From the NCBI GenBank assembly GCA_905182515.1, contig CAJJBW010000004.1, positions 33,131-97,130 on the forward strand: a stretch of 64,000 nucleotides of DNA, given 5' to 3'. Under the pieces are notes generated by a model. That model saw nothing but the letters and a program-made list of their open reading frames with translations. It was not told where the DNA came from and searched no databases. The translations under genes and the position numbers were made by a program. This document shows positions 1 to 64,000 of the stretch, one piece after another; position 1 is the stretch's first letter, and each line of letters starts with the position of its first letter. The stretch is from an uncultured Candidatus Poseidoniales archaeon. GTDB lineage: Archaea > Thermoplasmatota > Poseidoniia > Poseidoniales > Thalassarchaeaceae.

Positions 1-1
1 T

Positions 2-325
2 CCAGATGCCACTACCCCTCTAGAAGAACAATTAAACCTATTAAAAGAAATTAAACATACCATCCCAGGTAAACCTTTGTTAGTTGTACATACAAAAATT
101 GACTTATTTGATGTTATTCCTGATGATTTTGAATACTATATAAGCGCTGAAAATGGAGAGGGAGTTGAAGAACTCCGGAAGGTAATGATCGATCAAATAG
201 CCGCAGATTATGTCATAGATCCATTAGTTTTACCTGATCACTGGCATAGAGAAGAAGACTCAATAAAGCCATTAGGGACAACTCAAGAAGTTCTCCGCCG
301 TTATGATGAAGGAAAATTTTTATAA
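2..325 (+). CDS. C-terminal fragment of a small GTP-binding protein (Nog1/Obg-like); the 5' end lies outside the window
   Basis: The frame is open from the window edge to TAA at 323-325. The translation ...GKPLLVVHTKIDL... carries a (N/T)KxD guanine-specificity motif. It is followed by a G5-like ISAENGEGVEEL. Confidence 0.5.
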   Translation, partial: PDATTPLEEQLNLLKEIKHTIPGKPLLVVHTKIDLFDVIPDDFEYYISAENGEGVEELRKVMIDQIAADYVIDPLVLPDHWHREEDSIKPLGTTQEVLRRYDEGKFL

Positions 326-439
326 TATTTTCCAATTATGGCCACAAGTAGTGCAAAATATTTGATATCCGCCCACCGATTTATCTAGGCCATCTATTTC
401 TTTTTTACTCCCACAGTTCGGGCAACTATGTGCGGCCAT
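320..439 (-). CDS. Unannotated 39-aa zinc-ribbon protein (below the ORF-track length cutoff)
   Basis: Hand translation from ATG (439-437) to TAA (322-320) gives MAAHSCPNCGSKKEIDGLDKSVGGYQIFCTTCGHNWKIL. It has two CxxC pairs, CPNC and CTTC. The stretch is locally GC-richer than its flanks. It lies on the same strand as the pyrH/DUF2116/membrane-protein genes, downstream of them. Confidence 0.45.
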   Translation of the reverse strand: MAAHSCPNCGSKKEIDGLDKSVGGYQIFCTTCGHNWKIL

Positions 440-488
440 GCCTGCCCCACTAACAATTAGTTATTCAACGATACTGTACAAAACTATG

Positions 489-1088
489 TCATGCATTCCT
501 AAATTTTTCAAACCATTCTCTTAATGGAAATGCCATTTCTGTGGCCCCAATAAAAAGGAATAAGCCAATTCCTCCTATGATTATTTCCAGTATAGGATTA
601 AGATGTATTTCTATCTCTATTGAAACATCTTGATTGCTTATTGTTGAACTATCTTTCCCTCCAGTAATAAATCTATATTTTTGAGGTTCCATATTAAAAT
701 CTAAACTTCCTCTAGAGGAAGATCCTCCTGCTATTATATACTCTTCAAAGTCATTTTCAGTGCAATTAGTTAATCCATTACTATCTGGTTCACACACGTC
801 TGGATATTCATTTATTACTCCAAACCAACTTCTATCAGGTTCATCCCAATTAATTGAAACATCAATTTCTAATAACTTGAACGCATTAGGAACTTCAATA
901 TCAGCACTAGTCATGGCTATTCTACATCCTACTTCCTCATCCTCACTACATGGGATAATTGGAATGTCGTTTTTAACAACTTCCTGGGAAATTCCAACTA
1001 TGCTGCCCAATAAAATAACAATACATAAAAGCCCAACAAAACCAGGCAATATTGATAATATTCTCACCATCATATTATATCCCCTCAT
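489..1088 (-). CDS. Hypothetical membrane-anchored protein with N- and C-terminal hydrophobic helices and an acidic ectodomain
   Basis: 199-codon ORF that directly abuts the upstream ORF at 1089. N-terminal helix: ILSILPGFVGLLCIVILLGSIV. C-terminal helix: ILEIIIGGIGLFLFIGA. No recognisable catalytic motif. Confidence 0.45.
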   Translation of the reverse strand: MRGYNMMVRILSILPGFVGLLCIVILLGSIVGISQEVVKNDIPIIPCSEDEEVGCRIAMTSADIEVPNAFKLLEIDVSINWDEPDRSWFGVINEYPDVCEPDSNGLTNCTENDFEEYIIAGGSSSRGSLDFNMEPQKYRFITGGKDSSTISNQDVSIEIEIHLNPILEIIIGGIGLFLFIGATEMAFPLREWFEKFRNA

Positions 1089-1382
1089 TTATGTTTGTAG
1101 TATATTTATTACTAAGAATAATATTGCAAACGCTGGAAAAAGATACATCATTATCGTTAATCTTTTCCTTGCCTTATCTTTCTTAGCCCAAGAATCAGAA
1201 CATTCTTGATTGTTACAAGCAGGAGGCATTCTAGCTAGTGGAATTGGTTTCCAACAAATTGAACAATGCCTGTGAGGAGGTATGCCGGATTCTTCTTTCA
1301 TTCTAGTTTTCCTAGATGCTGCACTTCTTGCTTCTTTAGCAGTTCTCTGCGCCGCTCTCAAAATAGTATCTTTCCTACTCAA
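1089..1382 (-). CDS. DUF2116-like zinc-ribbon protein with a C-terminal TM helix
   Basis: HRHCSICWKPIP...ACNNQECSDSW forms a CxxC...CxxxxC pattern. It is followed by a basic stretch and the helix MMYLFPAFAILFLVINIL. There is a 4-nt gap to the pyrH stop. Confidence 0.5.
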   Translation of the reverse strand: MSRKDTILRAAQRTAKEARSAASRKTRMKEESGIPPHRHCSICWKPIPLARMPPACNNQECSDSWAKKDKARKRLTIMMYLFPAFAILFLVINILQT

Positions 1383-1386
1383 ATAT

Positions 1387-2118
1387 TCACCCGCTTACCA
1401 CTGTGCCTTGGAATTCTCTCTCCTCAATAGCATTTTTTATATTTTCCATATTCCTGCCATCTAATATATTCAATGTCATTTTATTAACGGCAGCACACGC
1501 TACTCCAATTGGATCAACAACTTGAGATATTCCTGCTTTAGAATGCTCTGGCGGCCCGACAATTTCTTGTAATTGATCAAGAGTTAGTGTATCGTAAGAA
1601 CGAGCATTGATATTATTTTTAGGATCTTCTTCATACACCTTAGTAACATTTGTAGCGATTATGCATTTAGAGGAATTAGTGGCCACTGCTAATTTTACTG
1701 CGACAGTATCTGTAGTCTGTCCTGGTTTCGTACCGCCCATTAAAACTACAGAAAATTTATCCATTAGTGTAACTGCATCTTCTATAGTGTGTGGAATTTC
1801 ATAACAAGTCGAAATGCCCGCTCCAAGTAAAACCTCTCTAATTATTGTAGCATTTAGGCGTGTTGCTGCTATTCCAATTTTATCTAATGAAATGACATCA
1901 TCAATCAGTGGCTTAGCTAGATTTATACATTCTCTAGCGGGACTACCGCCGCCTATAACTAGCCCTAGATGCGTCCCATTACTTACAATTTCTTTAACCA
2001 TATCAGTAAGGTCCGAAAGCCAGGTCTGCCGCCCTTCTATTTCGGGACGTAATAGACTCCCTCCTAAGGCGGCCACGATAGTCGGCATTATCCGAGGGAA
2101 GAAGATGTCCCCTTTCAA
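1387..2118 (-). CDS. pyrH: Uridylate (UMP) kinase, archaeal type
   Basis: Motifs: IVAALGGSLL, LGLVIGGGSPAR, VLMGGTKPGQTTD. The first codon of the ORF is TTG (2118). ATG at 2088 (MPTIVAALGG) gives the usual length and is the more likely start. Confidence 0.85.
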   Translation of the reverse strand: MKGDIFFPRIMPTIVAALGGSLLRPEIEGRQTWLSDLTDMVKEIVSNGTHLGLVIGGGSPARECINLAKPLIDDVISLDKIGIAATRLNATIIREVLLGAGISTCYEIPHTIEDAVTLMDKFSVVLMGGTKPGQTTDTVAVKLAVATNSSKCIIATNVTKVYEEDPKNNINARSYDTLTLDQLQEIVGPPEHSKAGISQVVDPIGVACAAVNKMTLNILDGRNMENIKNAIEEREFQGTVVSG

Positions 2119-2131
2119 GTTCTATGCTCTC

Positions 2132-2142
2132 AATGTGCTGAA
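2132..2142 (-). promoter_or_regulatory. TTCAGCACATT motif in the pyrH/aRF1 divergent intergenic region (one of three copies in the window)
   Basis: The minus-strand reading of 2142-2132 is TTCAGCACATT. This is identical over 11 nt to 32655-32665 upstream of gdhA. It shares AGCACATT with 37858-37865 upstream of the giant aglB. Confidence 0.3.
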
Positions 2143-2150
2143 GGGTTGAA

Positions 2151-3434
2151 ATGCCGCCCACTACGGCCTTTCACAGGGGGACGAGTATGGCAGAAGATTT
2201 AGAGATGCAACAGCGACGATTAAAACTTAAGAAATCCCTTCAAGAAGTCTCTATTATGAAAGGAATGGGTACTGAATTAGTTACTGTCATAATCCCTCCT
2301 GATAGGATGATTCATGATGTAAGGCAACATCTTTCTCAAGAAGCTGGCCAAGCTGCTAATATTAAATCAAAATCTACGAAAAAGCATGTTACTGATGCCA
2401 TAGAATCAGCATTATCTACTTTGAATAGGTATAAAACTCCAGGCGAAAGAGGAATTGCAATATTTGTCGGTCACGTAATTACTGGAAACAATAAAACTCG
2501 TTTGATTTCAACCGTTATAGATAACCCTCCAGAGGCATTCCCATCATTTAGGTATAGATGTGACTCATCTTTTGAAATAAGCCAATTAGAAGATATGCTG
2601 ATTGATAGAACCGCATATGGATTATTTGTTATTGATAGATCAGAAGCTGCATATGGATTAGCATCTGGAAAAAGACTCCATTGCCAGGAACATGTTACTT
2701 CATTAGTACCTTCTAAGCATGGCCGGGGAGGGCAATCAGCACAAAGGTTCGAAAGATTGATTGAAGAAGCAGCACATAAATTTTTTAAGAAATCCGCAGA
2801 AAGAGCATGTTCCTATTGGTTACCTATGATTGAAGATCTTAAAGGGATAATAATAGGGGGCCCGGGTGCAACCAAGGACTTTGTAGTTAGGAATGACTAC
2901 TTCCACCATGAAATTAAAAAATTAATCAGGGAACCATTTTTTGATGTAGGATATTCTAATGAAAGTGGATTAAGAGAACTTATTCAAAGGGCGGGAGGTT
3001 TGATGGATCAAATTGAACTAGATGTTGAAAGAAAAGTAGTTGATAATTTCTTAAGAGAGGTAATGCAAACAAATCCCAAAGCAACTTATGGTGAAGTTAT
3101 GATTCGAGCTGCATTAGAACAAGGCGCAGTAGAAACTTTACTTTTATCTGAAGCCTTAACTAATCGTAGAGTAGAATGGTCCTGTAAGAAGTGTAAGAAG
3201 GTATGGAATGCAACACAGAATAGTCGTTCCGATATTCCAAATTGCCCGACATGTGATTCAGAAGATGTTGTAGACATTCCCGAGAATACTATGGATTTGA
3301 TAGATGAATTAACTTTGCTGGCAGAGCGTACTTCTTCAAAAGTAAGTCTGATTTCTTTGGATACCGAAGAAGGTGCAACTTTAAATGCAGCATTTGGAGG
3401 GATTGCAGCCATCCTGAGGTACCCTTGGTCGTGA
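2151..3434 (+). CDS. prf1: Peptide chain release factor aRF1
   Basis: Motifs: NIKS (AANIKSKS), YxCxxxF (YRCDSSF), GGQ (GRGGQSAQRFERL). The C-terminal domain carries a CxxC...CxxC insertion (CKKCKK...CPTCDS). The start may be ATG at 2187 (MAEDLEMQQRRLKLKK). Confidence 0.9.
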   Translation: MPPTTAFHRGTSMAEDLEMQQRRLKLKKSLQEVSIMKGMGTELVTVIIPPDRMIHDVRQHLSQEAGQAANIKSKSTKKHVTDAIESALSTLNRYKTPGERGIAIFVGHVITGNNKTRLISTVIDNPPEAFPSFRYRCDSSFEISQLEDMLIDRTAYGLFVIDRSEAAYGLASGKRLHCQEHVTSLVPSKHGRGGQSAQRFERLIEEAAHKFFKKSAERACSYWLPMIEDLKGIIIGGPGATKDFVVRNDYFHHEIKKLIREPFFDVGYSNESGLRELIQRAGGLMDQIELDVERKVVDNFLREVMQTNPKATYGEVMIRAALEQGAVETLLLSEALTNRRVEWSCKKCKKVWNATQNSRSDIPNCPTCDSEDVVDIPENTMDLIDELTLLAERTSSKVSLISLDTEEGATLNAAFGGIAAILRYPWS

Positions 3435-3443
3435 GGAATTATT

Positions 3444-5186
3444 TTGCAAATTCTGATTGAAGAAATATACCCATTTTTTAAAAGTGCATTTCAATACCTT
3501 GATTTAGAAGAAGAAATTTTACAAAATCTACTTTCAGCGGCTACTAAAGAAGGGCATGCCGACGTAGCATTACCTTGTCATTCTTTATCCAAAATTCTTA
3601 AAAAATCACCAATCCAAATATCTTTAGAATTATCCGATTTGATTTCTGATGAATTAAATCAAATTGCCGAAGTATCAAGTATGAATGGATTTGTAAATGT
3701 CCGTGCTAGTGACGCATGGTTAAGTGAAAAACTTATTAAAATAACCACAAATAAAAGATTAGGCATCTCTATTGATGATTCTCGCAGATTCGTAGTGGAT
3801 TATTCCGCGCCTAATGTTGCAAAAGAAATGCATGTCGGACATCTCCGTTCTACGGTAATTGGAGATTCAATAGTCAGAATGTTGTTATTTAAGGGTCATA
3901 CTGTATTTAGGGAAAATCATATTGGGGATTGGGGAACCCCATTTGGCATGTTAATAGAGCATCTTCTAGACGTCGGCGAACATGAAGCAGCCAATGAACT
4001 AAATGTTGGTGATTTAGACGGTTTTTATAAAGAAGCTAGGTCAAAATTTAATCTATCAGAAGATTTTGCAAAAAGATCTCGTAACCGCGTGGTCCTTTTA
4101 CAAAGTGGTGATGAAGAAACGATACGATTATGGGAAATCTTGGTATCTGAATCTATGCGATACTTCAATGAAGTATACTCTATGCTAAATGTTTTATTGA
4201 TAGACTCAGATATCAAAGGAGAATCATTTTATCATAATTTACTACCTGTTGTAATTGATCGTCTAAATAAATCTAAATTACTTGTAGAAAGTGAAGGTGC
4301 GGATGTAGTATATCCAGATAAAAAATGGATGAATAGAGAGGGAAAAATTATGCCTATGATTATCCGTAAGGGCGATGGTGGGTATAATTATTCAGCCACA
4401 GACTTAGCATGTATAATTGATAGATCAGAAAGACTCCAATGTACGGATTTTCTTTATGTTGTAGGCACTCCTCAAAAACAACATTTTGAAATGGTATTCG
4501 ATATTGCCAAAATGGCTAAATTAATTGATAATAAACATACTGCAGTGCACGTTAATTTTGGATCTGTCTTAAACCAAGATGGAAAAATTCTCAAAAGCAG
4601 AGAGGGAAATGTCATCAAATTAGTCGATCTTTTATTAGAATCAATATCTAGGGCTGAAGATACTATTAAACTAAAAAATCCTAATCTAAGCTACAAAGAA
4701 CGAATTAAAGTAGCAAAAATGATAGGCATAGGTGCAGTAAAATATGCCGATTTATCAACTGAAAGAACCAAAGATTACATTTTCGATTGGGATAAAATGC
4801 TTTCCTTCGAAGGTAACACTTCTCCATATCTTCAATATGCACATGCTAGGATATGTAGTATATTTGCTAAATCTCCTATATCGCGCATTGAAATTACAGA
4901 TGTTAAATTTATGATAACTGAGAAGGAAGAAAGACTATTAGCTAGAAGGTTACTAATTTTTGCCAATGTATTGGACGAAGCAATAGAAACTTACTCTCCA
5001 CACAGGCTATGTAATTATTTACATTCTCTGGCAGCATCTTTTGCATCTTTCTATGAGAATTGTCCGGTATTGAAGGCTCCTAATGCCGACATTAGAGCTA
5101 GTAGGCTCGCATTATGTGATTTAACAGCAAAAACTCTAAATTTAGGTTTAGACTTATTAGGTATTAATTCTCCAGAAGAAATGTAA
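3444..5186 (+). CDS. argS: Arginyl-tRNA synthetase
   Basis: Class-I HIGH region SAPNVAKEMHVGHLRSTVIGD, then HIGDWGTPFG, with the anticodon-binding tail ending ...GINSPEEM. TTG start, preceded by GAGGA at 3434-3438. Confidence 0.9.
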   Translation: MQILIEEIYPFFKSAFQYLDLEEEILQNLLSAATKEGHADVALPCHSLSKILKKSPIQISLELSDLISDELNQIAEVSSMNGFVNVRASDAWLSEKLIKITTNKRLGISIDDSRRFVVDYSAPNVAKEMHVGHLRSTVIGDSIVRMLLFKGHTVFRENHIGDWGTPFGMLIEHLLDVGEHEAANELNVGDLDGFYKEARSKFNLSEDFAKRSRNRVVLLQSGDEETIRLWEILVSESMRYFNEVYSMLNVLLIDSDIKGESFYHNLLPVVIDRLNKSKLLVESEGADVVYPDKKWMNREGKIMPMIIRKGDGGYNYSATDLACIIDRSERLQCTDFLYVVGTPQKQHFEMVFDIAKMAKLIDNKHTAVHVNFGSVLNQDGKILKSREGNVIKLVDLLLESISRAEDTIKLKNPNLSYKERIKVAKMIGIGAVKYADLSTERTKDYIFDWDKMLSFEGNTSPYLQYAHARICSIFAKSPISRIEITDVKFMITEKEERLLARRLLIFANVLDEAIETYSPHRLCNYLHSLAASFASFYENCPVLKAPNADIRASRLALCDLTAKTLNLGLDLLGINSPEEM

Positions 5187-5188
5187 TT

Positions 5189-6910
5189 TTAGTTGTATGA
5201 CATATGTCTTACTAAACTTCCATAGATAATTCCTGATATTGACAAACTTTCTTCATTAAACCGTTCCATAGTGTCTAGATATGTGTGGTATTCTGATGAA
5301 CCAGATCCGTAGCATGTTAAAGATTGCCCATATGCATCTTCATCAATTTCATATACAAATGGTGCATGGTCAGAATTATAAGGCATATCTACAGACTCAT
5401 ACTTAACGACATTTATTTCATATTTATTGTATAATTCTTCATATTCCTTTCCAAAAATCTTTACAATATTCTTCACATGGCTAATATCTTCTTTATTGTT
5501 GCCATATAAGGTAATTCCATTATTTCTCTCAATATCTACATGATTCATATCAAAATTAATGTATAATCTAAGATTTTCCTGTAGTTCACTTTGATGTTTT
5601 TTTACCCATTCAGTAGATCCCCATAATCCTTCTTCTTCTCCTCCCCATGTGCAAAACCAAATCGTATATTCAGGATTTCCAATTTCATCTACAATATTGC
5701 TAAATTGTCTGGCTATTTCTTGTACGGTAGCAACTCCTGCAGTATTATCGATAGCCCCCTGTCCATTGTAAACTGTATCGTGATGGGCTCCAAAAATTAT
5801 TAGTTTGTCTGTTTCCCCTTCTATGATTCCACAAGGTACGTATATTGTGCCCTTTCCCTGATTTTGTACATCAATTATCATTTGCAATCTTGAGTCTCCA
5901 TTAATAATTTCACTAGAGAGAAATGCTCCAGTACTCTTAGATACCATGATCAGCCCAATGCTTTCTGGAAGGTTACTAAAAGCCTCTACGTCCAAGGATT
6001 TGAAATATGGGACACAATCATCAGGAACTAGTTCTTCACAATTAGTTTTATCATTTATTAGGATTAATCCTCTGAGTTGATTTTCTTGAGCCCTAGAAAA
6101 CAATATGGTGTTACTTTCTGTTGCAGATTCATTATTTACTGAATCTCTAATCAAAACTAAACCGACGCCCTCTGATGCAGCACTCCAATTATCACTTTCA
6201 GTACCTGTGCCCAAATCAACTAACTTTGTATCACTTGAATATCTGATGTCGATTGAGCCACTATAACCTTGAATGACATAGTCTTCTCTATGGGTGAATT
6301 CTGTTATTTCCTTATTTATGTCAGTAAATGAGCAAGGGCTAGGGCCAGCAAGAATCTGTCCTATATCGCCCGGCTTACATATGGACAATTCAAATTGATT
6401 CCCCATTTCAAACATTGGAACTTGAAATTCTTCCATTGTTGATGGTAAATCCATTTCAGAGAAGTTATATTTTATAGATTCTGCTGCATTTTTTTCTTCG
6501 ATTGTTCCTGATAGTCTACCTTCCCATTCAGGATGGCCAAGATTAACTAAAGTTTGTGCATATTCTTTAGATTGATTATAATCGAAGTCAATTAAAATAT
6601 AATCCTCTTCTCCTCCAATCAGTTCAATTATTTCGTCAGAATATAATATTGCACTTCCTGACATCCCAATTAATAATATCAATACAATTGTAATTATTGA
6701 AAATGGTATATTTTTTATTGAAATATATTGTTTTACTATTAAATTTTTTATACTATTGTACAAATCTCTATTTTGTATCAATTCGCCATCAACCACATCA
6801 CTATTCTCTAATCGTTTAATTAGGTCAGGCTTGTTACCTGTCAAAATTAAATTTCTTTGATTTAATTCAAATTTTAATTCTTTAATAGTCATTCCATTCC
6901 ATTGATTCAT
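5189..6910 (-). CDS. Membrane-anchored M28-family metallopeptidase with an N-terminal SAP-like motif
   Basis: N-terminus: TIKELKFELNQRNLILTGNKPDLIKRLE (SAP helix-extended-helix pattern). TM helix: FSIITIVLILLIGMSGSAIL. M28 metal-ligand motifs: FGAHHDTV, DNTAGVA, GGEEEGLWGS, NFDMNH, SDHAPF. Confidence 0.7.
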   Translation of the reverse strand: MNQWNGMTIKELKFELNQRNLILTGNKPDLIKRLENSDVVDGELIQNRDLYNSIKNLIVKQYISIKNIPFSIITIVLILLIGMSGSAILYSDEIIELIGGEEDYILIDFDYNQSKEYAQTLVNLGHPEWEGRLSGTIEEKNAAESIKYNFSEMDLPSTMEEFQVPMFEMGNQFELSICKPGDIGQILAGPSPCSFTDINKEITEFTHREDYVIQGYSGSIDIRYSSDTKLVDLGTGTESDNWSAASEGVGLVLIRDSVNNESATESNTILFSRAQENQLRGLILINDKTNCEELVPDDCVPYFKSLDVEAFSNLPESIGLIMVSKSTGAFLSSEIINGDSRLQMIIDVQNQGKGTIYVPCGIIEGETDKLIIFGAHHDTVYNGQGAIDNTAGVATVQEIARQFSNIVDEIGNPEYTIWFCTWGGEEEGLWGSTEWVKKHQSELQENLRLYINFDMNHVDIERNNGITLYGNNKEDISHVKNIVKIFGKEYEELYNKYEINVVKYESVDMPYNSDHAPFVYEIDEDAYGQSLTCYGSGSSEYHTYLDTMERFNEESLSISGIIYGSLVRHMSYN

Positions 6911-6982
6911 AATATTCTCACCAAAATATGATTATAGATACATTAACAATTATAGCGGCAATGGCATATATTAAAAAATTAA

Positions 6983-7558
6983 TTATTTTTCTACCTCAGT
7001 ACCATCCCATCTTCTACCTATGTCGTGGGCAATATCTAATTGATCTAGTATTCTTGCTACCACGAAATCAATTAATTCATTTATTGTAGTGGGATTGTGA
7101 TAAAAACCAGGGCTAGCAGGAAGAATAATTACTCCCCATGATGATAATTTTGCCATAGCTTCTAAGTGAATAGTTGCAAACGGCGTCTCTCTAGGCACTA
7201 AAATTAGTTTCCTACGTTCCTTCATGGCTACTAGGGCGCTTCTCGTAGTTAAATTATCTGAAATTCCTGCAGCAATCTTGCCGATGGTAGTCCCACTAGT
7301 TGGACATATTATGTATGCATCATATTTTGCAGATCCTGATGCCGGCCTCGCCGCCAAATTATTATTATTGTATAATGTAACTCCGTATTTATTGGCTAAT
7401 TCTTCTGGAGTAATTCCACACTCAAGTTGAAGGTTTATGGCACCTGCATTGGAAACTATTAGATCTATTTCCCATTTTACATCAACAAGGGCCTTTATCA
7501 GGCGGACGGCATATTGGGCCCCGGAAGCACCGGTAATTGCAACAACCGCATTGGACAT
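6983..7558 (-). CDS. ubiX: Flavin prenyltransferase UbiX/Pad1 family
   Basis: VVAITGASGAQYAVRLIKAL plus ICPTSGTTIGKIAAGISDNL. The ORF opens at TTG 7573. ATG at 7558 (MSNAVVAITG) is chosen as the start. Confidence 0.85.
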   Translation of the reverse strand: MSNAVVAITGASGAQYAVRLIKALVDVKWEIDLIVSNAGAINLQLECGITPEELANKYGVTLYNNNNLAARPASGSAKYDAYIICPTSGTTIGKIAAGISDNLTTRSALVAMKERRKLILVPRETPFATIHLEAMAKLSSWGVIILPASPGFYHNPTTINELIDFVVARILDQLDIAHDIGRRWDGTEVEK

Positions 7559-7642
7559 GAAATGGCGTAACAAGTAAACGCCTTGAACTATTGCTTATTT
7601 TTTAAAAGGCATTCTTTCAATACCTTTGCAAAATAATGATAT

Positions 7643-8320
7643 TTATTGTTCATTCTCTGGATGCCATTCTTGTATATTACTTGGCGTCCGATTCAAGATT
7701 TTTTCAAGATTTGAAATAATTGCTTCTTCTAATACGTTCCGATTGATACTTTGTCCCTTTTTATCTAATAAATAACCTAGTTTTTCTAACGATGTAGTGG
7801 TACCTTTATCCAATCCACAACAAAACAAATTCTCTATTCTATTTCCTGGTGTCGAATAATTTACTGCTAGTCCATGTCTACTGACCCAATGTAGAAATGC
7901 TAACCCAATTGAACATATTTTCTTATCATCTACCCACACGCCCATCATTTTTGTATCTCTATATCCAGTTATACCACAATCTGAAAGTGCACTAATGACT
8001 AATTGTTCAAATTTACCAATTATTCCTCTAATACTTTGTTCTTCAATTTCCCACTTTATGATTGGGTAAATAACTAATTGACCCGGGCCGTGCCAAGTAA
8101 TTCCTCCTCCTCTATCTACATCTGAAGTTTCGTAATCGCTACTCACTTCTACCTTATTTCTTTTCGCTCTAGCTCCTATGGTGACTATTTCTGTATGTTC
8201 AACTAGTATCAGTGTATCGCCAATTTCATCATTTATTCTTTTTTTTTGCATTATTTTCATTGCTTTAGAAACAACATTATGTTCTATAATTCCAGCCCTG
8301 AGGACTTGAATTTCTTTCAA
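7643..8320 (-). CDS. lipB: Octanoyltransferase LipB
   Basis: DRGGGITWHGPGQLVIYPI signature and KKICSIGLAF (catalytic Lys/Cys region). TTG start with GGGGA upstream. It is the last gene of the dehydrogenase operon. Confidence 0.85.
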   Translation of the reverse strand: MKEIQVLRAGIIEHNVVSKAMKIMQKKRINDEIGDTLILVEHTEIVTIGARAKRNKVEVSSDYETSDVDRGGGITWHGPGQLVIYPIIKWEIEEQSIRGIIGKFEQLVISALSDCGITGYRDTKMMGVWVDDKKICSIGLAFLHWVSRHGLAVNYSTPGNRIENLFCCGLDKGTTTSLEKLGYLLDKKGQSINRNVLEEAIISNLEKILNRTPSNIQEWHPENEQ

Positions 8321-8333
8321 TTATATCCCCTTC

Positions 8334-9770
8334 TTATGCTGAATGAATGGCGTGACCTAATGTTTTCAAAACACTCTCATGAAAAGATTCTGTCATAGTG
8401 GGGTGGGCATGAACTGTGTCGGCTATATCTTCTAATAAGGCCCCCATCTCTAATGCTAAGACAAACTCTCCACTTAACTCTGCAACGTGACTTCCTACGG
8501 CCTGAATTCCAAGAATTACATGATCACTTTCTCTAGCGATAACTCTGATGAATCCTCCGGTTTTCTCAGCTTCTAATGTTAAAGCCCTCCCATTAGCTGC
8601 AAGGGGGAATTTTCCTACTATTATTTTCTCTCCTCTTTCCTTGGCTTCATCGGGATTTAATCCAACTGATACTATCTCAGGCTCAGTGAATACTATTGCG
8701 GGTATTGCAATTTTATCAAACTCTCTATTTTTACCAGCAATAATCTCAGCGACCATTTCTCCTTGGGCACTTGCTTTGTGGGCCAACATTGGTTCACCTG
8801 CCACATCACCTATTGCATATACTCCAGGTGCCGATGTTCTACATTGCCTATCTATGCGAATAAAATTTCCTGAAGCATCCATTCTTACTCCCATGTTTTC
8901 AAGTCCCCAGCCCTTGGAATTAGGTCTTCTTCCAACTGTGACAAGTACCTTATCAACCTTTAAAGATGTATTTTCTCCATTCTTATCAAAATTTATATGG
9001 ACTTTTCTAGATGCACCCTTTCCTTTAATTTCTGCACCCCTTGCCAATGCATTAGTGTGAATTATTACTTTATTCTTTTTTAGCCATAATTCTAAAGGTC
9101 TGCGAATTTCTTTGTCCATAATGGAAAGTATAGTGTCTAGCCCTTCTATGACTGTTACCTCAGATCCCAACTTAGTCATTGCACAACCTAATTCTAGTCC
9201 TATGTATCCACCTCCTACGATTGCTACACTTTTTGGAAGCTTATTCAAACTTAGTGCACCAGTTGATGAAAGAATAAATTCCTCATCACAGGGCATGAAT
9301 GGAAGATCTATGTGACTTGAGCCAGTAGCAATAATCACATTTTCAGCTTCAATATTGATTAATCCATTTTTCGTTTCTACTATACAGTTTTTTGAATCTG
9401 TAAATTTTGCAAAACCAATTACTAACTCTACTCCTGCACCTTTTAGTAAAGACTCGACCCCCTTCGTCAATTTATTGACTATATTATCTTTCCAAGATGT
9501 TAATCCAGCCATGTCCAAATTAGCATTTCCATCAACACTTAATCCCATGTGCCCCACTTCTGAACTATGCTTTTTCAGTGATTCGAATCTTTCTGCAGCA
9601 TGTATTATGGCTTTACTTGGTATGCAACCAACATTTAAGCAAACACCACCGGCTTTATATTTTTCAACAATTATTGTATCTAGTCCTAATTGTCCTGCTC
9701 TTATTCCTGCAACATAACCCCCTGGGCCTGCTCCAATTATTAGGACTTGACATTTACGTATTTCAGACAT
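8334..9770 (-). CDS. lpdA: Dihydrolipoyl dehydrogenase (E3)
   Basis: VLIIGAGPGGY FAD-binding fold. GGVCLNVGCIPSK redox-active disulfide. C-terminal HAHPTMTE. ATG at 9770 is preceded by GAGGG. The ORF also opens at GTG 9782, which overlaps the E2 stop. Confidence 0.9.
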   Translation of the reverse strand: MSEIRKCQVLIIGAGPGGYVAGIRAGQLGLDTIIVEKYKAGGVCLNVGCIPSKAIIHAAERFESLKKHSSEVGHMGLSVDGNANLDMAGLTSWKDNIVNKLTKGVESLLKGAGVELVIGFAKFTDSKNCIVETKNGLINIEAENVIIATGSSHIDLPFMPCDEEFILSSTGALSLNKLPKSVAIVGGGYIGLELGCAMTKLGSEVTVIEGLDTILSIMDKEIRRPLELWLKKNKVIIHTNALARGAEIKGKGASRKVHINFDKNGENTSLKVDKVLVTVGRRPNSKGWGLENMGVRMDASGNFIRIDRQCRTSAPGVYAIGDVAGEPMLAHKASAQGEMVAEIIAGKNREFDKIAIPAIVFTEPEIVSVGLNPDEAKERGEKIIVGKFPLAANGRALTLEAEKTGGFIRVIARESDHVILGIQAVGSHVAELSGEFVLALEMGALLEDIADTVHAHPTMTESFHESVLKTLGHAIHSA

Positions 9771-9778
9771 ATTGACCC

Positions 9779-11071
9779 TCACATAAAAATTAAAGCGGGG
9801 CTTTCAAGCATTCTTTTAAGATGCTGAATTAACGCCGCTCCATCCGCTCCATCTACTACTCTATGATCAAATGAGCTTGAAACATTCATTATTCTCCTTA
9901 TTGTAATTTGCCCATCTCGTACTACAGGCATGTCTCTAGCCTTATGTACGCCTAAAATGGCTACTTCAGGATGATTAATTATTGGAGTTGCACCAAGCCC
10001 TCCATCTCTTCCTAAACTAGTAATTGTAAATGTTGAGCCACTTAATTCATCTAAACTAGCGTTGCCATTACGCGCAGCCCCCGAGACTCTTTGCATTTCT
10101 GAAGCAGACCCCCAAATATCCCTAGTTTCTACATGCTTCACTACTGGGACATACAATCCTCTCTCAGTTTGTGTCGCTATGCCGAGATGTACTCCGCCAA
10201 ATCTTTTGACAATGTTTACTTGATCATCAAATCTAGCATTACATTCTGGGTGTTCGGGCAGAATTTTGGATAATGCCATCATTATAAATGGTAAATATGT
10301 CAATTTAGGTTGTGAATCATCTTTACTGCTATTTAATATCAGTCTCAACTCTTCTAGTTGCGTCACATCTATTTCTTCAAAATATGAGAAATGAGGTATT
10401 GTGCGTTTGCTTAGTACCATTTGTTCTGCAATCTTTCTTCTAAGTCCTACGACTTTGACTTCTGTAATATTTTCCCTTTTGATTTTAATTATACTTGGTA
10501 AATTTCCAGATACAGTGCCTTTAGTTGCTATATTGAGATCCAAATCTGCATGTTGAACCCTCCCAGCTGGTCCAGAGCCAATTATATTTACTAAATTTAT
10601 TCCAGCCTCTCTTGCCCTTCTTCTCACTGCAGGACTTGCCAAAACACTTCCTTTAGCAATATTATTACTGGACCTAACTTCTCTGTCGATGGGTATAGAT
10701 GGAACAACAGATTTAGGTATAACAACCGGAGTAGATATGACTACTTGTTCAGGTGTATCAATTGATTCAGATGCAACTACTTTTTCAGGAGTAGTAATTG
10801 TTTCTGAATCTCCCTCACTCTCTCCGGAATCATTTACATCAAAGCTAATTAATGTCGTTCCTACTGCAACCATGTCGCCAATATCGCCACTTAATGATAA
10901 TACATTACCATTCACAGGCGATGGTATTGTAACGGTCGCCTTATCAGTCATAACATCGACTATTTCATCATCTTCTTTGACTAAATCTCCAATTTTAATA
11001 TGCCAAGCAACTATTTCCCCTTCTACTACTCCTTCTCCAATATCTGGAAGTTTAAATTCATATTTTGTCAT
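9779..11071 (-). CDS. Dihydrolipoamide acyltransferase (E2) of a 2-oxoacid dehydrogenase complex
   Basis: Lipoyl domain with VDVMTDKATVTIPS. Subunit-binding domain ASPAVRRRAREAGINL. Catalytic SFDHRVVDGA. AGGAGG lies 6 nt upstream of the ATG. Confidence 0.9.
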   Translation of the reverse strand: MTKYEFKLPDIGEGVVEGEIVAWHIKIGDLVKEDDEIVDVMTDKATVTIPSPVNGNVLSLSGDIGDMVAVGTTLISFDVNDSGESEGDSETITTPEKVVASESIDTPEQVVISTPVVIPKSVVPSIPIDREVRSSNNIAKGSVLASPAVRRRAREAGINLVNIIGSGPAGRVQHADLDLNIATKGTVSGNLPSIIKIKRENITEVKVVGLRRKIAEQMVLSKRTIPHFSYFEEIDVTQLEELRLILNSSKDDSQPKLTYLPFIMMALSKILPEHPECNARFDDQVNIVKRFGGVHLGIATQTERGLYVPVVKHVETRDIWGSASEMQRVSGAARNGNASLDELSGSTFTITSLGRDGGLGATPIINHPEVAILGVHKARDMPVVRDGQITIRRIMNVSSSFDHRVVDGADGAALIQHLKRMLESPALIFM

Positions 11072-11072
11072 A

Positions 11073-12083
11073 TCATTCCTCCTGTGTTTTCTTAATTGCT
11101 GCAGCTATCCGTGGTGGACTTGGCATGTAATCCCATTCAGTAGTATGCGGGAATGGGGTATCCCAACCTGCTACTCTGATAATTGGACTTTCTAGGCTAT
11201 AGAAACACCTTTCTTGTATTGATGCAGCCAATTCAGATCCAAAGCCACTAGTTTTTGGAGCTTCGTGAACAATAACACATCTTCCAGTTTTTTTAACTGA
11301 GTTAATAATTGTTTCTTTATCCCAGGGAATAAGGGTTTGCAAGTCAATCAAATCACAACTTAATCCTGAATCTTTTATTGCTTGTTCTGCAACATGTACC
11401 ATAGTTCCCCATGCAATTACAGTACAATCATTACCTTCCATGGCTACTCTTGCTTGTCCTAATGGAATTTTATAATGCGATTCAGGAACTTCTGATTCTG
11501 GATGATTTTTCCAAGTTGGGACATTGTGTGGGTCTCCATAAAATGGTCCTCTATAGCACCTCTTTGGTTCAAAAAATATTACTGGGTCATTAGATTCTAT
11601 GGCACTAATTAATAATCCCTTTGAATTATAAGGAGTTGAACAGTATACCACTTTTAACCCAGGTGTATGGGTAAATTGTGATTCTGGCGATTGAGAGTGA
11701 TGATGGCCTCCTCGGATACCCCCTCCTGCAGGTGTACGAAATGTTACTGGGCACCAAAATTCTCCTCCTGATCGATGCCTAACTTTTGCTATTTCATTCA
11801 CTATTTGATCATATGCTGGAAATATATAATCTGCAAATTGTATTTCTACTACTGGCCTTAATCCATTTATTCCCATGCCAAATGCAGTCGCTGCTATTCC
11901 ACCCTCTGATAGCGGAGAATCAAAAACACGATGTTTACCGAACTTTTTTTGGAGCCCGTCGCTTGTCCTAAAAACTCCTCCGAAATATCCTATATCTTCT
12001 CCAAATAATATTATATTTTCATCCTTCTCGAGCATATTACTCAAGGCACTATTGACTGACTGCACCATGTTCATCTCAACCAA
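11073..12083 (-). CDS. 2-oxoacid dehydrogenase E1 component, beta subunit
   Basis: FGEDIGYFGGVFRTSDGLQKKFG..RVFDSPLSEGGI and EIQFADYIFPAYDQI. TTG start immediately after the E1alpha stop. Confidence 0.9.
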   Translation of the reverse strand: MVEMNMVQSVNSALSNMLEKDENIILFGEDIGYFGGVFRTSDGLQKKFGKHRVFDSPLSEGGIAATAFGMGINGLRPVVEIQFADYIFPAYDQIVNEIAKVRHRSGGEFWCPVTFRTPAGGGIRGGHHHSQSPESQFTHTPGLKVVYCSTPYNSKGLLISAIESNDPVIFFEPKRCYRGPFYGDPHNVPTWKNHPESEVPESHYKIPLGQARVAMEGNDCTVIAWGTMVHVAEQAIKDSGLSCDLIDLQTLIPWDKETIINSVKKTGRCVIVHEAPKTSGFGSELAASIQERCFYSLESPIIRVAGWDTPFPHTTEWDYMPSPPRIAAAIKKTQEE

Positions 12084-13328
12084 TTAATCCACACTCCATT
12101 TTTTCATTTCATCCCATTGCTCTTGAAGATGCCATGGTACTTTCTCGTATACTTCAGTAAAAATTGTATCGGAAGAAGGATATGGGCCATTTGCCAAATC
12201 TCCATACTTAATTGCCTCTTTATAGGCTACAATTACCTCTTCATCTATATCTTTTTCTAACTCCAAATGACGATCTTCAGACCATTCATAATTTTTTATT
12301 AAATGTTGTTTTAATCTTTCTATTGGATCTCCGCCGGGCCAAAACTCATGCTCATTTGAAGGACGATATCTAGATGGGTCGTCACTACTGCTATGAGCAC
12401 CTGCCCTATATGTTAAAATTTCAATATGGGTAGCACCTAAGCCACTATTAGCTCTTTCTCTGGCCCATTTAGTTACAGAATATAGTGCTAAGAAATCATT
12501 TCCATCTACTCTGAAACAAGGAATTCCATATGCCAAACCTCTGCTTGCAAAATTTGCACTACCGCTAGCTACATTATAATGAGTTGAAATTGCCCAGTGG
12601 TTATTCACAACATTAAGTATAACTGGAGCTTTGAAAACACTAGCAAAATTAAGTCCATAGTGGTAATCTCCTTCTGCCGACGCTCCTTCACCAATCCATG
12701 TTATCGTAACTTCATCTAATTTCTTATACTTGGATGCCATTGCGACCCCAACAGCCTGACTAAATTGAGTTCCCACGGGGCTAGATACAGAAATATATCT
12801 ACCTTCCTTATAGGTATAATGAACAGGCATCTGCCTTCCTTTTACATTATCTTCTACGTTACCAATACAATGGCAAATCATACTGACCATACTGCGTCCT
12901 CTCACAAATTGGGCCCCGGGTTGTCGATAAGTAGGGAATATCCAATCTTGTTCATTTAGTGCCATTGTTTGAGCAATTGCAATACATTCTTCTCCAAGTG
13001 ATTGCATGTAAAAGGATAATTTTCCAGTTCTCTGCATTTTCATCATTCTATCATCGAAAATACGTAATCTAACCATATGTTTTAGCCCTTGTAGAAGTTC
13101 AGAGTATGTTAATTTCGGGTCCCATTCTCCTGATGCCATTCCTTCATCATCAAGTACTCTGATTAAACCTCTGGAGTGATCATATGTCTCATCTGCGTCG
13201 CATTCTATATCAGGTTTCGTCAAATCTTGGGGCGTCCAAGTCCATTCTTCAAAAACTGGTATATCTCCTGGCCTAAAAGGGGCATCAGGGATGTGAAGTG
13301 GAATATCTTCTCTCTCCTCAGTAGACAT
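12084..13328 (-). CDS. 2-oxoacid dehydrogenase E1 component, alpha subunit (branched-chain/pyruvate type, TPP-dependent)
   Basis: TPP-binding region GEGASAEGDYHYGLNFASVFKAPVILNVVNNHWAIST and TYRAGAHSSSDDPSRYR. Confidence 0.9.
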   Translation of the reverse strand: MSTEEREDIPLHIPDAPFRPGDIPVFEEWTWTPQDLTKPDIECDADETYDHSRGLIRVLDDEGMASGEWDPKLTYSELLQGLKHMVRLRIFDDRMMKMQRTGKLSFYMQSLGEECIAIAQTMALNEQDWIFPTYRQPGAQFVRGRSMVSMICHCIGNVEDNVKGRQMPVHYTYKEGRYISVSSPVGTQFSQAVGVAMASKYKKLDEVTITWIGEGASAEGDYHYGLNFASVFKAPVILNVVNNHWAISTHYNVASGSANFASRGLAYGIPCFRVDGNDFLALYSVTKWARERANSGLGATHIEILTYRAGAHSSSDDPSRYRPSNEHEFWPGGDPIERLKQHLIKNYEWSEDRHLELEKDIDEEVIVAYKEAIKYGDLANGPYPSSDTIFTEVYEKVPWHLQEQWDEMKKWSVD

Positions 13329-13371
13329 GTACCTATCCCGACCCCATAGTTATATTATATTATTTGGAACA

Positions 13372-14421
13372 TTAATTTATTTCTTCTCTGTGATATGAAA
13401 TATTGCTTACTGCGGAACCTCTGGCATCCAATGTGGCCACAAGGGGCCCTCCTTCGGATTCTTCCCATAATAATCCAGCTCGATAAGATGACCTTACCAA
13501 TGGGCCGCTTGCAACTGCGGAGAAACCAATATTTCTAGCAATTTCATCATACATTGCAAACTTCTCAGGTTCCGGAAATCGAGAAACAGGAAGATGCTTG
13601 TAACTAGGTTGTAAGTATTGGCCAAGGGTAATCATATCTACTCCTGCACTTTTCATTTGAATCATCGCTTCTACAATTTCATCATCAGTTTCACCAACAC
13701 CAACCATTAAGCTAGATTTTATTTTTATATCGGGACGTAGTTTTTTTGCCTCTGATATTATGTTCAATGATTGAGTAAATGATGCTCTCTTATCTCTCAC
13801 AACTGAGTCTAGACGTGGCACGCATTCAACATTATGAGCAAAAACTTTTAGAGGTAAATCTTCTAATAACATCTTTAATGCATTTAAATTTCCATCTAAA
13901 TCTGAACATAATAATTCCAATCCAACTTTTGGAACTTCATCTTTCACTGCAATTATGCACTTCCTATAATGTTCGGCGCCACCATCATCCAAATCATCTC
14001 TATTTACTACTGTTATGACTGCATAATCTAAACCCATTCTCTTTATCGCTTCTGCTAACTCTTGTGGCTCATTCTCATTTAATTCTTCTGGCTTTTTGAC
14101 CGTGCCGACTGCACAAAATTTACACCCCCTTGTACAAACTTCTCCTGCTACCATAAATGTTGCAGTACCTCTACTCCAACAATCATGAATATTAGGGCAT
14201 TTGGCTTCTTCACAAACAGTATGTAATCCATGCTTACGAACACTTTCTTTAGATTCATTAAATCTTTCTTGTGCTTTCCCTGTTGGTAGGGAAGTTTTGA
14301 ACCATTTAGGAAGCCTTTTCCTTTTCAATTTCCTTCTTTCCGAAGCAGTAAGGTGTGCATTATTGAGAGTCACCTCAATACCACTCACCTCTGTCTCCGA
14401 AATGGGAAGGTGCGGTGCCAT
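13372..14421 (-). CDS. lipA: Lipoyl synthase (radical SAM)
   Basis: CEEAKCPNIHDCW auxiliary-cluster motif and CTRGCKFC radical-SAM CxxxCxxC. The ORF opens at TTG 14448. ATG at 14421 is chosen as the start. Confidence 0.9.
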   Translation of the reverse strand: MAPHLPISETEVSGIEVTLNNAHLTASERRKLKRKRLPKWFKTSLPTGKAQERFNESKESVRKHGLHTVCEEAKCPNIHDCWSRGTATFMVAGEVCTRGCKFCAVGTVKKPEELNENEPQELAEAIKRMGLDYAVITVVNRDDLDDGGAEHYRKCIIAVKDEVPKVGLELLCSDLDGNLNALKMLLEDLPLKVFAHNVECVPRLDSVVRDKRASFTQSLNIISEAKKLRPDIKIKSSLMVGVGETDDEIVEAMIQMKSAGVDMITLGQYLQPSYKHLPVSRFPEPEKFAMYDEIARNIGFSAVASGPLVRSSYRAGLLWEESEGGPLVATLDARGSAVSNISYHREEIN

Positions 14422-14513
14422 TAGTATAGACGAACGGACGTTGAACAATAACCATTATCATAATGTAATAATAATTGACTTTCCTAAAAGTAGTAAAAAG
14501 CCCATGCATCTCG

Positions 14514-15281
14514 ATGGCCATGAGTCGCGGTACGGTGTTAGTTACGGGAGGCGCAAAAAGAATAGGAAAAACCATTTCAACATTGCTTGCTTCTGAAGGC
14601 TATTCTATAGCAATACATTATAATAAATCTGAGAAAGAAGCAACTAAATTATCTAATTCAATAAAAGTTAATGGGGGGAGATCGGATATATTTCATGCAA
14701 ATCTTTTAGATCCCGATTCCGTATCGTCATTGATTTCTAAAGTAGTTTTAAGCCTTGGCCCTGTAACTGGGTTAGTAAATAATGCTTCAATGTTTGCCTA
14801 TGATGATATTTTAACCTTAGAATCTAATATGTGGGATGAGCATATGAATGTAAATGCAAAAGCCCCTGTTTTATTGATAAAGGAATTACTTAATGTGACT
14901 AAGAATGGTTCAAGAGCATGTGTTGTAAATATTTTAGATCAAAAAGTTGCTAACCCTAGTCCAGATTATTTATCATATACTGCTTCAAGATATGCATTAC
15001 TGGGGTTGACTGATGCGTTAGCTCGAGGCTTAGCTCCAAAAATAAGGGTTAATGCCGTGGCACCAGGGCATACTATGCCTAGCGACGAACAGTCTGAAAC
15101 AGGTTTTAAAAAAGCACAAAGCGAATCCCCACTTGGCTTTGGCCCCAATTCTCAGGACATTGCTGAAGCTGTTTCATTTCTGATTAATGCAAGGGCAGTG
15201 ACAGGACAAATTATATTTGTAGATGCGGGTGAAAGATTTCTTTCCCGTAAACGAGATGTATTATTTGAAACTGAGGTTTAG
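14514..15281 (+). CDS. Short-chain dehydrogenase/reductase, pteridine-reductase (FolM/PTR1)-like
   Basis: VLVTGGAKRIGKTIS (TGxxxRIG), NNAS, and SYTASRYALLGL, where the usual YxxxK reads YxxxR. A PG motif follows (VAPGHT). A 2-nt gap separates it from folB. Confidence 0.65.
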   Translation: MAMSRGTVLVTGGAKRIGKTISTLLASEGYSIAIHYNKSEKEATKLSNSIKVNGGRSDIFHANLLDPDSVSSLISKVVLSLGPVTGLVNNASMFAYDDILTLESNMWDEHMNVNAKAPVLLIKELLNVTKNGSRACVVNILDQKVANPSPDYLSYTASRYALLGLTDALARGLAPKIRVNAVAPGHTMPSDEQSETGFKKAQSESPLGFGPNSQDIAEAVSFLINARAVTGQIIFVDAGERFLSRKRDVLFETEV

Positions 15282-15283
15282 GC

Positions 15284-15676
15284 ATGAAAAAAAATACCTC
15301 TTTCCCTGACTCTAATGGAGATGAATCATATGATACTATATTTATGGAAGAAGTAGTTAGAACCATAGATATTGGAATTTATGATTTTGAAATAGGTAAC
15401 CCTCAAAGGTTGAGTTTCGATTTTTATGTCAAATTAAAAATCTCAAAGAATTTAACCAATGATGATATAAATCAAGTTTTAAATTATGAATATTTAGTTA
15501 AAACATTGGATTCAGTTATCTCTAATAATCGATTTTTCTTATTAGAAACTCTTGCTGAGAGATTAATGAAGGATATTTTGATTCCTGAGAATGTCACTGC
15601 AGCATCAATTTTTATATCTAAATTAGATATTTTAGAGTCAGGTAAAATTGGCTATTCCATGACTAGAATAAAGTAG
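15284..15676 (+). CDS. folB: Dihydroneopterin aldolase-like protein
   Basis: YDFEIGNPQRLSFDFYVKL (E...Q.f.vD pattern), and LNYEYLVKTLDSVISNNRFFLLETLAERLMKDIL matching the FolB vdY..v....f.LiEtlAe core. Confidence 0.7.
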   Translation: MKKNTSFPDSNGDESYDTIFMEEVVRTIDIGIYDFEIGNPQRLSFDFYVKLKISKNLTNDDINQVLNYEYLVKTLDSVISNNRFFLLETLAERLMKDILIPENVTAASIFISKLDILESGKIGYSMTRIK

Positions 15677-15688
15677 TAATTGGTATTA

Positions 15689-15773
15689 TGGTGCTGGGAG
15701 TGGGATTTGAACCCACGAAGGCTTTGCCACCGGAGCTTAAGTCCGGCCCCTTTGACCACTCGGGTATCCCAGC
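15689..15773 (-). tRNA. tRNA-Leu (anticodon UAA) with a long variable arm and genomically encoded CCA
   Basis: Minus-strand sequence: GCTGGGATACCCGAGTGGTCAAAGGGGCCGGACTTAAGCTCCGGTGGCAAAGCCTTCGTGGGTTCAAATCCCACTCCCAGCACCA. Acceptor stem GCTGGGA/TCCCAGC. Anticodon stem CCGGA/TCCGG with loop CTTAAGC. T arm GTGGG-TTCAAAT-CCCAC. 13-nt variable region. Confidence 0.9.
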
Positions 15774-15889
15774 AAGCCTAGCGCCGCGGCTTCATGTTTT
15801 CAATCGAACTGATAATTTACTTTAATTATCGATGCATATAGTGTACTAACATCCCGAACGTTTTAACAATTTGATAATGCCCGGCAACT

Positions 15890-18835
15890 GTGGGAAATAA
15901 TTATCCGTCGCTTCGAGTGACAAAAAATATTCGTATTGCTCTGTTTTTAACATTGTTACTTTTAGCACCAATTTATTTATCTGCAACTCCTAATTTGGAA
16001 GAGCATCAACCTGAAGTTTCAAAATATGAAACTTCTCAAGATACTAATTTATATATTCTATATTTTGCTAAAAATGATAATAATGGTTCATCTGATGGTG
16101 ATTCGCTAATAACAACGCAAATACCTGAAGACGGAGACCAAGAAACAGGCAATACTTTAGATAACGGTATTGAATTTTCTACTGCGAAACTCCGTTCATC
16201 ATTAGAATTTACTACAAGAAGTCTACAAGGCAGTAGTAATGGTGATTATTATATTCCTCTGAATTTGTTTATTCGTTCTGCAGGGCCGAGCGGGGCAACT
16301 ATTGATTGGACTATTACTATGAAAGCCTCGGGATCTGTAATAGGGTCAATAACTGATGAGAGCCTTCCAGTTTGTAATTCCGGAATAGGAAGTAATTGCG
16401 ATGAATTTGGTCACGAGTCGTTTCAAGTAAATGTAGGAAATAGGGAAGAATTTACTGTTTCAAAGGATGAGAGGTTAGAAATTATTGTTGAAGCCTCCAT
16501 GGATGGTTGCGACGGCGGTGGCTTATTTTCGTCTTGTGAGGCAGAAGTTGCATGGAATAGAATCGATGGAGATGGAAATAGGTTTTCAAGCTTAGAAGTC
16601 GATGCTAATGCAATAGCAGACAGTTTGGTTGTTTTACAACGAGAAGGTTCCGAACTGGTTGAAGGGCCGGAATTAGAGTGGTATCCAAATGATATATTTT
16701 CAGAACGTACTATGCAATTTACATTTGATGTAAAAAGTGCATTTGGAAGATATGATATAGCAGATGTTCAACTTTTGATGAGAGACCCTGATGGAGTATA
16801 TCGTATAGATGAAGAGATACAAAGTGGCAATAATGAGGATATAGAAGACACAAGTGCAGGAATATTTGGTAAATATCTTTGGACTTATCCTAGCGGCCTA
16901 CCTTCCGGAGAATACTCTGTTGAACTAGAAGTTTCTGATATCCAGGGGAATACTATCGTCATAGAGCATGAAACTATCACAATGCTCCAGTGGGGCGTTG
17001 CAGTCAATCACCGTTTTGGTAATTATATAGAATTTATAGCACCGGGAGAGACAACTCCAATACCTTTACAATTAGTTCACAGAGGCGACTCCACAAAATC
17101 TATGCAAGTAGAATTAGAAGTCGAAACGAACTTAGGCAGTTCTTGGTTAATAGAATTTGATTCCCCTGGGGGGTACGATCTTAGGAAAGGTGGTGATGTG
17201 TTAAACCCAATATTGTCAATTACCGCCCCTGATGACCTTAGTCAGACTCCTGGTGTGATTAAAATTAGGGCCATTGCAAAGGCAACGGTTGAAGGAGTTT
17301 TAACGGTGGTTCACATAGATACTCTAGATTTAGACTTAGAAAAAATTGATGTTTACCAACCTCCTGAAATTTCGTTATGGTCCGAAGAACATGATACTGC
17401 AATAGCAAACTCAACCCGGGGTGATGCAATTGATTCTGAAATACCCAGATATGTTGAATACGGAGAATTTACCCCATTCTTGTTGGAAATTTTCAATACT
17501 GGTTTTGATGCAGACTCATTTAGAATAGATATTCTGCAACGTTCAAAAGCTATTTTTCAAATATTTGATAATGATACTGGAGACAGGATTCTTGAAGATG
17601 AAGGTGACGGGACCTTCCATATTTCTTTATTAGAGAGGCATTCTACTCATACTCTCAGATTCAGTGTCAAACCCTCTGATGATAGAGAAGATTTAGATAT
17701 TGGTCAGGTAGAATTAGAAGTAATAAGTGAAGGAAATGCTTCATCAAGGTCAACAATTGTTTTCACAATTCAAAGAACATTTGGAATCCGAGCGGAAGTA
17801 TCGCAAGATTGCGATGGCACACCCTTAGGGCACATCGAAGTTTCTTTATGCGATCCAAATAGTGAAAACCCCTTGGTTGATCTACGTGCGAGGATAACCA
17901 ATACGATGGAAAATGGCCAATCTTCTACTCTTTGGAGAATTCAAAACCCTGCATCTTTGGATAAAAATCTAGATATCAACCCAATCTATGGTCAATGGCA
18001 ATTCACAATTAAAGATAAAGATGGTAATTCTGTCCCTCGGGTAACCTTAGGGCCAAATGATTATACAGAAGTATTCGTGACTGCAATTCTAACAAACAAA
18101 GTTGAAGTCGGAAATCATACCCTATATCTAAGAATAATTGAGGATACAGAAGAAGAAAATCCTCGTTATTTCGATTTACCGATAACATTTGAAGTCGAAG
18201 CCGATGATCCAGATTTAGAGATAGTACAAATCTCTCCAGTTTCTCGGTTTATCCCGGGAGAGTCTTATTCATTACAAATGAAGATTCGGAATAAGGCAAA
18301 TACTCCTATGACTGTCTTATTGAATTCAGAGATAGATGATTCTGGTTGGACTATCTCTATTGAAGGTAAATCCGGATCTCCACTTATAGAACTTGGGGCC
18401 TTTGAAGAAGAAACCTTTACTGTTGATGTTACAGTTCCTGATGATGCTAATAACGGAGACAAAATTCCAATTATAATTTCAGCATCCCCTCTTGATATTC
18501 AACAAAGCTTTTCTGACGAATTCACTGCTGAATTTACATTAAATGCTGTTATAGAAATATCCTCAATATCTGAGATAATAATCAATGAGCTAACTCACCC
18601 TAGGTTATCAACACTGATTCTTGGATTGGTCACTATTCTAATATTATTTGCTGGTGTTCAAAGTCGTATGAATAAAAGAAAATGGGCAGCCCAAATGACA
18701 TATTTAGAAATGGTATCTAACTCAGAAAATAATGTTGAAATAATGGAAGAAGTTTCAGAAATTCCAAGCCCTGTTTTGACACTAGAAGATACACCAGTTG
18801 ATAGATACGCTGATGAAGATGTAGAACTTGTTTGA
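15890..18835 (+). CDS. Large surface protein: N-terminal signal/anchor, beta-sandwich (NEW3/CARDB-like) modules, C-terminal TM helix and acidic tail
   Basis: 981-codon ORF. N-terminal helix: IALFLTLLLLAPIYLSA. Motifs such as ITAPDDLSQTPGVIKIRAIA and VDVTVPDDANNGDKIPIIISA are typical of NEW3/CARDB modules. C-terminal helix: LSTLILGLVTILILFAGV. GTG start at 15890 lies 26 nt after the AT box TTTTAACA (15861-15868), so the mRNA may be leaderless. Confidence 0.6.
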   Translation: MGNNYPSLRVTKNIRIALFLTLLLLAPIYLSATPNLEEHQPEVSKYETSQDTNLYILYFAKNDNNGSSDGDSLITTQIPEDGDQETGNTLDNGIEFSTAKLRSSLEFTTRSLQGSSNGDYYIPLNLFIRSAGPSGATIDWTITMKASGSVIGSITDESLPVCNSGIGSNCDEFGHESFQVNVGNREEFTVSKDERLEIIVEASMDGCDGGGLFSSCEAEVAWNRIDGDGNRFSSLEVDANAIADSLVVLQREGSELVEGPELEWYPNDIFSERTMQFTFDVKSAFGRYDIADVQLLMRDPDGVYRIDEEIQSGNNEDIEDTSAGIFGKYLWTYPSGLPSGEYSVELEVSDIQGNTIVIEHETITMLQWGVAVNHRFGNYIEFIAPGETTPIPLQLVHRGDSTKSMQVELEVETNLGSSWLIEFDSPGGYDLRKGGDVLNPILSITAPDDLSQTPGVIKIRAIAKATVEGVLTVVHIDTLDLDLEKIDVYQPPEISLWSEEHDTAIANSTRGDAIDSEIPRYVEYGEFTPFLLEIFNTGFDADSFRIDILQRSKAIFQIFDNDTGDRILEDEGDGTFHISLLERHSTHTLRFSVKPSDDREDLDIGQVELEVISEGNASSRSTIVFTIQRTFGIRAEVSQDCDGTPLGHIEVSLCDPNSENPLVDLRARITNTMENGQSSTLWRIQNPASLDKNLDINPIYGQWQFTIKDKDGNSVPRVTLGPNDYTEVFVTAILTNKVEVGNHTLYLRIIEDTEEENPRYFDLPITFEVEADDPDLEIVQISPVSRFIPGESYSLQMKIRNKANTPMTVLLNSEIDDSGWTISIEGKSGSPLIELGAFEEETFTVDVTVPDDANNGDKIPIIISASPLDIQQSFSDEFTAEFTLNAVIEISSISEIIINELTHPRLSTLILGLVTILILFAGVQSRMNKRKWAAQMTYLEMVSNSENNVEIMEEVSEIPSPVLTLEDTPVDRYADEDVELV

Positions 18836-18846
18836 TTATTTATTTA

Positions 18847-18870
18847 TCAAATGTCTGAACTACGCTCCAT
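18847..18870 (+). promoter_or_regulatory. Conserved 24-nt upstream element, copy 1 (TCAAATGTCTGAACTACGCTCCAT)
   Basis: 21/24 identical to 56777-56800. It starts 70 nt upstream of the probable ATG (18917) of the 3000-aa gene, immediately after the AT-rich box TTATTTATTTAT. Confidence 0.5.
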
Positions 18871-18916
18871 TCTTCTTAAGACCCTCATATATCGCCCTAG
18901 ATTCGAGGTTAGTATA

Positions 18917-21900
18917 ATGAATGTGTTAATTTCAGATTCCGATGCTAACATAAATACTAGAAAGAAGAGATCAGCAGTATTTTTTGCTATATTAATGATA
19001 TTTTCTAGTATGCTTGCTATGGAGTATGGGATTTGGGAAGCTATGGCTACTACGGATCAAGATGGTGATGGTTTAAGTTACGGACTTGAATTCTTCATAA
19101 ATACTCAACCTCAAGATTTCGATTCAGATAATGATGGGCTTCCTGATGGTTGGGAATGGCAATATGGCTTAGACCCATTATCTTCATCTGGAAATAATGG
19201 ATCAACAGGTGACCCTGATCTAGATTCATTAAATAATCTTAATGAATATCTATATTCTATACCATCAAATTGGGATTTCTCAGGAACTCCAAACGTTTTG
19301 GATAATGGCGTTTGGTGGAATGGAACCGTTCCAGTTAGTAATTGGGATGAGGAGAGTGCTATGCAGCTTCTACAAGGTTCTGGAGGGGATGGTGCAGATG
19401 AAGACCCCATGGGTAATATCTGTACAGATACCTTTGACAATGATAAAGATGGATTAGTAGATTCTTTTGACGATGATAAAGATGGAGATGCTGATTGTTC
19501 TTCAGATGATGATGATGGTGACGGCTTAATTGATGAAGATAGAAATGGATGGGATACCGATGGAGATGGTATGCCGGATGGCTGGGAAGTAGCACATAAT
19601 TTGGATCCCACTTCGAACTCAAATATGGATGGAACTTTTGGAGATCCAGATGGTGATGGGTTAATTAATTTGTATGAGTATATTAATCCAGCATGGAATA
19701 CAAGGAATGGATCAACCTTTCCTCCTACTCAGTATTTTATGCCAGGTCCGATTAATATGACATTCACTACTTCTCCTTGTAATCCAATGTTAGGCTTAGG
19801 CCCCGGTGGATGTCAAATTCTAACTGCAGAAGTCGATGGGATAACTCAGACCGATCCTCAAAACAATGATACTGATGGAGATGGATTAAATGATTCCTAT
19901 GAGGCATTAGTAACTCTTACAGATCCAACTGCATCAGATACTGATGGAGATGGAATTTCAGATGGAATAGAGGTCAATGGGCAATATGGAGACCCAGGGC
20001 AATCCTCAGATCCATTAGATAACAATACAGATGACGATCATTTGGAAGATGGGGAAGAGGACCTTAATGGAAATGGCTTAGTTGATTTTGGAGAAACAGA
20101 TCCTACGAGAATAGAGGACGATGGTGATTTCGATGAGGATGGGTTACAAAATTGGGAAGAAAATTTGACTTGTACATATTGGGATGTATTTGATTCAGAC
20201 GGAGGGGGAGAGAATGATGGCGATGAAATTGACTTCATGAGAGCTACCGATCCATGTGTATCGACTATTAATTTAGAATTTACAGTAATGAACTGGGATG
20301 TAGTAACAAAAGAATTAACTCTAAATTCAACGGTAGGAATTAATCCTAACCCTATGGATTGGAGGCAAACTGATTTCCCGATGGCATATTACAATGATTC
20401 AATAGGAAATTTATCTGGATTTAGGTTTGAAAGTATTTTGGGAAACACTCTAAGGGGTGTCGATTTTGATATGCCCTCAGATACGATTAATATTCTCGTT
20501 ACCAATGGTTCTTGGTGTTGGAATGCTAGTATAGGGGCAATCAATGAGCCATATTGTGATGATGATTATTTGGATTTAGATAGTGATGGCTTAGCAGATT
20601 GGGAAGAATTATTCGGAACTTGGGGCTATATTTCATTAATAAATGCTACAGATTCAGATGGAGATGGTGTTAATGACCTTTCCGAGATTCAAAATGCTAC
20701 CGATCCGATGGAGCCTTGTCATAATGTATTGGACACTGATTCTGACGGGTTAAATAATTACTTTGAAAATAATACAGGTTGCAGTATGTCATTTGGCATA
20801 TCCTCGGGTAATATGACATTAGATACTTACATTACTCTTTGGAATCAAACAGATTCTGATAACGGAGGTGTCGCAGATGGCCAAGAATATATGGATGGCA
20901 CAAATCCTCAAAATAATCCCAATGATGATATAAATCCTACTGATACAGATGGTGATGGAATACCTGATACTATAGAACAAGAGATAGGAACCGATTGGTT
21001 AGATCCAGATACAGATGGAGGAGGGGTGCCAGATGGCCAAGAATGCCCTGAGTCATTTTGGATAAATGATTGCTTAGGTGCAGATACAGACCCGTTTAAC
21101 TCATCTGATGATATTTTATTTAATTCATTATTCTTTTCTGCTTTTAATCTTTCATCAGGGTTGGATACAAGCATGAAGCATTATTGGAGATGGCACACAT
21201 ATGATACATACACCGGAGTCTCATGGGGGGTTAATTCAAGCCTAATTGGCAATACTTTCATCACTCCTTCATCAAATATAAGCCAAGGAGTATCGGACTC
21301 AACATTTTGGAATTCATCCTCTGCTACTGATTGGGAATTAGCATTTACAAGCGGAACTATGGCCCCTGGAATTGAACTCATAGCACCTTATAATGTCTAT
21401 GAATTCGATAACTGGGTTGAATCATCCGCTGGTTTAAATTTCTCAAATTATACTCGAGATATAATTATCGATAATTCAAATGTTGATAACTTATATGTTT
21501 CAGCCCCTGAAGTTATATTTGAAACAGATATACGTGATAATTCTACTATATTTACTGGTAGTAGTTATGCAACAGATTTACCTGCAATATATTTGTCTGA
21601 ATATAGTTCAGAAGTAAATAATATCACGCAACGAATTATAAATAACTCTGGCGCTATTTCAGCATGGGATAAAATTACAGCAATCCAAGATTATTTAATT
21701 AATGGAAATGATACTACCAACTTCTTACGAAATCATGATGGTTCTTCAAGAGTTAATGGAGCAGGTATTGATAGTGATATTTCTAACTGGATTTTAACGT
21801 CGGCATTCGAAGGAAGCTGTGATGAATTTACTTCTGTTTTTGCTGTTATGTTAAGGCACGCCGGTATGCCTACTAGGAAAGTCACAGGATTCGCTGGAGG

Positions 21901-24900
21901 TGAATGGACAGGCAAGTCATACGAAGTCTACGGCAAGGACTTTACTTGGTGGGTTGAAGTTCATTTAGAGACCAATCAAAATCAAGGTAACTTAGATTTG
22001 GGTTGGATACCATTTGAAGCATGCCCCCCTATTTCTATGGTCGAAATTCCGGACGTATCTTGGTCTCCAGATTTCCTGGAAAGAGATTTGAATGTGGGAG
22101 AGAATATTAGTGTCCAAGGAACACTTCAATTTTCGGACAACTCAAGTGTTGCTCCAGAGATTGCATTGTATTTGTATCTGATTTCTCCCTCAGATGTAAA
22201 TGAAATTCCTGGTTCAGCGGCAATTCCTGAGTATCTAGTAGCTACAACGTTCACTGATTCAAACGGAGAATTTAATCTTACAGGTTTACCTGATGAGATA
22301 TTAAGTCCAGGTTTTGCATCGTTAGTTATACAGACTACTAAAAAGAATTATGTTGGTAATCAGGGTATTTCATTTTCTTGGACAATTAATATAACTGATG
22401 ATGTTAATTTGTCACTTTTAGATCCATTGCCAATTGATCAACCTATGATTGGAGTTGGAGTTAATACTACACTATCTGGCCAGATGTCTTGGAAAAATAA
22501 TCCTAATATCGATCCAACTATGATTGATAATTTACAATTACAACTTAGTTATACAACATCATTAGATGGTGTCATGATTTTGTCAACTGATGTCGGCCCT
22601 GGGGGATATTTCGAATTTATTGTCTCATTACAAGATAATGAGCCATTAGGGATAATAAATGCTACATTAAATTTTTCTGGTTGGCATGAAGATGATATGA
22701 ATAATTTGTCTATACCAGTTTATCATGCAAGACCAAATTCTAAATTTTTATTACTTAATATAACACCTTCTCCAAATATGTCAGTCATTCTTGAAGGCAC
22801 GGATTTAAATAATTCCATACTCGATATCAATTCAAATATTTTCTTGAATGGAACGGTACTGAGTCGAGGATTAAATCCAAATGCATTAAATGGAACATTA
22901 TCATTGGAACTACGAAGATCAGACCTGAATGGCCCCTTCATCAGTGTAAAATCGTGGGCATTAAATGAATCTACGTGGCGCACAAACCCCGGTGATTTTG
23001 AAATCGCATGGTTATTTAATTCCTCAGAAGTCCCGATACCTGCAGGACCTATCGAGGTGAGGATAAGATTCAACGCAGATATTTTATCTGCCAATGATCA
23101 GGAAACATTTATTGATTCATTCGGAATTAGGAGCGATATATTTTTCAATTACTCCCTTTCATCTAAAATGAGAGGAATTAATGCAGAAGTTGATGTTGTC
23201 TTGACAGATCATACCGGAACATCATTAGCAAATTTTCAAGGAGATTACAAACTAGAATTTAATGGCGATGAGGTATGGAATATAAGCGATCCAACAAATC
23301 CTAAGTTATTAGTAACATGGACTCCATCAATTGATCTTGTACCCGGGGATTTTACTTGGTTACTGACTTACAATGGGTCAACTTGGTTAAATCCAGTTAA
23401 CTATGATGATGAAGTCCGAATAAAAGGGAGATCTAACGTAACTACAAGCATAGGTTCGGAATGGTCTCAAGGAGGATCATTAGTGTTAAATTGGGTAAAT
23501 GGTTTTGCTAATGATATAGTTTTGATAACTCCTATAGTTGGCAATAATTCTTCGATAACATTGTCTTTACATGTTCCTTCAGATTTACCCCCTACTCCTG
23601 ATGGATTTCCATCTCCTCCTACGATTTATCAATTATCTACTGGTTGGATTGATGAGCAAACTGGTGAATATAATCTATCATTTTCTATGCCTGGAAATAT
23701 TGCTTCCGGCGTCTATGAGTTATATTTAGAATTAGATTTTACAGAAAATCCTCCACCAGGGGGGCAATTTTACCAAGATACTTCTCCTGTATTGTTAAAT
23801 GCAGGTATTCAGACAAAATTTGCAGTTGAAGTAAATTCTTCTGTTGCAATTGTCGTTGCAGGAGAGAATTTAATAGTTAATGCAACAATTACGGATATAG
23901 CTGATTCATCAAGGCTTGAGAATTCAATAGTTGAATTATATTTTGATTGGGGAGGTCCATCTCAGCAATTATTAGAGATTTCAATATCGAATTCTATTGG
24001 TATTGTGGCTTTTAATCCAACCATACCTGCAAACACAAATCCGGGATATTATGATGTTAGGATTTATGTTCCTGATGATATAACTGATAACCTTACTGAT
24101 GAAAATGCTGGAAGATGGCTAGAGGGGGAAGATTTCATTAATTTAACAGTCCAAGTTGGAAGCTTAATTGAAATCGATAGTATCCCTTCCGAAGTAACAG
24201 CTCTTCAATTTTTTACTGTTTCAGGTAGAGTTATGGATTCTGCCGATAATAATAGAACCGTCCAGGGGCCGGTCCAAATAGAAATATTCTTCCTAGATGA
24301 TCAATCTGAGATTTTAATTTCAGATTTCATGACAAATAATAATGGTAGTTTTACAGTTACTGTTCCAACAGATGTTTCTGGAGATGGAGTTACTAGTGGA
24401 CTAAAAACTGTAATTATTAGTGTGGTAAATGCCTCAAGTCCTTTCTACTTAACAGGTTCTGGTGACTCAAATATTTTAGTACGGGGAATAACTAATTTTA
24501 TTGAGACGTCTCCTTTAATAAATACTGTTATTGATAGGGGATCGGCAGTAACCGTTGGAGCTAAACTTGTGGAATTCAGCGATAATAACCGTCTTTTAGA
24601 AGATTCTACTGTAGTTGTCAAATTTCATGAAACATGGTTAACTGAGGAAATTACTTCTAATGAAGGGGAGGTAAATTTTATATTCTTAATTCCCAATGAC
24701 CACCCCTTGGGTTTAGTTAATGTAACATTTTTCTTTAATGGTTCTAGTACTTTACATTCTACATTTAAAATGATTAATACAGTATCTATTAGATCTCCAA
24801 CATTTATTCAAATATATCCTATTGAAGCGAATCCCTTCCCAGGAGAATTTTTTAATATATCTGGTTCATTATTTTCTAATAATGGAAGTTCTATAGTTAA

Positions 24901-27853
24901 TCGCCAAGGTAATTTATTAAATCCTGTAATGATATTTTCTATTAATGATGAATTTGATACATTTACCGTTTCCTCATTGTCCTTTACTATGGATGGGAAT
25001 TGGAGTGCTGAAATCAGGTTAGATTTAACATTCTCACGAGGGCAACATCAGATACAAGTCACTTATACGCCTGATGTGAATTATTATGGAGGAAGTTCTA
25101 ACGGAACTGGATTTGATAGTAGAGGATATTCTCTTCTTTCAATACTAAATCCTTCTGATTTAGATTCTGATAGCCGTACTGTAAGGGGGGATTCAATTGG
25201 AATTAATATATCCATTATAGATAATGCCGGAATTCCAGTCCCTTCTGTACCATTCAACATAACTATCGATGACACATTTGTTCTTTCTGGGGCTACAGAT
25301 TTGAATGGCTTTGCAACTAGTTTACTAGACATAGGTCAATTTACAAGCCCTGGTCCAATAAAAATAACGGTATCATTCGATGGCATTGATAGTACTACTG
25401 GTCTTCTTGGAGATGAAGCTTGGACTAGAGTCATAGTTTTGGCACCTACTAACTTGCAAATAGTTTCCATAGAAGGGTCATTTGTAGCAGGTGAAGAAAT
25501 TACTTTCTCTGGATTTTTGTCAGATGAACATGGTCAAAATCTAATTGATGAAGGTATTTCTACTGGTGCATTGGTACACTTATCGATAGATGGATTAGAT
25601 GTAGGGCCACTATTTACTACCCAGTCAAATGCGACAACAAACTTTTGGACTATAATATATACTCTTCCTTCAGATATGAATTACGGTGCGCACACCGCTT
25701 CTGTTAGTTTCCTAGGGGGTTTTACATGGGTAGATCCTATGGGGCAAGGAGACTCATTAAATCCGGAATACTACTTGCCATCAATGGCTTCTGGGGGGTA
25801 TAATGTTTCTCAATTGTCGCAGGTAATAATAACTACCCCTCTTACTGATGTTGATAGGAATGATTTAGTTTTAATAGAAGGGAAATTAACAGATGGTGTT
25901 GGAAGGCCAATATCAAATAGGGGCCTAACATCATATATTGATAGTCAATTCCTGACTGATCTCACTGTCAATGAAACTGGATTTTTCAGTATATTTGTCC
26001 CGATTCCGCCTAATATGCAATTAGGGCCAAGAATTGTATCTGTAATTTTTCAGGGTGAAGAGTTTATTCTACCATCTAATTCTTCGACTATCTTCATTGT
26101 GCACGGGCCGGTTTTTCCAACAGTAGGTGATTTGACTCCAGTTGCAGTTGGAGATACTTTGATGATTGATGGTTTAATAAATGATAATTTACAAGAAGGA
26201 TGGCTCTCAAATCATACATTAGAATTATTTGTGGATGATATATTAATTGGAATAACGACCTCTAATGAAGAAGGAAAATGGCAATATAATTTTGTTATTC
26301 CGGAATCATTGGATGTTGGTAATCATTCACTATTAATTTTAAGTCCAGAGCAAGGGTACCATCGCCAAGGTAGCATTGAAACAAATCTTACGATAGCATA
26401 TCATACTGTAATTTCCCTATCTTTGGATTCAATATTTTCCACAAGAGGTGATAATTGGAACTTTACAGGCAGATTATATGAATCCGACACTTCTTACCAA
26501 ATTGGATTACAAGAAAGAACAATAATTGTTTATCTCGATGATGTTGAAACTACAACAATTATTACAAATAATGATGGAACATTCAATTATAGTTATTTGT
26601 TAGGTTACCAAATATCCAGAGGAATTCATGACTTCAAATTCTCTTTTAATGGCGAGACTTTCTACCTGCCAACTAATTATAATATTACTACATATGTCAA
26701 ATCTGATATCCAAATAGAAATCTTGCCCATTTCTCACTCTATAGTCCGTAGTTCAAGCACTCAAACTATCAAAATACAAGGATTTGCTAGAGAAATTGGT
26801 GGTCAATTCAGTATATTTGAAAATCTATCTTTAAACTTATATTGGGGGGATAGTAATTTACCATTCAAATCAGACCCTTGGGTAAACTCTGGAACTTTAA
26901 ATTTCCAAATAATTTCAACAGCACGTGAATTCATGTATCCGGGGATAAATTCTTTGAGTTTGGTAATTCAACCTGATGAGAATCGTTTTTTGAATGGGGC
27001 CACAATAGATATAGAAATAATGGTACTAATTCCAATAGATTTTGAATTTTCTAACCTTGAATTATCTAATGGTCAAAGGATTCTACAAGGTTCTGTAAAT
27101 TTATCTGCAAATGACACTGGTGATAGGTTAGCTGGAGTATCCATGTCTGCCCTATTACTTAATGGCTCTACTACTCATTTTTCATCTACTAAATTAACTG
27201 ATGACAATGGCAGGTTTAACTACGAATTTAAATCACTAGCGCCTCTTCCGCCTTTATCAGACAAATCAATATGGGGTGATTTACATGTTCAACTATCTTC
27301 TGATTCTAATTTCATAGATCCAATAAGCTTGTCCAATTTAGCATTACAAGGTGATATCGAAATAATATATGATAAACCTCCTTCAAAATCGTTACTATTG
27401 CCTGTGATTTTAGGAATAGGGTTTATATTTATAATATCATTATTAGTAACCACCTTTATTATTTATAATAGAAAGAAAAATTCAGAAATGTCTGAAATAG
27501 CAGGTATTTTCAATTATGCTTCAGAACTTCTCGCAGCAGGAGATGAAGTTAGAGTTTCTATATTTGAATGCTATCAAAACCTCTGTGCAGTTCTTATGGG
27601 AAGGGGTTTCTTACGTCGAGGATTTGAAACAGTTCGAGAATTTGAATTAGCAATAAGGCTTGCATTGCCCGGAATAAGTGAACAATCATTAGTTGCGTTA
27701 GACCGCATTTTCGAGGAAGCCAGATATTCTAGCCATGTTATGGGGGAATCTGATAGGAAGAACGCAAGAATAGCCCTTTCCTCAGTAACTAAGGAAATTG
27801 AAGACTTAGAAGAAATACCAGTCAGGGATAATAGTGTTACAATAGTAGTATAA
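18917..27853 (+). CDS. Giant (~2980 aa) surface protein: signal anchor, TSP3-like Ca-binding repeats, transglutaminase-like core, long Ig-like/beta-sandwich region, TM helix, cytoplasmic DUF4129-like tail
   Basis: The ORF opens at 18851, but GAGGT sits 8 nt upstream of ATG 18917 (MNVLISDSD...). Signal anchor: AVFFAILMIFSSMLAM. DxDxDGxxDxxE repeats. TGase core: SCDEFTSVFAVMLRHAGMPTRKVTGF...WWVEVHL...GWIPFEA. TM helix: LLLPVILGIGFIFIISLLVTTFIIY. Tail: YQNLCAVLMGRGFLRRGFETVREFE...FEEARYSSHV. Confidence 0.8.
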   Translation: MNVLISDSDANINTRKKRSAVFFAILMIFSSMLAMEYGIWEAMATTDQDGDGLSYGLEFFINTQPQDFDSDNDGLPDGWEWQYGLDPLSSSGNNGSTGDPDLDSLNNLNEYLYSIPSNWDFSGTPNVLDNGVWWNGTVPVSNWDEESAMQLLQGSGGDGADEDPMGNICTDTFDNDKDGLVDSFDDDKDGDADCSSDDDDGDGLIDEDRNGWDTDGDGMPDGWEVAHNLDPTSNSNMDGTFGDPDGDGLINLYEYINPAWNTRNGSTFPPTQYFMPGPINMTFTTSPCNPMLGLGPGGCQILTAEVDGITQTDPQNNDTDGDGLNDSYEALVTLTDPTASDTDGDGISDGIEVNGQYGDPGQSSDPLDNNTDDDHLEDGEEDLNGNGLVDFGETDPTRIEDDGDFDEDGLQNWEENLTCTYWDVFDSDGGGENDGDEIDFMRATDPCVSTINLEFTVMNWDVVTKELTLNSTVGINPNPMDWRQTDFPMAYYNDSIGNLSGFRFESILGNTLRGVDFDMPSDTINILVTNGSWCWNASIGAINEPYCDDDYLDLDSDGLADWEELFGTWGYISLINATDSDGDGVNDLSEIQNATDPMEPCHNVLDTDSDGLNNYFENNTGCSMSFGISSGNMTLDTYITLWNQTDSDNGGVADGQEYMDGTNPQNNPNDDINPTDTDGDGIPDTIEQEIGTDWLDPDTDGGGVPDGQECPESFWINDCLGADTDPFNSSDDILFNSLFFSAFNLSSGLDTSMKHYWRWHTYDTYTGVSWGVNSSLIGNTFITPSSNISQGVSDSTFWNSSSATDWELAFTSGTMAPGIELIAPYNVYEFDNWVESSAGLNFSNYTRDIIIDNSNVDNLYVSAPEVIFETDIRDNSTIFTGSSYATDLPAIYLSEYSSEVNNITQRIINNSGAISAWDKITAIQDYLINGNDTTNFLRNHDGSSRVNGAGIDSDISNWILTSAFEGSCDEFTSVFAVMLRHAGMPTRKVTGFAGGEWTGKSYEVYGKDFTWWVEVHLETNQNQGNLDLGWIPFEACPPISMVEIPDVSWSPDFLERDLNVGENISVQGTLQFSDNSSVAPEIALYLYLISPSDVNEIPGSAAIPEYLVATTFTDSNGEFNLTGLPDEILSPGFASLVIQTTKKNYVGNQGISFSWTINITDDVNLSLLDPLPIDQPMIGVGVNTTLSGQMSWKNNPNIDPTMIDNLQLQLSYTTSLDGVMILSTDVGPGGYFEFIVSLQDNEPLGIINATLNFSGWHEDDMNNLSIPVYHARPNSKFLLLNITPSPNMSVILEGTDLNNSILDINSNIFLNGTVLSRGLNPNALNGTLSLELRRSDLNGPFISVKSWALNESTWRTNPGDFEIAWLFNSSEVPIPAGPIEVRIRFNADILSANDQETFIDSFGIRSDIFFNYSLSSKMRGINAEVDVVLTDHTGTSLANFQGDYKLEFNGDEVWNISDPTNPKLLVTWTPSIDLVPGDFTWLLTYNGSTWLNPVNYDDEVRIKGRSNVTTSIGSEWSQGGSLVLNWVNGFANDIVLITPIVGNNSSITLSLHVPSDLPPTPDGFPSPPTIYQLSTGWIDEQTGEYNLSFSMPGNIASGVYELYLELDFTENPPPGGQFYQDTSPVLLNAGIQTKFAVEVNSSVAIVVAGENLIVNATITDIADSSRLENSIVELYFDWGGPSQQLLEISISNSIGIVAFNPTIPANTNPGYYDVRIYVPDDITDNLTDENAGRWLEGEDFINLTVQVGSLIEIDSIPSEVTALQFFTVSGRVMDSADNNRTVQGPVQIEIFFLDDQSEILISDFMTNNNGSFTVTVPTDVSGDGVTSGLKTVIISVVNASSPFYLTGSGDSNILVRGITNFIETSPLINTVIDRGSAVTVGAKLVEFSDNNRLLEDSTVVVKFHETWLTEEITSNEGEVNFIFLIPNDHPLGLVNVTFFFNGSSTLHSTFKMINTVSIRSPTFIQIYPIEANPFPGEFFNISGSLFSNNGSSIVNRQGNLLNPVMIFSINDEFDTFTVSSLSFTMDGNWSAEIRLDLTFSRGQHQIQVTYTPDVNYYGGSSNGTGFDSRGYSLLSILNPSDLDSDSRTVRGDSIGINISIIDNAGIPVPSVPFNITIDDTFVLSGATDLNGFATSLLDIGQFTSPGPIKITVSFDGIDSTTGLLGDEAWTRVIVLAPTNLQIVSIEGSFVAGEEITFSGFLSDEHGQNLIDEGISTGALVHLSIDGLDVGPLFTTQSNATTNFWTIIYTLPSDMNYGAHTASVSFLGGFTWVDPMGQGDSLNPEYYLPSMASGGYNVSQLSQVIITTPLTDVDRNDLVLIEGKLTDGVGRPISNRGLTSYIDSQFLTDLTVNETGFFSIFVPIPPNMQLGPRIVSVIFQGEEFILPSNSSTIFIVHGPVFPTVGDLTPVAVGDTLMIDGLINDNLQEGWLSNHTLELFVDDILIGITTSNEEGKWQYNFVIPESLDVGNHSLLILSPEQGYHRQGSIETNLTIAYHTVISLSLDSIFSTRGDNWNFTGRLYESDTSYQIGLQERTIIVYLDDVETTTIITNNDGTFNYSYLLGYQISRGIHDFKFSFNGETFYLPTNYNITTYVKSDIQIEILPISHSIVRSSSTQTIKIQGFAREIGGQFSIFENLSLNLYWGDSNLPFKSDPWVNSGTLNFQIISTAREFMYPGINSLSLVIQPDENRFLNGATIDIEIMVLIPIDFEFSNLELSNGQRILQGSVNLSANDTGDRLAGVSMSALLLNGSTTHFSSTKLTDDNGRFNYEFKSLAPLPPLSDKSIWGDLHVQLSSDSNFIDPISLSNLALQGDIEIIYDKPPSKSLLLPVILGIGFIFIISLLVTTFIIYNRKKNSEMSEIAGIFNYASELLAAGDEVRVSIFECYQNLCAVLMGRGFLRRGFETVREFELAIRLALPGISEQSLVALDRIFEEARYSSHVMGESDRKNARIALSSVTKEIEDLEEIPVRDNSVTIVV
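19046..21112 (+). repeat. Array of thrombospondin type-3-like calcium-binding repeats (coding repeats)
   Basis: Recurrent D-x-D-x-DG-x-x-D-x-x-E units: DQDGDGLSYGLE, DSDNDGLPDGWE, DTDGDGMPDGWE, DPDGDGLINLYE, DTDGDGLNDSYE, DTDGDGISDGIE, DTDGDGIPDTIE, DPDTDGGGVPDGQE. At the DNA level the GATxxTGATGGxGATGG cores recur. Confidence 0.8.
21818..22018 (+). other. Transglutaminase-like cysteine protease core (candidate Cys-His-Glu triad) inside the giant CDS
   Basis: Cys codon TGT at 21818-21820 in G-S-C-D-E-F. His codon CAT at 21962-21964 in WWVEVHL. Glu codon GAA at 22016-22018 in IPFEA, where family members usually have Asp. Confidence 0.65.
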
Positions 27854-27863
27854 GAACTTGGAT

Positions 27864-28319
27864 TCAATAAAATAACTCTAGAAAGCCATTTGTCCATTTT
27901 CCATTTTTAATTTTCTTGTCCTTATCTAACAAAAATGTTTCAATGTTTCCACCAAATAAATCATTCATTATAATTCTAAGCATATCCTTTTCTTGATTTA
28001 TTTCAACTATGATGTTTTCCGGGTTCATTGTTTCCAATGGGATCAAATAATTTGGATTATTTACATTTAAGTTATTAGTAAATATACTGAGATTCCGCAT
28101 TTCTCTAGAAGATTCTTTTTCAATTTCTATGGTACGTGATGCTGCTGATATCATTTCATTATGAGCAACTTTAACTCCATCAAAATGGGGAATATTTTTT
28201 AGGAAAACGTCATGCATCTTTTCTGCGGTAACATCTAACCCCAAACTTAATCCATTAAATTCTTCATTTTCTTTATCGTTTGAACCTAAAATAGACAATT
28301 CTAATCTCAGCCATTCCAT
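27864..28319 (-). CDS. Hypothetical protein (151 aa), downstream of xpd
   Basis: ATG-initiated ORF 52 nt after the xpd stop. No recognisable motif. Its stop lies 10 nt from the convergent stop of the giant gene. Confidence 0.45.
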   Translation of the reverse strand: MEWLRLELSILGSNDKENEEFNGLSLGLDVTAEKMHDVFLKNIPHFDGVKVAHNEMISAASRTIEIEKESSREMRNLSIFTNNLNVNNPNYLIPLETMNPENIIVEINQEKDMLRIIMNDLFGGNIETFLLDKDKKIKNGKWTNGFLELFY

Positions 28320-28371
28320 ATTATCAATCTTGCCATACGTCCAATACGCATTAACTCATTGTTTATATGTA

Positions 28372-30408
28372 CTATTTCGCTGGTTCAGGAAAATGTTCAA
28401 AAAAAGATTTTGTAAACTTCCCAGTTCTTTGGGAATTACTAGTTTGCCTTACTTGAATGGAGTCAGGCATGCAAATTTTATAATTTCTATTTAATAACCT
28501 ATTTTCCAATAACAATACCAAAGCCCTATCTTCTCCTTTTCTTATTGGCCTACCAATTGCCTGCATTAAACTATTGACTGCTGGTTGAGAACTTGCGTAC
28601 CTCCAAGCCAAAATATTGCCAAAGCGTTTCTCATAATATGCTTTCAATGCATCTTGTCTAGCACTAGGGGGTGCGAGGGGCAACCCAACACATATTACTA
28701 CTTCCAATATATTTTCAGGGTAATCTACACCTTCAGAAAACTTCCCCCCTAAGACTCCTACTAATAGGCACCTTTGCCCCTTTTCTCTTTTATTATGTAA
28801 TTCTTGAACTCTTTTGCCAACATCTCCTTTTGACATCATTCTTCTTTCTTTAATTATTCCAATGCCCCAAGGTACCCTAAGTCCATCATCATTGTCCATA
28901 ATATTCTCTAGCATCATGTAACTTGGGAAAAATAATGCAACATGCCCTCTAGATTTATCAATTGCTGAAATAATATGTTCTCTTATGTTCTTTGTATTCT
29001 TTAGGCCCCTATTTGTAAATTTTGTCGTCACATCTCTAGCAATTAAGATAGGTCTCCTATTTGATAAGAAATCTGATTTATATTCTTTACAAATACATTT
29101 TCTATTCGTGGGAATTTGAAGTATATCTGAATACATCGCAGGAGGGAATAATGTCCCTGACATAATTATTGAACCACTAGATTTTTCAAATAAAGGTCCA
29201 CTAACAGCCCCAGGGTCAAGTAAGAAACTACGAACGATAATTTCATCTCTTTCTCCGATTTTATCTATAACTAGTGCTAATGCCGGGCTATCTTTGTATT
29301 CAATACAAGTTTCTAACATCTCTCCCAATCTTGAACAAGCAGTATTATTGTCTGAACCAGATTCTATAGAATCATCACTATCTACTTTAACCTGAAATAA
29401 TTGATTTATCATTCTCCTCATGATAGCAAAATTTTCATTTTCATTTATCTCTAATGTTTCCATTAGAATTGAATTAATCTCATCTAGAAATTCCCTCGTT
29501 TCAATCTTCATGTCCTTTTTATCTTCTAATTCATCTTCTTTATTTTTAAACCATTTTTTCATATCTTTTCGCAGTTTTTTCAGTTGAATTAGTGTGTCAT
29601 TAATTTGTTTTATTTCATTAGATCCATATGGGTTATCGATATTTATTTGCTTTAATTTGGATTCTTTATCTCCTAAAAATTCTTCAACTTCAAAAGATGC
29701 TTCATCAAATGTCTTATTATTAACTATTCTTTCTAAACCATTTCTTATTCTATCTGGTAAATTGTGCGCTTCATCTACAATTAATATAGTATTTTCTAAG
29801 TCTACTCCCATAGCAGGTAGTGACAATTCCATTACATTTTCAATGAATACATGATTATAATCGCAAACTATTATGTCAGCTCCCTTTGCAGCTAATCTTG
29901 CTGCAGCCCAAGCACATTTATCGCTTTTATGGGCTATTTTAATAATTTCTTCTACATGCATAGGCTCTTCTAAAATTCTATTAACCAAACCCATTCTTCT
30001 TGATTTTCTTGAACTTTCTTCTATGTTTATCTCACATGAACATTCTCCCGTATTGGGTTGAATATTGACACACATCCCTTCTCTGCCTATTATGTCTACT
30101 AACTTGACTTTTGAGGCATCAGAACCTAATCTATTATTTATTGCTTTTATGGTATCTACTACTATTTTGTGTTGTGATTGCCGTCCAGTTAAAAATAATA
30201 TTTTCATTTTATCGGGTCTTTCGAATACAATTTTTAGAGCCGCAGCTAGTGACGCCGCAGTTTTTCCTATACCTGTTGGTGCTGCAGCTAGTAAAAATCC
30301 ATTTTCTTTAAGGGAATTTATGCCATCTTCTAGCATTTCACTTTGTGAAGTTCTAAGGTCATTATGAGCAAAGAACTTTGTCTTGTCTCCCCGTTCCTCC
30401 ACGCTCAT
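28372..30408 (-). CDS. xpd: XPD/Rad3-family (DinG-like) superfamily-2 DNA helicase with a candidate 4Fe-4S domain
   Basis: Motif I: LLAAAPTGIGKTAASL. Motif II: IVDEAHNL. Four Cys between them (GMCVN...GECSCE...SDKCAW) fit the FeS-cluster insertion. C-terminal motifs: GGKFSEGVDY and QAIGRPIR. Confidence 0.8.
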   Translation of the reverse strand: MSVEERGDKTKFFAHNDLRTSQSEMLEDGINSLKENGFLLAAAPTGIGKTAASLAAALKIVFERPDKMKILFLTGRQSQHKIVVDTIKAINNRLGSDASKVKLVDIIGREGMCVNIQPNTGECSCEINIEESSRKSRRMGLVNRILEEPMHVEEIIKIAHKSDKCAWAAARLAAKGADIIVCDYNHVFIENVMELSLPAMGVDLENTILIVDEAHNLPDRIRNGLERIVNNKTFDEASFEVEEFLGDKESKLKQINIDNPYGSNEIKQINDTLIQLKKLRKDMKKWFKNKEDELEDKKDMKIETREFLDEINSILMETLEINENENFAIMRRMINQLFQVKVDSDDSIESGSDNNTACSRLGEMLETCIEYKDSPALALVIDKIGERDEIIVRSFLLDPGAVSGPLFEKSSGSIIMSGTLFPPAMYSDILQIPTNRKCICKEYKSDFLSNRRPILIARDVTTKFTNRGLKNTKNIREHIISAIDKSRGHVALFFPSYMMLENIMDNDDGLRVPWGIGIIKERRMMSKGDVGKRVQELHNKREKGQRCLLVGVLGGKFSEGVDYPENILEVVICVGLPLAPPSARQDALKAYYEKRFGNILAWRYASSQPAVNSLMQAIGRPIRKGEDRALVLLLENRLLNRNYKICMPDSIQVRQTSNSQRTGKFTKSFFEHFPEPAK

Positions 30409-30497
30409 GTTTTACAACGTGAGAATAGAACGACCAAGAAGATTGGCTTTTGTTTATGTGATTAGAGTCTATTTTCAAATCTAATTAAATTAAAGGT

Positions 30498-30520
30498 GTC
30501 TCGTGTGTGTAGCACGAGAC
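30498..30520 (-). terminator. GC-rich hairpin between the small basic ORF and xpd (possible terminator or RNA stability element)
   Basis: GTCTCGTG-tgtgtag-CACGAGAC forms a perfect 8-bp stem with a 7-nt loop. On the minus strand it is followed by ACCTTTAATTTAATTAGATTT. It is flanked by short TG repeats. Confidence 0.3.
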
Positions 30521-30542
30521 GGTGTGTGTTCGATATTCATTA

Positions 30543-30767
30543 TTATCTAAATTTATTTGAGAAACTAATGCCGTATTTACTATCAATACTAATTCCACGA
30601 GGAATTCTTGGAGCATCCTTCGCATCATAGCCCATGGCATTTGATAATCTGGCTCTATGTACAATCCCTCTAAATCCTATTTTGGTATTATTTTTGTTTT
30701 GATGGTTGGCGAGAGAGCGTCCCTTACGCTCTCCCGCATTTTTTTTGTGCACCCCATCGTCGCTCAT
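30543..30767 (-). CDS. Small basic hypothetical protein (74 aa), apparently translationally coupled to the upstream RHH gene
   Basis: The ORF opens at GTG 30776, directly after the RHH stop (TAG, 30779-30777). ATG at 30767 is preceded by AGGTGA at a 5-nt spacing. The product is K/R-rich (MSDDGVHKKNAGERKGRSLANHQNK...) with no recognisable family motif. Confidence 0.4.
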   Translation of the reverse strand: MSDDGVHKKNAGERKGRSLANHQNKNNTKIGFRGIVHRARLSNAMGYDAKDAPRIPRGISIDSKYGISFSNKFR

Positions 30768-30776
30768 TTCTCTCAC

Positions 30777-31127
30777 CTATTGAGCATTCGAATCGTTATC
30801 ATAATGTGCCCGAATCTCTTCTATTCGTGCAGAAAGTACATTATCTACTGTAACTCCTTCTAGAGTTTCTCTGCGAATATATTCTCTTGCTCCTTGCTTT
30901 AGAACATATTCGGCTGTGTCTGAGTGTAATTTACAAAAATCTCGCATTCTAATGGCAAGATCTGGTCCCAAATCAACTTCCACTACCTCATTCATAGTGG
31001 AAAGTGGTGAAGTAAGATATTTCCTTACTGCTTCCCTTATTACATCAGATCTATTTCTCGTCCCATCTAATCCCACTCTAAGATCTAGTTCTAGAAGGTA
31101 ATCTTCTGGAAGTCTGAGTGACACCAT
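30777..31127 (-). CDS. Ribbon-helix-helix (CopG/Arc/MetJ-type) DNA-binding protein with two RHH-like units in one chain
   Basis: Unit 1: MVSLRLPEDYLLELDLRV...RNRSDVIREAVRKYL. Unit 2: VEVDLGPDLAIRMRDFCKLHSDTAEYVLKQGAREYIRRE. GGGAGGG lies about 10 nt upstream of ATG 31127. An alternative ATG at 31160 could be leaderless. The 182-codon ORF-track version (to 31325) adds an implausible hydrophobic extension that overlaps the divergent gene. Confidence 0.6.
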   Translation of the reverse strand: MVSLRLPEDYLLELDLRVGLDGTRNRSDVIREAVRKYLTSPLSTMNEVVEVDLGPDLAIRMRDFCKLHSDTAEYVLKQGAREYIRRETLEGVTVDNVLSARIEEIRAHYDNDSNAQ

Positions 31128-31183
31128 CGGGCTGTTCCCTCCCACTCTGGTGCTCTTCATGAGTATGGCAGAGGAGGTGAGGG

Positions 31184-31225
31184 ATATAAAGATAATGCAA
31201 TTGAAAGACAATTGTATTACAATTA
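31184..31225. promoter_or_regulatory. Divergent promoter region: TATA-like ATATAAAG followed by three CAATT(G/A) hexamers at 11-bp phasing (candidate RHH operator)
   Basis: ATATAAAG at 31184-31191. CAATTG at 31198-31203, CAATTG at 31209-31214 and CAATTA at 31220-25, so the hexamer starts are exactly 11 bp apart. Confidence 0.45.
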
Positions 31226-31305
31226 AGAAAGATATGAAAATATTTATTATCGGGAATAGTTTATTTTCAAGGGCACGGTCGTTTCTCATAAATAGAGGCC
31301 AAAGA

Positions 31306-32619
31306 GTGAAAATCATCAATGACACAATACATGGGCAATTCAGTATTTCTGGAGTGCAAGAAGATTTACTTCAGACTCCGGAAATAAATAAATTAAGCCA
31401 TATAAAACAGTTAGGGCTCGCTCATTTAGTTTTCCCAGGTGCCCACCACACTAGATTTGAACATTCTCTAGGCGTTTCTCATGTAGCGGGAATGATGGCA
31501 GATTCGTTAAATTTAGATGATCAAGAGAAATTGACTGTACAAGTTTCAGCTATGCTGCATGATGTTGGCCATGGTCCATTTTCTCATACATTAGAACATA
31601 TATTACATGAACAAGGAGGGCTTGATCATATGTCTATAACTGAGGGAATTATACTTGGTGAGTATGATATATTAAGAGAAGAAGAGAAATCTAAGAATTT
31701 AAGGGTAAGAATACCTGATATTCTAGAATCTAATGATTTAGATCCTAAAGAGGTTGCGGATTTAATCAGGGGGCCCAACGCTGGCGGTACAGAACGTTCA
31801 TTACTTTCTTGGACCGAGGGTAAAGAAGATTTTGTTGATATTGATAATACTCTGGCTCATTTGGTCCACGGGCCTGTTGATTGTGACCAAATTGACTATT
31901 TATTACGAGATTCACATTTTACTGGAGTTAAACATGGGGTAATAGATCATAGGAGACTAATATCAAGTATGACTAGAAAAGGTGGAGATATTGCAATAAA
32001 AGAAGGTGGTATTACTGCATTGGAAGGTATGTTAATGGCTAGGGGATTAATGTATAGTGCTGTTTACTTCCACAGAGTTACAAGGGTTACAGAAGTAATG
32101 CTTTCCAGTGCGGTCGAGAGAAGTCTTGATACGTTACCAGAATCCCTTGATATGCAAAGATATGTCGATTCAGAAGTTTGGGGGGCATTGAATGCGGCAA
32201 ATGATTACTCAAGAGATATAGTTAGGAGATTTAAGTACCGTAAATTAATGAAAGTGTGCGTAAGCTTACGGCGTCAAGATTTGACCCAAGATCAAGTTAC
32301 TAGGTTAATTGAAATGTCTCAAAATTCCTCTAAAAGACATATATTTGAAGACGATATAGCCAACCGCGCTGGATTACTCCCTGGTTATGTTTTAATAGAT
32401 ATGCCAAGTGCTAAACTGCTCTTATCTGAGCCTAGAATGTCTCAAGTAGATATCAAAATAGTTGGCGATGATGGTAAGACAAGGTGGCTAAGGGAACACA
32501 CTCCAATTGCTGAAGCATTACGAAATCGACAAGTTAGTCAAGCTGCAGTATATGTCATGACTCTCTCAAGTCATAAAAAAATTGTATCCGAGTTAATTAA
32601 ACGACATCTTCTTGTTTAA
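31306..32619 (+). CDS. HD-domain metal-dependent phosphohydrolase (COG1078 / dGTPase-SAMHD1-like fold)
   Basis: Family-typical N-terminus (V)KIINDTIHGQFSIS. Motifs HTRFEHSLGVSHVAG and LHDVGHGPFSH, then DCDQIDYLLRDSHFTGV. GTG at 31306 is preceded by GAGG at 31295-31298. The ORF-track start at 31150 would overlap the divergent promoter. Confidence 0.8.
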   Translation: MKIINDTIHGQFSISGVQEDLLQTPEINKLSHIKQLGLAHLVFPGAHHTRFEHSLGVSHVAGMMADSLNLDDQEKLTVQVSAMLHDVGHGPFSHTLEHILHEQGGLDHMSITEGIILGEYDILREEEKSKNLRVRIPDILESNDLDPKEVADLIRGPNAGGTERSLLSWTEGKEDFVDIDNTLAHLVHGPVDCDQIDYLLRDSHFTGVKHGVIDHRRLISSMTRKGGDIAIKEGGITALEGMLMARGLMYSAVYFHRVTRVTEVMLSSAVERSLDTLPESLDMQRYVDSEVWGALNAANDYSRDIVRRFKYRKLMKVCVSLRRQDLTQDQVTRLIEMSQNSSKRHIFEDDIANRAGLLPGYVLIDMPSAKLLLSEPRMSQVDIKIVGDDGKTRWLREHTPIAEALRNRQVSQAAVYVMTLSSHKKIVSELIKRHLLV

Positions 32620-32650
32620 CTCTACTCTACTAATCAAGTATCCTCTCTGA

Positions 32651-32670
32651 TTTTTTCAGCACATTATTCA
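32651..32670 (+). promoter_or_regulatory. T6 tract plus CAGCACATTAT motif upstream of gdhA (possible terminator of the upstream gene and promoter element)
   Basis: TTTTTTCAGCACATTATTCA here versus TTTTTT-AGCACATTATATG at 37852-37870: 16 identical nt with one indel. The 11-mer TTCAGCACATT also occurs at 2142-2132 on the minus strand. Confidence 0.35.
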
Positions 32671-32684
32671 AAAGCAATTGTTGA

Positions 32685-34094
<1,410 letters not shown>

Positions 34095-34121
34095 TTAAAA
34101 CTTCATTTTGACAATAATTGA

Positions 34122-35813
34122 TTACTTCCTATTTACTAAGAAATATCCTATGGATATTATGCCAATTATCAATGCAATCATAATGGGCATAATGTATGAG
34201 AGTCCTTGACCATCTTCAGATGCCTTTTCCCAATTTATAGTGGAACTAATAAGATTTCCTCCTCCAAAAGAATCTTCTTTGACTAATTGAGTAGGAGTCA
34301 ATATTTTACAATCTAATTGCTCCGCACCGGGATTAATACTTTGCCAATTAAATATTATTTCTCCAGTTTCCCTTGGGGCTATTATCGAATTAGGAAAACT
34401 GTCAGTTTGAGCCATTTCTCCAGTACTATTTATGTAACAAGATATTGCTAAATGAGCTGCAGCATCGCCATTATTTATTATTTTAGCAACCATTTTTATT
34501 GAGCCCAAAGATGAATTAATATTATCTTTTGACTCTAGACTAACCCATTGAATACTTGGTGTATTCTGATCAATTTTTGTAACCATATCATTTCCTAATT
34601 TTATTCCATATGTGCCATAGTTTCCTATTTCAGAATTCTCAGGATTCCATGCAGTCCTATATTTAATCACATTTATTATAGCATCTTCACTCCAAGTAGC
34701 ATCATTTGCCCAAATATTGTCATCTGACCATTCTATTTCGACAATTCTCTCTCTACCTCCGTCTATATATGAGATTCCTTCTTCATTACTAAAATTAGTA
34801 TACTTGTTTATGCCGTAAAGTCCTAAGATTTGATATTCGACATACACAGCATCGAATTCTAAGTATTGCCCCTTAATTCTCCTTTCCCATTTATCTGTCA
34901 ATCCACCGGAACCGGATACTTCATCCCCCCATAGTATCATACTTTCTGGAAATGCTCTTATGTCATGATCATCTAAACTACTAGTAAATTTTGATTCCCC
35001 TGAGATTTTAATTACTGAATTATCATGCTCTATTAAAATTGGTCCAGATCGATCCAAATGGGTGTCAATAAGATTAATTTCACCAGTTGACTTTATTTTG
35101 GCACCCATTATATTTGAATTATAAGAATAAAACATACCTGAAACATGAATTTCATAATTTCTTTCTCCCGTTGCCTTCATATTACGATAATCCATTTGAA
35201 TTGCATTGTATTCTATTATCAATTCACCATGTCTAATTTTCACTTTACTTATTGATACTGGAGTAGTACATCCATATCCTTGCAATCCTATTTCGACTAT
35301 CCCATCTTGATTATTAAATGAATAAGAAAATTCCGTACCATTCAATAATATTATTTCTTCGCCAATATATGCGCTAGCTCCATTAAAGCTAGTACCATAT
35401 GAAGCTTCAATTATGACTTCAAAGTCATTATCATAATTTTCTCCATGTATTATTAAGGCTGACCTGTTATATGAGTCGCAATATCCATAACCAATTAATC
35501 CGGTTGGCATATTTTCAGATAATAATGTCGAATTGTCAATAATTAATTTTCCGCCTTCATCAACTTCTATGCTAGAACCAGATGAAATAGTTAACTCTGA
35601 ATTGCTTATAGTCAATTTTCCCCCATTAATTATTTTTAAATTACCTTCTAAAAAATCATCTTCAACCCATGTTACATCTGAGTCTATTAGAATTATTTCT
35701 CCATCTTGACCTAATACATTTCCAGAAATTATGACACTAGAACAAAGTATTCCGAACATAAAAATACTCATTTGCTTCCTATTCATCATCCTCTCGTGGA
35801 TAGAGATACTCAA
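34122..35813 (-). CDS. Hypothetical surface protein (signal peptide, beta-rich ectodomain, C-terminal TM anchor)
   Basis: N-terminus: MSIFMFGILCSSVIISGNVLG. C-terminus: LSYIMPIMIALIIGIISIGYFLVNRK. Repetitive G/N/S-rich beta-strand-like segments (LKIINGGKLTISNSELTISSGSSIEVDEGGKLIIDNS) suggest a beta-helix. Confidence 0.5.
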   Translation of the reverse strand: MSISIHERMMNRKQMSIFMFGILCSSVIISGNVLGQDGEIILIDSDVTWVEDDFLEGNLKIINGGKLTISNSELTISSGSSIEVDEGGKLIIDNSTLLSENMPTGLIGYGYCDSYNRSALIIHGENYDNDFEVIIEASYGTSFNGASAYIGEEIILLNGTEFSYSFNNQDGIVEIGLQGYGCTTPVSISKVKIRHGELIIEYNAIQMDYRNMKATGERNYEIHVSGMFYSYNSNIMGAKIKSTGEINLIDTHLDRSGPILIEHDNSVIKISGESKFTSSLDDHDIRAFPESMILWGDEVSGSGGLTDKWERRIKGQYLEFDAVYVEYQILGLYGINKYTNFSNEEGISYIDGGRERIVEIEWSDDNIWANDATWSEDAIINVIKYRTAWNPENSEIGNYGTYGIKLGNDMVTKIDQNTPSIQWVSLESKDNINSSLGSIKMVAKIINNGDAAAHLAISCYINSTGEMAQTDSFPNSIIAPRETGEIIFNWQSINPGAEQLDCKILTPTQLVKEDSFGGGNLISSTINWEKASEDGQGLSYIMPIMIALIIGIISIGYFLVNRK

Positions 35814-35879
35814 TGAACCATTCGTTTAATTGAATGCCATAAGGACAACTCTTTGTATAATACATATCAGCATAGGGAT

Positions 35880-36533
35880 ATGAGTGGAGGCGAATTCATT
35901 ATTGATATTCTGACAATTTTGATATTATATGGTCCTGCTTACTTAGCAAATACGGGGGCAATGTTATTCGGTAAATGGATTCCAGAATTAACTGGAATTA
36001 CAAAATTTACTATTGATGGTGGGCGAATATGGTCAGACGGAAATAGAATACTGGGAGATGGAAAATCTTGGAATGGCTTAATTGGAGGCTCATTTTTTAG
36101 TGCAATACTAATGACCTTATCTCATCTGATATGGGATGATAATTCTATGAGCACTAATAAAACATTTATTGACCCTTTAGATTTAGCAAACAATGAAGAT
36201 TGGTTTTGGCTATTCAGTGATTTGGGGGCAGCATTTGTCCTAGGATTCATTCTTGGATTTGCATGTCTATTTGGCGACTCAGTTGGTTCCTTCTTCAAGA
36301 GAAGAAAGGGATTAAAAAGAGAGGGTAAAATAAGTTCTAAAGCACCTATATTAGATACTATTCCCTTTGCCATATCTATATTTGTATTCAGTTTTATTTT
36401 ATTCCCAGGGCAAGTCTTAACTCAAGAGAAATTTATATTACCAATTTGTGCCTTATTAGTACTGACTCCCATTTTACACCGGCTAACTAACGTTCTAGGT
36501 TACAGATTAGGTCTCAAAGATGTTCCATACTAA
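35880..36533 (+). CDS. carS: CDP-archaeol synthase (CarS, DUF46 family)
   Basis: YGPAYLANTGAMLFGK...IDGGRIWSDGNRILGDGKSWNGLIGGSFF and GDSVGSFFKRRKGLKREG...PILDTIPF match the CarS/DUF46 conserved blocks. Polytopic membrane protein. ATG at 35880 is chosen; the ORF opens at TTG 35853. Confidence 0.75.
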   Translation: MSGGEFIIDILTILILYGPAYLANTGAMLFGKWIPELTGITKFTIDGGRIWSDGNRILGDGKSWNGLIGGSFFSAILMTLSHLIWDDNSMSTNKTFIDPLDLANNEDWFWLFSDLGAAFVLGFILGFACLFGDSVGSFFKRRKGLKREGKISSKAPILDTIPFAISIFVFSFILFPGQVLTQEKFILPICALLVLTPILHRLTNVLGYRLGLKDVPY

Positions 36534-36576
36534 TAATTAAGTATATTCTTATTGTTAAGTATCTCCGCATAGGGTA

Positions 36577-37851
36577 ATGGCACTCCTTGATGTATTAATT
36601 ATTGGCAATGGAGGGAGAGAACATGCTTTGGCATTAGGATTAAATGATAGTAATTATGTAAATAATATACACATTGCGCCCGGTAATGTGGGTACTTCAG
36701 AAATAGGTACTAATCACAATATTAATATTTTGGAATCATTAAATATCACTAAACTAGCATCTGATTTAAGTGTAGATTTAGTTGTAATCGGGCCTGAAAT
36801 GCCACTTGTTAATGGTATTGCAGATGATCTTAAAAAATTAAACATCCCGTGTTTTGGACCAGTTTCGATTTGGGCCAATCTTGAGGGCTCAAAACGATAT
36901 GCAAAAGAATTAATGCAATCTTTACATATTCCAACCGCAGATTATGTCACAATTACTGAAGTTTCTGATAATCATGAAATTTTACATCACTTTACTCCAC
37001 CATGGGTGATAAAGAGAGACGTCCTTGCAGGTGGAAAAGGTGTAACTGTTACTACTGATAAAAATATAGCGTTGTCTTCAATTAATGAAGCCATAAAGAT
37101 GGATGGATATGTATTGGTTGAAGAATTTTTAGAAGGTGAAGAAGCATCCATTTTAGTTATGATGGATGAATCAAATTTTGTATGCCTTCCTCCAAGCCAA
37201 GACCATAAACGTTTATCTGACGGCGACAAAGGCCCTAATACTGGGGGGATGGGTGCTTATGCGCCAGCACCAATTGTTACCCCTTCTATATTACAAAGAG
37301 CACAAGAAGAAATAATAGAGCCCATGCATCACTACCTTAGAAATCAAGATTCGCCCTATAGGGGTTGCCTATATGTCGGGTTAATGATCGACCCAAATGG
37401 TGCCCCCAAAGTTGTTGAATTCAATGTAAGACTTGGTGATCCAGAAACTCAAGTTACCATCCCTCTAATTGCTTCTGACTTAGGGGAATTATTATTCTCT
37501 GTTGCTACTGGAAATTTATCTGATTTAGAAGTAATGTTTCATAATTTGTGTTCTGCTACTGTGGTTTTAGCATCTCATAATTACCCCATTAATCCTACGG
37601 TTGGAGATTTAATTTCTGGTAATGATGTTGCTATAGAAGAAGGAGAAACTCACGCATTTATTCATTATGCTGGTACGACTAAAGATGTTGATGGAAATTA
37701 CCTTTCATCAGGCGGTAGAGTTCTGGCCGCCACCGGTATCGCACCTACTTTGAGAGAAGCCGTCGAAGCGTCATATCAGATTATTAACAATATTAACCTA
37801 AAAGGGTCACAATTCCGCTCTGATATAGCATTTAAGGCATTTCGGAAGTAA
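36577..37851 (+). CDS. purD: Phosphoribosylamine-glycine ligase
   Basis: VLIIGNGGREHALA N-terminus. ATP-grasp region with DHKRLSDGDKGPNTGGMGAY. C-terminal GGRVLAATG. Confidence 0.9.
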   Translation: MALLDVLIIGNGGREHALALGLNDSNYVNNIHIAPGNVGTSEIGTNHNINILESLNITKLASDLSVDLVVIGPEMPLVNGIADDLKKLNIPCFGPVSIWANLEGSKRYAKELMQSLHIPTADYVTITEVSDNHEILHHFTPPWVIKRDVLAGGKGVTVTTDKNIALSSINEAIKMDGYVLVEEFLEGEEASILVMMDESNFVCLPPSQDHKRLSDGDKGPNTGGMGAYAPAPIVTPSILQRAQEEIIEPMHHYLRNQDSPYRGCLYVGLMIDPNGAPKVVEFNVRLGDPETQVTIPLIASDLGELLFSVATGNLSDLEVMFHNLCSATVVLASHNYPINPTVGDLISGNDVAIEEGETHAFIHYAGTTKDVDGNYLSSGGRVLAATGIAPTLREAVEASYQIINNINLKGSQFRSDIAFKAFRK

Positions 37852-37870
37852 TTTTTTAGCACATTATATG
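37852..37870 (+). promoter_or_regulatory. T6 tract plus AGCACATTAT motif between purD and the giant aglB
   Basis: TTTTTTAGCACATTATATG starts immediately after the purD stop (37849-37851). See 32651-32670 for the near-identical copy. Confidence 0.35.
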
Positions 37871-37964
37871 AAGTTATCAGGGTGGCTACTCCACGAACCG
37901 TTAAAGCAACCCGTCAATTCGCCGCGATGTTGAGCCTTAAGGCTGCAACGAATGGTGATGAAAA

Positions 37965-40900
37965 ATGAATACAAAAGAAGAGGCGAAAGAGAGTAAATTT
38001 TCTACCAAGGATTTTACTCCTATTCCTGTAATAATGACTACTTTGTTAGTACTTTATTTTGGAGTTAGTTTCGCCGTTAATGGAGAAATAGGAAATGATG
38101 GATATGCAGAAATCTTGATTCTACCTATGGCTGCTGCAATAGCATCTGCCATAGGTCGAATAAGCCCATTCCTTCCTATGGAGCAAATGCCTAAATATCG
38201 CACTATGTCAATTTCATTAGGGATCGTATTGGTTGCATTTTTGTTAAATATAATTTCTCCTAGCAATTTTAATAATATTTTTATCGTAACATTTGTTTTA
38301 GTTGGGATATTATCAGTCATGGCATCACAATCTAAACACTTTGAAGAATCTAATTTACTTTTATCAATGGTCATTGGTTTCCATCTAGCAGTTTCCTTTG
38401 CATCAAATTTATCTATGGATGCAGGTTTGGATATTAACTCTCAGAGAACTTCAATCGGAATAGCATTCATATCATTTTGGATAGCATCTATATCTGTTGG
38501 ATTCACTCTTGCTATGTATCTCAGAGGGACATTAGATCATAAAGGCAACAACCCTTTCTTCTCTGTAATACCTGTTTTCACTAAAAATAAATCAGTTGTA
38601 TTATTCTCAAGCTTAATATCATTAGTATATATTATTCCATTATTACAATTTGAAAATAACAACTCACTTGGAATAGTTTGGGCCATATCTACGAGTCTAA
38701 TCGTTATATTTTATGCATTTTGCAGGTCTGAAAGATGGTTCGTATTAGGGGCTATAGTGGCCATAAATTGGTTTATTTATACTCTAGGGCATATTCAGGA
38801 AATTGGCAATACTTTTTATCCGGATGTATTTGAAGGTGAAGGCTTTTTAGGGGCCTTTTCATGGTTTTTCATTACTTTCTGGTTAAATGTTGCAGCAATT
38901 TCTTTGGCCTCAAAAGGTTACTTTGGAGATATCGCTCCAATGCGCACTCATGGTAAATTTAGGATATGGTGGAATGCAAATTTTTACAATATTTTAATAC
39001 CACTCTCATTCTTAGTTGCTCTAACTGTCAGGGTCGTTTGGAACGTCGTTCCTGCAATGAATGCATCAGGAACTGGATTATGGGATATGTCAGGTGGGTC
39101 AGATCCTTGGTACATGAAGCGTGTTATTGATTACATAGTAGTCAATAATAGCCATCTGATTTTTGATGCAGATAGAGCATATCCAATGGGTGCAATCAAT
39201 CCCCGGCCACCTCTTTTTACATGGTCACTAGCATTGGGTGGAATGGCATTATCTTGGGTTTTGGAATCTGATAATACTGGTGAAGTTGTTTGGTGGAGTT
39301 TATCTTCATTGCCTGCTATTTATGGTGCATTAATAATATTCCCAGTTTCAGGTATAGCAAATAGGATATATGGTAAGAAGGCTGCAATATTGTCAGCGTG
39401 GTTGATTGCATTTATGCCTGGGCATATTAGTCGTTCTACATTTGGTATGGTAGATCACGATTCATTTGCAATATTACTACTTTCTACGGCATTCTATTTT
39501 TGGATTACTTCTCTATCATATATGGAGCAAGAAAGAATTTTTAAGAAAACTTCAGCAAATCCACTATACATTATCGCTGGAATTAGAGAATCCTGGGTTA
39601 GAAATCCGAAGGTTATGGCTAATGCCACACTTTCAGGTATAGCATTTGCAATTATGGCACTTGGTTGGAAAGGTTTCGTTTATGGGCCAGCAATAATATT
39701 CCTAGTATTTTCTTTACAATTATTGCTTAACCTGTTTAGGTCTAGAGACAGTATTCAGTTAACTTCTGCTAATTTACAAATGTTATTCACAACCCTAATA
39801 ATTGCTCTTCCATTTTACGCGTGGCCAGGTTTAAATTTAGTATTGAATCCTAATGGTTTAGAACCATTATTCTTTATTATTGGATTCTCATTGATACTTG
39901 GCTGGGTAACTTGTTCATTTAGAGATAAGCCATGGCTATTAGTTTTGGGTGTCGGAACTACACTTGTTTCATTAATATTGCTGATGTTATTCTTACTACA
40001 AGAAGCTGACATATATGCAGGATGGGATATCCTCTTTACTGGTGGTTTTTACTTTGATAAGAATAAAATATTCGGTACAATAGGTGAGGCCCAGGCACCA
40101 AGTAGAGGCGTTTTATTCGCCTCTTATGGTCCAATTGTTGCATTAATAGCATTATCTTATGCTTTTGTTTTCCTTTGGAGGGGCGCAAGAAGCAACAAAG
40201 GGGCATTCACTCTTTTGGGTTCATGGGGCATAATTTCTACATACATGGCCTGGTCTGCAGGTAGATTTATCATCAATGCAACTCCAATAATGGCTATTTT
40301 AGGAGGCATTGGAATCGCTATGCTTTGGAAATCTGCCAATTTCTCAAACTTTTCAAAGGAATGGAGAAATTCTGGTATAGGAACGCCAAGAGCTAGATTT
40401 AGGTCACTTTGGCCTGCATCAAAGAGCCAAGTTGGCGTGCCAATACTGGCTATTGTATTCATGCTGGTATTTTCTCAACATGTTACTTACGGAATTGATT
40501 CTGGAATACCTAGGGGGTCTGAATATGCTTCAGATGTTGATCAGGCCATCTATGATTTAACTCCTGATATTCTAAGAACAAAATTACTTGGAGAATTCTC
40601 TATACTTGATAGTTCTGATTATAACTATGGCTCTCCTACTGAATTTGAATACATCGGTACATTCGGACCTAGTTTCAACAGTTATGGATGGAATGATGCA
40701 TTCTCATGGCTTGAAAGTCAAGATTCTGATGTTGGATTCAGTGAAAGGCCAGCCTTTGTTTCCTGGTGGGATTATGGTTTTAGTGCTTTAACACAAGGGC
40801 AACACCCTACTGTTGCAGACAACTTCCAGTCAGGGATACCTCATAGTGGAGGGATGTTATTATCTCAAGGCCAGGATGACACAATTGCCCTTTTCATAAC

Positions 40901-43900
40901 AACTCTTACTCAAGGTGATATGAAGGCTAACAATGGTATAGTAAGTGATTTGTTATTATCTACATTATCATATAACATGAATGAAGCACAAATTAAAGAA
41001 TACTCTAGTATTATGTCTAATACTAAATCTTCCTTTGTAATAGGGCATGCTATGCAAGTCAGAGCAATTCAAAATGGAGTAGAATTACTAAGTGGCTACC
41101 AACTAAACTCTGAGGGAATACCAAGCCAAGATCTCGAATGGGTTGTAGTTTCTGAAAACGGCGATAGAACTTCGTTAGGTGATAATAAATCTGCAGCTTT
41201 ATCATTATTTAATCAAACTAGGGGGTCAGCATCTGTATCTTCTTCATTATCAAGTTGGGATGAAGGCCTCTCTCCCTCTTACTATGATATCGGCAATTAT
41301 AGGTATACTACTGATCTTATCGAGGACTTCGATTCAGCATCTACTTCGATTCATAAGACCAATTCTAAATTAGCAATCTCTAGGGCGTTTTTAGTATCCG
41401 CATTTGATATTGATGCATTAGTTGACATATATCATGATATATCTACATCAATAACTTACGAAGTCCAAGATTATGACGGCCCACTTGGAAGTACAGTTGA
41501 AAGGAACAATGAAATCAGATATTTTGCTGTTGATAATAAATTATATCCTCTAGGAGGGTCATATTATGAAGATTATTCATATCATAGAGGGCAAACAACA
41601 GGAATATTCCATGCTCCTACTGGACTTTCTGGTTTAGATATGAATAACTATATTTCAACGCTTTACCTAACACAAAGAGGAGATGGGCCAATAGTGCCAA
41701 GATCTTCTCAGGAATTCAATGATGCATATTTATCTGATTTGGAACTTCAACAAAGTGGTGCAATATCGGACTCCACTCAAGTAATTAGGTACACTGATAT
41801 AGATTATCAACATAAAGCTAGTTTCTTTGATACAATGGTGGCAAGAACTTATGTTGGATATGGTACATCTACATTAGGACTCCAAGGAGATGCCGAATCT
41901 CCTTCAGTATGGTTTAATCCTCAGAGCTCAGGTCTAATAGGTGCTCCAGGGACATATCTACAAAATGCTTGGGCTTTACCAGGGGCAATGATGAATCATA
42001 TGGTAATATCAAATTGGTACGATAGTGATTATGATGATGATGGAATAGATAATATTGCAGATCTCACTAAGTGTGGAGATTTAATCGAAAGCAACATTAC
42101 TTCTAATTTATCTATAGGTGATACATCCATTTCATTAGTTGATGCATCATTAATGCCAATCAGTGGAAGTGCGAATCTAAATGACGATATTGAGGTACAG
42201 TGGACTGGTAAGAGTGATAATTCTTTAACTGGAGTAAGCAAGATTACTAAAGATATCAAAGAAGGATCTCAATTATCATATAATCCTGATAGAGGTTGTG
42301 GTAGTATATATGATTCTAATAGATTTGTAAAGATTCTGAAATATTACAGTGGAGCAACTTTAGAAGGAACGGTTTCTCTTGATGGAGATGGAATAGTTCC
42401 AAATGCCCGAATTTTAGTTGAAAGAGATGCTTTTAGCGGAGATGAAACTGCGGATTCTGATGGTAATGTTGTCGACAGAGATGGCAGAACATATTGGATC
42501 CCTATAGGATATTCTGATGCAGATGAGAATGGTAAGTTCTCTTTGACAGTCCCTGCTGGTAAGATTCGAATCTCAGCTTATATTGGAGATACGGACTTAG
42601 ATTCTGCTAGAGCATCAATCATGACGTCAGACGTAGGCCAAACAATGTTTGAACTAGTTATCGAAGAGAATACCCAAAGAATGACAAATCCCATAACTGG
42701 GATACTTGGAAATGTCGCTGGTGCTACATGGCTTTCAGAAACTATAGTTAATGTTTCAGGATCCGAAGGTCATAGTAACGGCGAAGAAAAAATACAAGTT
42801 TCTATTGATGTGTCATCATCTTCATCCTCAGGAGTGTTGTCTTGGGCAGGTAGTGGCGATTTCAATGGTCAACCAATAGAGAATGCCCAAATAGTATTAT
42901 CTCCTTCTTCTGAATTAATAGCTTTAGATCCTTATTTAATTTCAACTTCTAATGGCACAGTTACTGGAGATGACCTCCAATTCCAAGGATTAGGGGAGGT
43001 ATTATTCACAGGTGCTGGTAATGTTGTCTCACCTAATAATATATTATCAGTGTACGATTTTACTGGCCAACATACTCAAGACATCTATAATAACCATAGC
43101 ATAATTGGTGATGGGTTATTTACTGGAAAAGGACTTTTGTCCAATGGTGTGATAAAAGATGATATTGAAATAATCGTGTGCCAAGATGATACGTTGCCCG
43201 AAGGTGTTGATATTTGTATCAACAATGAAGAAAATTACTTACTAAATGGAACTTATAACGCATCAGGAAAATTCACATCTGTTGGAAAATCAACATTTAC
43301 AAAAACCCTTATCCGGTCAACTTTGATCGGTTCAGGGACCTTCACCGTAGACACTACTGAAGCACTAGATTCATATGGGATTGTAAATGGTACAGGGACA
43401 TTCTCGGGAACTGGTATATTTAGTGGCGCTATGGTCCAGCCAGGGACATTCCGCGTCGTTAATGCAATTCCAGGTACTTACGATGTTTCTGTAATATTTG
43501 GGGATGGGACACAAGTCAATTTAACTAACCAATTTACAATACCATTGCGAGATTCACCATCCATGTCTATGCCTGTTATTGTATTTGGAGGAACTATTTC
43601 TGGTCATTTGATAGATTCTAATGAGAATGTAGTAAATTCCTCAGTATCTTTGATCAAGGGCATCAATTCAATTGATCAAGAAATGCCAGTTGAAGATTGT
43701 TCAATAATAAAATTCGCTCCTTGTTTCATTTATCCCGACGATACAGGTAAAATTTCATTCGGACCAATAACGCCCGGCTCATATCTCGCAGAGATAGATT
43801 CTGATGGTGATGGCATTCCTGAAGTTTCTATGGCTTACGACTTCAATGTCGATACACCTTTCGATGCAATTTTCCCTTCTCCTCTGCCAGAAACATCTGA

Positions 43901-46900
43901 TATACGATTTACTTTAATTGATGAAGGAATTATGATGGAAGATCTGAATATTTCTTTCTATTATGAAAATCAAATAAACAATATAGTAAACGCATTATAT
44001 GATGCAGATTCTAAAGAATACAATGTCGAATTAACCCAGGGGACATGGATTTTAAGTCATAGTTTAGATGAGAATAAGCAAATCTGGAAAAGTATCGTTA
44101 TTGGTTCTGAGGATTTAGAAATGGAAATTGAATTTGAAGTTAGTAAATTAGTAAGTGGTTTGGCTCACATATCTTCCACAGATTTAATTACTGATAATTC
44201 AATAATTACTCCATTACCTAACCATCCGGTCTCATTCTATTGGGGCGAAGAACTAACTACAATTGTATATACTAATTTAGATGGAGAATTTGAAGTAACT
44301 TTGCCAGTTAACTCAATAGTGGATGCATCATTACAATATTCACTTGATTTACCATATTCATCAAACTATAGATTTACAGTAAATGATGTACTAGATGACA
44401 ATCAAACATTTAATTTAACAGCAGAAAAATCATTAATTGTAAACGGCAAATTAAGTCTTGACATAATAGGGAACTATTATACCAATTCTCTTGATGATTG
44501 GAGCACCGTACAGATAATTGCCACGCCATCTCCATTGGATGATTCCAAACCATCTTGGAGGGCTACTGTTGATGAAACTGGTAATTTCCAAATGTTCCTA
44601 AAAGAAGGAGATTGGATTTTCTCCAAACAAACCTCACTAAATAATCCAAGTAACATTTTGGAAGAGGTCCTAATTATTAATGAGTCTGTAAAAGATATAG
44701 ATTTATTACTTTATTCAGATATTAGTCCAGTGATTATCGACTTATTCCTCGATCACAGTAGGGATGGAAACATTTCAAATGGTACTATGGTACAATATCC
44801 ATTCGCTATTAAATCTTTAAATCCCTTGATTCCAACATATGAGGTAGCTATAGATGGTGATGAGTGGGTGTCGTATGGTAGAGCGGAAGTATATATGGCA
44901 CCAGGGACATATTCGATAGTAATTGATAGGGCAAATCCATCTGATGGAGACCTATTTGATACTTTATACACCTCTGATGACTCATTTGATATTGGACTAA
45001 TTGTAAATGAATTTTCAACTTCTATAGCATTTGAACCAGAATGGCTTACGAATTTAACGTTGACTAATCAAAGTGGGGGGATACTATCCAACCAATTAGT
45101 CAGATTCAAAGATATTGATTCAGGATGGTTATTATCATTCATGTCAAACTCTAATGGTTCTATTTCAACGTATATCCCAGAAGGGGAATGGCTGGTAACA
45201 ATCGATTCATTAGAAACTAATACAGATGTATTCGAAAGTATCAGAAGATTAATTTCTGTTACAAATATCTCAGCAGGACAGAGTATTGATTTAATTACTA
45301 ATGAAGTAGCAAAAACTACAATAATTCTTACTAATGGGGAAATTCCTTTATCAAATGTTCAATTAAAATTAATAAGTGAAACATTAGGTACTACTAATTC
45401 ACCATATTCTGATGAACTTGGAATGATTGATTTAAAAATTGAACCAGGAATGTGGGATGTAGAATTAAATTATACTGATAATAATGGAGTTATGTGGATT
45501 ATTGAGACTACTCCTTTATTGGAAGAAGGATTGTCAGCTGGTGAAAACTCTGGAATTTTGTTGAATGTAAGTAAATTTGTTCAACTCAAAGGAACAGTAT
45601 TTTGGGATTTAAATAATAATAATTTACCAAACTTTGGAGAAGGCGTTTTAAATGCCTCAGTAAACCTAACTTCTGATTTACAATCTGAACTTGTAGTTAC
45701 TGACGAATTAGGTGCTTGGTCTATTTATCTACCTCACGAGAGTATTTGGTCAATTTCAACCCATATTGATGGATTTAGTGATGCCGAATCAACAGTATCT
45801 TTGTCAAATGATTCTCATGTGAAAAATATTCAAATAACTGCAGGAGTAGTTGAAATTTCTGGTTTTATTTCATATATTGATGAAAATCAATTCCAAGAGA
45901 TAGCAGATGAAATCACAATCGTTTTACTCCCAGCGTCTGGGATAATAAGGGACAGAGTAACTCCAAATAAAATACTAAATGATCAAATGATTTGGGATGG
46001 GGAATGGAGCGTTATGGTCGAACCGGGTGATTGGATTGCATGGATTACAGCTGAATCTACTAATAATGTACCTTATTTGGTTTCAATCGACTATATGGAT
46101 GTAGGGATAAATGGTTTAGTTACAAATTCTGAAATGTCAATAGGCGGAAAACTTATTTTAGATACCCAATGGCTAGATTATGATGGTAATGATAAATCAT
46201 TATTAGATTTGGTTTCTCATAATGTGATCATTAATTTAAGATCTTTGCAAATAAGTTGGGACGAGCAATTAAATGAAAATGGTACTTTAGAATTAATTTT
46301 ACCAATAGGTCAAGTTGACGCATCAAGTTCTTTCAATTATAGTCAAGAGGGCATGGTCATGGATTATTCTGGAGGAAAAGGTGCAACGATCAGATCATCT
46401 CAGGATACTCCAGTAACAACTTTGGAAATCACTGTAATTAAGAATCAAGACATATTAATTACGAATGCTGCATTAGGTAATGCCGACTTAGTATTATCTG
46501 ATATGCCATGCACTCCTGAGTGTACTTATGACGCAGTAGACTTTAATCTTAATCTTAATTATATTGGCCACCAGTCATATGATAACTATACTGTTAACGG
46601 TATCGTTCCAGGGGCAGATGGCGTAAATTGGACAGTTGAATTCAAAGACGATTCCGGAAATTGGAACTCTTCGACATCAGTAGAAATGGGATTGGAAAAT
46701 ACTCTTTCAATTAATGACTTTGAGGTCAGAATAACTCCTGCAAAGGTCAACACAGCTCACCACTTAAATAATGGCCATCAGATTAGAATTATCTTTACAA
46801 CCTTGGATGGATATGTAAATGAGCATGTAATAATAGTTAATGTGCCTCAATCACATGCATTTTCCTCAGATGGATTCTCTAAGGACATATATGGGATTGT

Positions 46901-47675
46901 TCCTGATGAATTATTTAGTATAGACATAGGTTTCTTGAATGAAGGCAATGGAGATGATATTTTCTTCTTTGACTATAGTATAGATTCTTTAGATGATTGG
47001 ACAGTTTCTGGTATCCGATCGCAACCAGTTGCCCCATTTGCTAATGGACTAACATCAGTATCTATTATTCCACCTGGTAACATCAGTGAAGATCAATATA
47101 CTCTGACATTAATTGTCACGGATGAGAACAACAATACTTATGGCCCGTATTCAACTATTATTCAGAAATCTAAGTCAATATTGTCACTATCTACAGATTC
47201 TAAAATTCAATTGTTAAGTGGCGATTCAGGCCCAATATCTGGTGAAATTGCTACTTATTTAATTGAGGTAAAGAATACGGGATTAATACCTGCTTCATCT
47301 GTTGAATTAAATGCAGTTCTTTGTTCAGATATATTATGTAATAATTACATGGGAATAAACGGTTCTTCTATGTACAATATCCCTGCAGAAGGATCATCAA
47401 CTTTCTACATTGACATGGATTTCACAAACATTAAAGTTGGGAAATACTTTGTTCAGTTTTACTTTACAGATATTCTCAGGGTTGATGACATAGATTTAGA
47501 ATCTTGCAATGCATTATCCGAAGATAGTACTGAATGTACTATGGAGGCTCAAACTTTAGCCGCAGGTGAAGATACTGACCGGCCAATTTTAGGATATATT
47601 ATGGGATTATTATTGATAGTTACATTATTGTATATAATTAGTCGCTCTACTAGGAGACCCGGGGCTCCATTCTAA
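37965..47675 (+). CDS. aglB: Giant (3236 aa) AglB/STT3-family oligosaccharyltransferase fused to an extra N-terminal polytopic module, a >2000-aa extracellular beta-sandwich-rich extension and a C-terminal TM anchor
   Basis: GGTGAT lies 5 nt upstream of the ATG. About ten hydrophobic segments precede the STT3 core. STT3 motifs: SDPWYMKRV (first external loop), MVDHDSFAILL, and WWDYG (40764-40778). Later a carboxypeptidase-regulatory-like unit: GTVSLDGDGIVPNARILVERDAF...DENGKFSLTVPAGKIRISAY. Terminal helix ILGYIMGLLLIVTLLYII followed by SRSTRR. Confidence 0.8.
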   Translation: MNTKEEAKESKFSTKDFTPIPVIMTTLLVLYFGVSFAVNGEIGNDGYAEILILPMAAAIASAIGRISPFLPMEQMPKYRTMSISLGIVLVAFLLNIISPSNFNNIFIVTFVLVGILSVMASQSKHFEESNLLLSMVIGFHLAVSFASNLSMDAGLDINSQRTSIGIAFISFWIASISVGFTLAMYLRGTLDHKGNNPFFSVIPVFTKNKSVVLFSSLISLVYIIPLLQFENNNSLGIVWAISTSLIVIFYAFCRSERWFVLGAIVAINWFIYTLGHIQEIGNTFYPDVFEGEGFLGAFSWFFITFWLNVAAISLASKGYFGDIAPMRTHGKFRIWWNANFYNILIPLSFLVALTVRVVWNVVPAMNASGTGLWDMSGGSDPWYMKRVIDYIVVNNSHLIFDADRAYPMGAINPRPPLFTWSLALGGMALSWVLESDNTGEVVWWSLSSLPAIYGALIIFPVSGIANRIYGKKAAILSAWLIAFMPGHISRSTFGMVDHDSFAILLLSTAFYFWITSLSYMEQERIFKKTSANPLYIIAGIRESWVRNPKVMANATLSGIAFAIMALGWKGFVYGPAIIFLVFSLQLLLNLFRSRDSIQLTSANLQMLFTTLIIALPFYAWPGLNLVLNPNGLEPLFFIIGFSLILGWVTCSFRDKPWLLVLGVGTTLVSLILLMLFLLQEADIYAGWDILFTGGFYFDKNKIFGTIGEAQAPSRGVLFASYGPIVALIALSYAFVFLWRGARSNKGAFTLLGSWGIISTYMAWSAGRFIINATPIMAILGGIGIAMLWKSANFSNFSKEWRNSGIGTPRARFRSLWPASKSQVGVPILAIVFMLVFSQHVTYGIDSGIPRGSEYASDVDQAIYDLTPDILRTKLLGEFSILDSSDYNYGSPTEFEYIGTFGPSFNSYGWNDAFSWLESQDSDVGFSERPAFVSWWDYGFSALTQGQHPTVADNFQSGIPHSGGMLLSQGQDDTIALFITTLTQGDMKANNGIVSDLLLSTLSYNMNEAQIKEYSSIMSNTKSSFVIGHAMQVRAIQNGVELLSGYQLNSEGIPSQDLEWVVVSENGDRTSLGDNKSAALSLFNQTRGSASVSSSLSSWDEGLSPSYYDIGNYRYTTDLIEDFDSASTSIHKTNSKLAISRAFLVSAFDIDALVDIYHDISTSITYEVQDYDGPLGSTVERNNEIRYFAVDNKLYPLGGSYYEDYSYHRGQTTGIFHAPTGLSGLDMNNYISTLYLTQRGDGPIVPRSSQEFNDAYLSDLELQQSGAISDSTQVIRYTDIDYQHKASFFDTMVARTYVGYGTSTLGLQGDAESPSVWFNPQSSGLIGAPGTYLQNAWALPGAMMNHMVISNWYDSDYDDDGIDNIADLTKCGDLIESNITSNLSIGDTSISLVDASLMPISGSANLNDDIEVQWTGKSDNSLTGVSKITKDIKEGSQLSYNPDRGCGSIYDSNRFVKILKYYSGATLEGTVSLDGDGIVPNARILVERDAFSGDETADSDGNVVDRDGRTYWIPIGYSDADENGKFSLTVPAGKIRISAYIGDTDLDSARASIMTSDVGQTMFELVIEENTQRMTNPITGILGNVAGATWLSETIVNVSGSEGHSNGEEKIQVSIDVSSSSSSGVLSWAGSGDFNGQPIENAQIVLSPSSELIALDPYLISTSNGTVTGDDLQFQGLGEVLFTGAGNVVSPNNILSVYDFTGQHTQDIYNNHSIIGDGLFTGKGLLSNGVIKDDIEIIVCQDDTLPEGVDICINNEENYLLNGTYNASGKFTSVGKSTFTKTLIRSTLIGSGTFTVDTTEALDSYGIVNGTGTFSGTGIFSGAMVQPGTFRVVNAIPGTYDVSVIFGDGTQVNLTNQFTIPLRDSPSMSMPVIVFGGTISGHLIDSNENVVNSSVSLIKGINSIDQEMPVEDCSIIKFAPCFIYPDDTGKISFGPITPGSYLAEIDSDGDGIPEVSMAYDFNVDTPFDAIFPSPLPETSDIRFTLIDEGIMMEDLNISFYYENQINNIVNALYDADSKEYNVELTQGTWILSHSLDENKQIWKSIVIGSEDLEMEIEFEVSKLVSGLAHISSTDLITDNSIITPLPNHPVSFYWGEELTTIVYTNLDGEFEVTLPVNSIVDASLQYSLDLPYSSNYRFTVNDVLDDNQTFNLTAEKSLIVNGKLSLDIIGNYYTNSLDDWSTVQIIATPSPLDDSKPSWRATVDETGNFQMFLKEGDWIFSKQTSLNNPSNILEEVLIINESVKDIDLLLYSDISPVIIDLFLDHSRDGNISNGTMVQYPFAIKSLNPLIPTYEVAIDGDEWVSYGRAEVYMAPGTYSIVIDRANPSDGDLFDTLYTSDDSFDIGLIVNEFSTSIAFEPEWLTNLTLTNQSGGILSNQLVRFKDIDSGWLLSFMSNSNGSISTYIPEGEWLVTIDSLETNTDVFESIRRLISVTNISAGQSIDLITNEVAKTTIILTNGEIPLSNVQLKLISETLGTTNSPYSDELGMIDLKIEPGMWDVELNYTDNNGVMWIIETTPLLEEGLSAGENSGILLNVSKFVQLKGTVFWDLNNNNLPNFGEGVLNASVNLTSDLQSELVVTDELGAWSIYLPHESIWSISTHIDGFSDAESTVSLSNDSHVKNIQITAGVVEISGFISYIDENQFQEIADEITIVLLPASGIIRDRVTPNKILNDQMIWDGEWSVMVEPGDWIAWITAESTNNVPYLVSIDYMDVGINGLVTNSEMSIGGKLILDTQWLDYDGNDKSLLDLVSHNVIINLRSLQISWDEQLNENGTLELILPIGQVDASSSFNYSQEGMVMDYSGGKGATIRSSQDTPVTTLEITVIKNQDILITNAALGNADLVLSDMPCTPECTYDAVDFNLNLNYIGHQSYDNYTVNGIVPGADGVNWTVEFKDDSGNWNSSTSVEMGLENTLSINDFEVRITPAKVNTAHHLNNGHQIRIIFTTLDGYVNEHVIIVNVPQSHAFSSDGFSKDIYGIVPDELFSIDIGFLNEGNGDDIFFFDYSIDSLDDWTVSGIRSQPVAPFANGLTSVSIIPPGNISEDQYTLTLIVTDENNNTYGPYSTIIQKSKSILSLSTDSKIQLLSGDSGPISGEIATYLIEVKNTGLIPASSVELNAVLCSDILCNNYMGINGSSMYNIPAEGSSTFYIDMDFTNIKVGKYFVQFYFTDILRVDDIDLESCNALSEDSTECTMEAQTLAAGEDTDRPILGYIMGLLLIVTLLYIISRSTRRPGAPF
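40764..40778 (+). other. WWDYG catalytic signature of STT3/AglB/PglB oligosaccharyltransferases
   Basis: Codons TGG TGG GAT TAT GGT, in frame with 37965 (residues 934-938). Context: RPAFVSWWDYGFSALTQGQHPTVADNFQ. Confidence 0.85.
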
Positions 47676-47679
47676 GTGA

Positions 47680-47702
47680 AATACAAATATTATTATTGTA
47701 TT
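47680..47702 (+). terminator. Weak AT-only hairpin just after the aglB stop
   Basis: AATACAA-atattatta-TTGTATT forms a 7-bp stem with a 9-nt loop. It is flanked by CTAAGT direct repeats at 47672-47677 and 47704-47709. Confidence 0.2.
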
Positions 47703-47725
47703 CCTAAGTAAGGCAGCATGAAGGT

Positions 47726-48967
47726 ATGAATTTGCAACCTCTTGGTAATCTGGAACTTTTGCCCGAACCCGATGAACCCAACATTCTAACTGCGATTGAT
47801 CAAGATGCCCAAGGTTATGCTGGTAATGTATATGGAGTAAGTGATGAAGAAGCACGTAAGTTAAGAAGAATAATACTGCCGATTAAAAGATTAATTTGGC
47901 CTTGGGGGGCGTTAATGTTTACGGTATTTGTGACATTCCTAATTATTAGTTGGCCAGTCATAAGCCCCTTACTATCACAAGCACTGCCTGATTCTGAATG
48001 GGCATTTGAAGAGACAGGTATTAGAGAAATGCATAATTTAGGATATTTCGGAACAGGAATTAGAGTATGCATGGTTGATACCGGTATCGACATATCTCAT
48101 CCAGATCTAGAACATTTGGAATTGGCAGGCTTTAGGGATTTTTATGCTGAAGATCACAGCAACGTACGTGATATAGGTAGTAACCTCCATGGAACATTGA
48201 TGTCAGGAATACTTGCTGCAAATGGAAGTTTAGTTGGTGCTGCTCCAGAAATTTCTCTTTCAGTTGCAATATCACTTGGCCCATCGGGAACATCTGGTCA
48301 AGAAGGAATGGTATCCCAAGCAATAAGGTGGTGCCGAATATCTCAAAATGCTGACATAATAAGTTTGAGTCTCGGTGCAAATCCGGGTGAAAGAATAGAC
48401 GACCGTTCAGAAACTGCTATAGCAGTAAAAGAGGCTATTGAGGATGGTATTTTTGTAATTGCTGCAGCAGGAAATACCGGATTAGACAGTTCAATTAATG
48501 ATGTTTCAATCCCGGCTAATGTAGAAGGCGTAATTTCAGTTGCAGCAACTAATAAGAAAGGTTCAATTTGGCCAGATAGTGCTATTGCATCTAATATCGA
48601 CCCATATAGTGAATCCGAAAGAGTGTTTCCTAATCAAAAACCTGAAATTTCAGCACCAGGAGTAAGGTTATTGTCAACATATTCAACATCTCCAAATAAT
48701 CCTCTATACGCATATTCTTCTGGGACAAGTGACTCAACAGTATTAGTCACTGGAGCCCTAGCTTTACTTTTACAACAATATGGGGATTTAATCGCCGGAG
48801 GAGATGGTGTGATTAGTTATGACGAATTGTTACGAGTTAAATCATCACTTGCATTGTCGACAGGAACTGATATTGAAGGTTCAGGGCACGATTTACAAAA
48901 AGGATATGGTAAATTAAATGTGATTGCGTGGGGTGAATTAATCGCAATTGAATTTAATCCTAATTAA
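47726..48967 (+). CDS. Membrane-anchored subtilisin-like serine protease (peptidase S8)
   Basis: TM helix: WPWGALMFTVFVTFLIISWPVI. Asp: VCMVDTGIDISHPDL. His: NLHGTLMSGILAA. Oxyanion Asn region: AAAGNTG. Ser: YSSGTSDSTVLVTGALALL. Confidence 0.8.
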   Translation: MNLQPLGNLELLPEPDEPNILTAIDQDAQGYAGNVYGVSDEEARKLRRIILPIKRLIWPWGALMFTVFVTFLIISWPVISPLLSQALPDSEWAFEETGIREMHNLGYFGTGIRVCMVDTGIDISHPDLEHLELAGFRDFYAEDHSNVRDIGSNLHGTLMSGILAANGSLVGAAPEISLSVAISLGPSGTSGQEGMVSQAIRWCRISQNADIISLSLGANPGERIDDRSETAIAVKEAIEDGIFVIAAAGNTGLDSSINDVSIPANVEGVISVAATNKKGSIWPDSAIASNIDPYSESERVFPNQKPEISAPGVRLLSTYSTSPNNPLYAYSSGTSDSTVLVTGALALLLQQYGDLIAGGDGVISYDELLRVKSSLALSTGTDIEGSGHDLQKGYGKLNVIAWGELIAIEFNPN

Positions 48968-49025
48968 TATTTTCAATACGCTTTTAGACCCTATTGTTAA
49001 ATTAACTTATGCTGCCCCATGATAT

Positions 49026-52000
49026 ATGAGGGACAAGGATAAAGCGCGTAGTACATTTTTAGTATTCTTAATGTTTTCAAGTATTTTAGTTTCATTAATA
49101 GGGCCAGCATCTATTGTTTCAGCAAACAATGAAACTGAATCTGGGACTATAACTGGAACTGAAATATGGTCAGGAGTTCATCAATTAACTGGAGATGTAA
49201 CTATTGCAACAGGTGCCCAATTAATAATAAATCCTGGTACTATTATTAACATACCTAACGGGACTCATATTGATGTAAGAGGGAGTATATGTGCAGGAGA
49301 ATATTTTTGTGGAGCCAGCTCTAATGCGAACCCAAGTCAAAAAATTAAATTCCAATGGAGTGACCCATTGGTATCCAACGCGACTGGGAGTTGTGCAGGA
49401 TTAACTACTAATAATCAAGAAATTTCTGTAACCGATCCATCATGTTATGAAGGAATCTTGATTCGTAGTTCTATAGATCTTTCCTTAACTGGCATGAGGC
49501 ATGTGGTGATTGAGGGGGCTTATGGAATACCTCATTTTATTAATTCAGTAAATGAATGGAGATATGGTGCACTAGTGATAGACGGCGCAAGCCCCACTCT
49601 TAGAAATCTAGATTTCTCTGATATAAATACATCTAGTATTGTTACTACAAATCTAGCTCAACCAATTTTAATAGATGGCTCATTCACAGTTGGTAATGAC
49701 GAAGAAAGTAACGTTGGCGGCTCTGCTCTCCAAATTTATAATTCGGGAACATCAATTGCACCATTCACATTAAATAGTCCATTTTTTAAACAAGGAACAA
49801 ATAAGGGATGTCAAAGTAATGATGGCGGCAGATCTGCTTTATGGGCCCAAGAATCTTTCATCAATATCAATAATGCGGATATAGGAACTGGTGATTTTGG
49901 GGTTACTTTTAGAGATACGGCTGGCAAATTTACTAATTCAACAATTGATGTAAATTGTGTCGGCATATCTGTACAGGGTAAAAGAACAGTGAACTCTGTA
50001 TCATTTGGCTTAGATATACTAAATAATCAAGTAACAACCGCTGAAGGAACTGGTATTTTTACTTCCAATAGTGCTTTAGTTGATATTAGATATAATGCAG
50101 TGCAAGGGGCATCAGCAGGTTCGGGAATAGCAGTTTCATCTAGCGTGGCTAAAATTCATGAAAATATTATAGGTCCGATTACTGGTTATAATGGATTATG
50201 GTTATTTGGTTCCTTTGAAGTGGAAGCAGAGAATAATACAATTTCAGATACTAATAGGGAGCCAATTATTGCAGGGGCATATTCTAATTCTGATACATCA
50301 ATATCAAATTTATATCTTGTAAATAATGATATTTCAACAGATGGAACTGGCACTTGTTCTAGTAACAAATGGTGGGGAGGAAGTTTCTTCTGCCCAGCAA
50401 TAATGATATTTAGATCAGGTGCAACAATACATGATAATGATATTCAAGCAGGATCTGCAAATGCCATTATGGCGATAGGGGCATTATTAGATGTACAAAG
50501 AAATATTTTTGACGGTGCACTTACAGGGGCCCTGATAAAGAATTATAATGATGGTTTTGCAGGTAGTGAGCAATATGGGTCCTTAGCATTCTTTTCTCAA
50601 AATATTTGGTCTAATGTAGGCATGACCTACAATATTACCAAGAGTTCTGTTACTGTGCAATCAGAAACCATTCCTGCCGCTGCTACTGGGGAATATCCGG
50701 TCAGACTTTCATGGCCAGATCAAGAAGCATGGCATGCCAATAATTTCCAAACTAAAATCATGGTTCCTCCTGTAAAAAGCTGCCCAGCATGTGATGAGGT
50801 TATTCCACGTAATTTTCCTTTGGCATTAAATATGGACAATAACTCTACAGTATTTACATTTTCAAATTTGACAAATTTAGATACTAATAACATATACATT
50901 GAAACTCAACCAACTCATTATGCCGTACAAGTTAGTAGGGCAGAATTAGTCAGATTCCAGGCTTTAATAAATGGAGAAAAAGTTTCTGATGCCTTAGTGT
51001 TAATTGAGGATGCCTTAGGTAATGACCTATATTCTATTCTTACCGTATCAGATGGATATACTCCTTGGTTTTCTCTCCCTTCGAATTTCCATTTGGATTT
51101 TAGGGGGCTAGGTGGAGGAGATAATCCTGATGGATTTGCTGATGATGAATATGAAGATTCTTGTTCAGATGGAATTGATAATGATGGAGATCTAACTGTT
51201 GATAGTAATGACGTTGACTGTAATTATTCAGAAGGAACGAGAGAGTTATCGAGGTTCTTTTACACCATATATCGCTTTGGATTCGGTTATGCTACAGGAG
51301 AATTCACACTTGAAGAATCTACATATCAAGATTCAATAAACCTTGTCAACTTGGCGCCATCTGTACAAATAACTCAATCAAATGGTCATTCATATAGGAA
51401 AATTGTTAATATTACTGGTAATGCACATGATGGGCAATTAGCAAATAGCTATGCTTCAAATGAATTCGCACAATGGAGTCAACAAGGATATGTTCATCAT
51501 ATAGAGGTCAAAGACCCCTTTACTAGTGAATGGGAAGATGCTGGTTTTGCAGTAGATGATAGTGATGCCAATGAAGGTACGGTGACCCGCTTCAATCATC
51601 CGTTTAGTGAATGGTATTATGAAATTGATATGTCCAATAGAGAAGAAGGAGACTACATTTTTGCATTCCGTTCATTTGATGGGACAGATTACAGTGAAGT
51701 AGTTTCTAAGGAATTTAAACTTAATACAGAAGCTCCAATTATATCCGTATCAACACCAACATCACTATCTACTCATTCTGATAACTTTATTCATTTTGAG
51801 GGTGATTCTTCAGACCCGTACGGATGCCCATTAGATTGCAATAAAGACTTAAAATCAATATATATGCTAATTGAAGGTCCAAGTTTTCAAGTTACAACTC
51901 CTATCGAGGTTAATCATAATGGTTCATGGAGTTGGGATTGGGATTTCAGTGGGCAACCACGAGAATCCGCCGCATACACTTTTACAATATGGGCATCTGA

Positions 52001-53273
52001 CTCAGACTTCTGCAAGGGGATTATAGATGTCTGTTCACCCATCGTACTTTCATTAACAGTAGATAACTCTAACCTTGCTCCAATTATAAATATTAATGAA
52101 CCAACCGATGGACTAAGGCTATCTGTTTCTCAAAATACTCAAGTAAGTGGCGTTGTGAGGGACTTCGATGGAAGTGTATCTAGAGTAGATATAGAAATCA
52201 AAGATGTTCAAAATGAGTATATAATAATTCATTCTCTTTCCATATCTGAATTTAGCGACAATGGTGAATGGAATTATTCTTGGGATTCACGGCAATTAAA
52301 ACATGATTCTACTTATCTTTTAAGATTTAGATCTTATGATGGATATGATTTCAGCAGTTGGACTGAGTTAGAGATAATCGCAGACAATCCTCTCGATGCT
52401 GACAACAATCAACCAACTTTCACTTCCGAAGGATGGGTTGAAAATAATATATTATATTGTGATATAAATTCTAAATCTTCTAGTAGATGTACAACTATTG
52501 AACTCAATCTTTTGGAATTTTTCGAGGACCAAGATTATGATATACAATATATATCAGTTTACAATGGTCAAAATAGTTATGATGATAATTATGGAATAGT
52601 AATAAAAGTTAGTAGCAATGGAATAGCTACTTACAATCCTACAGATATGAATTTTTACGATAATGATATTTCTACATGGTCATTATTGGATGTAATATTT
52701 GTTGCAACTGACTCTTTCGGCTCGAAAATTAATTCTGATCCTATATCCTTTACAGTGGAACCAATTGAGTTTAAGATTAATGATTTAGATTATGACACAA
52801 TAGAGGAAGAAGGAGTAATGTTATATTCAGGAACTGGCTTACCTGGTAAAACAATTACTGTTATTGTTGGTGGTAACCAAATTAACAGTACTATAGTATC
52901 TGAAAATTCAACATGGATACTGGGAATACCCGCATCAAGATTACCTGATAATGTGGCATCTCCTAAATTTTCAATGGGCGGCCAAGACCCAATTCAAGTT
53001 GCTGACATCTTCGTAGGGCCATTCGAAGAGCAGGGATATCCTACGGGTTTAATTATCGTTGTAATTATAATTATTATAGGGATCGTTACTCTTGCATATT
53101 TCTTTGTAGAGTTAGAAGTAGATGAACAAGAAAAAGAATCTTTAGAAGGGGATTCAGATTTTGGAAGTACTAATGACGAATCAATTTTACAAAAACATGA
53201 TGATCACCCTGGTTGGCTTTGGAACCCAATCGATAAAGAGTGGATTGAAGATACTGAGTATGTTTCAAAATAA
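49026..53273 (+). CDS. Large (1415 aa) secreted/anchored protein with a right-handed parallel beta-helix region (NosD/pectate-lyase-like), Ig/cadherin-like modules and a C-terminal TM helix
   Basis: Signal peptide: STFLVFLMFSSILVSLIGPASIVSA. Repeated N/G/S/T-rich about 22-aa turns (e.g. NNQVTTAEGTGIFTSNSALVDIRYNAVQGASAGSGIAVSSS). One acidic Cys-bracketed motif CSDGIDNDGDLTVDSNDVDC (51162-51221). C-terminal helix: GLIIVVIIIIIGIVTLAYFFV plus an acidic tail. Confidence 0.65.
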   Translation: MRDKDKARSTFLVFLMFSSILVSLIGPASIVSANNETESGTITGTEIWSGVHQLTGDVTIATGAQLIINPGTIINIPNGTHIDVRGSICAGEYFCGASSNANPSQKIKFQWSDPLVSNATGSCAGLTTNNQEISVTDPSCYEGILIRSSIDLSLTGMRHVVIEGAYGIPHFINSVNEWRYGALVIDGASPTLRNLDFSDINTSSIVTTNLAQPILIDGSFTVGNDEESNVGGSALQIYNSGTSIAPFTLNSPFFKQGTNKGCQSNDGGRSALWAQESFININNADIGTGDFGVTFRDTAGKFTNSTIDVNCVGISVQGKRTVNSVSFGLDILNNQVTTAEGTGIFTSNSALVDIRYNAVQGASAGSGIAVSSSVAKIHENIIGPITGYNGLWLFGSFEVEAENNTISDTNREPIIAGAYSNSDTSISNLYLVNNDISTDGTGTCSSNKWWGGSFFCPAIMIFRSGATIHDNDIQAGSANAIMAIGALLDVQRNIFDGALTGALIKNYNDGFAGSEQYGSLAFFSQNIWSNVGMTYNITKSSVTVQSETIPAAATGEYPVRLSWPDQEAWHANNFQTKIMVPPVKSCPACDEVIPRNFPLALNMDNNSTVFTFSNLTNLDTNNIYIETQPTHYAVQVSRAELVRFQALINGEKVSDALVLIEDALGNDLYSILTVSDGYTPWFSLPSNFHLDFRGLGGGDNPDGFADDEYEDSCSDGIDNDGDLTVDSNDVDCNYSEGTRELSRFFYTIYRFGFGYATGEFTLEESTYQDSINLVNLAPSVQITQSNGHSYRKIVNITGNAHDGQLANSYASNEFAQWSQQGYVHHIEVKDPFTSEWEDAGFAVDDSDANEGTVTRFNHPFSEWYYEIDMSNREEGDYIFAFRSFDGTDYSEVVSKEFKLNTEAPIISVSTPTSLSTHSDNFIHFEGDSSDPYGCPLDCNKDLKSIYMLIEGPSFQVTTPIEVNHNGSWSWDWDFSGQPRESAAYTFTIWASDSDFCKGIIDVCSPIVLSLTVDNSNLAPIININEPTDGLRLSVSQNTQVSGVVRDFDGSVSRVDIEIKDVQNEYIIIHSLSISEFSDNGEWNYSWDSRQLKHDSTYLLRFRSYDGYDFSSWTELEIIADNPLDADNNQPTFTSEGWVENNILYCDINSKSSSRCTTIELNLLEFFEDQDYDIQYISVYNGQNSYDDNYGIVIKVSSNGIATYNPTDMNFYDNDISTWSLLDVIFVATDSFGSKINSDPISFTVEPIEFKINDLDYDTIEEEGVMLYSGTGLPGKTITVIVGGNQINSTIVSENSTWILGIPASRLPDNVASPKFSMGGQDPIQVADIFVGPFEEQGYPTGLIIVVIIIIIGIVTLAYFFVELEVDEQEKESLEGDSDFGSTNDESILQKHDDHPGWLWNPIDKEWIEDTEYVSK

Positions 53274-53324
53274 CTAATTGTATTGTTATTTATCACTAAC
53301 GTTCTTCAATGACTTGTTAAGTGG

Positions 53325-55862
53325 ATGTATATTATGGTTAAAGTTCCTATGACGCGACCCGGCGTTCAAGAAAGAATTTTTCTTCATCTTAGGGATTTTG
53401 TAGATCATTCGGAAAAGGTCGAGGTCCCTTTCGCTTTATCTCAGATGGGTATAGCCAATGCGGTGGCCATCGCTCGTTCAAATGTTCCAAGAGCAATTTC
53501 GGGAATGAAAGAAAGTGGGCAGTTAATAGAGCGTCAGGCTCATGTAACTGGAGTTTCAAGAAAGAGAAAAGCCTACTTTCTAACTACAGAAGGGGCGATG
53601 GTGGCTGATGAAGTCTGGGCTAAAGTTTCGAAACAAAAAGTCAAACTTTTGTTACCAGATGGCAGGTCCGAACATATTTCCTTGTCTGATGCAATTGATA
53701 TGTCGGATTTACCATTAAGGCATGTGGATATTCTAAGATATATGGATGATAACGGCGTTGTAGATTTATCATCTCTTTCTCCTGAATTAATTGAAAGAGA
53801 TCTTTCAAAACATATCGAAAAACAACTTGTTTCATATCTAAATGATATGCCAAGAGCTAGACGATTTTTTGGTCGTGAAAATGAATTGGAGAACATGGTT
53901 GCATTGTTAGAAAACCGATCTAATTCCATATTAGTTCCAGGTATTGCAGGTATCGGTAAAACAGCATTAGCTGCAAAATTACTTGAAAGTTTTACTCATA
54001 GGAGAAATTTACTTTACCACAGGTGTCAAGATTGGGAAGGCTCCAGGGCATTCTTAGAAGCAATTGCCGAATGGCTCTCTGCAATTGGTAACAACGATCT
54101 TTCAGATTATATTAATTCAACTCCAGTACCTCAATCTTCAATTGCCGTCAATATGATTTGTCAAGGCCTTGAAGATTCTCCTGCATTAATTGTAATAGAT
54201 GACTTACACAAAGTAGGAGACGAAACTCTAATCTCTTTATTGAGGGGCCTAACACTAAACATAACAAACTTAACTGAAGTTGGATTAGTAATGTTTTCCC
54301 GTTCTTTTAGGATGGTTGTTCCTGAGTCTGATTCAAGTGGTAAAATAGTGACGCTGGTAATTCCATTGGAAGGATTAGATGCAAACTCAAGTAAACAGAT
54401 ATTAACTGCAATCCCGGACCTTGAAGGTCAACAATTTTCTCATATTTTTTCATTATCTCGTGGACATCCTCTAATATTGGAATTAATAAACCGTGGAAGT
54501 GTTGGTGAAAAATTCCATTCTACTTTAGAGGCTTTTGTAGATCAAGAAATATTTAGCCGGCTATCAGGTCCAGAAAAAAGATTACTAGGCGCAATAGCAG
54601 TTTTCAGAGAGCCTGTGATGTTGGAAGCTATTAATTCAATTGAGAGTGAGACGGATATGTTAGATAACCTCGTCGAAAAAGGATTGGCAAGACAATCTGA
54701 TTCTGAAACATATGATGTACATGATCTCGTGCGGGAATTCCTCGTAAGATCGATGGATGAAACATTACGTTTTGAATTACATTCCAATGCCGTCAATTGG
54801 TATAGGAATAAACGTAGTGGAGCCGCCGATACAATAGAATATATTCATCATCTCCATCTTTCAGGGAACAATGATGACTTGTCTAAAATATTGTTATCCG
54901 AAGGGCATGACTTAGTAACTGCAGGCCATACAGAATTATATTCAATATTAAAATCTTTAGAGTCTGATGACTTTGATAAAAATAGTTGGGGGCTAATAAG
55001 GGAATTGAGGGGCGATATATTGTCCGTCCAAGGCAGATGGGATGAGGCTGAGATAGAATACGATGCAGCAATGAAAAGTATAGGCAAAAATAAGATGATG
55101 ACGGAATTATCTAGATTACTCTCAGCTAGGGCAGATATTGCCGTAAAGAGAGGTGCAATGGATGACGCACTTGAATTACATAGGAAAGCATTAGAAATCC
55201 AAATCTCGATTAGAGATGCGGTCGGTGCCGCCAAATCTTACAATAATATGGGCTATATTTTCCGAAGAAGAAAAGATACTAGGCATGCAATGGAAGTTTA
55301 TGCAAATGTCGAGGAATTATTGAAATCTGAACAAAACTCTGATCTATGCGATGCTAGAATACGATTATCCTCTTCCTTCTTGGAAATGGGGGAATTAGAT
55401 AAATCAAGGGAGCATGCTTTAATTGCTTACGACGAAACAAAAGATATCGGCCAAGAATTTTTACATGCAAGATCACGTGCTGTTCTTGGCAGATATTATG
55501 CTAAAATTTCTGATAATGATCTTGCTTTACATCATTATTCTGGTGCATTAGAAGAACTATCAAAACAAAATAACCCTAAAAGTGTTGTTGAAGTTTCAAT
55601 ATTATTGGGACAAGTGCTGATGGATGCTGGAAGGAATGATGAAGCAGCCAATCATTATCTTGGTGGTTTGGCAGTAGCTGAGGCCAATGATTTTAGGATG
55701 ATGCAGGGAGAATTATTGGCTAGACTTGGTGCAGTAGAATCAGATCGCTCCCAAAGGATGAATTATTTACAGAGTTCACTCTCTGTATTTAGGGAATTAG
55801 GTGCAGTTGACAGGATGAAAGATGTACAAAATTCAGTTCATCGAGCTATTATGGGGCATTAA
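53325..55862 (+). CDS. Signal-transduction ATPase: N-terminal winged-helix DNA-binding domain, NB-ARC/STAND-type NTPase, C-terminal TPR repeats
   Basis: wHTH: LSQMGIANAVAIARSNVPRAISGMKESGQLIERQ. Walker A: VPGIAGIGKTALAAK. Walker B: ALIVIDDLHKV. GxP motif: SRGHPLILEL. TPR-like units: AAKSYNNMGYIFRRRKDTRHAMEVY, ARSRAVLGRYYAKISDNDLALHHY. Confidence 0.7.
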   Translation: MYIMVKVPMTRPGVQERIFLHLRDFVDHSEKVEVPFALSQMGIANAVAIARSNVPRAISGMKESGQLIERQAHVTGVSRKRKAYFLTTEGAMVADEVWAKVSKQKVKLLLPDGRSEHISLSDAIDMSDLPLRHVDILRYMDDNGVVDLSSLSPELIERDLSKHIEKQLVSYLNDMPRARRFFGRENELENMVALLENRSNSILVPGIAGIGKTALAAKLLESFTHRRNLLYHRCQDWEGSRAFLEAIAEWLSAIGNNDLSDYINSTPVPQSSIAVNMICQGLEDSPALIVIDDLHKVGDETLISLLRGLTLNITNLTEVGLVMFSRSFRMVVPESDSSGKIVTLVIPLEGLDANSSKQILTAIPDLEGQQFSHIFSLSRGHPLILELINRGSVGEKFHSTLEAFVDQEIFSRLSGPEKRLLGAIAVFREPVMLEAINSIESETDMLDNLVEKGLARQSDSETYDVHDLVREFLVRSMDETLRFELHSNAVNWYRNKRSGAADTIEYIHHLHLSGNNDDLSKILLSEGHDLVTAGHTELYSILKSLESDDFDKNSWGLIRELRGDILSVQGRWDEAEIEYDAAMKSIGKNKMMTELSRLLSARADIAVKRGAMDDALELHRKALEIQISIRDAVGAAKSYNNMGYIFRRRKDTRHAMEVYANVEELLKSEQNSDLCDARIRLSSSFLEMGELDKSREHALIAYDETKDIGQEFLHARSRAVLGRYYAKISDNDLALHHYSGALEELSKQNNPKSVVEVSILLGQVLMDAGRNDEAANHYLGGLAVAEANDFRMMQGELLARLGAVESDRSQRMNYLQSSLSVFRELGAVDRMKDVQNSVHRAIMGH

Positions 55863-55864
55863 GT

Positions 55865-56668
55865 TTAATTCCTTATTTTTTTAATTTCTTCCGCTCCTAA
55901 AAAATGTGTAAATTCAGGCCCAATTTGTTTCGATATTGCTATATTTCCACAAAATTTTTCTTCAATGTGATACAGGACTTCACTTTCTGCTATATGAGGG
56001 GCATTGTTTTTCTCTGAAAGATGGCACAAAACTAGACTTTTTAACTTTGAATGAACAACTTCGGATAACAGCTCTCCCGTTTGATAATTTGAAAGGTGCC
56101 CTCCCCTCCCTGCAATTCTTCTCTTCAATGATTCAGGATAAGAACTATTCATTAATTTCTTTTGGTCGTAATTAGCCTCAATAGATATATGTTTACAACC
56201 TGCTAAATGTTTCTTCAATTCTAGTGTCGATTGTCCTAAATCTGTTATAAATGCGGCCTTTTCATTTTTTCCACTGTTGGTTATTATTGCTACATTATCT
56301 GCATTATCATGAGGGATAGGTACTGCTATAAAACTTAAATCAACTCCACATTCTACTCTGTCTAGGTTATTAAATGTACGGCATATTTCCATAGGTTCCC
56401 AGCCCATTTTTATTGATGTCTCAATATTACTATATAGAACTGAATCCCATTTAATTGAAGCCCTTTTAGCCGAATTAGAATGATCGCCATGATTATGAGT
56501 TACAATGATAGAATCAATTTCATCACCTTTCATTCCGATTCTAGATAATCTTTTTTCAGTTTGTTTCAATGAAAAGCCACAATCAATTAGAACATTACTC
56601 TCTTCTGTTCTTAGTAATGTTGCATTCCCTTTACTTCCGGAACCCAAATGTGTAATTTCTAAACTCAT
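55865..56668 (-). CDS. Metallo-beta-lactamase-fold hydrolase
   Basis: LGSGSKGNATLL...LIDCG and the HxHxDH motif VTHNHGDHS, with later His/Asp ligands (ITDLG, CHLS). Convergent with the STAND gene, with a 2-nt gap between the stops. Confidence 0.75.
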   Translation of the reverse strand: MSLEITHLGSGSKGNATLLRTEESNVLIDCGFSLKQTEKRLSRIGMKGDEIDSIIVTHNHGDHSNSAKRASIKWDSVLYSNIETSIKMGWEPMEICRTFNNLDRVECGVDLSFIAVPIPHDNADNVAIITNSGKNEKAAFITDLGQSTLELKKHLAGCKHISIEANYDQKKLMNSSYPESLKRRIAGRGGHLSNYQTGELLSEVVHSKLKSLVLCHLSEKNNAPHIAESEVLYHIEEKFCGNIAISKQIGPEFTHFLGAEEIKKIRN

Positions 56669-56776
56669 ATTACTATGTTCGGGGCCTGCGCGGTGGCCTA
56701 TGAATAAATGCTTTAAAATTAGCTAATAGTATTGATTTTAAGATAGCTTTATTTCTGCCGATGGCATTATTAAGTT

Positions 56777-56800
56777 TCAAACGTCTGAACTTTGCTCCAT
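56777..56800 (+). promoter_or_regulatory. Conserved 24-nt upstream element, copy 2 (TCAAACGTCTGAACTTTGCTCCAT)
   Basis: 21/24 identical to 18847-18870. It starts 74 nt upstream of ATG 56851 and is preceded by the AT-rich ATTATTAAG. In this copy the frame corresponding to copy 1 has no ATG and hits TAG at 56814-56816, so the element is non-coding here. Confidence 0.5.
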
Positions 56801-56850
56801 CAGTATGATAAATTAGTCCAGTTTGCTAAATTCATAATCTAGTGGTACCT

Positions 56851-59800
56851 ATGCGTAGAAAACAAATCAGTGCTCTATTATTATCATTTTTGATTTTGAG
56901 TAGCTTAGCATTCGTTTCTCAAACTAGGCCTCAATCGTCTGTATCATCAATTAATCCAAATGATGCTGAAGGGGGTGAACCCCCAATTACGGATCAAGAT
57001 GGCGATATGATACCTGACATGCACGAATTTATATTTGGAGAAGACATATATCTCGAACTAAATAATTTCAATATGATTATCAAGGGTTTAGATTCTTACA
57101 ATGCAACTGACAATGTCACTGATCATGATAACGATGGAGCAACAGCATTAATGGAATATTGTTGGCCATTTACATTAGACACATGCCTTGATTCAGAAAA
57201 AAGAAACACATTGACAGGGAAGTCTCCAGATGATACAAAATCCGGACTTCGTGAGTATCTCGACCCTAGGGTCGCTGATACTGATGGTGATGGATTACCT
57301 GATGGTTATGAAATCTACATGTGCACTAGCGGAGGAGTAGGTTCAATGAATCCTCTAACTAATACTTGGGATTGTCTTTATTTCGATCCACTCGATAATA
57401 GGGATTTTTCGGATGATTTCGATCGTTGTGATAAAGACTTCAGTTGGGGTTGCGGAGATGGTTTTGATTTCAATAAAGATGGAGTTATAGACATCGGAGA
57501 GAAATTTACAAATACAGAAGAATATTTATTTGGCACTCCAGATGATTGGATTACAGAAAGAGATGGATTATGGTGTGCTGGACAAATTCAAGGGCTTAGC
57601 ATCTCATCTTGTCAAGATATTTATGAGAGGCCAACTTTAGACGATGGATGGTTAGGGACTGATCCTAGATTTTCAGATTCTGATTATTATTCATGGGCAG
57701 ACTCTACAGCTTCAGAATTAACAACTCTTGGAGATGGCATCCCTGATGGGTGGGAGGCATACAATGGACTAGATCCAAGAAATTATAGTGATTCCATTGC
57801 CGACCCGGATTATGATGGTTGGGATGCTAACTCGGACGGATTCATAACTCCTGATATTACTACTAATACGGCTCATTGGGGTGAAGAATTTAGTAGTTAT
57901 GAAGAATACCTAGTAGATTATGATAGTGGCGACGGAGTAGCCCCCGGAGTCATGGGGATGAAATTATTAAATGAAGATGGAGAAATGATTTCATTCAATC
58001 ACAAATCTAAAAATTCATTAGTTGATACAGCAATCAATAGTATTATTTCTGATTTCCAAAGAAATCAACTTATAATTGGTTCAAAATATGGAATTTCAAT
58101 TTTAGATCCCTTTAGAGGGTCATCTACTTTGTTCAATCTAGGTCAAGGAATTCAAATGAATACGATGGAAAAGTATGAAATCGGTAGTGAAAGTTATTTA
58201 TTTTTAGGAACTAACATCGGCCTTCATGCAATAAAATTAGATAACGGGATGCCGAATTTAAACTCTATGTATACTTTTGAAGTGGGTACCATAACAAAAT
58301 TAACAAAACTAGAAACTCAAAGTAGCAACTTAGATATTTTAATTTCTGGTAATTATGATGCATGGAGAGTTAGGTTATATGACGGTTTTGAAAATGAAAT
58401 ATACACTGAAAATATTGAGCATTTATCCAAATTATCGAATCTACTAGATTCCTCTAATGCCTCTATAACGGCAATGGCACATGTGGAGATGGATGGTAGA
58501 ATTCCTTTACTCTTTATTGGTACTGATGCCGGATTGATAGCATGGAATACAACCGATGGTTCTTCTTCAATAGGAGCTCCCTGGTGGATATTTAATCGTT
58601 CAAATGCAGAGTATTTTATAAATGAAAATTTATATGACTCTTCTACGACATCAAAAGTAAATTTATTAGAAAAAGAATATTCAAACGGAGATTTTACTGG
58701 ATTATGGCTTGGAATGGCTGGAGGAATATATTTGATAGAACTGGACTTAATAATATCTCAACCAACTGAAGCTTTCAATAATGATAGGATGCTAAATATA
58801 GACAATATTCTTGATGGTGCCAATGATATAAGATCTATTTTCTCTTATCAGGGGAAGGTATTGCTTGGGTCAAAATTTGGCACATGGTGCTTGGAAGGAA
58901 ATGCACAACAAGGAATATTGGGCATGTACCTAAATCAAACAATAATTCCAGGTCTGGTAACTTCATTTGCTATGCTGGAGTATCAAGGTGAAGAATGGAT
59001 ATTTGGAGGAATATCTCCAGGAGAATATATGAACATAATACCATTAAATCCATTATCAAATGACTCAGACCTTGATGGCATGTCAGATGGATGGGAATTT
59101 GTTAATGGTTTAGACCCCACAGATCCTTACGATGGTGAAAGAGATATGGATAATGACGGAGTGCAATATATCTCAGAAGATGGTAATTTATTTGATAGAC
59201 TTTGGACGAATCTAGATGAATTTAGATTTAGTTCTGTGGCAAATTTTGGAGATAATAGTACAGATCCCAGGAATGTTGATTCAGATGGAGATGGTTTATC
59301 TGATGGTGAAGAATATTGGGGGTGGTTCCCTGATTCTACTAATTTTAATTGCCATTATCTGAATGGCGAATATATCTGTGACGGCATCTCCGGAGAAAAC
59401 GCACGAGCTGTGCATTTGGAAGGATGGTTGGGCTCAGGAACAGGTGGGGGGACCGATGGACCAACAGATCCTACAAACTCAGATACAGATGGCGATGGTA
59501 TGCCAGATGGTTGGGAAATAGAAAATAGAAGATGGATTGGCGATGAATATACAGGGGGGAATAGATGGACTTTAGACCCTCTTAATTCAAATGACGCATA
59601 TGAAGATGCAGATGGAGATGGTTTAGACAACATTTGTGAATATAGATGGAGTAATTTATTGGATTTGACCCTAAGGGAAGGTTTGCCAACCCATGGCGAA
59701 ACCTCAGAAGCTGCAAAAAATTGGACACATACGGACCCCAATTCTATAGATTCTGATGGCGATACTCTTCCGGATGGATGGGAGGCGCGATATTCTTGTA

Positions 59801-62562
59801 ATTGGTCACCAAGGAATGTTGGTATCAATCCACTAAATGGATCTGATTATTTGAATAACCCCGATGGAGATGGATTTGATGTTAATTCTGATGGCATACT
59901 TTCATTGGAAGAACAATTAGTTAATTGGATGGAGTATTATCTTAATACAGATATTTTATATGGAAATTCTACTTCATCAGGATTGATTTATCCAGATAAT
60001 TTTTCTACCAAACTTTATCATGAATCGTGGCAAGGATTTGCATCAGATTCATTTGGTGATCACTCTAGCTTATTTTATTCAGCTTTAGTGGAAGGAATTG
60101 TTACAAATGATATTGGATCTTCCAATCCTCTGGATCCCGATTCAGATAAAGATGGAATGCCAGATGGATGGGAATTTTACCATGCCAGATGGAGTTTATT
60201 TGAGCAATCTTGGTCATTAAATTTAGTAAATGAAGGTGACAATTTAGGCGATCCAGATGGAGATGGCATGAATAATTGGGAGGAATACAATGTAATATCT
60301 AGTGAAATAAACGAAATCAGTGACTCTATTTCCTCTCCTCAATTTTTCTTAATGAGTGTTGCTGGCGAATTAACATCAATGCCATGGATAGGTGCGGAAT
60401 CTCCTCTGTCCTTTGGCGATTTTCTATCTGATGAACAAACTAATGTTTCAGGATTAACTGCTGATCCTAACAATCCTGATACTGATTCAGATGGCATCCT
60501 AGATGGCATAGAACTAATTTTTACAAAATGGAATTCTACCGATGAGGTATGGACTCTAAACCCATTAGTCCCTGGTGATGGCAAGTATGACTCTGATTCA
60601 GATGGCATCACCGATATTTTAGAACTTAATATGACTTATAATAATCCTATTAATGGGGGGCTATCGCCTTCCGATGCTCCAAAATTCTGGAATGAGGCCG
60701 ATAATATTAATCATCAAGAATCTATTAATAGAATTTACAGAATTATATTTGCTAAGGAAGGTCGGGCGAGTTTAGCAATGCAACAATTCATTGATTGGGA
60801 ATTGGGAATGACTCCAAAACCTCTTCTTGAATCTATATTTGGAATCACTGATCCGAATTCAGCAGATACTGATAGGGATGGTATGAGTGATGGTTATGAA
60901 TATTGGTTCACGGAATGGGATCTCGAACAAAATTCATGGACCATGAATCCTCTTTCTGATTATGATGTTAATATCGATTCTGATTTGGATTCATTCGATT
61001 GTAATGGCGATGGTATAATTTCAGACTCTGAATCATATGATAATTTAGCTGAGTACGATGCCAGGATATATGGTAAGCGGTTGGCAATTGACACAATTCC
61101 AAATGGCACTGGCTTAGTTTCATATGGTAAGGATGCAATAATAGCCCAAATTGAAGAAAATGGATTATCTCAAGATTCCGCTAAAGGTGTTCTTTATTCC
61201 ATCTTTTCTTCAAAAAGTATTTCGTCTTTTGAAAAAATTGGTCTTATTAATGAAATAAATCCCGATAATTTCAATATTAGCTTAGCAGGAATCAGTGACC
61301 CAAATGATGCCGATTCCGATAGGGATGGAATGCCAGATGGTTGGGAATATTGTTATTCAATATATGGAGAGTTTTTACCTATTAATTCATACAGGTGGTC
61401 TCTAAACCCGCTGAACCCTTTGGATGTTAATTATGATCCAGATGCTGATGGTTGGTATGATAGAAATATAGAAGATGTGCCAGCAAATCAAGGAACTTGG
61501 ATTAATAGGGAATTTTCCATGGGTCCAATAACCGATCAAATTAATCAAGGCACATTTAATTTATACTTCAGCAATTTGATGGAATATCATAATCAGACTC
61601 ACCCTTTAGATGATGATACTGATCATGATTCGATAATCATGAATCCCGTATTTGAAGGAGGAATTATTACTAATTATGTTAGGGATACTAGTCTATCTGA
61701 TGGGCGTGAAATATTCAAATATGGTACAAATCCTCTTGACAATGATACTGATGGAGATATGATGCCAGACTTTTATGAATTTTATAGAGGATGGAATGAA
61801 ACTAATGATAATTGGTCTTCATTATTGAAAATTGAGGTCCAATGGTATCAGGTATCTTCAACAAATTGGAAACCAGTAGATGTATCTAAGGGGTATATTT
61901 CTAGACCTAATTTAAATTGGACTTGGTTTACTCATGATGCCACTAGCCCAATTGATGCAGGTTTTGATGCTGATAATGATGGAGATTGGAATTGTTCTTC
62001 AGGGACATGCACTTATGTCCCCTATACAAATTTTCAGGAGTATTACGCTACAGTCAACGCTACATTATCGTCACCATCTCTTGTCAGGGCTGCAGGTTTA
62101 TACGATTGCTCAGGTGAAATAGTCGAAGAATGGTGGCAACTACGGCAATCATTATTGGGAACTTGTTCTGGAAATAATGCTATCTCTTCAAATTATTTAC
62201 GTATGAATAAGATTAATGATGATGATATGTTATATTCTCTTATTATAGATGATAATGATGATAATTATGAAATAACTAATACTTCTGACGACTTAATATA
62301 TACAAATGGCGCATGGACGGACCAATACAATAGATTTGCAGGAGATCAATATCATTTGCCAAATGTAGGCTTAGGGGAATTTGTGTTTGGTTGGTGGGTC
62401 ATCGATATTGATGGCGATATGATAGCAGAAGGAACTGATCCAAGTAATTGGGATACTGATGGAGATTGGTTAAATGATTATTTTGAAATAAATGATGATT
62501 TATTAGATGGAATTAGGGGTAATAGCGGCTCCCCTATCAGATATGATGACCGAACTACATAG
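56851..62562 (+). CDS. Giant (~1900 aa) secreted protein: signal peptide, TSP3-like Ca-binding repeats, central propeller-like region, long C-terminal TSP3 array; no C-terminal TM anchor
   Basis: MRRKQISALLLSFLILSSLAFVS signal peptide (the ORF also opens at GTG 56842). Repeats: DTDGDGLPDGYE, DSDLDGMSDGWEF, DTDGDGMPDGWE, DSDKDGMPDGWEF, DSDRDGMPDGWEY, often preceded by W(S/T)LNPL. Central G(T/S)xxG(L/I) motifs: GSKYGISILDP, GTNIGLHAIKLD, GTDAGLIAWNT, GMAGGIYLIELD, GSKFGTWCLEG. Confidence 0.75.
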   Translation: MRRKQISALLLSFLILSSLAFVSQTRPQSSVSSINPNDAEGGEPPITDQDGDMIPDMHEFIFGEDIYLELNNFNMIIKGLDSYNATDNVTDHDNDGATALMEYCWPFTLDTCLDSEKRNTLTGKSPDDTKSGLREYLDPRVADTDGDGLPDGYEIYMCTSGGVGSMNPLTNTWDCLYFDPLDNRDFSDDFDRCDKDFSWGCGDGFDFNKDGVIDIGEKFTNTEEYLFGTPDDWITERDGLWCAGQIQGLSISSCQDIYERPTLDDGWLGTDPRFSDSDYYSWADSTASELTTLGDGIPDGWEAYNGLDPRNYSDSIADPDYDGWDANSDGFITPDITTNTAHWGEEFSSYEEYLVDYDSGDGVAPGVMGMKLLNEDGEMISFNHKSKNSLVDTAINSIISDFQRNQLIIGSKYGISILDPFRGSSTLFNLGQGIQMNTMEKYEIGSESYLFLGTNIGLHAIKLDNGMPNLNSMYTFEVGTITKLTKLETQSSNLDILISGNYDAWRVRLYDGFENEIYTENIEHLSKLSNLLDSSNASITAMAHVEMDGRIPLLFIGTDAGLIAWNTTDGSSSIGAPWWIFNRSNAEYFINENLYDSSTTSKVNLLEKEYSNGDFTGLWLGMAGGIYLIELDLIISQPTEAFNNDRMLNIDNILDGANDIRSIFSYQGKVLLGSKFGTWCLEGNAQQGILGMYLNQTIIPGLVTSFAMLEYQGEEWIFGGISPGEYMNIIPLNPLSNDSDLDGMSDGWEFVNGLDPTDPYDGERDMDNDGVQYISEDGNLFDRLWTNLDEFRFSSVANFGDNSTDPRNVDSDGDGLSDGEEYWGWFPDSTNFNCHYLNGEYICDGISGENARAVHLEGWLGSGTGGGTDGPTDPTNSDTDGDGMPDGWEIENRRWIGDEYTGGNRWTLDPLNSNDAYEDADGDGLDNICEYRWSNLLDLTLREGLPTHGETSEAAKNWTHTDPNSIDSDGDTLPDGWEARYSCNWSPRNVGINPLNGSDYLNNPDGDGFDVNSDGILSLEEQLVNWMEYYLNTDILYGNSTSSGLIYPDNFSTKLYHESWQGFASDSFGDHSSLFYSALVEGIVTNDIGSSNPLDPDSDKDGMPDGWEFYHARWSLFEQSWSLNLVNEGDNLGDPDGDGMNNWEEYNVISSEINEISDSISSPQFFLMSVAGELTSMPWIGAESPLSFGDFLSDEQTNVSGLTADPNNPDTDSDGILDGIELIFTKWNSTDEVWTLNPLVPGDGKYDSDSDGITDILELNMTYNNPINGGLSPSDAPKFWNEADNINHQESINRIYRIIFAKEGRASLAMQQFIDWELGMTPKPLLESIFGITDPNSADTDRDGMSDGYEYWFTEWDLEQNSWTMNPLSDYDVNIDSDLDSFDCNGDGIISDSESYDNLAEYDARIYGKRLAIDTIPNGTGLVSYGKDAIIAQIEENGLSQDSAKGVLYSIFSSKSISSFEKIGLINEINPDNFNISLAGISDPNDADSDRDGMPDGWEYCYSIYGEFLPINSYRWSLNPLNPLDVNYDPDADGWYDRNIEDVPANQGTWINREFSMGPITDQINQGTFNLYFSNLMEYHNQTHPLDDDTDHDSIIMNPVFEGGIITNYVRDTSLSDGREIFKYGTNPLDNDTDGDMMPDFYEFYRGWNETNDNWSSLLKIEVQWYQVSSTNWKPVDVSKGYISRPNLNWTWFTHDATSPIDAGFDADNDGDWNCSSGTCTYVPYTNFQEYYATVNATLSSPSLVRAAGLYDCSGEIVEEWWQLRQSLLGTCSGNNAISSNYLRMNKINDDDMLYSLIIDDNDDNYEITNTSDDLIYTNGAWTDQYNRFAGDQYHLPNVGLGEFVFGWWVIDIDGDMIAEGTDPSNWDTDGDWLNDYFEINDDLLDGIRGNSGSPIRYDDRTT
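56990..57840 (+). repeat. N-terminal block of TSP3-like repeats in the 1906-aa gene
   Basis: DQDGDMIPDMHE, DHDNDGATALME, DTDGDGLPDGYE, GDGIPDGWEAYNGLDP, DPDYDGWDANSDG. Confidence 0.7.
59060..62520 (+). repeat. C-terminal array of TSP3-like repeats with recurring near-identical DNA cores
   Basis: DNA cores: gatggtatgccagatggttgggaa (from 59491), gatggaatgccagatggatgggaa (from 60151), gatggaatgccagatggttgggaa (from 61324). Compare gatggtatgccggatggctgggaa (from 19564) in the 3000-aa gene. Confidence 0.7.
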
Positions 62563-62572
62563 AGTACTATTA

Positions 62573-63070
62573 ATGCCCCCCCCTCTACGGTTGACTATGG
62601 AAGATAACTCAGATTCTATCCCTCCAATTGAATCTCCAATTGAGGACAAATTACTATTCCTTCAAGAAAATATGGTTAATTTTATTAATCAATATAATCT
62701 TCCATTAGTAGAAGTATCTTTAGTTATTTCAAAATATATTCGTATTTTGTCAGACTCTTTAAATTTAGAGGCTGAAAAAGTAAACGAGAAAATTCCTTAT
62801 TCGGAAATGGAAAATCCCACTATTGAAAATGTTGTAGATAGTAATATTCAATCTTCTTTTCCATTAGAAACGGTATTAAAAAACGTAGATATAGATAGAA
62901 TGGATATATTTGATACCATTATTAGGACAATAATAAATTCAACAGAAATGCCCTTCCTTAATGCTATATCTCTGTTGAAAGATTGGGAATCGATAACAAT
63001 AATTCAGTTATCAAAATCTTCTAAACCAGGTCACCTATTTAGCCCAATAGAATTACCTGAGAATTTTTGA
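62573..63070 (+). CDS. Hypothetical acidic soluble protein (165 aa)
   Basis: The ORF opens at 62507, overlapping the end of the giant gene. The first plausible start after the giant's stop is ATG 62573, followed by a C8 tract (MPPPLRL...). A further candidate is ATG 62597. No recognisable motif. Confidence 0.4.
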   Translation: MPPPLRLTMEDNSDSIPPIESPIEDKLLFLQENMVNFINQYNLPLVEVSLVISKYIRILSDSLNLEAEKVNEKIPYSEMENPTIENVVDSNIQSSFPLETVLKNVDIDRMDIFDTIIRTIINSTEMPFLNAISLLKDWESITIIQLSKSSKPGHLFSPIELPENF

Positions 63071-63078
63071 CAATCTTT

Positions 63079-63402
63079 TTATTTCGATGCTATAATTTTA
63101 TTAGAGGTCCACCAAGAATCAATTATTGACCAAATATATAATAGCGGCCACAATATTATGGATAATATTAAAGGAAGTTGAATCAAACTCCAACTAAATG
63201 CCTTATTATGTTCCCTGTTAAAATGTTGACCAAGGTATAAGAAAGGAATTAAAGATATTAATATTGAGAAAATAGGTCTGAAGGCCCCCCAAGGTCCAAT
63301 TCCTCCACTCATCTCGTGCCATATAACTCTCAAAACGCCGATTGGATTTACTTTAGTCTTTTCAGGTTGGAGACTTACTACGTATTCACCCTCCATGTAC
63401 AT
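63079..63402 (-). CDS. Small hypothetical membrane protein
   Basis: 107-codon ORF with two to three hydrophobic segments: FRPIFSILISLIPFLYLG and LIQLPLILSIILWPLLYIWSII. Confidence 0.4.
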   Translation of the reverse strand: MYMEGEYVVSLQPEKTKVNPIGVLRVIWHEMSGGIGPWGAFRPIFSILISLIPFLYLGQHFNREHNKAFSWSLIQLPLILSIILWPLLYIWSIIDSWWTSNKIIASK

Positions 63403-63456
63403 TGCCAGAGGTCATTACCAATCAATATAACGTAAATTTTAAAAATTTTAGACAGT

Positions 63457-63981
63457 TTATTCTTCTTCCGAATCCTTCTCCATTGTAGGATTACCAAATT
63501 TATCAAACCATTCTACTGGTTCACCATTTTTCTTCATGGATAACTCATCATTCATTTGGCGAGGTATGTCTTCTCGTCCATGGTGCCATGTTTGATCTTC
63601 TAACCAAATTTCAAGATTATCTTTTTCAATTGTTATTTCCATGGTCCCTCCTAATGGAGAATCATCTATCACAAATGCTATTTTTCCTTTTACCGCTGCT
63701 TGCCTTGATATGGAAAAATTAGTTTCATTAATGTTGATTTTTTGAGTCATTACATCAAATGCTGTATCCAAGATTCTTTGCTTTCTTAAAATTTCAATGA
63801 AGTTTTCCAAATTTTCAGACGTTCCTTCGGCTGTTATTCTTTTTCTTGAAGTGGGAAAAGATTCTTTAGTTATTAAAATATCTGATCTCCAATCTGGAAA
63901 TATTTCCTTTATTGATTGAAAAACAATTCCTATGTCTTCAAAAGGTTGTAGGCAGGTAGAGACGCGTATGGCCAGACTCAT
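63457..63981 (-). CDS. UPF0201/COG1931-like putative RNA-binding protein
   Basis: ILRKQRILDTAFDVM and FSISRQAAVKGKIAFV resemble the conserved LRxQRILDtaR and lnKQAAxxGxxxF blocks I recall for the archaeal UPF0201 family. This comes from memory, not a search. Confidence 0.45.
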   Translation of the reverse strand: MSLAIRVSTCLQPFEDIGIVFQSIKEIFPDWRSDILITKESFPTSRKRITAEGTSENLENFIEILRKQRILDTAFDVMTQKININETNFSISRQAAVKGKIAFVIDDSPLGGTMEITIEKDNLEIWLEDQTWHHGREDIPRQMNDELSMKKNGEPVEWFDKFGNPTMEKDSEEE

Positions 63982-64000
63982 ATTCTTCGCAGTATCGATT

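Follow-up and report, generated by a model that had tools for sequence, protein, structure and literature searches.

An archaeon of the Thalassarchaeaceae (marine group IIb) has a single gene for a protein of 3,236 residues that, by its motifs and homology, is an AglB/STT3 oligosaccharyltransferase (OST). At the C-terminus, the external part of this protein re-enters the membrane via a single TM helix, followed by a short basic tail on the cytoplasmic side. The best explanation, in which we have reasonable but not strong confidence, is a functional OST with an ancient, built-in, fixed-length, sequon-enriched and double-anchored ectodomain, which probably serves as a scaffold of the envelope or glycocalyx, or else as an accessory module. 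This role is deduced from the architecture, and the same data fit rival roles. In the window (the whole stretch of 64,000 nt analysed), the gene is a single open reading frame (ORF) of ~9.7 kb with an ATG start, at 37965..47675 on the plus strand. Its parts are as follows.

37954..37959, plus strand: Shine-Dalgarno-like hexamer GGTGAT, 5 nt before the ATG (read from the sequence)
37965..38954, plus strand: N-terminal 10-TM module, aa 1-330 (hydropathy, AF2 helices, K/R tally)
38955..40499, plus strand: STT3/AglB GT-C TM core, aa 331-845 (Pfam, phmmer, Foldseek, alignments)
40500..42020, plus strand: AglB-type external globular domain with WWDYG, aa 846-1352 (invariant motif, AglB C-terminal structures)
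42021..42326, plus strand: acidic linker, predicted disordered, aa 1353-1454 (AF2 pLDDT about 30)
42327..43484, plus strand: proximal beta array, aa 1455-1840 (AF2 pLDDT 80-92, orthologue conservation)
43485..47534, plus strand: distal beta-sandwich array, aa 1841-3190 (AF2, Foldseek, BLASTP self-comparison)
47535..47675, plus strand: C-terminal anchor with TM helix aa 3208-3226 (hydropathy 2.45), tail RSTRRPGAPF and stop

The giant ORF is a genuine gene, neither a frameshift nor a chimera. Both its uninterrupted 9.7-kb length and its own GGTGAT, noted in a preliminary description of this DNA, are seen directly in the sequence. In DNA of 36% G+C, a reading frame that stays open for 3,236 codons cannot be due to chance, and G+C is even along the whole ORF. 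The same fusion, sought in related genomes as the preliminary description had suggested, is found in >100 independent 90%-identity clusters of near-equal length (3,027-3,338 aa) from many studies, with identities of 42-72%; 117 of the 120 best matches lie within this length range (SD 58 aa). Unbroken orthologue ORFs are present on a 364-kb contig of an isolate named ‘PACB’ (3,231 aa) and on a 1.53-Mb contig (3,214 aa), and both start and stop are kept among orthologues. The cluster lengths, the unbroken ORFs, the uniform G+C and the conserved ends already refute the idea that an assembly chimera or a frameshift joined two genes; we found no point in its favour, and its probability is practically nil. 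The fusion first described, of an OST with intact motifs to a very long ectodomain and a second anchor, is thus real and conserved.

Sequence and fold agree on the nature of the core. Pfam STT3 (PF02516), the model proposed for checking the initial assignment, matches aa 357-782 above cut-off (60.7 vs 24.5 bits), and phmmer matches A. fulgidus AglB-L (5GMY/3WAJ) at E=3e-12; searches of structure sequences, by phmmer and by profile, give identity matches to AglB/STT3 structures only. The first 18 Foldseek ranks are taken up by AglB, STT3 and PglB alone (E down to 5e-8), led by AfAglB-L (7E9S/3WAK), STT3A/B, yeast Stt3 and PglB, with target-normalised TM-scores of 0.38-0.50 for a core model of pLDDT 70. 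A GT-C fold for the TM core and a mixed alpha/beta fold for the external domain are supported by Foldseek and the AF2 model. Structures 3VGP/3VU0, of AglB C-terminal domains, match the external domain, which has a weak AglB_core-like Pfam match and a mean identity of 61%, with WWDYG and its flanking residues invariant, and is homologous to the corresponding region of giant STT3 proteins from outside marine group II (non-MGII giants).

The reported hallmarks SDPWYMKRV (aa 379-387), MVDHDS (aa 495-500) and WWDYG (aa 934-938) are all present, the last exactly at nt 40764-40778. In alignments, the EL1 Asp D380 within GGSDPWY (nt 39099-39113) corresponds to GGNDPWY of AfAglB-L, VDHDS with D497-H-D499 (nt 39453-39461) to NDHH, and WWDYG to WWDYG; T705-I-G-E708 (nt 40077-40088) was placed between core TMs (EL5) from sequence. 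D380, D497/H498/D499, TIGE705-708 and WWDYG934-938 are invariant in alignments of 17 and 45 sequences. A candidate Ser/Thr-pocket motif, D971-D-T-I-A-L-F-I978 (pLDDT about 47-75), has invariant D972, T973 and F977, and is unlike what we take to be the DxxK (DK) and MxxI (MI) consensus. Judged by these motifs, the GT-C core and the WWDYG domain appear catalytically intact. Low AF2 confidence at the catalytic loops (near EL1, EL5 and the WWDYG region) and an NCBIfam archaeo_STT3 score far under cut-off (TIGR04154, archaeosortase A system-associated; 157.6 bits, below 450) would fit an STT3 part that is catalytically dead, a polytopic anchor and no more, while another AglB carries out glycosylation. 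Yet all catalytic residues known from AglB, PglB and STT3 structures are invariant over 42-100% identity and no part of the protein is better conserved than the TM core (mean identity 68%), which makes a pseudo-enzyme very improbable. An aglB gene of MGIIb is transcribed in situ (PMC9723583).

About 10 TM helices ahead of the core were overlooked in the preliminary description. AF2 models 10 confident helices at aa 19-316, and the positive-inside tally gives 12 K/R in cytoplasmic loops and 0 in external loops. No Pfam family was found for this module when it was searched alone, in the sequences of three orthologues, at E<=10; a Colicin_V match (E=0.0068) was far under cut-off and occurred in one sequence only. 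Duplication of the GT-C core and an internal 5+5 repeat were both rejected (hhalign probability <1% each). Non-MGII giants lack the module, their core beginning at residue ~5-120, and it is a Poseidoniales-specific addition. Hydropathy, AF2 helices and the K/R tally together give the topology: N-terminus inside, 10 + 13 TM, about 2,360 aa outside, one TM and the tail inside. The terminal hydrophobic helix followed by RSTRR, as previously noted, is borne out, the tail reading RSTRRPGAPF, of which R3230, A3234, P3235 and F3236 are invariant within the closer clade. Other envelope proteins in the window end likewise, with an ectodomain, a C-terminal TM and a short tail. No C-terminal sorting signal common to the other giants of the window was found: across the window and all loci, this protein alone bears ‘...APF’, and no PGF-CTERM-like motif precedes the terminal helix when the sequence is read directly.

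From the final core TM to the terminal one there are 2,366 aa, in line with the >2000-aa ectodomain claimed at the outset, but ~510 of these (aa 846-1352) are the ordinary AglB domain. The true extra beyond this domain is about 1,850 aa, with roughly 17 non-repetitive beta-sandwich domains. The proximal block (aa 1455-1840) has a mean identity of 59%, vs 61-68% in the catalytic parts, and includes a class-wide CarboxypepD_reg-type sandwich at the junction (KYYSGATLEGTV...) and a GxGxF-repeat region with very long predicted beta strands. The carboxypeptidase-regulatory-like unit of the preliminary description stands in part: the junction domain (aa ~1463-1540) has no PF13620 match at E<=0.1 in the studied protein, but PF13620 is precomputed for most orthologues and AF2 predicts a beta-sandwich at this place. 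A lineage-specific insertion probably lowers the score. The distal array (39% identity, near-constant length) adds about 13 further non-repetitive Ig/transthyretin-like domains, is very acidic, and is orthologous domain by domain; the net charge over aa 1355-3207 is about -188. In the AF2 model, which extends to aa 2552, the ectodomain is all-beta (pLDDT 79), and BLASTP self-comparison found no internal repeats in the array. When a sequence profile of the whole family was compared with the PDB, NOMO2 (E=0.079) alone matched the extension. The external domain continues without a break into this predicted chain of beta-sandwich domains, whose length is fixed.

The Foldseek matches of the array are bead-on-string sandwich arrays, among them pilins, SdrD, TIE, SpyCEP and alpha2-macroglobulin MG domains. 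Gram-positive pilins and MSCRAMM B-repeat adhesins (BcpA, SpaD, SdrD, TIE) share the domain fold and the bead-on-string layout, whereas identity is about 10%, TM-scores are low, and the giant lacks polymerisation and a free distal end. That pilins, SdrD and TIE adhesins are the nearest folds, and that giant surface proteins abound in the neighbourhood, could suggest an array that binds particles, algae or cells and for which the OST is a mere membrane anchor; associations with particles and phytoplankton are known for marine group II archaea. However, both ends of the array are in the membrane and hence there is no free tip. Length is nearly invariant and recent repeats are absent, unlike in typical expanding adhesins, the modelled part contains no recognisable ligand-binding head domain, and acidophilic and thermophilic Thermoplasmata, whose habitats are very different, retain the design. 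An adhesin function is therefore decidedly unlikely.

The preliminary description had implied that the architecture is rare, and named commonness of the long form among the findings that would refute its claim. The long architecture is in fact common, occurring throughout Thermoplasmata in hundreds of database clusters, some of which have a name already, and the implied rarity is weakened. Among the best 150 matches listed, clusters of 2,000-2,800 aa predominate. Their sources are Thermoplasmata MAGs, with many proteins of 2,100-2,800 aa, and Caldiplasma sukawensis (WP_458329147, 2,093 aa), the one named species with the architecture and a member of the Cuniculiplasmataceae. Database names are generic, although some read STT3 or dolichyl-phosphooligosaccharide-protein glycotransferase. 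By sequence comparison, the long form is the standard one in the class Thermoplasmata. We found no paper describing it in the searchable literature (subscription-only papers being outside this scope).

Non-MGII giants resemble the Poseidoniales form in that the core is directly followed by a CarboxypepD_reg-type sandwich, then by a long beta array rich in sequons, and the chain closes with a single C-terminal TM and its basic tail. They differ in lacking the 10-TM N-module, the disordered linker and the RRPxAPF tail, in their shorter array (about 1,100-1,500 aa) and in their gene neighbourhood. One TM with a basic tail closes all six non-MGII giants examined, the junction motif KYYxGA...PNxRV was found by pattern search in five of the six (in Caldiplasma P0256 an equivalent stretch is visible by eye only), and BLASTP matches of the extension, weak but colinear, occur in four. 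The fusion is ancient, for giants of distant Thermoplasmata share both the junction domain and the C-terminal anchor.

Three genes follow the giant ORF.

47726-48967, plus strand: S8 subtilase, type-II membrane-anchored, with external catalytic domain (Pfam, topology)
49026-53273, plus strand: Ig-rich type-I surface protein of 1,415 aa (Pfam, topology)
53325-55862, plus strand: PadR-HTH/STAND-ATPase/TPR protein (Pfam)

This downstream trio (47726..55862, plus strand) is conserved in Poseidoniales. In a survey within +/-10 kb of each giant gene of the relatives, its synteny holds in 16/16 loci as far as contigs reach (several end early), ~38%-identity loci included. The upstream housekeeping genes CarS and PurD are equally syntenic in Poseidoniales, and the trio is not conserved beside non-MGII giants; a functional operon with the S8, Ig and STAND proteins is thus rejected and the synteny cannot serve as functional evidence.

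The linker raises another question, namely whether the product is a polyprotein. A cut within aa 1353-1454, perhaps by the adjacent S8 subtilase, would yield an ordinary AglB of ~1,350 aa and a type-I, C-terminally anchored surface glycoprotein. The linker, predicted to be disordered, varies from 27 to 116 aa among orthologues and is poorly conserved (35% identity), the back end of the ectodomain has the very design seen in the window's free type-I envelope proteins, and an S8 subtilase with an external catalytic domain lies directly downstream in all Poseidoniales loci. However, the near-invariant cysteines C1370 and C1445, conserved in at least 90% of sequences, flank the linker and may form a disulphide that holds the halves together. 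Non-MGII giants, with the sandwich directly after the AglB domain, have neither such a linker nor an S8 neighbour, and, CarS and PurD being equally syntenic, the S8 adjacency may be mere genome collinearity. Moreover, selection has held both parts in one frame throughout the class. We therefore consider cleavage quite unlikely.

Sequons bear on the ectodomain as a substrate. The region aa 1355-3207 contains 33 of them. Enrichment in the distal ectodomain reaches z = 2.8-9 across the family and is marginal in the studied protein (z = 1.9), and the proximal AglB domain has sequons at or under chance. Given the enrichment of the distal array, the ectodomain itself is probably glycosylated. The earlier idea of a cis substrate has partial support from this enrichment, which does not, however, show glycosylation in cis.

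In the favoured reading, a functional OST with a double-anchored ectodomain, the STT3 core would perform the N-glycosylation of the cell at the membrane surface, and the acidic, sequon-enriched ectodomain would itself become glycosylated. Pinned at both ends, it should form a loop or arch of defined size above the enzyme. This loop may be a built-in envelope or glycocalyx scaffold, not a free adhesin. Alternatively or additionally, it may act as an accessory module, comparable to the single-pass beta-sandwich luminal subunits around eukaryotic STT3. A more far-reaching version, to our minds unlikely, is that the OST of Thermoplasmata carries its own envelope: sitting at the foot of the loop, the enzyme would glycosylate it in cis, and the loop would be a main structural component of the glycocalyx. 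The multi-subunit eukaryotic OST, with its single-pass partners and their luminal beta-sandwiches, would have a single-chain equivalent here, and the Poseidoniales 10-TM module would add a membrane function, e.g. lipid-linked glycan handling.

The usual view of AglB is that of a single-subunit enzyme, about 600-1,000 aa long, which provides the minimal model for the eukaryotic OST, and characterised archaeal AglBs, of about 600-1,050 aa, end after the external domain. A. fulgidus AglB-L (3WAJ/3WAK/5GMY/7E9S), the best match in sequence and fold, shares with the giant the 13-TM GT-C core, the EL1 Asp in G-G-x-D-P-W-Y, D-H-D/H, the TIxE of EL5, and an external globular domain that bears WWDYG. 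Compared with characterised AglBs, the giant adds 330 N-terminal residues with 10 TM and about 1,880 C-terminal residues that end in the second anchor. As a working analogy, eukaryotic ribophorin I, OST48/Wbp1 and NOMO (BOS complex) are likewise type-I proteins with external or luminal beta-sandwiches and a single C-terminal TM followed by a short cytosolic tail, and sit beside a polytopic ER machine. Relatives of the giant have faint NOMO1-like and EMC7 beta-sandwich Pfam matches. The eukaryotic accessory subunits are, however, separate polypeptides for which no significant sequence homology was found, whereas the array of the giant is covalent with STT3 and far longer.

The preliminary description also proposed that the ectodomain could tether the OST to the surface layer. 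Marine group II archaea are among the most abundant planktonic archaeal groups of the surface ocean, and we know of no S-layer in them; many members of the Thermoplasmata also lack one. Cultured Cuniculiplasma strains, of the Cuniculiplasmataceae, are without an S-layer (PMC5155288). As Caldiplasma sukawensis has the design and cultured strains exist in its family, the question is open to experiment. Collectively, a whole archaeal class uses an AglB form of 2,100-3,300 aa, whose conserved external array has a membrane anchor at either end. Such a design would bear on surface building and glycosylation in cells often devoid of an S-layer, on the purpose of OST accessory domains, and on the annotation of giant ‘hypothetical’ or ‘carboxypeptidase regulatory-like’ proteins in Thermoplasmata genomes.

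The oligosaccharyltransferase AglB/STT3 (OST) is encoded by an ORF of uniform G+C content, with a GGTGAT sequence at 37954-37959, 5 bases upstream of its ATG. The presence of CDP-archaeol synthase among the neighbouring genes indicates that the host is an archaeon. The parts of the ORF and two genes downstream of it are the following.

37965-47675, + strand: OST, a single ORF of 3,236 codons
37965-38954 (aa 1-330): Poseidoniales-specific N-terminal module (N-module), with ten helices at aa 19-316 (hydropathy and AlphaFold2 model)
aa ~331-845: STT3 core (hydropathy and AlphaFold2 model)
aa 1353-1454: acidic linker, predicted to be disordered
aa 3208-3226: one strong C-terminal helix (hydropathy)
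47643-47672: tail RSTRRPGAPF, following that helix
47726-48967: S8 subtilase, type II, with a signal-anchor TM helix at aa ~56-88 and no signal peptide
53325-55862: protein with PadR-like HTH, STAND ATPase and TPR, the best-conserved gene of the neighbourhood

OST has the hallmarks of its family. SDPWYMKRV (aa 379-387), MVDHDS (aa 495-500) and WWDYG (aa 934-938, nt 40764-40778) are found where the preliminary description had placed them, and the Pfam STT3 HMM matches aa 357-782 with 60.7 bits (cut-off 24.5). The NCBIfam archaeo_STT3 model covers aa 344-968 with 157.6 bits, far under its 450-bit subfamily cut-off. In the PDB, only AglB/STT3 structures are matched by phmmer and the family profile, the best being Archaeoglobus fulgidus AglB-L (E ~1e-11), in which GGNDPWY and NDHH stand opposite GGSDPWY and VDHD. 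The AlphaFold2 model of aa 1-1200 (pLDDT 70) retrieves AglB, STT3 or PglB at Foldseek ranks 1-18. Residues D380, D497/H498/D499, T705-I-G-E708 and WWDYG are invariant in alignments of 17 and 45 sequences (42-81% identity). For the DK/MI pocket motif, the candidate D971-D-T-I-A-L-F-I978, with D972, T973 and F977 invariant, fits neither consensus. Collectively, profiles, model and invariant residues show OST to be a bona fide AglB, predicted to be catalytically intact; that it is a dead enzyme serving as an anchor is very improbable.

Mean identity to the query is 68% in the TM core (aa 331-845) and 61% in aa 846-1352. Since strong conservation persists to ~aa 1352, the latter region is the usual AglB external domain and not part of the extension. 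Thus, of the ectodomain of >2000 aa proposed earlier, predicted to be external over ~2,360 aa, the first ~510 residues belong to an ordinary AglB. Hydropathy detects no hydrophobic segment between the end of the core (~aa 845) and the C-terminal helix. In the N-module loops, 12 K/R face the cytoplasm as predicted and 0 the exterior, in perfect agreement with the positive-inside rule. This fixes the predicted topology: N-terminus inside, 10 + 13 TM helices, the ectodomain, a single final TM helix and a cytoplasmic tail. The second membrane anchor had been recognized from the start, but the ten-TM module ahead of the core had been overlooked. For this N-module (mean identity 42%), a Pfam search gives no family and a Foldseek search of the model no match specific to it. 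It was considered as a duplication of the GT-C core, to which no relation is detectable.

The linker varies from 27 to 116 aa across orthologues and is flanked by two near-invariant cysteines. Beyond it, the model of aa 1353-2552 (pLDDT 79) is all beta from aa 1455 on. Its Foldseek matches are bead-on-string sandwich arrays (Gram-positive pilins, SdrD, TIE, SpyCEP C-terminal domains and alpha2-macroglobulin MG domains), with no enzymatic fold among them, and BLASTP finds no internal self-similarity in the array. Mean identity is 59% in the proximal array (aa 1455-1840) and 39% in the remainder (aa 1841-3190); the distal part of the ectodomain (aa 1355-3207) is highly acidic (net charge ~-188). 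The proximal block, nearly as conserved as the catalytic domains, encloses GxGxF repeats (42957-43430, aa ~1665-1822) predicted to form unusually long beta strands of up to 43 residues (pLDDT 85-92).

A search of 5.8 billion proteins yields 492 relatives. Among the best 120 of these, 117 have nearly the same length (3,027-3,338 aa, median 3,173, SD 58) at 42-72% identity, and intact ORFs of 3,231 and 3,214 aa lie on contigs of 364 kb (isolate named PACB) and 1.53 Mb. The fusion is therefore real, and the chance of an assembly artefact is negligible. Sixteen loci come from GTDB species genomes titled Thalassarchaeaceae, Poseidoniales or MGII (marine group II). With the core (aa 330-1360) as query, an exhaustive HMMER search returns 854 relatives, including a second, much larger group that ranks below the MGII type (2,000-2,800 aa, 28-38% identity). 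Its core begins at residue ~5-120, so that the N-module is absent. Their sources are MAGs of Thermoplasmata and Thermoplasmatota, along with a named species, Caldiplasma sukawensis (Thermoplasmatales, Cuniculiplasmataceae). All six such giants read have one C-terminal TM helix and a basic tail. Five contain the junction pattern (K/E)YYxGAxxxGxV...P(N/G)xRVxV, which is the first CarboxypepD_reg-type sandwich, directly after the AglB domain; the Caldiplasma protein lacks the pattern and has an equivalent stretch by eye. Four of the six give BLASTP matches that are weak yet colinear, two lying deeper in the array. The shared anchor, junction and colinearity indicate that the fusion is older than the split between Poseidoniales and other Thermoplasmata. 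Poseidoniales later gained the N-module, the linker and more array, and their closer clade also the cytoplasmic ...RRPxAPF-COOH tail. This tail is invariant in that clade; the remoter MGII clade (P0121, L014-L016) lacks it, and no other ORF of the window or of 19 loci carries it.

OST, an AglB with a conserved external array anchored at either end, is thus the form taken in Poseidoniales by an architecture that all or nearly all sampled Thermoplasmata share, less singular and broader in scope than first supposed. Some of the 492 relatives already bear the names 'dolichyl-phosphooligosaccharide-protein glycotransferase' (uncultured marine group II/III) or 'STT3 domain-containing protein'; the names in the second group vary between 'carboxypeptidase regulatory-like domain-containing protein', 'glycosyltransferase family 39 protein' and 'Stt3'. 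A search of full texts open without subscription found no paper describing giant AglB/STT3 in these lineages, and Thermoplasmatales papers cite AglB without remark on size. Public databases contain the sequences, in part under an STT3 annotation; the architecture itself seems undescribed.

The order CarS-PurD-OST-S8 subtilase-1,415-aa Ig protein-STAND/TPR is preserved in every Poseidoniales locus over whatever length its contig covers, those at ~38% identity included. The HTH/STAND/TPR gene, always two genes downstream of OST, encodes a protein 87-92% identical where OST is 65-72%, and 55% where OST is 38%. The cluster is not counted as functional evidence, because upstream housekeeping genes are equally syntenic and the neighbours of the non-MGII giants are unrelated. 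Gene 305 ('aglB') of an MGIIb bin and its gene 307, which has no annotation, are among those enriched in metatranscriptomes when their genus, O1, is transcriptionally active in situ (PMC9723583, supplementary file 6). Gene 307 would match the 1,415-aa Ig protein if the bin shares the gene order of the window.

At 15890-27853 of the window, the gene for a 981-aa surface protein precedes that of a 3,000-aa giant, which combines a transglutaminase core with bacterial TSP3 repeats and DUF4129; the giant has 81 sequons, and a TM helix lies close to either end. A 1,906-aa secreted protein without Pfam match (56842-62562) is overlapped at the 3' end of its gene by a 187-aa ORF in another frame (62507-63070). 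ORFs 30777-31325 (-) and 31150-32619 (+) overlap by ~175 nt; the GTG start at 31150 of the HD-domain protein is probably too far upstream, since alignments with its orthologues begin only at residue ~42-53. In a Thermoplasmata MAG of non-marine origin (L018, 1-9762), an 8,356-aa ORF, truncated at the locus end, and the gene of a 1,077-aa Ig/PKD protein lie immediately upstream of a giant OST, which makes this another cluster of giant surface proteins.

The window's other large envelope proteins all consist of a signal peptide or anchor, an ectodomain, a C-terminal TM helix and a short tail. The back half of OST looks like them, with the STT3 membrane domain replacing the signal peptide. Post-translational cleavage would yield AglB and a type-I surface protein. 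The S8 subtilase, immediately downstream of OST in all Poseidoniales loci, is held in the membrane by its signal anchor, so that its catalytic domain is predicted outside; this leaves room for such processing, which is considered unlikely. Relative to composition-matched shuffles, N-x-S/T sequons are enriched in the distal array of other MGII proteins (z 2.8-9.0) and of the non-MGII giants (z 4.1-8.6), with z only 1.9 in this OST; in the proximal AglB domain of MGII they are at or under chance. This pattern fits a putatively exposed, N-glycosylated ectodomain and is compatible with glycosylation in cis as well as in trans. Were the array an adhesin, expansion would be typical; its unvarying length, its domain-by-domain orthology and the lack of recent repeats make this rather improbable and favour a structure of defined size. 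It is tempting to propose, at somewhat less than an even chance, that the array is a glycosylated scaffold of the envelope or glycocalyx or a built-in accessory module, whose role may be likened to that of the single-pass beta-sandwich partners of eukaryotic STT3 or, alternatively, of NOMO rods.

What the first reader, a model, noticed from the sequence alone, without database searches (positions are those of the whole stretch)
37965..55862. Same-strand block: giant AglB, membrane-anchored subtilase, 1415-aa beta-helix protein, wHTH-STAND-TPR regulator
Four consecutive plus-strand genes are separated by only 50-58 nt, with boundaries at 47675/47726, 48967/49026 and 53273/53325.
- A glycosyltransferase giant.
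- An S8 protease with an N-terminal TM anchor. Asp, His and Ser motifs are all present, although the Ser motif reads GTSDS rather than GTSMA.
- A signal-peptide beta-helix protein with a C-terminal anchor.
- A cytoplasmic DNA-binding STAND ATPase with TPR sensor repeats.

Inference: this looks like a self-contained module for making, processing and regulating a glycosylated surface structure. Possible roles are an adhesion or polymer-degrading apparatus. The block sits between the housekeeping gene purD and an MBL hydrolase gene.
Basis: inference. Interest (0 to 1): 0.6.

Follow-up and report, generated by a model that had tools for sequence, protein, structure and literature searches.

The report
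Conserved envelope gene string, giant AglB
Four neighbouring genes of a Marine Group II ocean archaeon (a giant protein-glycosylating enzyme, a membrane protease, a large beta-helix surface protein and a regulator) are real and kept side by side across the whole order, but they read as at least two transcription units inside a longer fixed gene order, not as a proven self-contained machine.

Summary
All four ORFs, their coordinates, the 50/58/51-nt gaps and the domain calls are confirmed. The organism is a Poseidoniales (Marine Group II) archaeon of the family Thalassarchaeaceae. The order AglB > S8 > beta-helix protein (BH) > STAND, on one strand with short gaps, holds in every relative examined (40 genomes, 3 families).

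That synteny has little discriminating power:
- purD, CarS, the MBL gene and a 1906-aa ORF are equally collinear.
- Genome-wide, 53% of adjacent orthologue pairs stay adjacent between families.
- 22% of all four-gene windows are fully collinear.

Metatranscriptome contigs cross the AglB>S8 gap in 4 runs and the S8>BH gap in 3 runs. None crosses BH>STAND in 6 runs. AglB depth is about 10-fold that of purD and similar to glutamate dehydrogenase. BH and STAND each have their own family-conserved upstream element.

S8 keeps its catalytic residues in 65/65 orthologues. BH is a beta-helix plus about six Ig-like domains, a TM helix and an invariant Trp-rich cytoplasmic tail. The sister order also has a giant AglB but lacks the three partner genes.

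Verdict: this is a conserved, order-specific envelope gene neighbourhood. A joint function is inferred, not shown. Earlier agents reached similar conclusions on the same block in other genomes.

The parts
37852..37964 (+). purD-AglB intergenic region (113 nt). A T6 run follows the purD stop directly, then a TATA-like CATTATAT, then GGTGA 7 nt before the AglB ATG.
   Evidence: Sequence read. RNA depth rises from 0-2 over purD to 10-27 over AglB in runs X1 and X4. An X1 contig starts at 37959, and an X4 contig runs 37826-39945.
37965..47675 (+). Giant AglB/STT3 oligosaccharyltransferase, 3236 aa. Residues 1-345 carry about 10 extra TM helices. Residues 346 to about 1366 are the STT3 core plus globular domain (D380, VDHD 496, TIGE 705, WWDYG 934). 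A variable linker follows, then about 1750 aa of extension, a TM helix at 3208-3226 and a tail ending GAPF.
   Evidence: Pfam STT3 60.7 bits. It is the only STT3 in the genome. The core matches A. fulgidus AglB-L 5gmy/3waj at E 1e-10. Orthologues of about 3200 aa occur across the order. RNA depth is similar to glutamate dehydrogenase.
47676..47725 (+). AglB-S8 gap (50 nt), with the inverted repeat AATACAA-N9-TTGTATT (47680-47702) over an AT-rich TATA-like stretch. No motif is conserved across genera.
   Evidence: Metatranscriptome contigs span the gap in X1 (47635-48112), X9 (47647-47834), X10 (47469-47835) and X3 (47619-47854). An X4 contig starts at 47712.
47726..48967 (+). Membrane-anchored S8 subtilase, 413 aa. 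It has a conserved cytoplasmic N-tail (1-55), a TM helix (56-85) and an extracellular catalytic domain. No propeptide domain was detected.
   Evidence: Peptidase_S8 133.9 bits. D118, H155, S335 and N250 are invariant in 65/65 orthologues, and GTSDS is fixed. It matches subtilisin BPN' structures at E 8e-24.
48989..49002 (+). Conserved upstream element CCCTATTGTTAAAT (consensus CCCTATGGTTAAAT), 37 nt before the BH ATG. It is a candidate BRE/TATA promoter for BH.
   Evidence: It matches with at most 2 mismatches in 43/71 loci, against 0/67 coding controls. It occurs once in the 1.26-Mb genome. It is conserved in MGIIb but not in the other two families.
49026..53273 (+). BH, a 1415-aa type I surface protein. 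In order: signal peptide, right-handed beta-helix (about 35-560), beta-sandwich, acidic double-disulfide Ca-type linker (about 700-735), about six Ig-like domains, TM helix (1343-1361), and a cytoplasmic tail with an invariant G1396-W1397-x-W1399...W1406 hairpin.
   Evidence: AF2 models have pLDDT 81 and 78. Foldseek gives fold-level hits only. There are no PDB sequence hits. It is single-copy in 106/106 sampled Poseidoniales genomes and absent from 45 sister-order genomes. 216 residues are invariant.
53296..53308 (+). Conserved upstream element CTAACGTTCTTCA (consensus CTAACATTATTGA), about 29-38 nt before the STAND start. It is a candidate promoter or operator for the STAND gene.
   Evidence: It matches with at most 2 mismatches in 39/84 loci, against 0/82 coding controls. 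It has 2 matches in the genome. No RNA contig crosses 53211-53347 in X1, X4, X5 or X7, and the coarser 52936-53599 bin is empty in X2 and X3.
53325..55862 (+). Cytoplasmic wHTH-NTPase-TPR (STAND-type) protein, 845 aa as called and 842 aa from Met-4 at 53334. Walker A is GIAGIGKT, Walker B is LIVIDDLH, and TPRs run from 546 to 845.
   Evidence: AAA_16 and TPR_12 score above cut-off. No TM segment is predicted. It is the best-conserved of the four genes: about 50% identity across the order, with the wHTH region at 62-66%. Profile hits to MarR/SlyA are weak. All database homologues carry only generic names.

Best explanation
This is a vertically inherited, Poseidoniales-specific cell-envelope gene neighbourhood, not a single operon or a self-contained machine. 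It lies inside a longer collinear segment: HD, a 563-aa ORF, CarS, purD, AglB, S8, BH, STAND, MBL, a 1906-aa ORF.

Shown:
- AglB is the genome's only oligosaccharyltransferase. Its catalytic motifs are intact and it is strongly transcribed.
- Transcripts run on from AglB into S8, and from the end of S8 into BH.
- S8 is a membrane-tethered extracellular subtilase whose catalytic residues are invariant.
- BH is a membrane-anchored protein with a beta-helix, an Ig-like domain array and an invariant Trp-rich cytoplasmic tail.
- The STAND gene has its own conserved upstream element, and no RNA contig links it to BH.

Inferred:
- AglB glycosylates envelope proteins in general, possibly including its own stalk and BH.
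- S8, co-transcribed with AglB and held at the membrane surface, matures or trims envelope proteins.
- BH is a glycan-binding or receptor-like surface protein. It is not the main wall protein, because its RNA depth is modest.
- The STAND protein is an NTP-dependent transcription switch whose regulon is unknown and may or may not include its neighbours.
For: - Gene order, strand and short gaps are invariant in 40/40 relatives and in more than 60 fetched loci.
- BH occurs in 106/106 sampled Poseidoniales genomes and in 0/45 sister-order genomes.
- RNA contigs bridge AglB>S8 in X1, X9, X10 and X3, and S8>BH in X1, X3 and X5. None bridges BH>STAND in 6 runs.
- AglB word depth is 17-27, against 0-2 for purD, CarS and XPD and 25-47 for GDH. 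An independent paper lists the oligosaccharyltransferase among genes enriched when an MGIIb genus is active (PMC9723583).
- Distinct upstream elements for BH and STAND are conserved across MGIIb. The BH element occurs once in the genome, and the STAND element has one further match.
- The S8 triad is invariant in 65/65 orthologues.
- AglB motifs come, and the sole-STT3 result.
Against: - The RNA evidence comes from unstranded assembled contigs, so antisense transcripts cannot be excluded.
- No contig covers the middle of S8 (48262-48409, 48606-48847) in any of 8 runs. A continuous AglB-S8-BH transcript is therefore not shown. The tool itself warns that dips in depth are not findings.
- Coverage over BH and STAND is low (2-13), so the missing BH>STAND bridge is only suggestive.
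- The conserved upstream elements could be operators and not promoters.
- No substrate of S8, ligand of BH or target of STAND has been identified.
Confidence: 0.58

Rival explanations
1. Single four-gene operon that forms a self-contained module to make, process and regulate one glycosylated surface structure.
For: - Same strand, gaps of 50-58 nt here and about 20-100 nt in more than 60 loci.
- The gene order is invariant across the order.
- Read-through contigs cross AglB>S8 and S8>BH.
Against: - No contig crosses BH>STAND in 6 runs.
- Depth differs 5-10 fold between AglB and BH or STAND.
- BH and STAND have their own conserved upstream elements.
- No glycosyltransferase or flippase gene lies in the block.
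- BH is not sequon-enriched.
- The flanking housekeeping genes are equally syntenic, and background collinearity is 22% for four-gene windows.
- No operator word is shared among the gaps.
Confidence: 0.1
2. Frozen synteny only. The four genes are neighbours by descent in a slowly rearranging genome and have no functional coupling beyond three of them encoding envelope proteins.
For: - 53% of adjacent orthologue pairs (61% of same-strand pairs) remain adjacent between MGIIb and MGIIa, and 22% of four-gene windows are collinear.
- purD and CarS, which are functionally unrelated, are kept next to AglB in all families.
- The sister order keeps a giant AglB without S8, BH or STAND beside it.
- STAND homologues in three outgroup lineages have unrelated neighbours.
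Against: - Read-through transcription links AglB to S8 and S8 to BH.
- Gaps stay short in all families, although there is no obvious constraint to keep them so.
- In one outgroup genus the STAND homologue is again next to an S8 protease, but head-to-head.
- BH and the block as a whole appear together at the base of the order.
Confidence: 0.22
3. Integrated envelope assembly-and-sensing system.
- The doubly anchored AglB stalk is itself a major surface component.
- The co-transcribed S8 protease releases or trims that stalk.
- BH acts as a receptor whose invariant Trp-rich cytoplasmic hairpin is read by the TPR domain of the STAND regulator.
For: - AglB RNA depth is as high as that of GDH.
- S8 is co-transcribed with AglB and tethered at the membrane surface.
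- The BH tail GWxW...W is invariant from MGIIa to MGIIb and is predicted to be structured.
- The STAND TPR region is conserved and the protein is cytoplasmic.
- Earlier agents raised the same idea for other genomes, which is not independent evidence.
Against: - Nothing here tests an interaction or a cleavage.
- The Trp tail is also present on a second 1482-aa protein encoded elsewhere, with no STAND gene beside it.
- The outgroup S8 protein next to the STAND homologue ends in a PGF-CTERM-like signal, not a Trp tail.
- The AglB extension is only marginally sequon-enriched (35 observed, 28 +/- 4.4 expected).
Confidence: 0.1

Closest known systems
Archaeal AglB, long type (Archaeoglobus fulgidus AglB-L, PDB 3WAJ/5GMY/7E9S; GT66/STT3 family)
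   Same: The STT3 membrane core scores above the Pfam cut-off. The acidic loop residues are present, as are the TIXE-type motif (TIGE 705), WWDYG (934) and a C-terminal globular domain. It is the sole OST of the genome.
   Different: It is about 3.7 times longer. It has about 10 extra N-terminal TM helices, about 1750 aa of extra extracellular sequence and a second membrane anchor. It scores 157.6 against the 450-bit cut-off of the archaeosortase-A-associated subfamily TIGR04154, so it is not a member of that subfamily.
Archaeal agl gene clusters around aglB (for example Haloferax volcanii; from my own knowledge of the literature, and named in an earlier agent's note)
   Same: A conserved neighbourhood built around the OST gene, with envelope-related products.
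   Different: No glycosyltransferase, flippase or sugar-modifying genes lie next to aglB here. The neighbours are a protease, a surface protein and a regulator. The upstream genes are purD and CDP-archaeol synthase.
Membrane-anchored subtilases such as mycosins (type VII secretion, TIGR03921) and propeptide-less intracellular subtilisins
   Same: An S8 catalytic domain with an Asp/His/Ser triad and no detectable I9 propeptide. It is tethered to the membrane next to genes for exported proteins.
   Different: It scores 106 bits against the mycosin cut-off of 278.75, so it is not a mycosin. The anchor is N-terminal (type II), not C-terminal. The fixed GTSDS motif replaces GTSMA. There is no secretion-system context.
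Right-handed beta-helix carbohydrate-active proteins and adhesins (AlgE4/AlgE6 epimerase A-modules, PL6 chondroitinase B and alginate lyases, phage tailspikes, pneumococcal PfbA)
   Same: The BH N-terminal domain has the same overall fold (Foldseek probability up to 1.0, E about 1e-4).
   Different: TM-scores are at most 0.43 and identity is 7-12%. No Pfam beta-helix, NosD or pectate-lyase model is matched. No catalytic residues could be assigned. The Ig-like array, TM helix and Trp-tail architecture is not that of these enzymes.
STAND/MalT-type signal-transducing NTPase regulators (MalT, AfsR, archaeal ATPase_2/AAA_16-TPR proteins)
   Same: A P-loop NTPase of the AAA_16 type followed by an arm and TPR sensor repeats, fused to a DNA-binding-type domain.
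   Different: The candidate DNA-binding domain is an N-terminal MarR-like winged helix, not a C-terminal LuxR HTH or an N-terminal SARP domain. TPR_MalT scores 29.2 against a cut-off of 45. No ligand or target is known, and all homologues are unnamed.

Membership tests
AglB/STT3 oligosaccharyltransferase (GT66) | STT3 multi-pass membrane core recognised by the family model | tested here: met
   PF02516 scores 60.7 bits against a cut-off of 24.5 over residues 357-782. PDB sequence hits to AglB-L reach E 1e-10.
AglB/STT3 oligosaccharyltransferase (GT66) | Catalytic and substrate-binding motifs: acidic residues of the first external loop, a second D-x-D type motif, a TIXE/SVSE-type motif and WWDYG | tested here: met
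   D380 (SDPWY), VDHD 496-499, TIGE 705-708 and WWDYG 934-938. The DK/MI motif was not assigned.
Archaeosortase-A-associated AglB subfamily (TIGR04154) | Score above the curated subfamily cut-off | tested here: not met
   157.6 bits against a cut-off of 450.
Subtilase S8 | Asp-His-Ser triad and oxyanion Asn in the family order, with the family model above cut-off | tested here: met
   PF00082 scores 133.9 bits. D118, H155, S335 and N250 are invariant in 65/65 orthologues.
Mycosin (TIGR03921) | Equivalog score above cut-off, and a type VII secretion context | tested here: not met
   106.2 bits against a cut-off of 278.75. No such context lies in the window.
STAND-type NTPase regulator | P-loop NTPase domain with Walker A and B, followed by repeat sensor domains | tested here: met
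   AAA_16 scores 43.1 against 32.6, and TPR_12 57.1 against 30.1. GIAGIGKT and LIVIDDLH are seen in the translation and are highly conserved. The specific nSTAND, NB-ARC and MalT-TPR models all score below their cut-offs.
STAND-type NTPase regulator | DNA-binding winged helix-turn-helix | tested here: inconclusive
   Pfam PadR scores 16.4 bits against a cut-off of 27. A profile of 21 N-termini against PDB gives SlyA/MarR, IclR and CRP hits at E 0.03-0.6, with a recognition-helix and wing alignment. No structure was predicted for this part.
Operon (single transcription unit of four genes) | Transcripts spanning every intergenic junction | tested here: not met
   AglB>S8 is spanned in 4 runs and S8>BH in 3 runs. 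BH>STAND is spanned in 0 of 6 runs. The contigs are unstranded and no contig covers mid-S8.
Operon (single transcription unit of four genes) | No internal promoters, and similar expression of the members | tested here: not met
   Conserved locus-specific upstream elements lie before BH and STAND. Word depth is 17-27 for AglB, 0.6-13 for BH and 2-8 for STAND.
Functionally coupled conserved gene cluster | Adjacency conserved beyond what background synteny gives, or recurring in distant lineages | tested here: inconclusive
   Adjacency is conserved in 40/40 relatives. However, 22% of four-gene windows are collinear genome-wide and the housekeeping flanks are equally conserved. A STAND-S8 pair recurs in one outgroup genus but not in three others.
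Polysaccharide lyase / epimerase / NosD beta-helix families | Family model match or close structural match with catalytic residues | tested here: not met
   No Pfam or NCBIfam beta-helix family is matched. Foldseek gives E about 1e-4, TM at most 0.43 and 7-12% identity. Only the fold is shared.
Archaeal S-layer glycoprotein (for BH) | Very high expression, sequon-rich ectodomain, C-terminal anchor | tested here: not met
   The C-terminal TM anchor is present. However, RNA depth is modest (0.6-13, against 25-47 for GDH) and sequons number 16 against 19.3 +/- 3.9 expected. The Foldseek hit to the H. volcanii S-layer 7ptp is a generic Ig-array match.

The most novel reading that the evidence does not exclude
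The block is the core of a still undescribed Marine Group II envelope system.
- The highly transcribed, doubly anchored AglB stalk is a structural surface component.
- It is matured by the co-transcribed membrane S8 protease.
- BH is an outside-in receptor whose invariant Trp-rich cytoplasmic hairpin is sensed by the TPR domain of the neighbouring wHTH-STAND switch.

This would be a signalling route that uses no two-component system.
Probability: 0.1. Interest if true: 0.75.

Novelty: new variant of a known kind. Interest (0 to 1): 0.4.

Why it matters
Poseidoniales are among the most abundant planktonic archaea. They are uncultured, and their cell envelope is undescribed. This neighbourhood holds their only N-glycosylating enzyme, in a giant and strongly transcribed form. 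It also holds three order-specific or order-wide genes: a surface protease, a receptor-like beta-helix protein and a highly conserved regulator.

If the genes do work together, they give concrete handles on how these cells build and sense their surface. That bears on particle attachment, virus recognition and use of high-molecular-weight organic matter.

The practical results here are negative or limiting:
- Synteny alone cannot show coupling in this order.
- The RNA data split the block into at least two units.

Several earlier agents of this scan reached similar verdicts on the same block in other genomes, so the finding is not new within the scan.

Tried and rejected
1. The sigma-70 promoter and hairpin-terminator scan does not apply to archaea. 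Its hits were at background level, so I ignored it.
2. BH against PDB by sequence gave no hit at E <= 1.
3. Pfam and NCBIfam on BH gave only sub-threshold Big_7, Ca_tandemer and acidic-disulfide repeat hits.
4. The sequon enrichment test found that BH and S8 are not enriched and the AglB extension only marginally so. This rejects BH as a specially glycan-rich AglB client.
5. BH as the S-layer protein is rejected on modest RNA depth.
6. A search for a shared operator in the four upstream gaps found no more shared 6-8-mers than in shuffles (p about 0.16-0.18).
7. The Trp tail as a BH-specific partner of STAND is weakened. The tail is also on a 1482-aa protein elsewhere, and it is absent from the outgroup's STAND-adjacent protease.
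8. STAND-S8 as a widely conserved pair holds in one outgroup genus only.
9. Literature searches for Marine Group II with AglB, oligosaccharyltransferase or S-layer found no description of the block. They found only the transcription note in PMC9723583.
10. My first impression was that gaps are 200-390 nt in the other families. This was corrected: it arose because alignments did not reach the gene ends, and gaps computed from ORFs are mostly short.

Full report
**Observation.** The ORF list reproduces the finding exactly. The ORFs are 37965-47675 (3236 aa), 47726-48967 (413 aa), 49026-53273 (1415 aa) and 53325-55862 (845 aa). All are on the plus strand, separated by 50, 58 and 51 nt. Family scans confirm the labels:
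- STT3 at residues 357-782 of the giant (60.7 bits, cut-off 24.5).
- Peptidase_S8 (133.9 bits).
- AAA_16 plus TPR_12 in the last protein.

The 1415-aa protein matches no family above threshold. The flanks are purD and CDP-archaeol synthase upstream. Downstream lie a convergent MBL-fold gene and then a 1906-aa ORF.

**Organism.** The window belongs to a 1.26-Mb MAG that is 71% complete, and the giant is its only STT3 gene. Record titles of related loci place it in Poseidoniales (Marine Group II), family Thalassarchaeaceae (MGIIb).

**Synteny.** I searched 40 relatives spanning 3 families and 18 genera. All four genes are present in every one, and wherever the contig allows they lie adjacent on one strand in the same order. 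In more than 60 fetched loci the gaps are short, mostly 20-100 nt, and they are also short in the two other families. The 1415-aa protein (BH) is single-copy in 106 of 106 sampled Poseidoniales genomes and absent from 45 genomes of the sister order(s) of the class.

**Control on synteny.** The collinear segment is much longer than the four genes. An HD gene, a 563-aa ORF, CarS, purD, the four genes, MBL, the 1906-aa ORF and a 187-aa ORF keep the same order in the other two families and in a distant MGIIb genus. The one exception is a set of three extra opposite-strand genes between STAND and MBL: a pilin-like DUF7289 protein and two of unknown function. This genus lacks them.

I then fetched a closed genome of the other main family and compared it with the whole MAG:
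- 53% of adjacent orthologue pairs remain strictly adjacent.
- For same-strand pairs the figure is 61%.
- 22% of all four-gene windows are fully collinear.

Conserved order is thus the rule in this lineage. It says little about functional coupling.

**Transcription.** Public metatranscriptomes hold this locus as assembled, unstranded contigs.
- *Depth.* In two runs of one study, AglB has a word depth of 17-27. That is like glutamate dehydrogenase (25-47) and about ten times purD, CarS, the XPD helicase and the other giant ORF of the window. An independent paper lists the oligosaccharyltransferase among genes enriched when an MGIIb genus is active (PMC9723583).
- *AglB>S8.* Contigs cross this gap in four runs (X1, X9, X10, X3).
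- *S8>BH.* Contigs cross this gap in three runs from three studies (X1, X3, X5).
- *BH>STAND.* No contig crosses this gap in six runs. Coverage there is low, so this is suggestive only.
- *Middle of S8.* It has no contig in any of eight runs. The tool warns that dips in depth are not findings, so I record this as unexplained.

**Upstream elements.** Aligning the upstream regions across loci shows two things:
- CCCTATGGTTAAAT lies about 37 nt before the BH start.
- CTAACATTATTGA lies about 29 nt before the STAND start.

They match with at most two mismatches in 43/71 and 39/84 loci, against 0 in coding controls. The BH element occurs once in this genome, and the STAND element has one further match. 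Both are conserved within MGIIb but not in the other families. The region upstream of S8 has no motif conserved across genera. The four upstream gaps share no more words than shuffled sequence does. The most economical reading is two or more transcription units: AglB-S8 with run-on into BH, a promoter of BH's own, and a separate STAND unit.

**The proteins.**
- *AglB.* It carries the expected motifs: D380, VDHD 496, TIGE 705 and WWDYG 934. It has about ten extra N-terminal TM helices, about 1750 aa of extra extracellular sequence and a final TM helix.
- *S8.* It has a conserved cytoplasmic N-tail, one TM helix and a catalytic domain with no detectable propeptide domain. Asp, His, Ser and the oxyanion Asn are invariant in 65 of 65 orthologues, and GTSDS is a fixed lineage signature. 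It is very probably active.
- *BH.* It folds with good confidence (pLDDT 81 and 78) into a right-handed beta-helix followed by about six Ig-like sandwiches, a TM helix and a small cytoplasmic hairpin carrying invariant Trp residues. Fold searches give only fold-level resemblance. For the helix these are epimerases, PL6 lyases, tailspikes and an adhesin, with TM at most 0.43. For the rest they are generic Ig arrays. Enzyme, lectin and adhesin roles cannot be told apart. BH is not enriched in sequons (16 observed, 19.3 +/- 3.9 expected) and its RNA depth is modest. It is neither an obviously special AglB client nor the main wall protein.
- *STAND.* It is the best conserved of the four, at about 50% identity across the order, and its N-terminal region is the most conserved part. 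Its winged helix is supported only by weak hits, which apart from two designed-protein artefacts all point to MarR/SlyA, IclR and CRP regulators. All homologues in the large protein collection carry only generic names.

**Outgroups.** Genomes of the sister order also encode a giant AglB of about 2300-2380 aa. No S8, BH or STAND gene lies beside it. The giant enzyme therefore predates the block. In one outgroup genus the STAND homologue lies head-to-head with a secreted S8-CARDB-Big_7-PKD protease that ends in a PGF-CTERM-like signal. In three further outgroup lineages the homologue has unrelated neighbours. The Trp-rich tail of BH also occurs on a second 1482-aa protein encoded elsewhere in this genome.

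**Verdict.** The block is a real, order-specific, vertically inherited envelope gene neighbourhood, with transcriptional linkage between AglB, S8 and probably BH. It is not shown to be one operon or a self-contained machine, and the regulator's link to its neighbours is unproven.

Earlier agents of this scan examined the same block in other Poseidoniales genomes and reached similar conclusions. I read those notes only after forming my own view, so they are not independent support.

- the genome-wide synteny background;
- the RNA contig evidence at each junction;
- the two conserved upstream elements;
- the sister-order comparison;
- the outgroup neighbourhoods of the regulator.

Noticed in passing
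window 48262-48847 (inside the S8 gene): No metatranscriptome contig covers 48262-48409 or 48606-48847 in any of eight runs (apart from one low-depth X4 contig, 48570-48723, with 7 mismatches). The first third of the same gene has the highest depth of the block (26-39 in X1 and X4). No T-run terminator is visible at 48100-48220. The tool warns that dips in depth are not findings.
   Followed up: partly
window 55557-56015: An X1 contig of depth 31 spans the convergent 3' ends of the STAND and MBL genes, whose stop codons are 2 nt apart. This is far deeper than either gene body. It may be overlapping 3' UTRs or a small RNA.
   Followed up: no
L094 13724-17507 (G025), and the equivalent in G026, G017 and G031: Other Poseidoniales genera carry three opposite-strand genes (a 361-aa DUF7289 pilin-like protein, a 743-aa ORF and a 157-aa ORF) between STAND and MBL. 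They are absent from this window, and the 743-aa protein has no match in this MAG.
   Followed up: partly
window 47643-47675 (AglB C-terminus): After its last TM helix and a basic stretch, AglB ends in ...RRPGAPF. A (G/S/N)APF-COOH ending recurs in most MGIIb orthologues seen in the upstream-of-S8 listing. It may be a conserved C-terminal signal.
   Followed up: no
G000 C5:11402-15850 (outside the window): A second surface protein of 1482 aa carries the same TM plus YPGWLWD...W..PDP cytoplasmic tail as BH.
   Followed up: partly
window 18851-27853: The 3000-aa transglutaminase-core giant is strongly enriched in N-x-S/T sequons (81 observed, 41 +/- 5.6 expected). This is far more than the AglB extension or BH.
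   Followed up: no
G025:C1:1441257-1450519: In the closed Poseidoniaceae genome the AglB orthologue is split into two ORFs of about 1600 aa each. This is either a frameshift or an assembly error.
   Followed up: no
L035, L056, L070, L073 and L081, upstream of BH: Several MGIIb genera have a perfect palindrome CGAGCCTACGGCTCG just upstream of the conserved BH element. It is absent from this window. It may be an operator or the end of the S8 transcript.
   Followed up: no
window 47680-47702: The inverted repeat AATACAA-N9-TTGTATT lies directly after the AglB stop codon. It is shared only with the two closest relatives.
   Followed up: partly
L108 10910-14128 (G056): The outgroup protease next to the STAND homologue is a 1072-aa S8-CARDB-Big_7-PKD protein. 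It ends in LPGPG plus a TM helix plus RRRS, which is a PGF-CTERM-like archaeosortase signal.
   Followed up: partly
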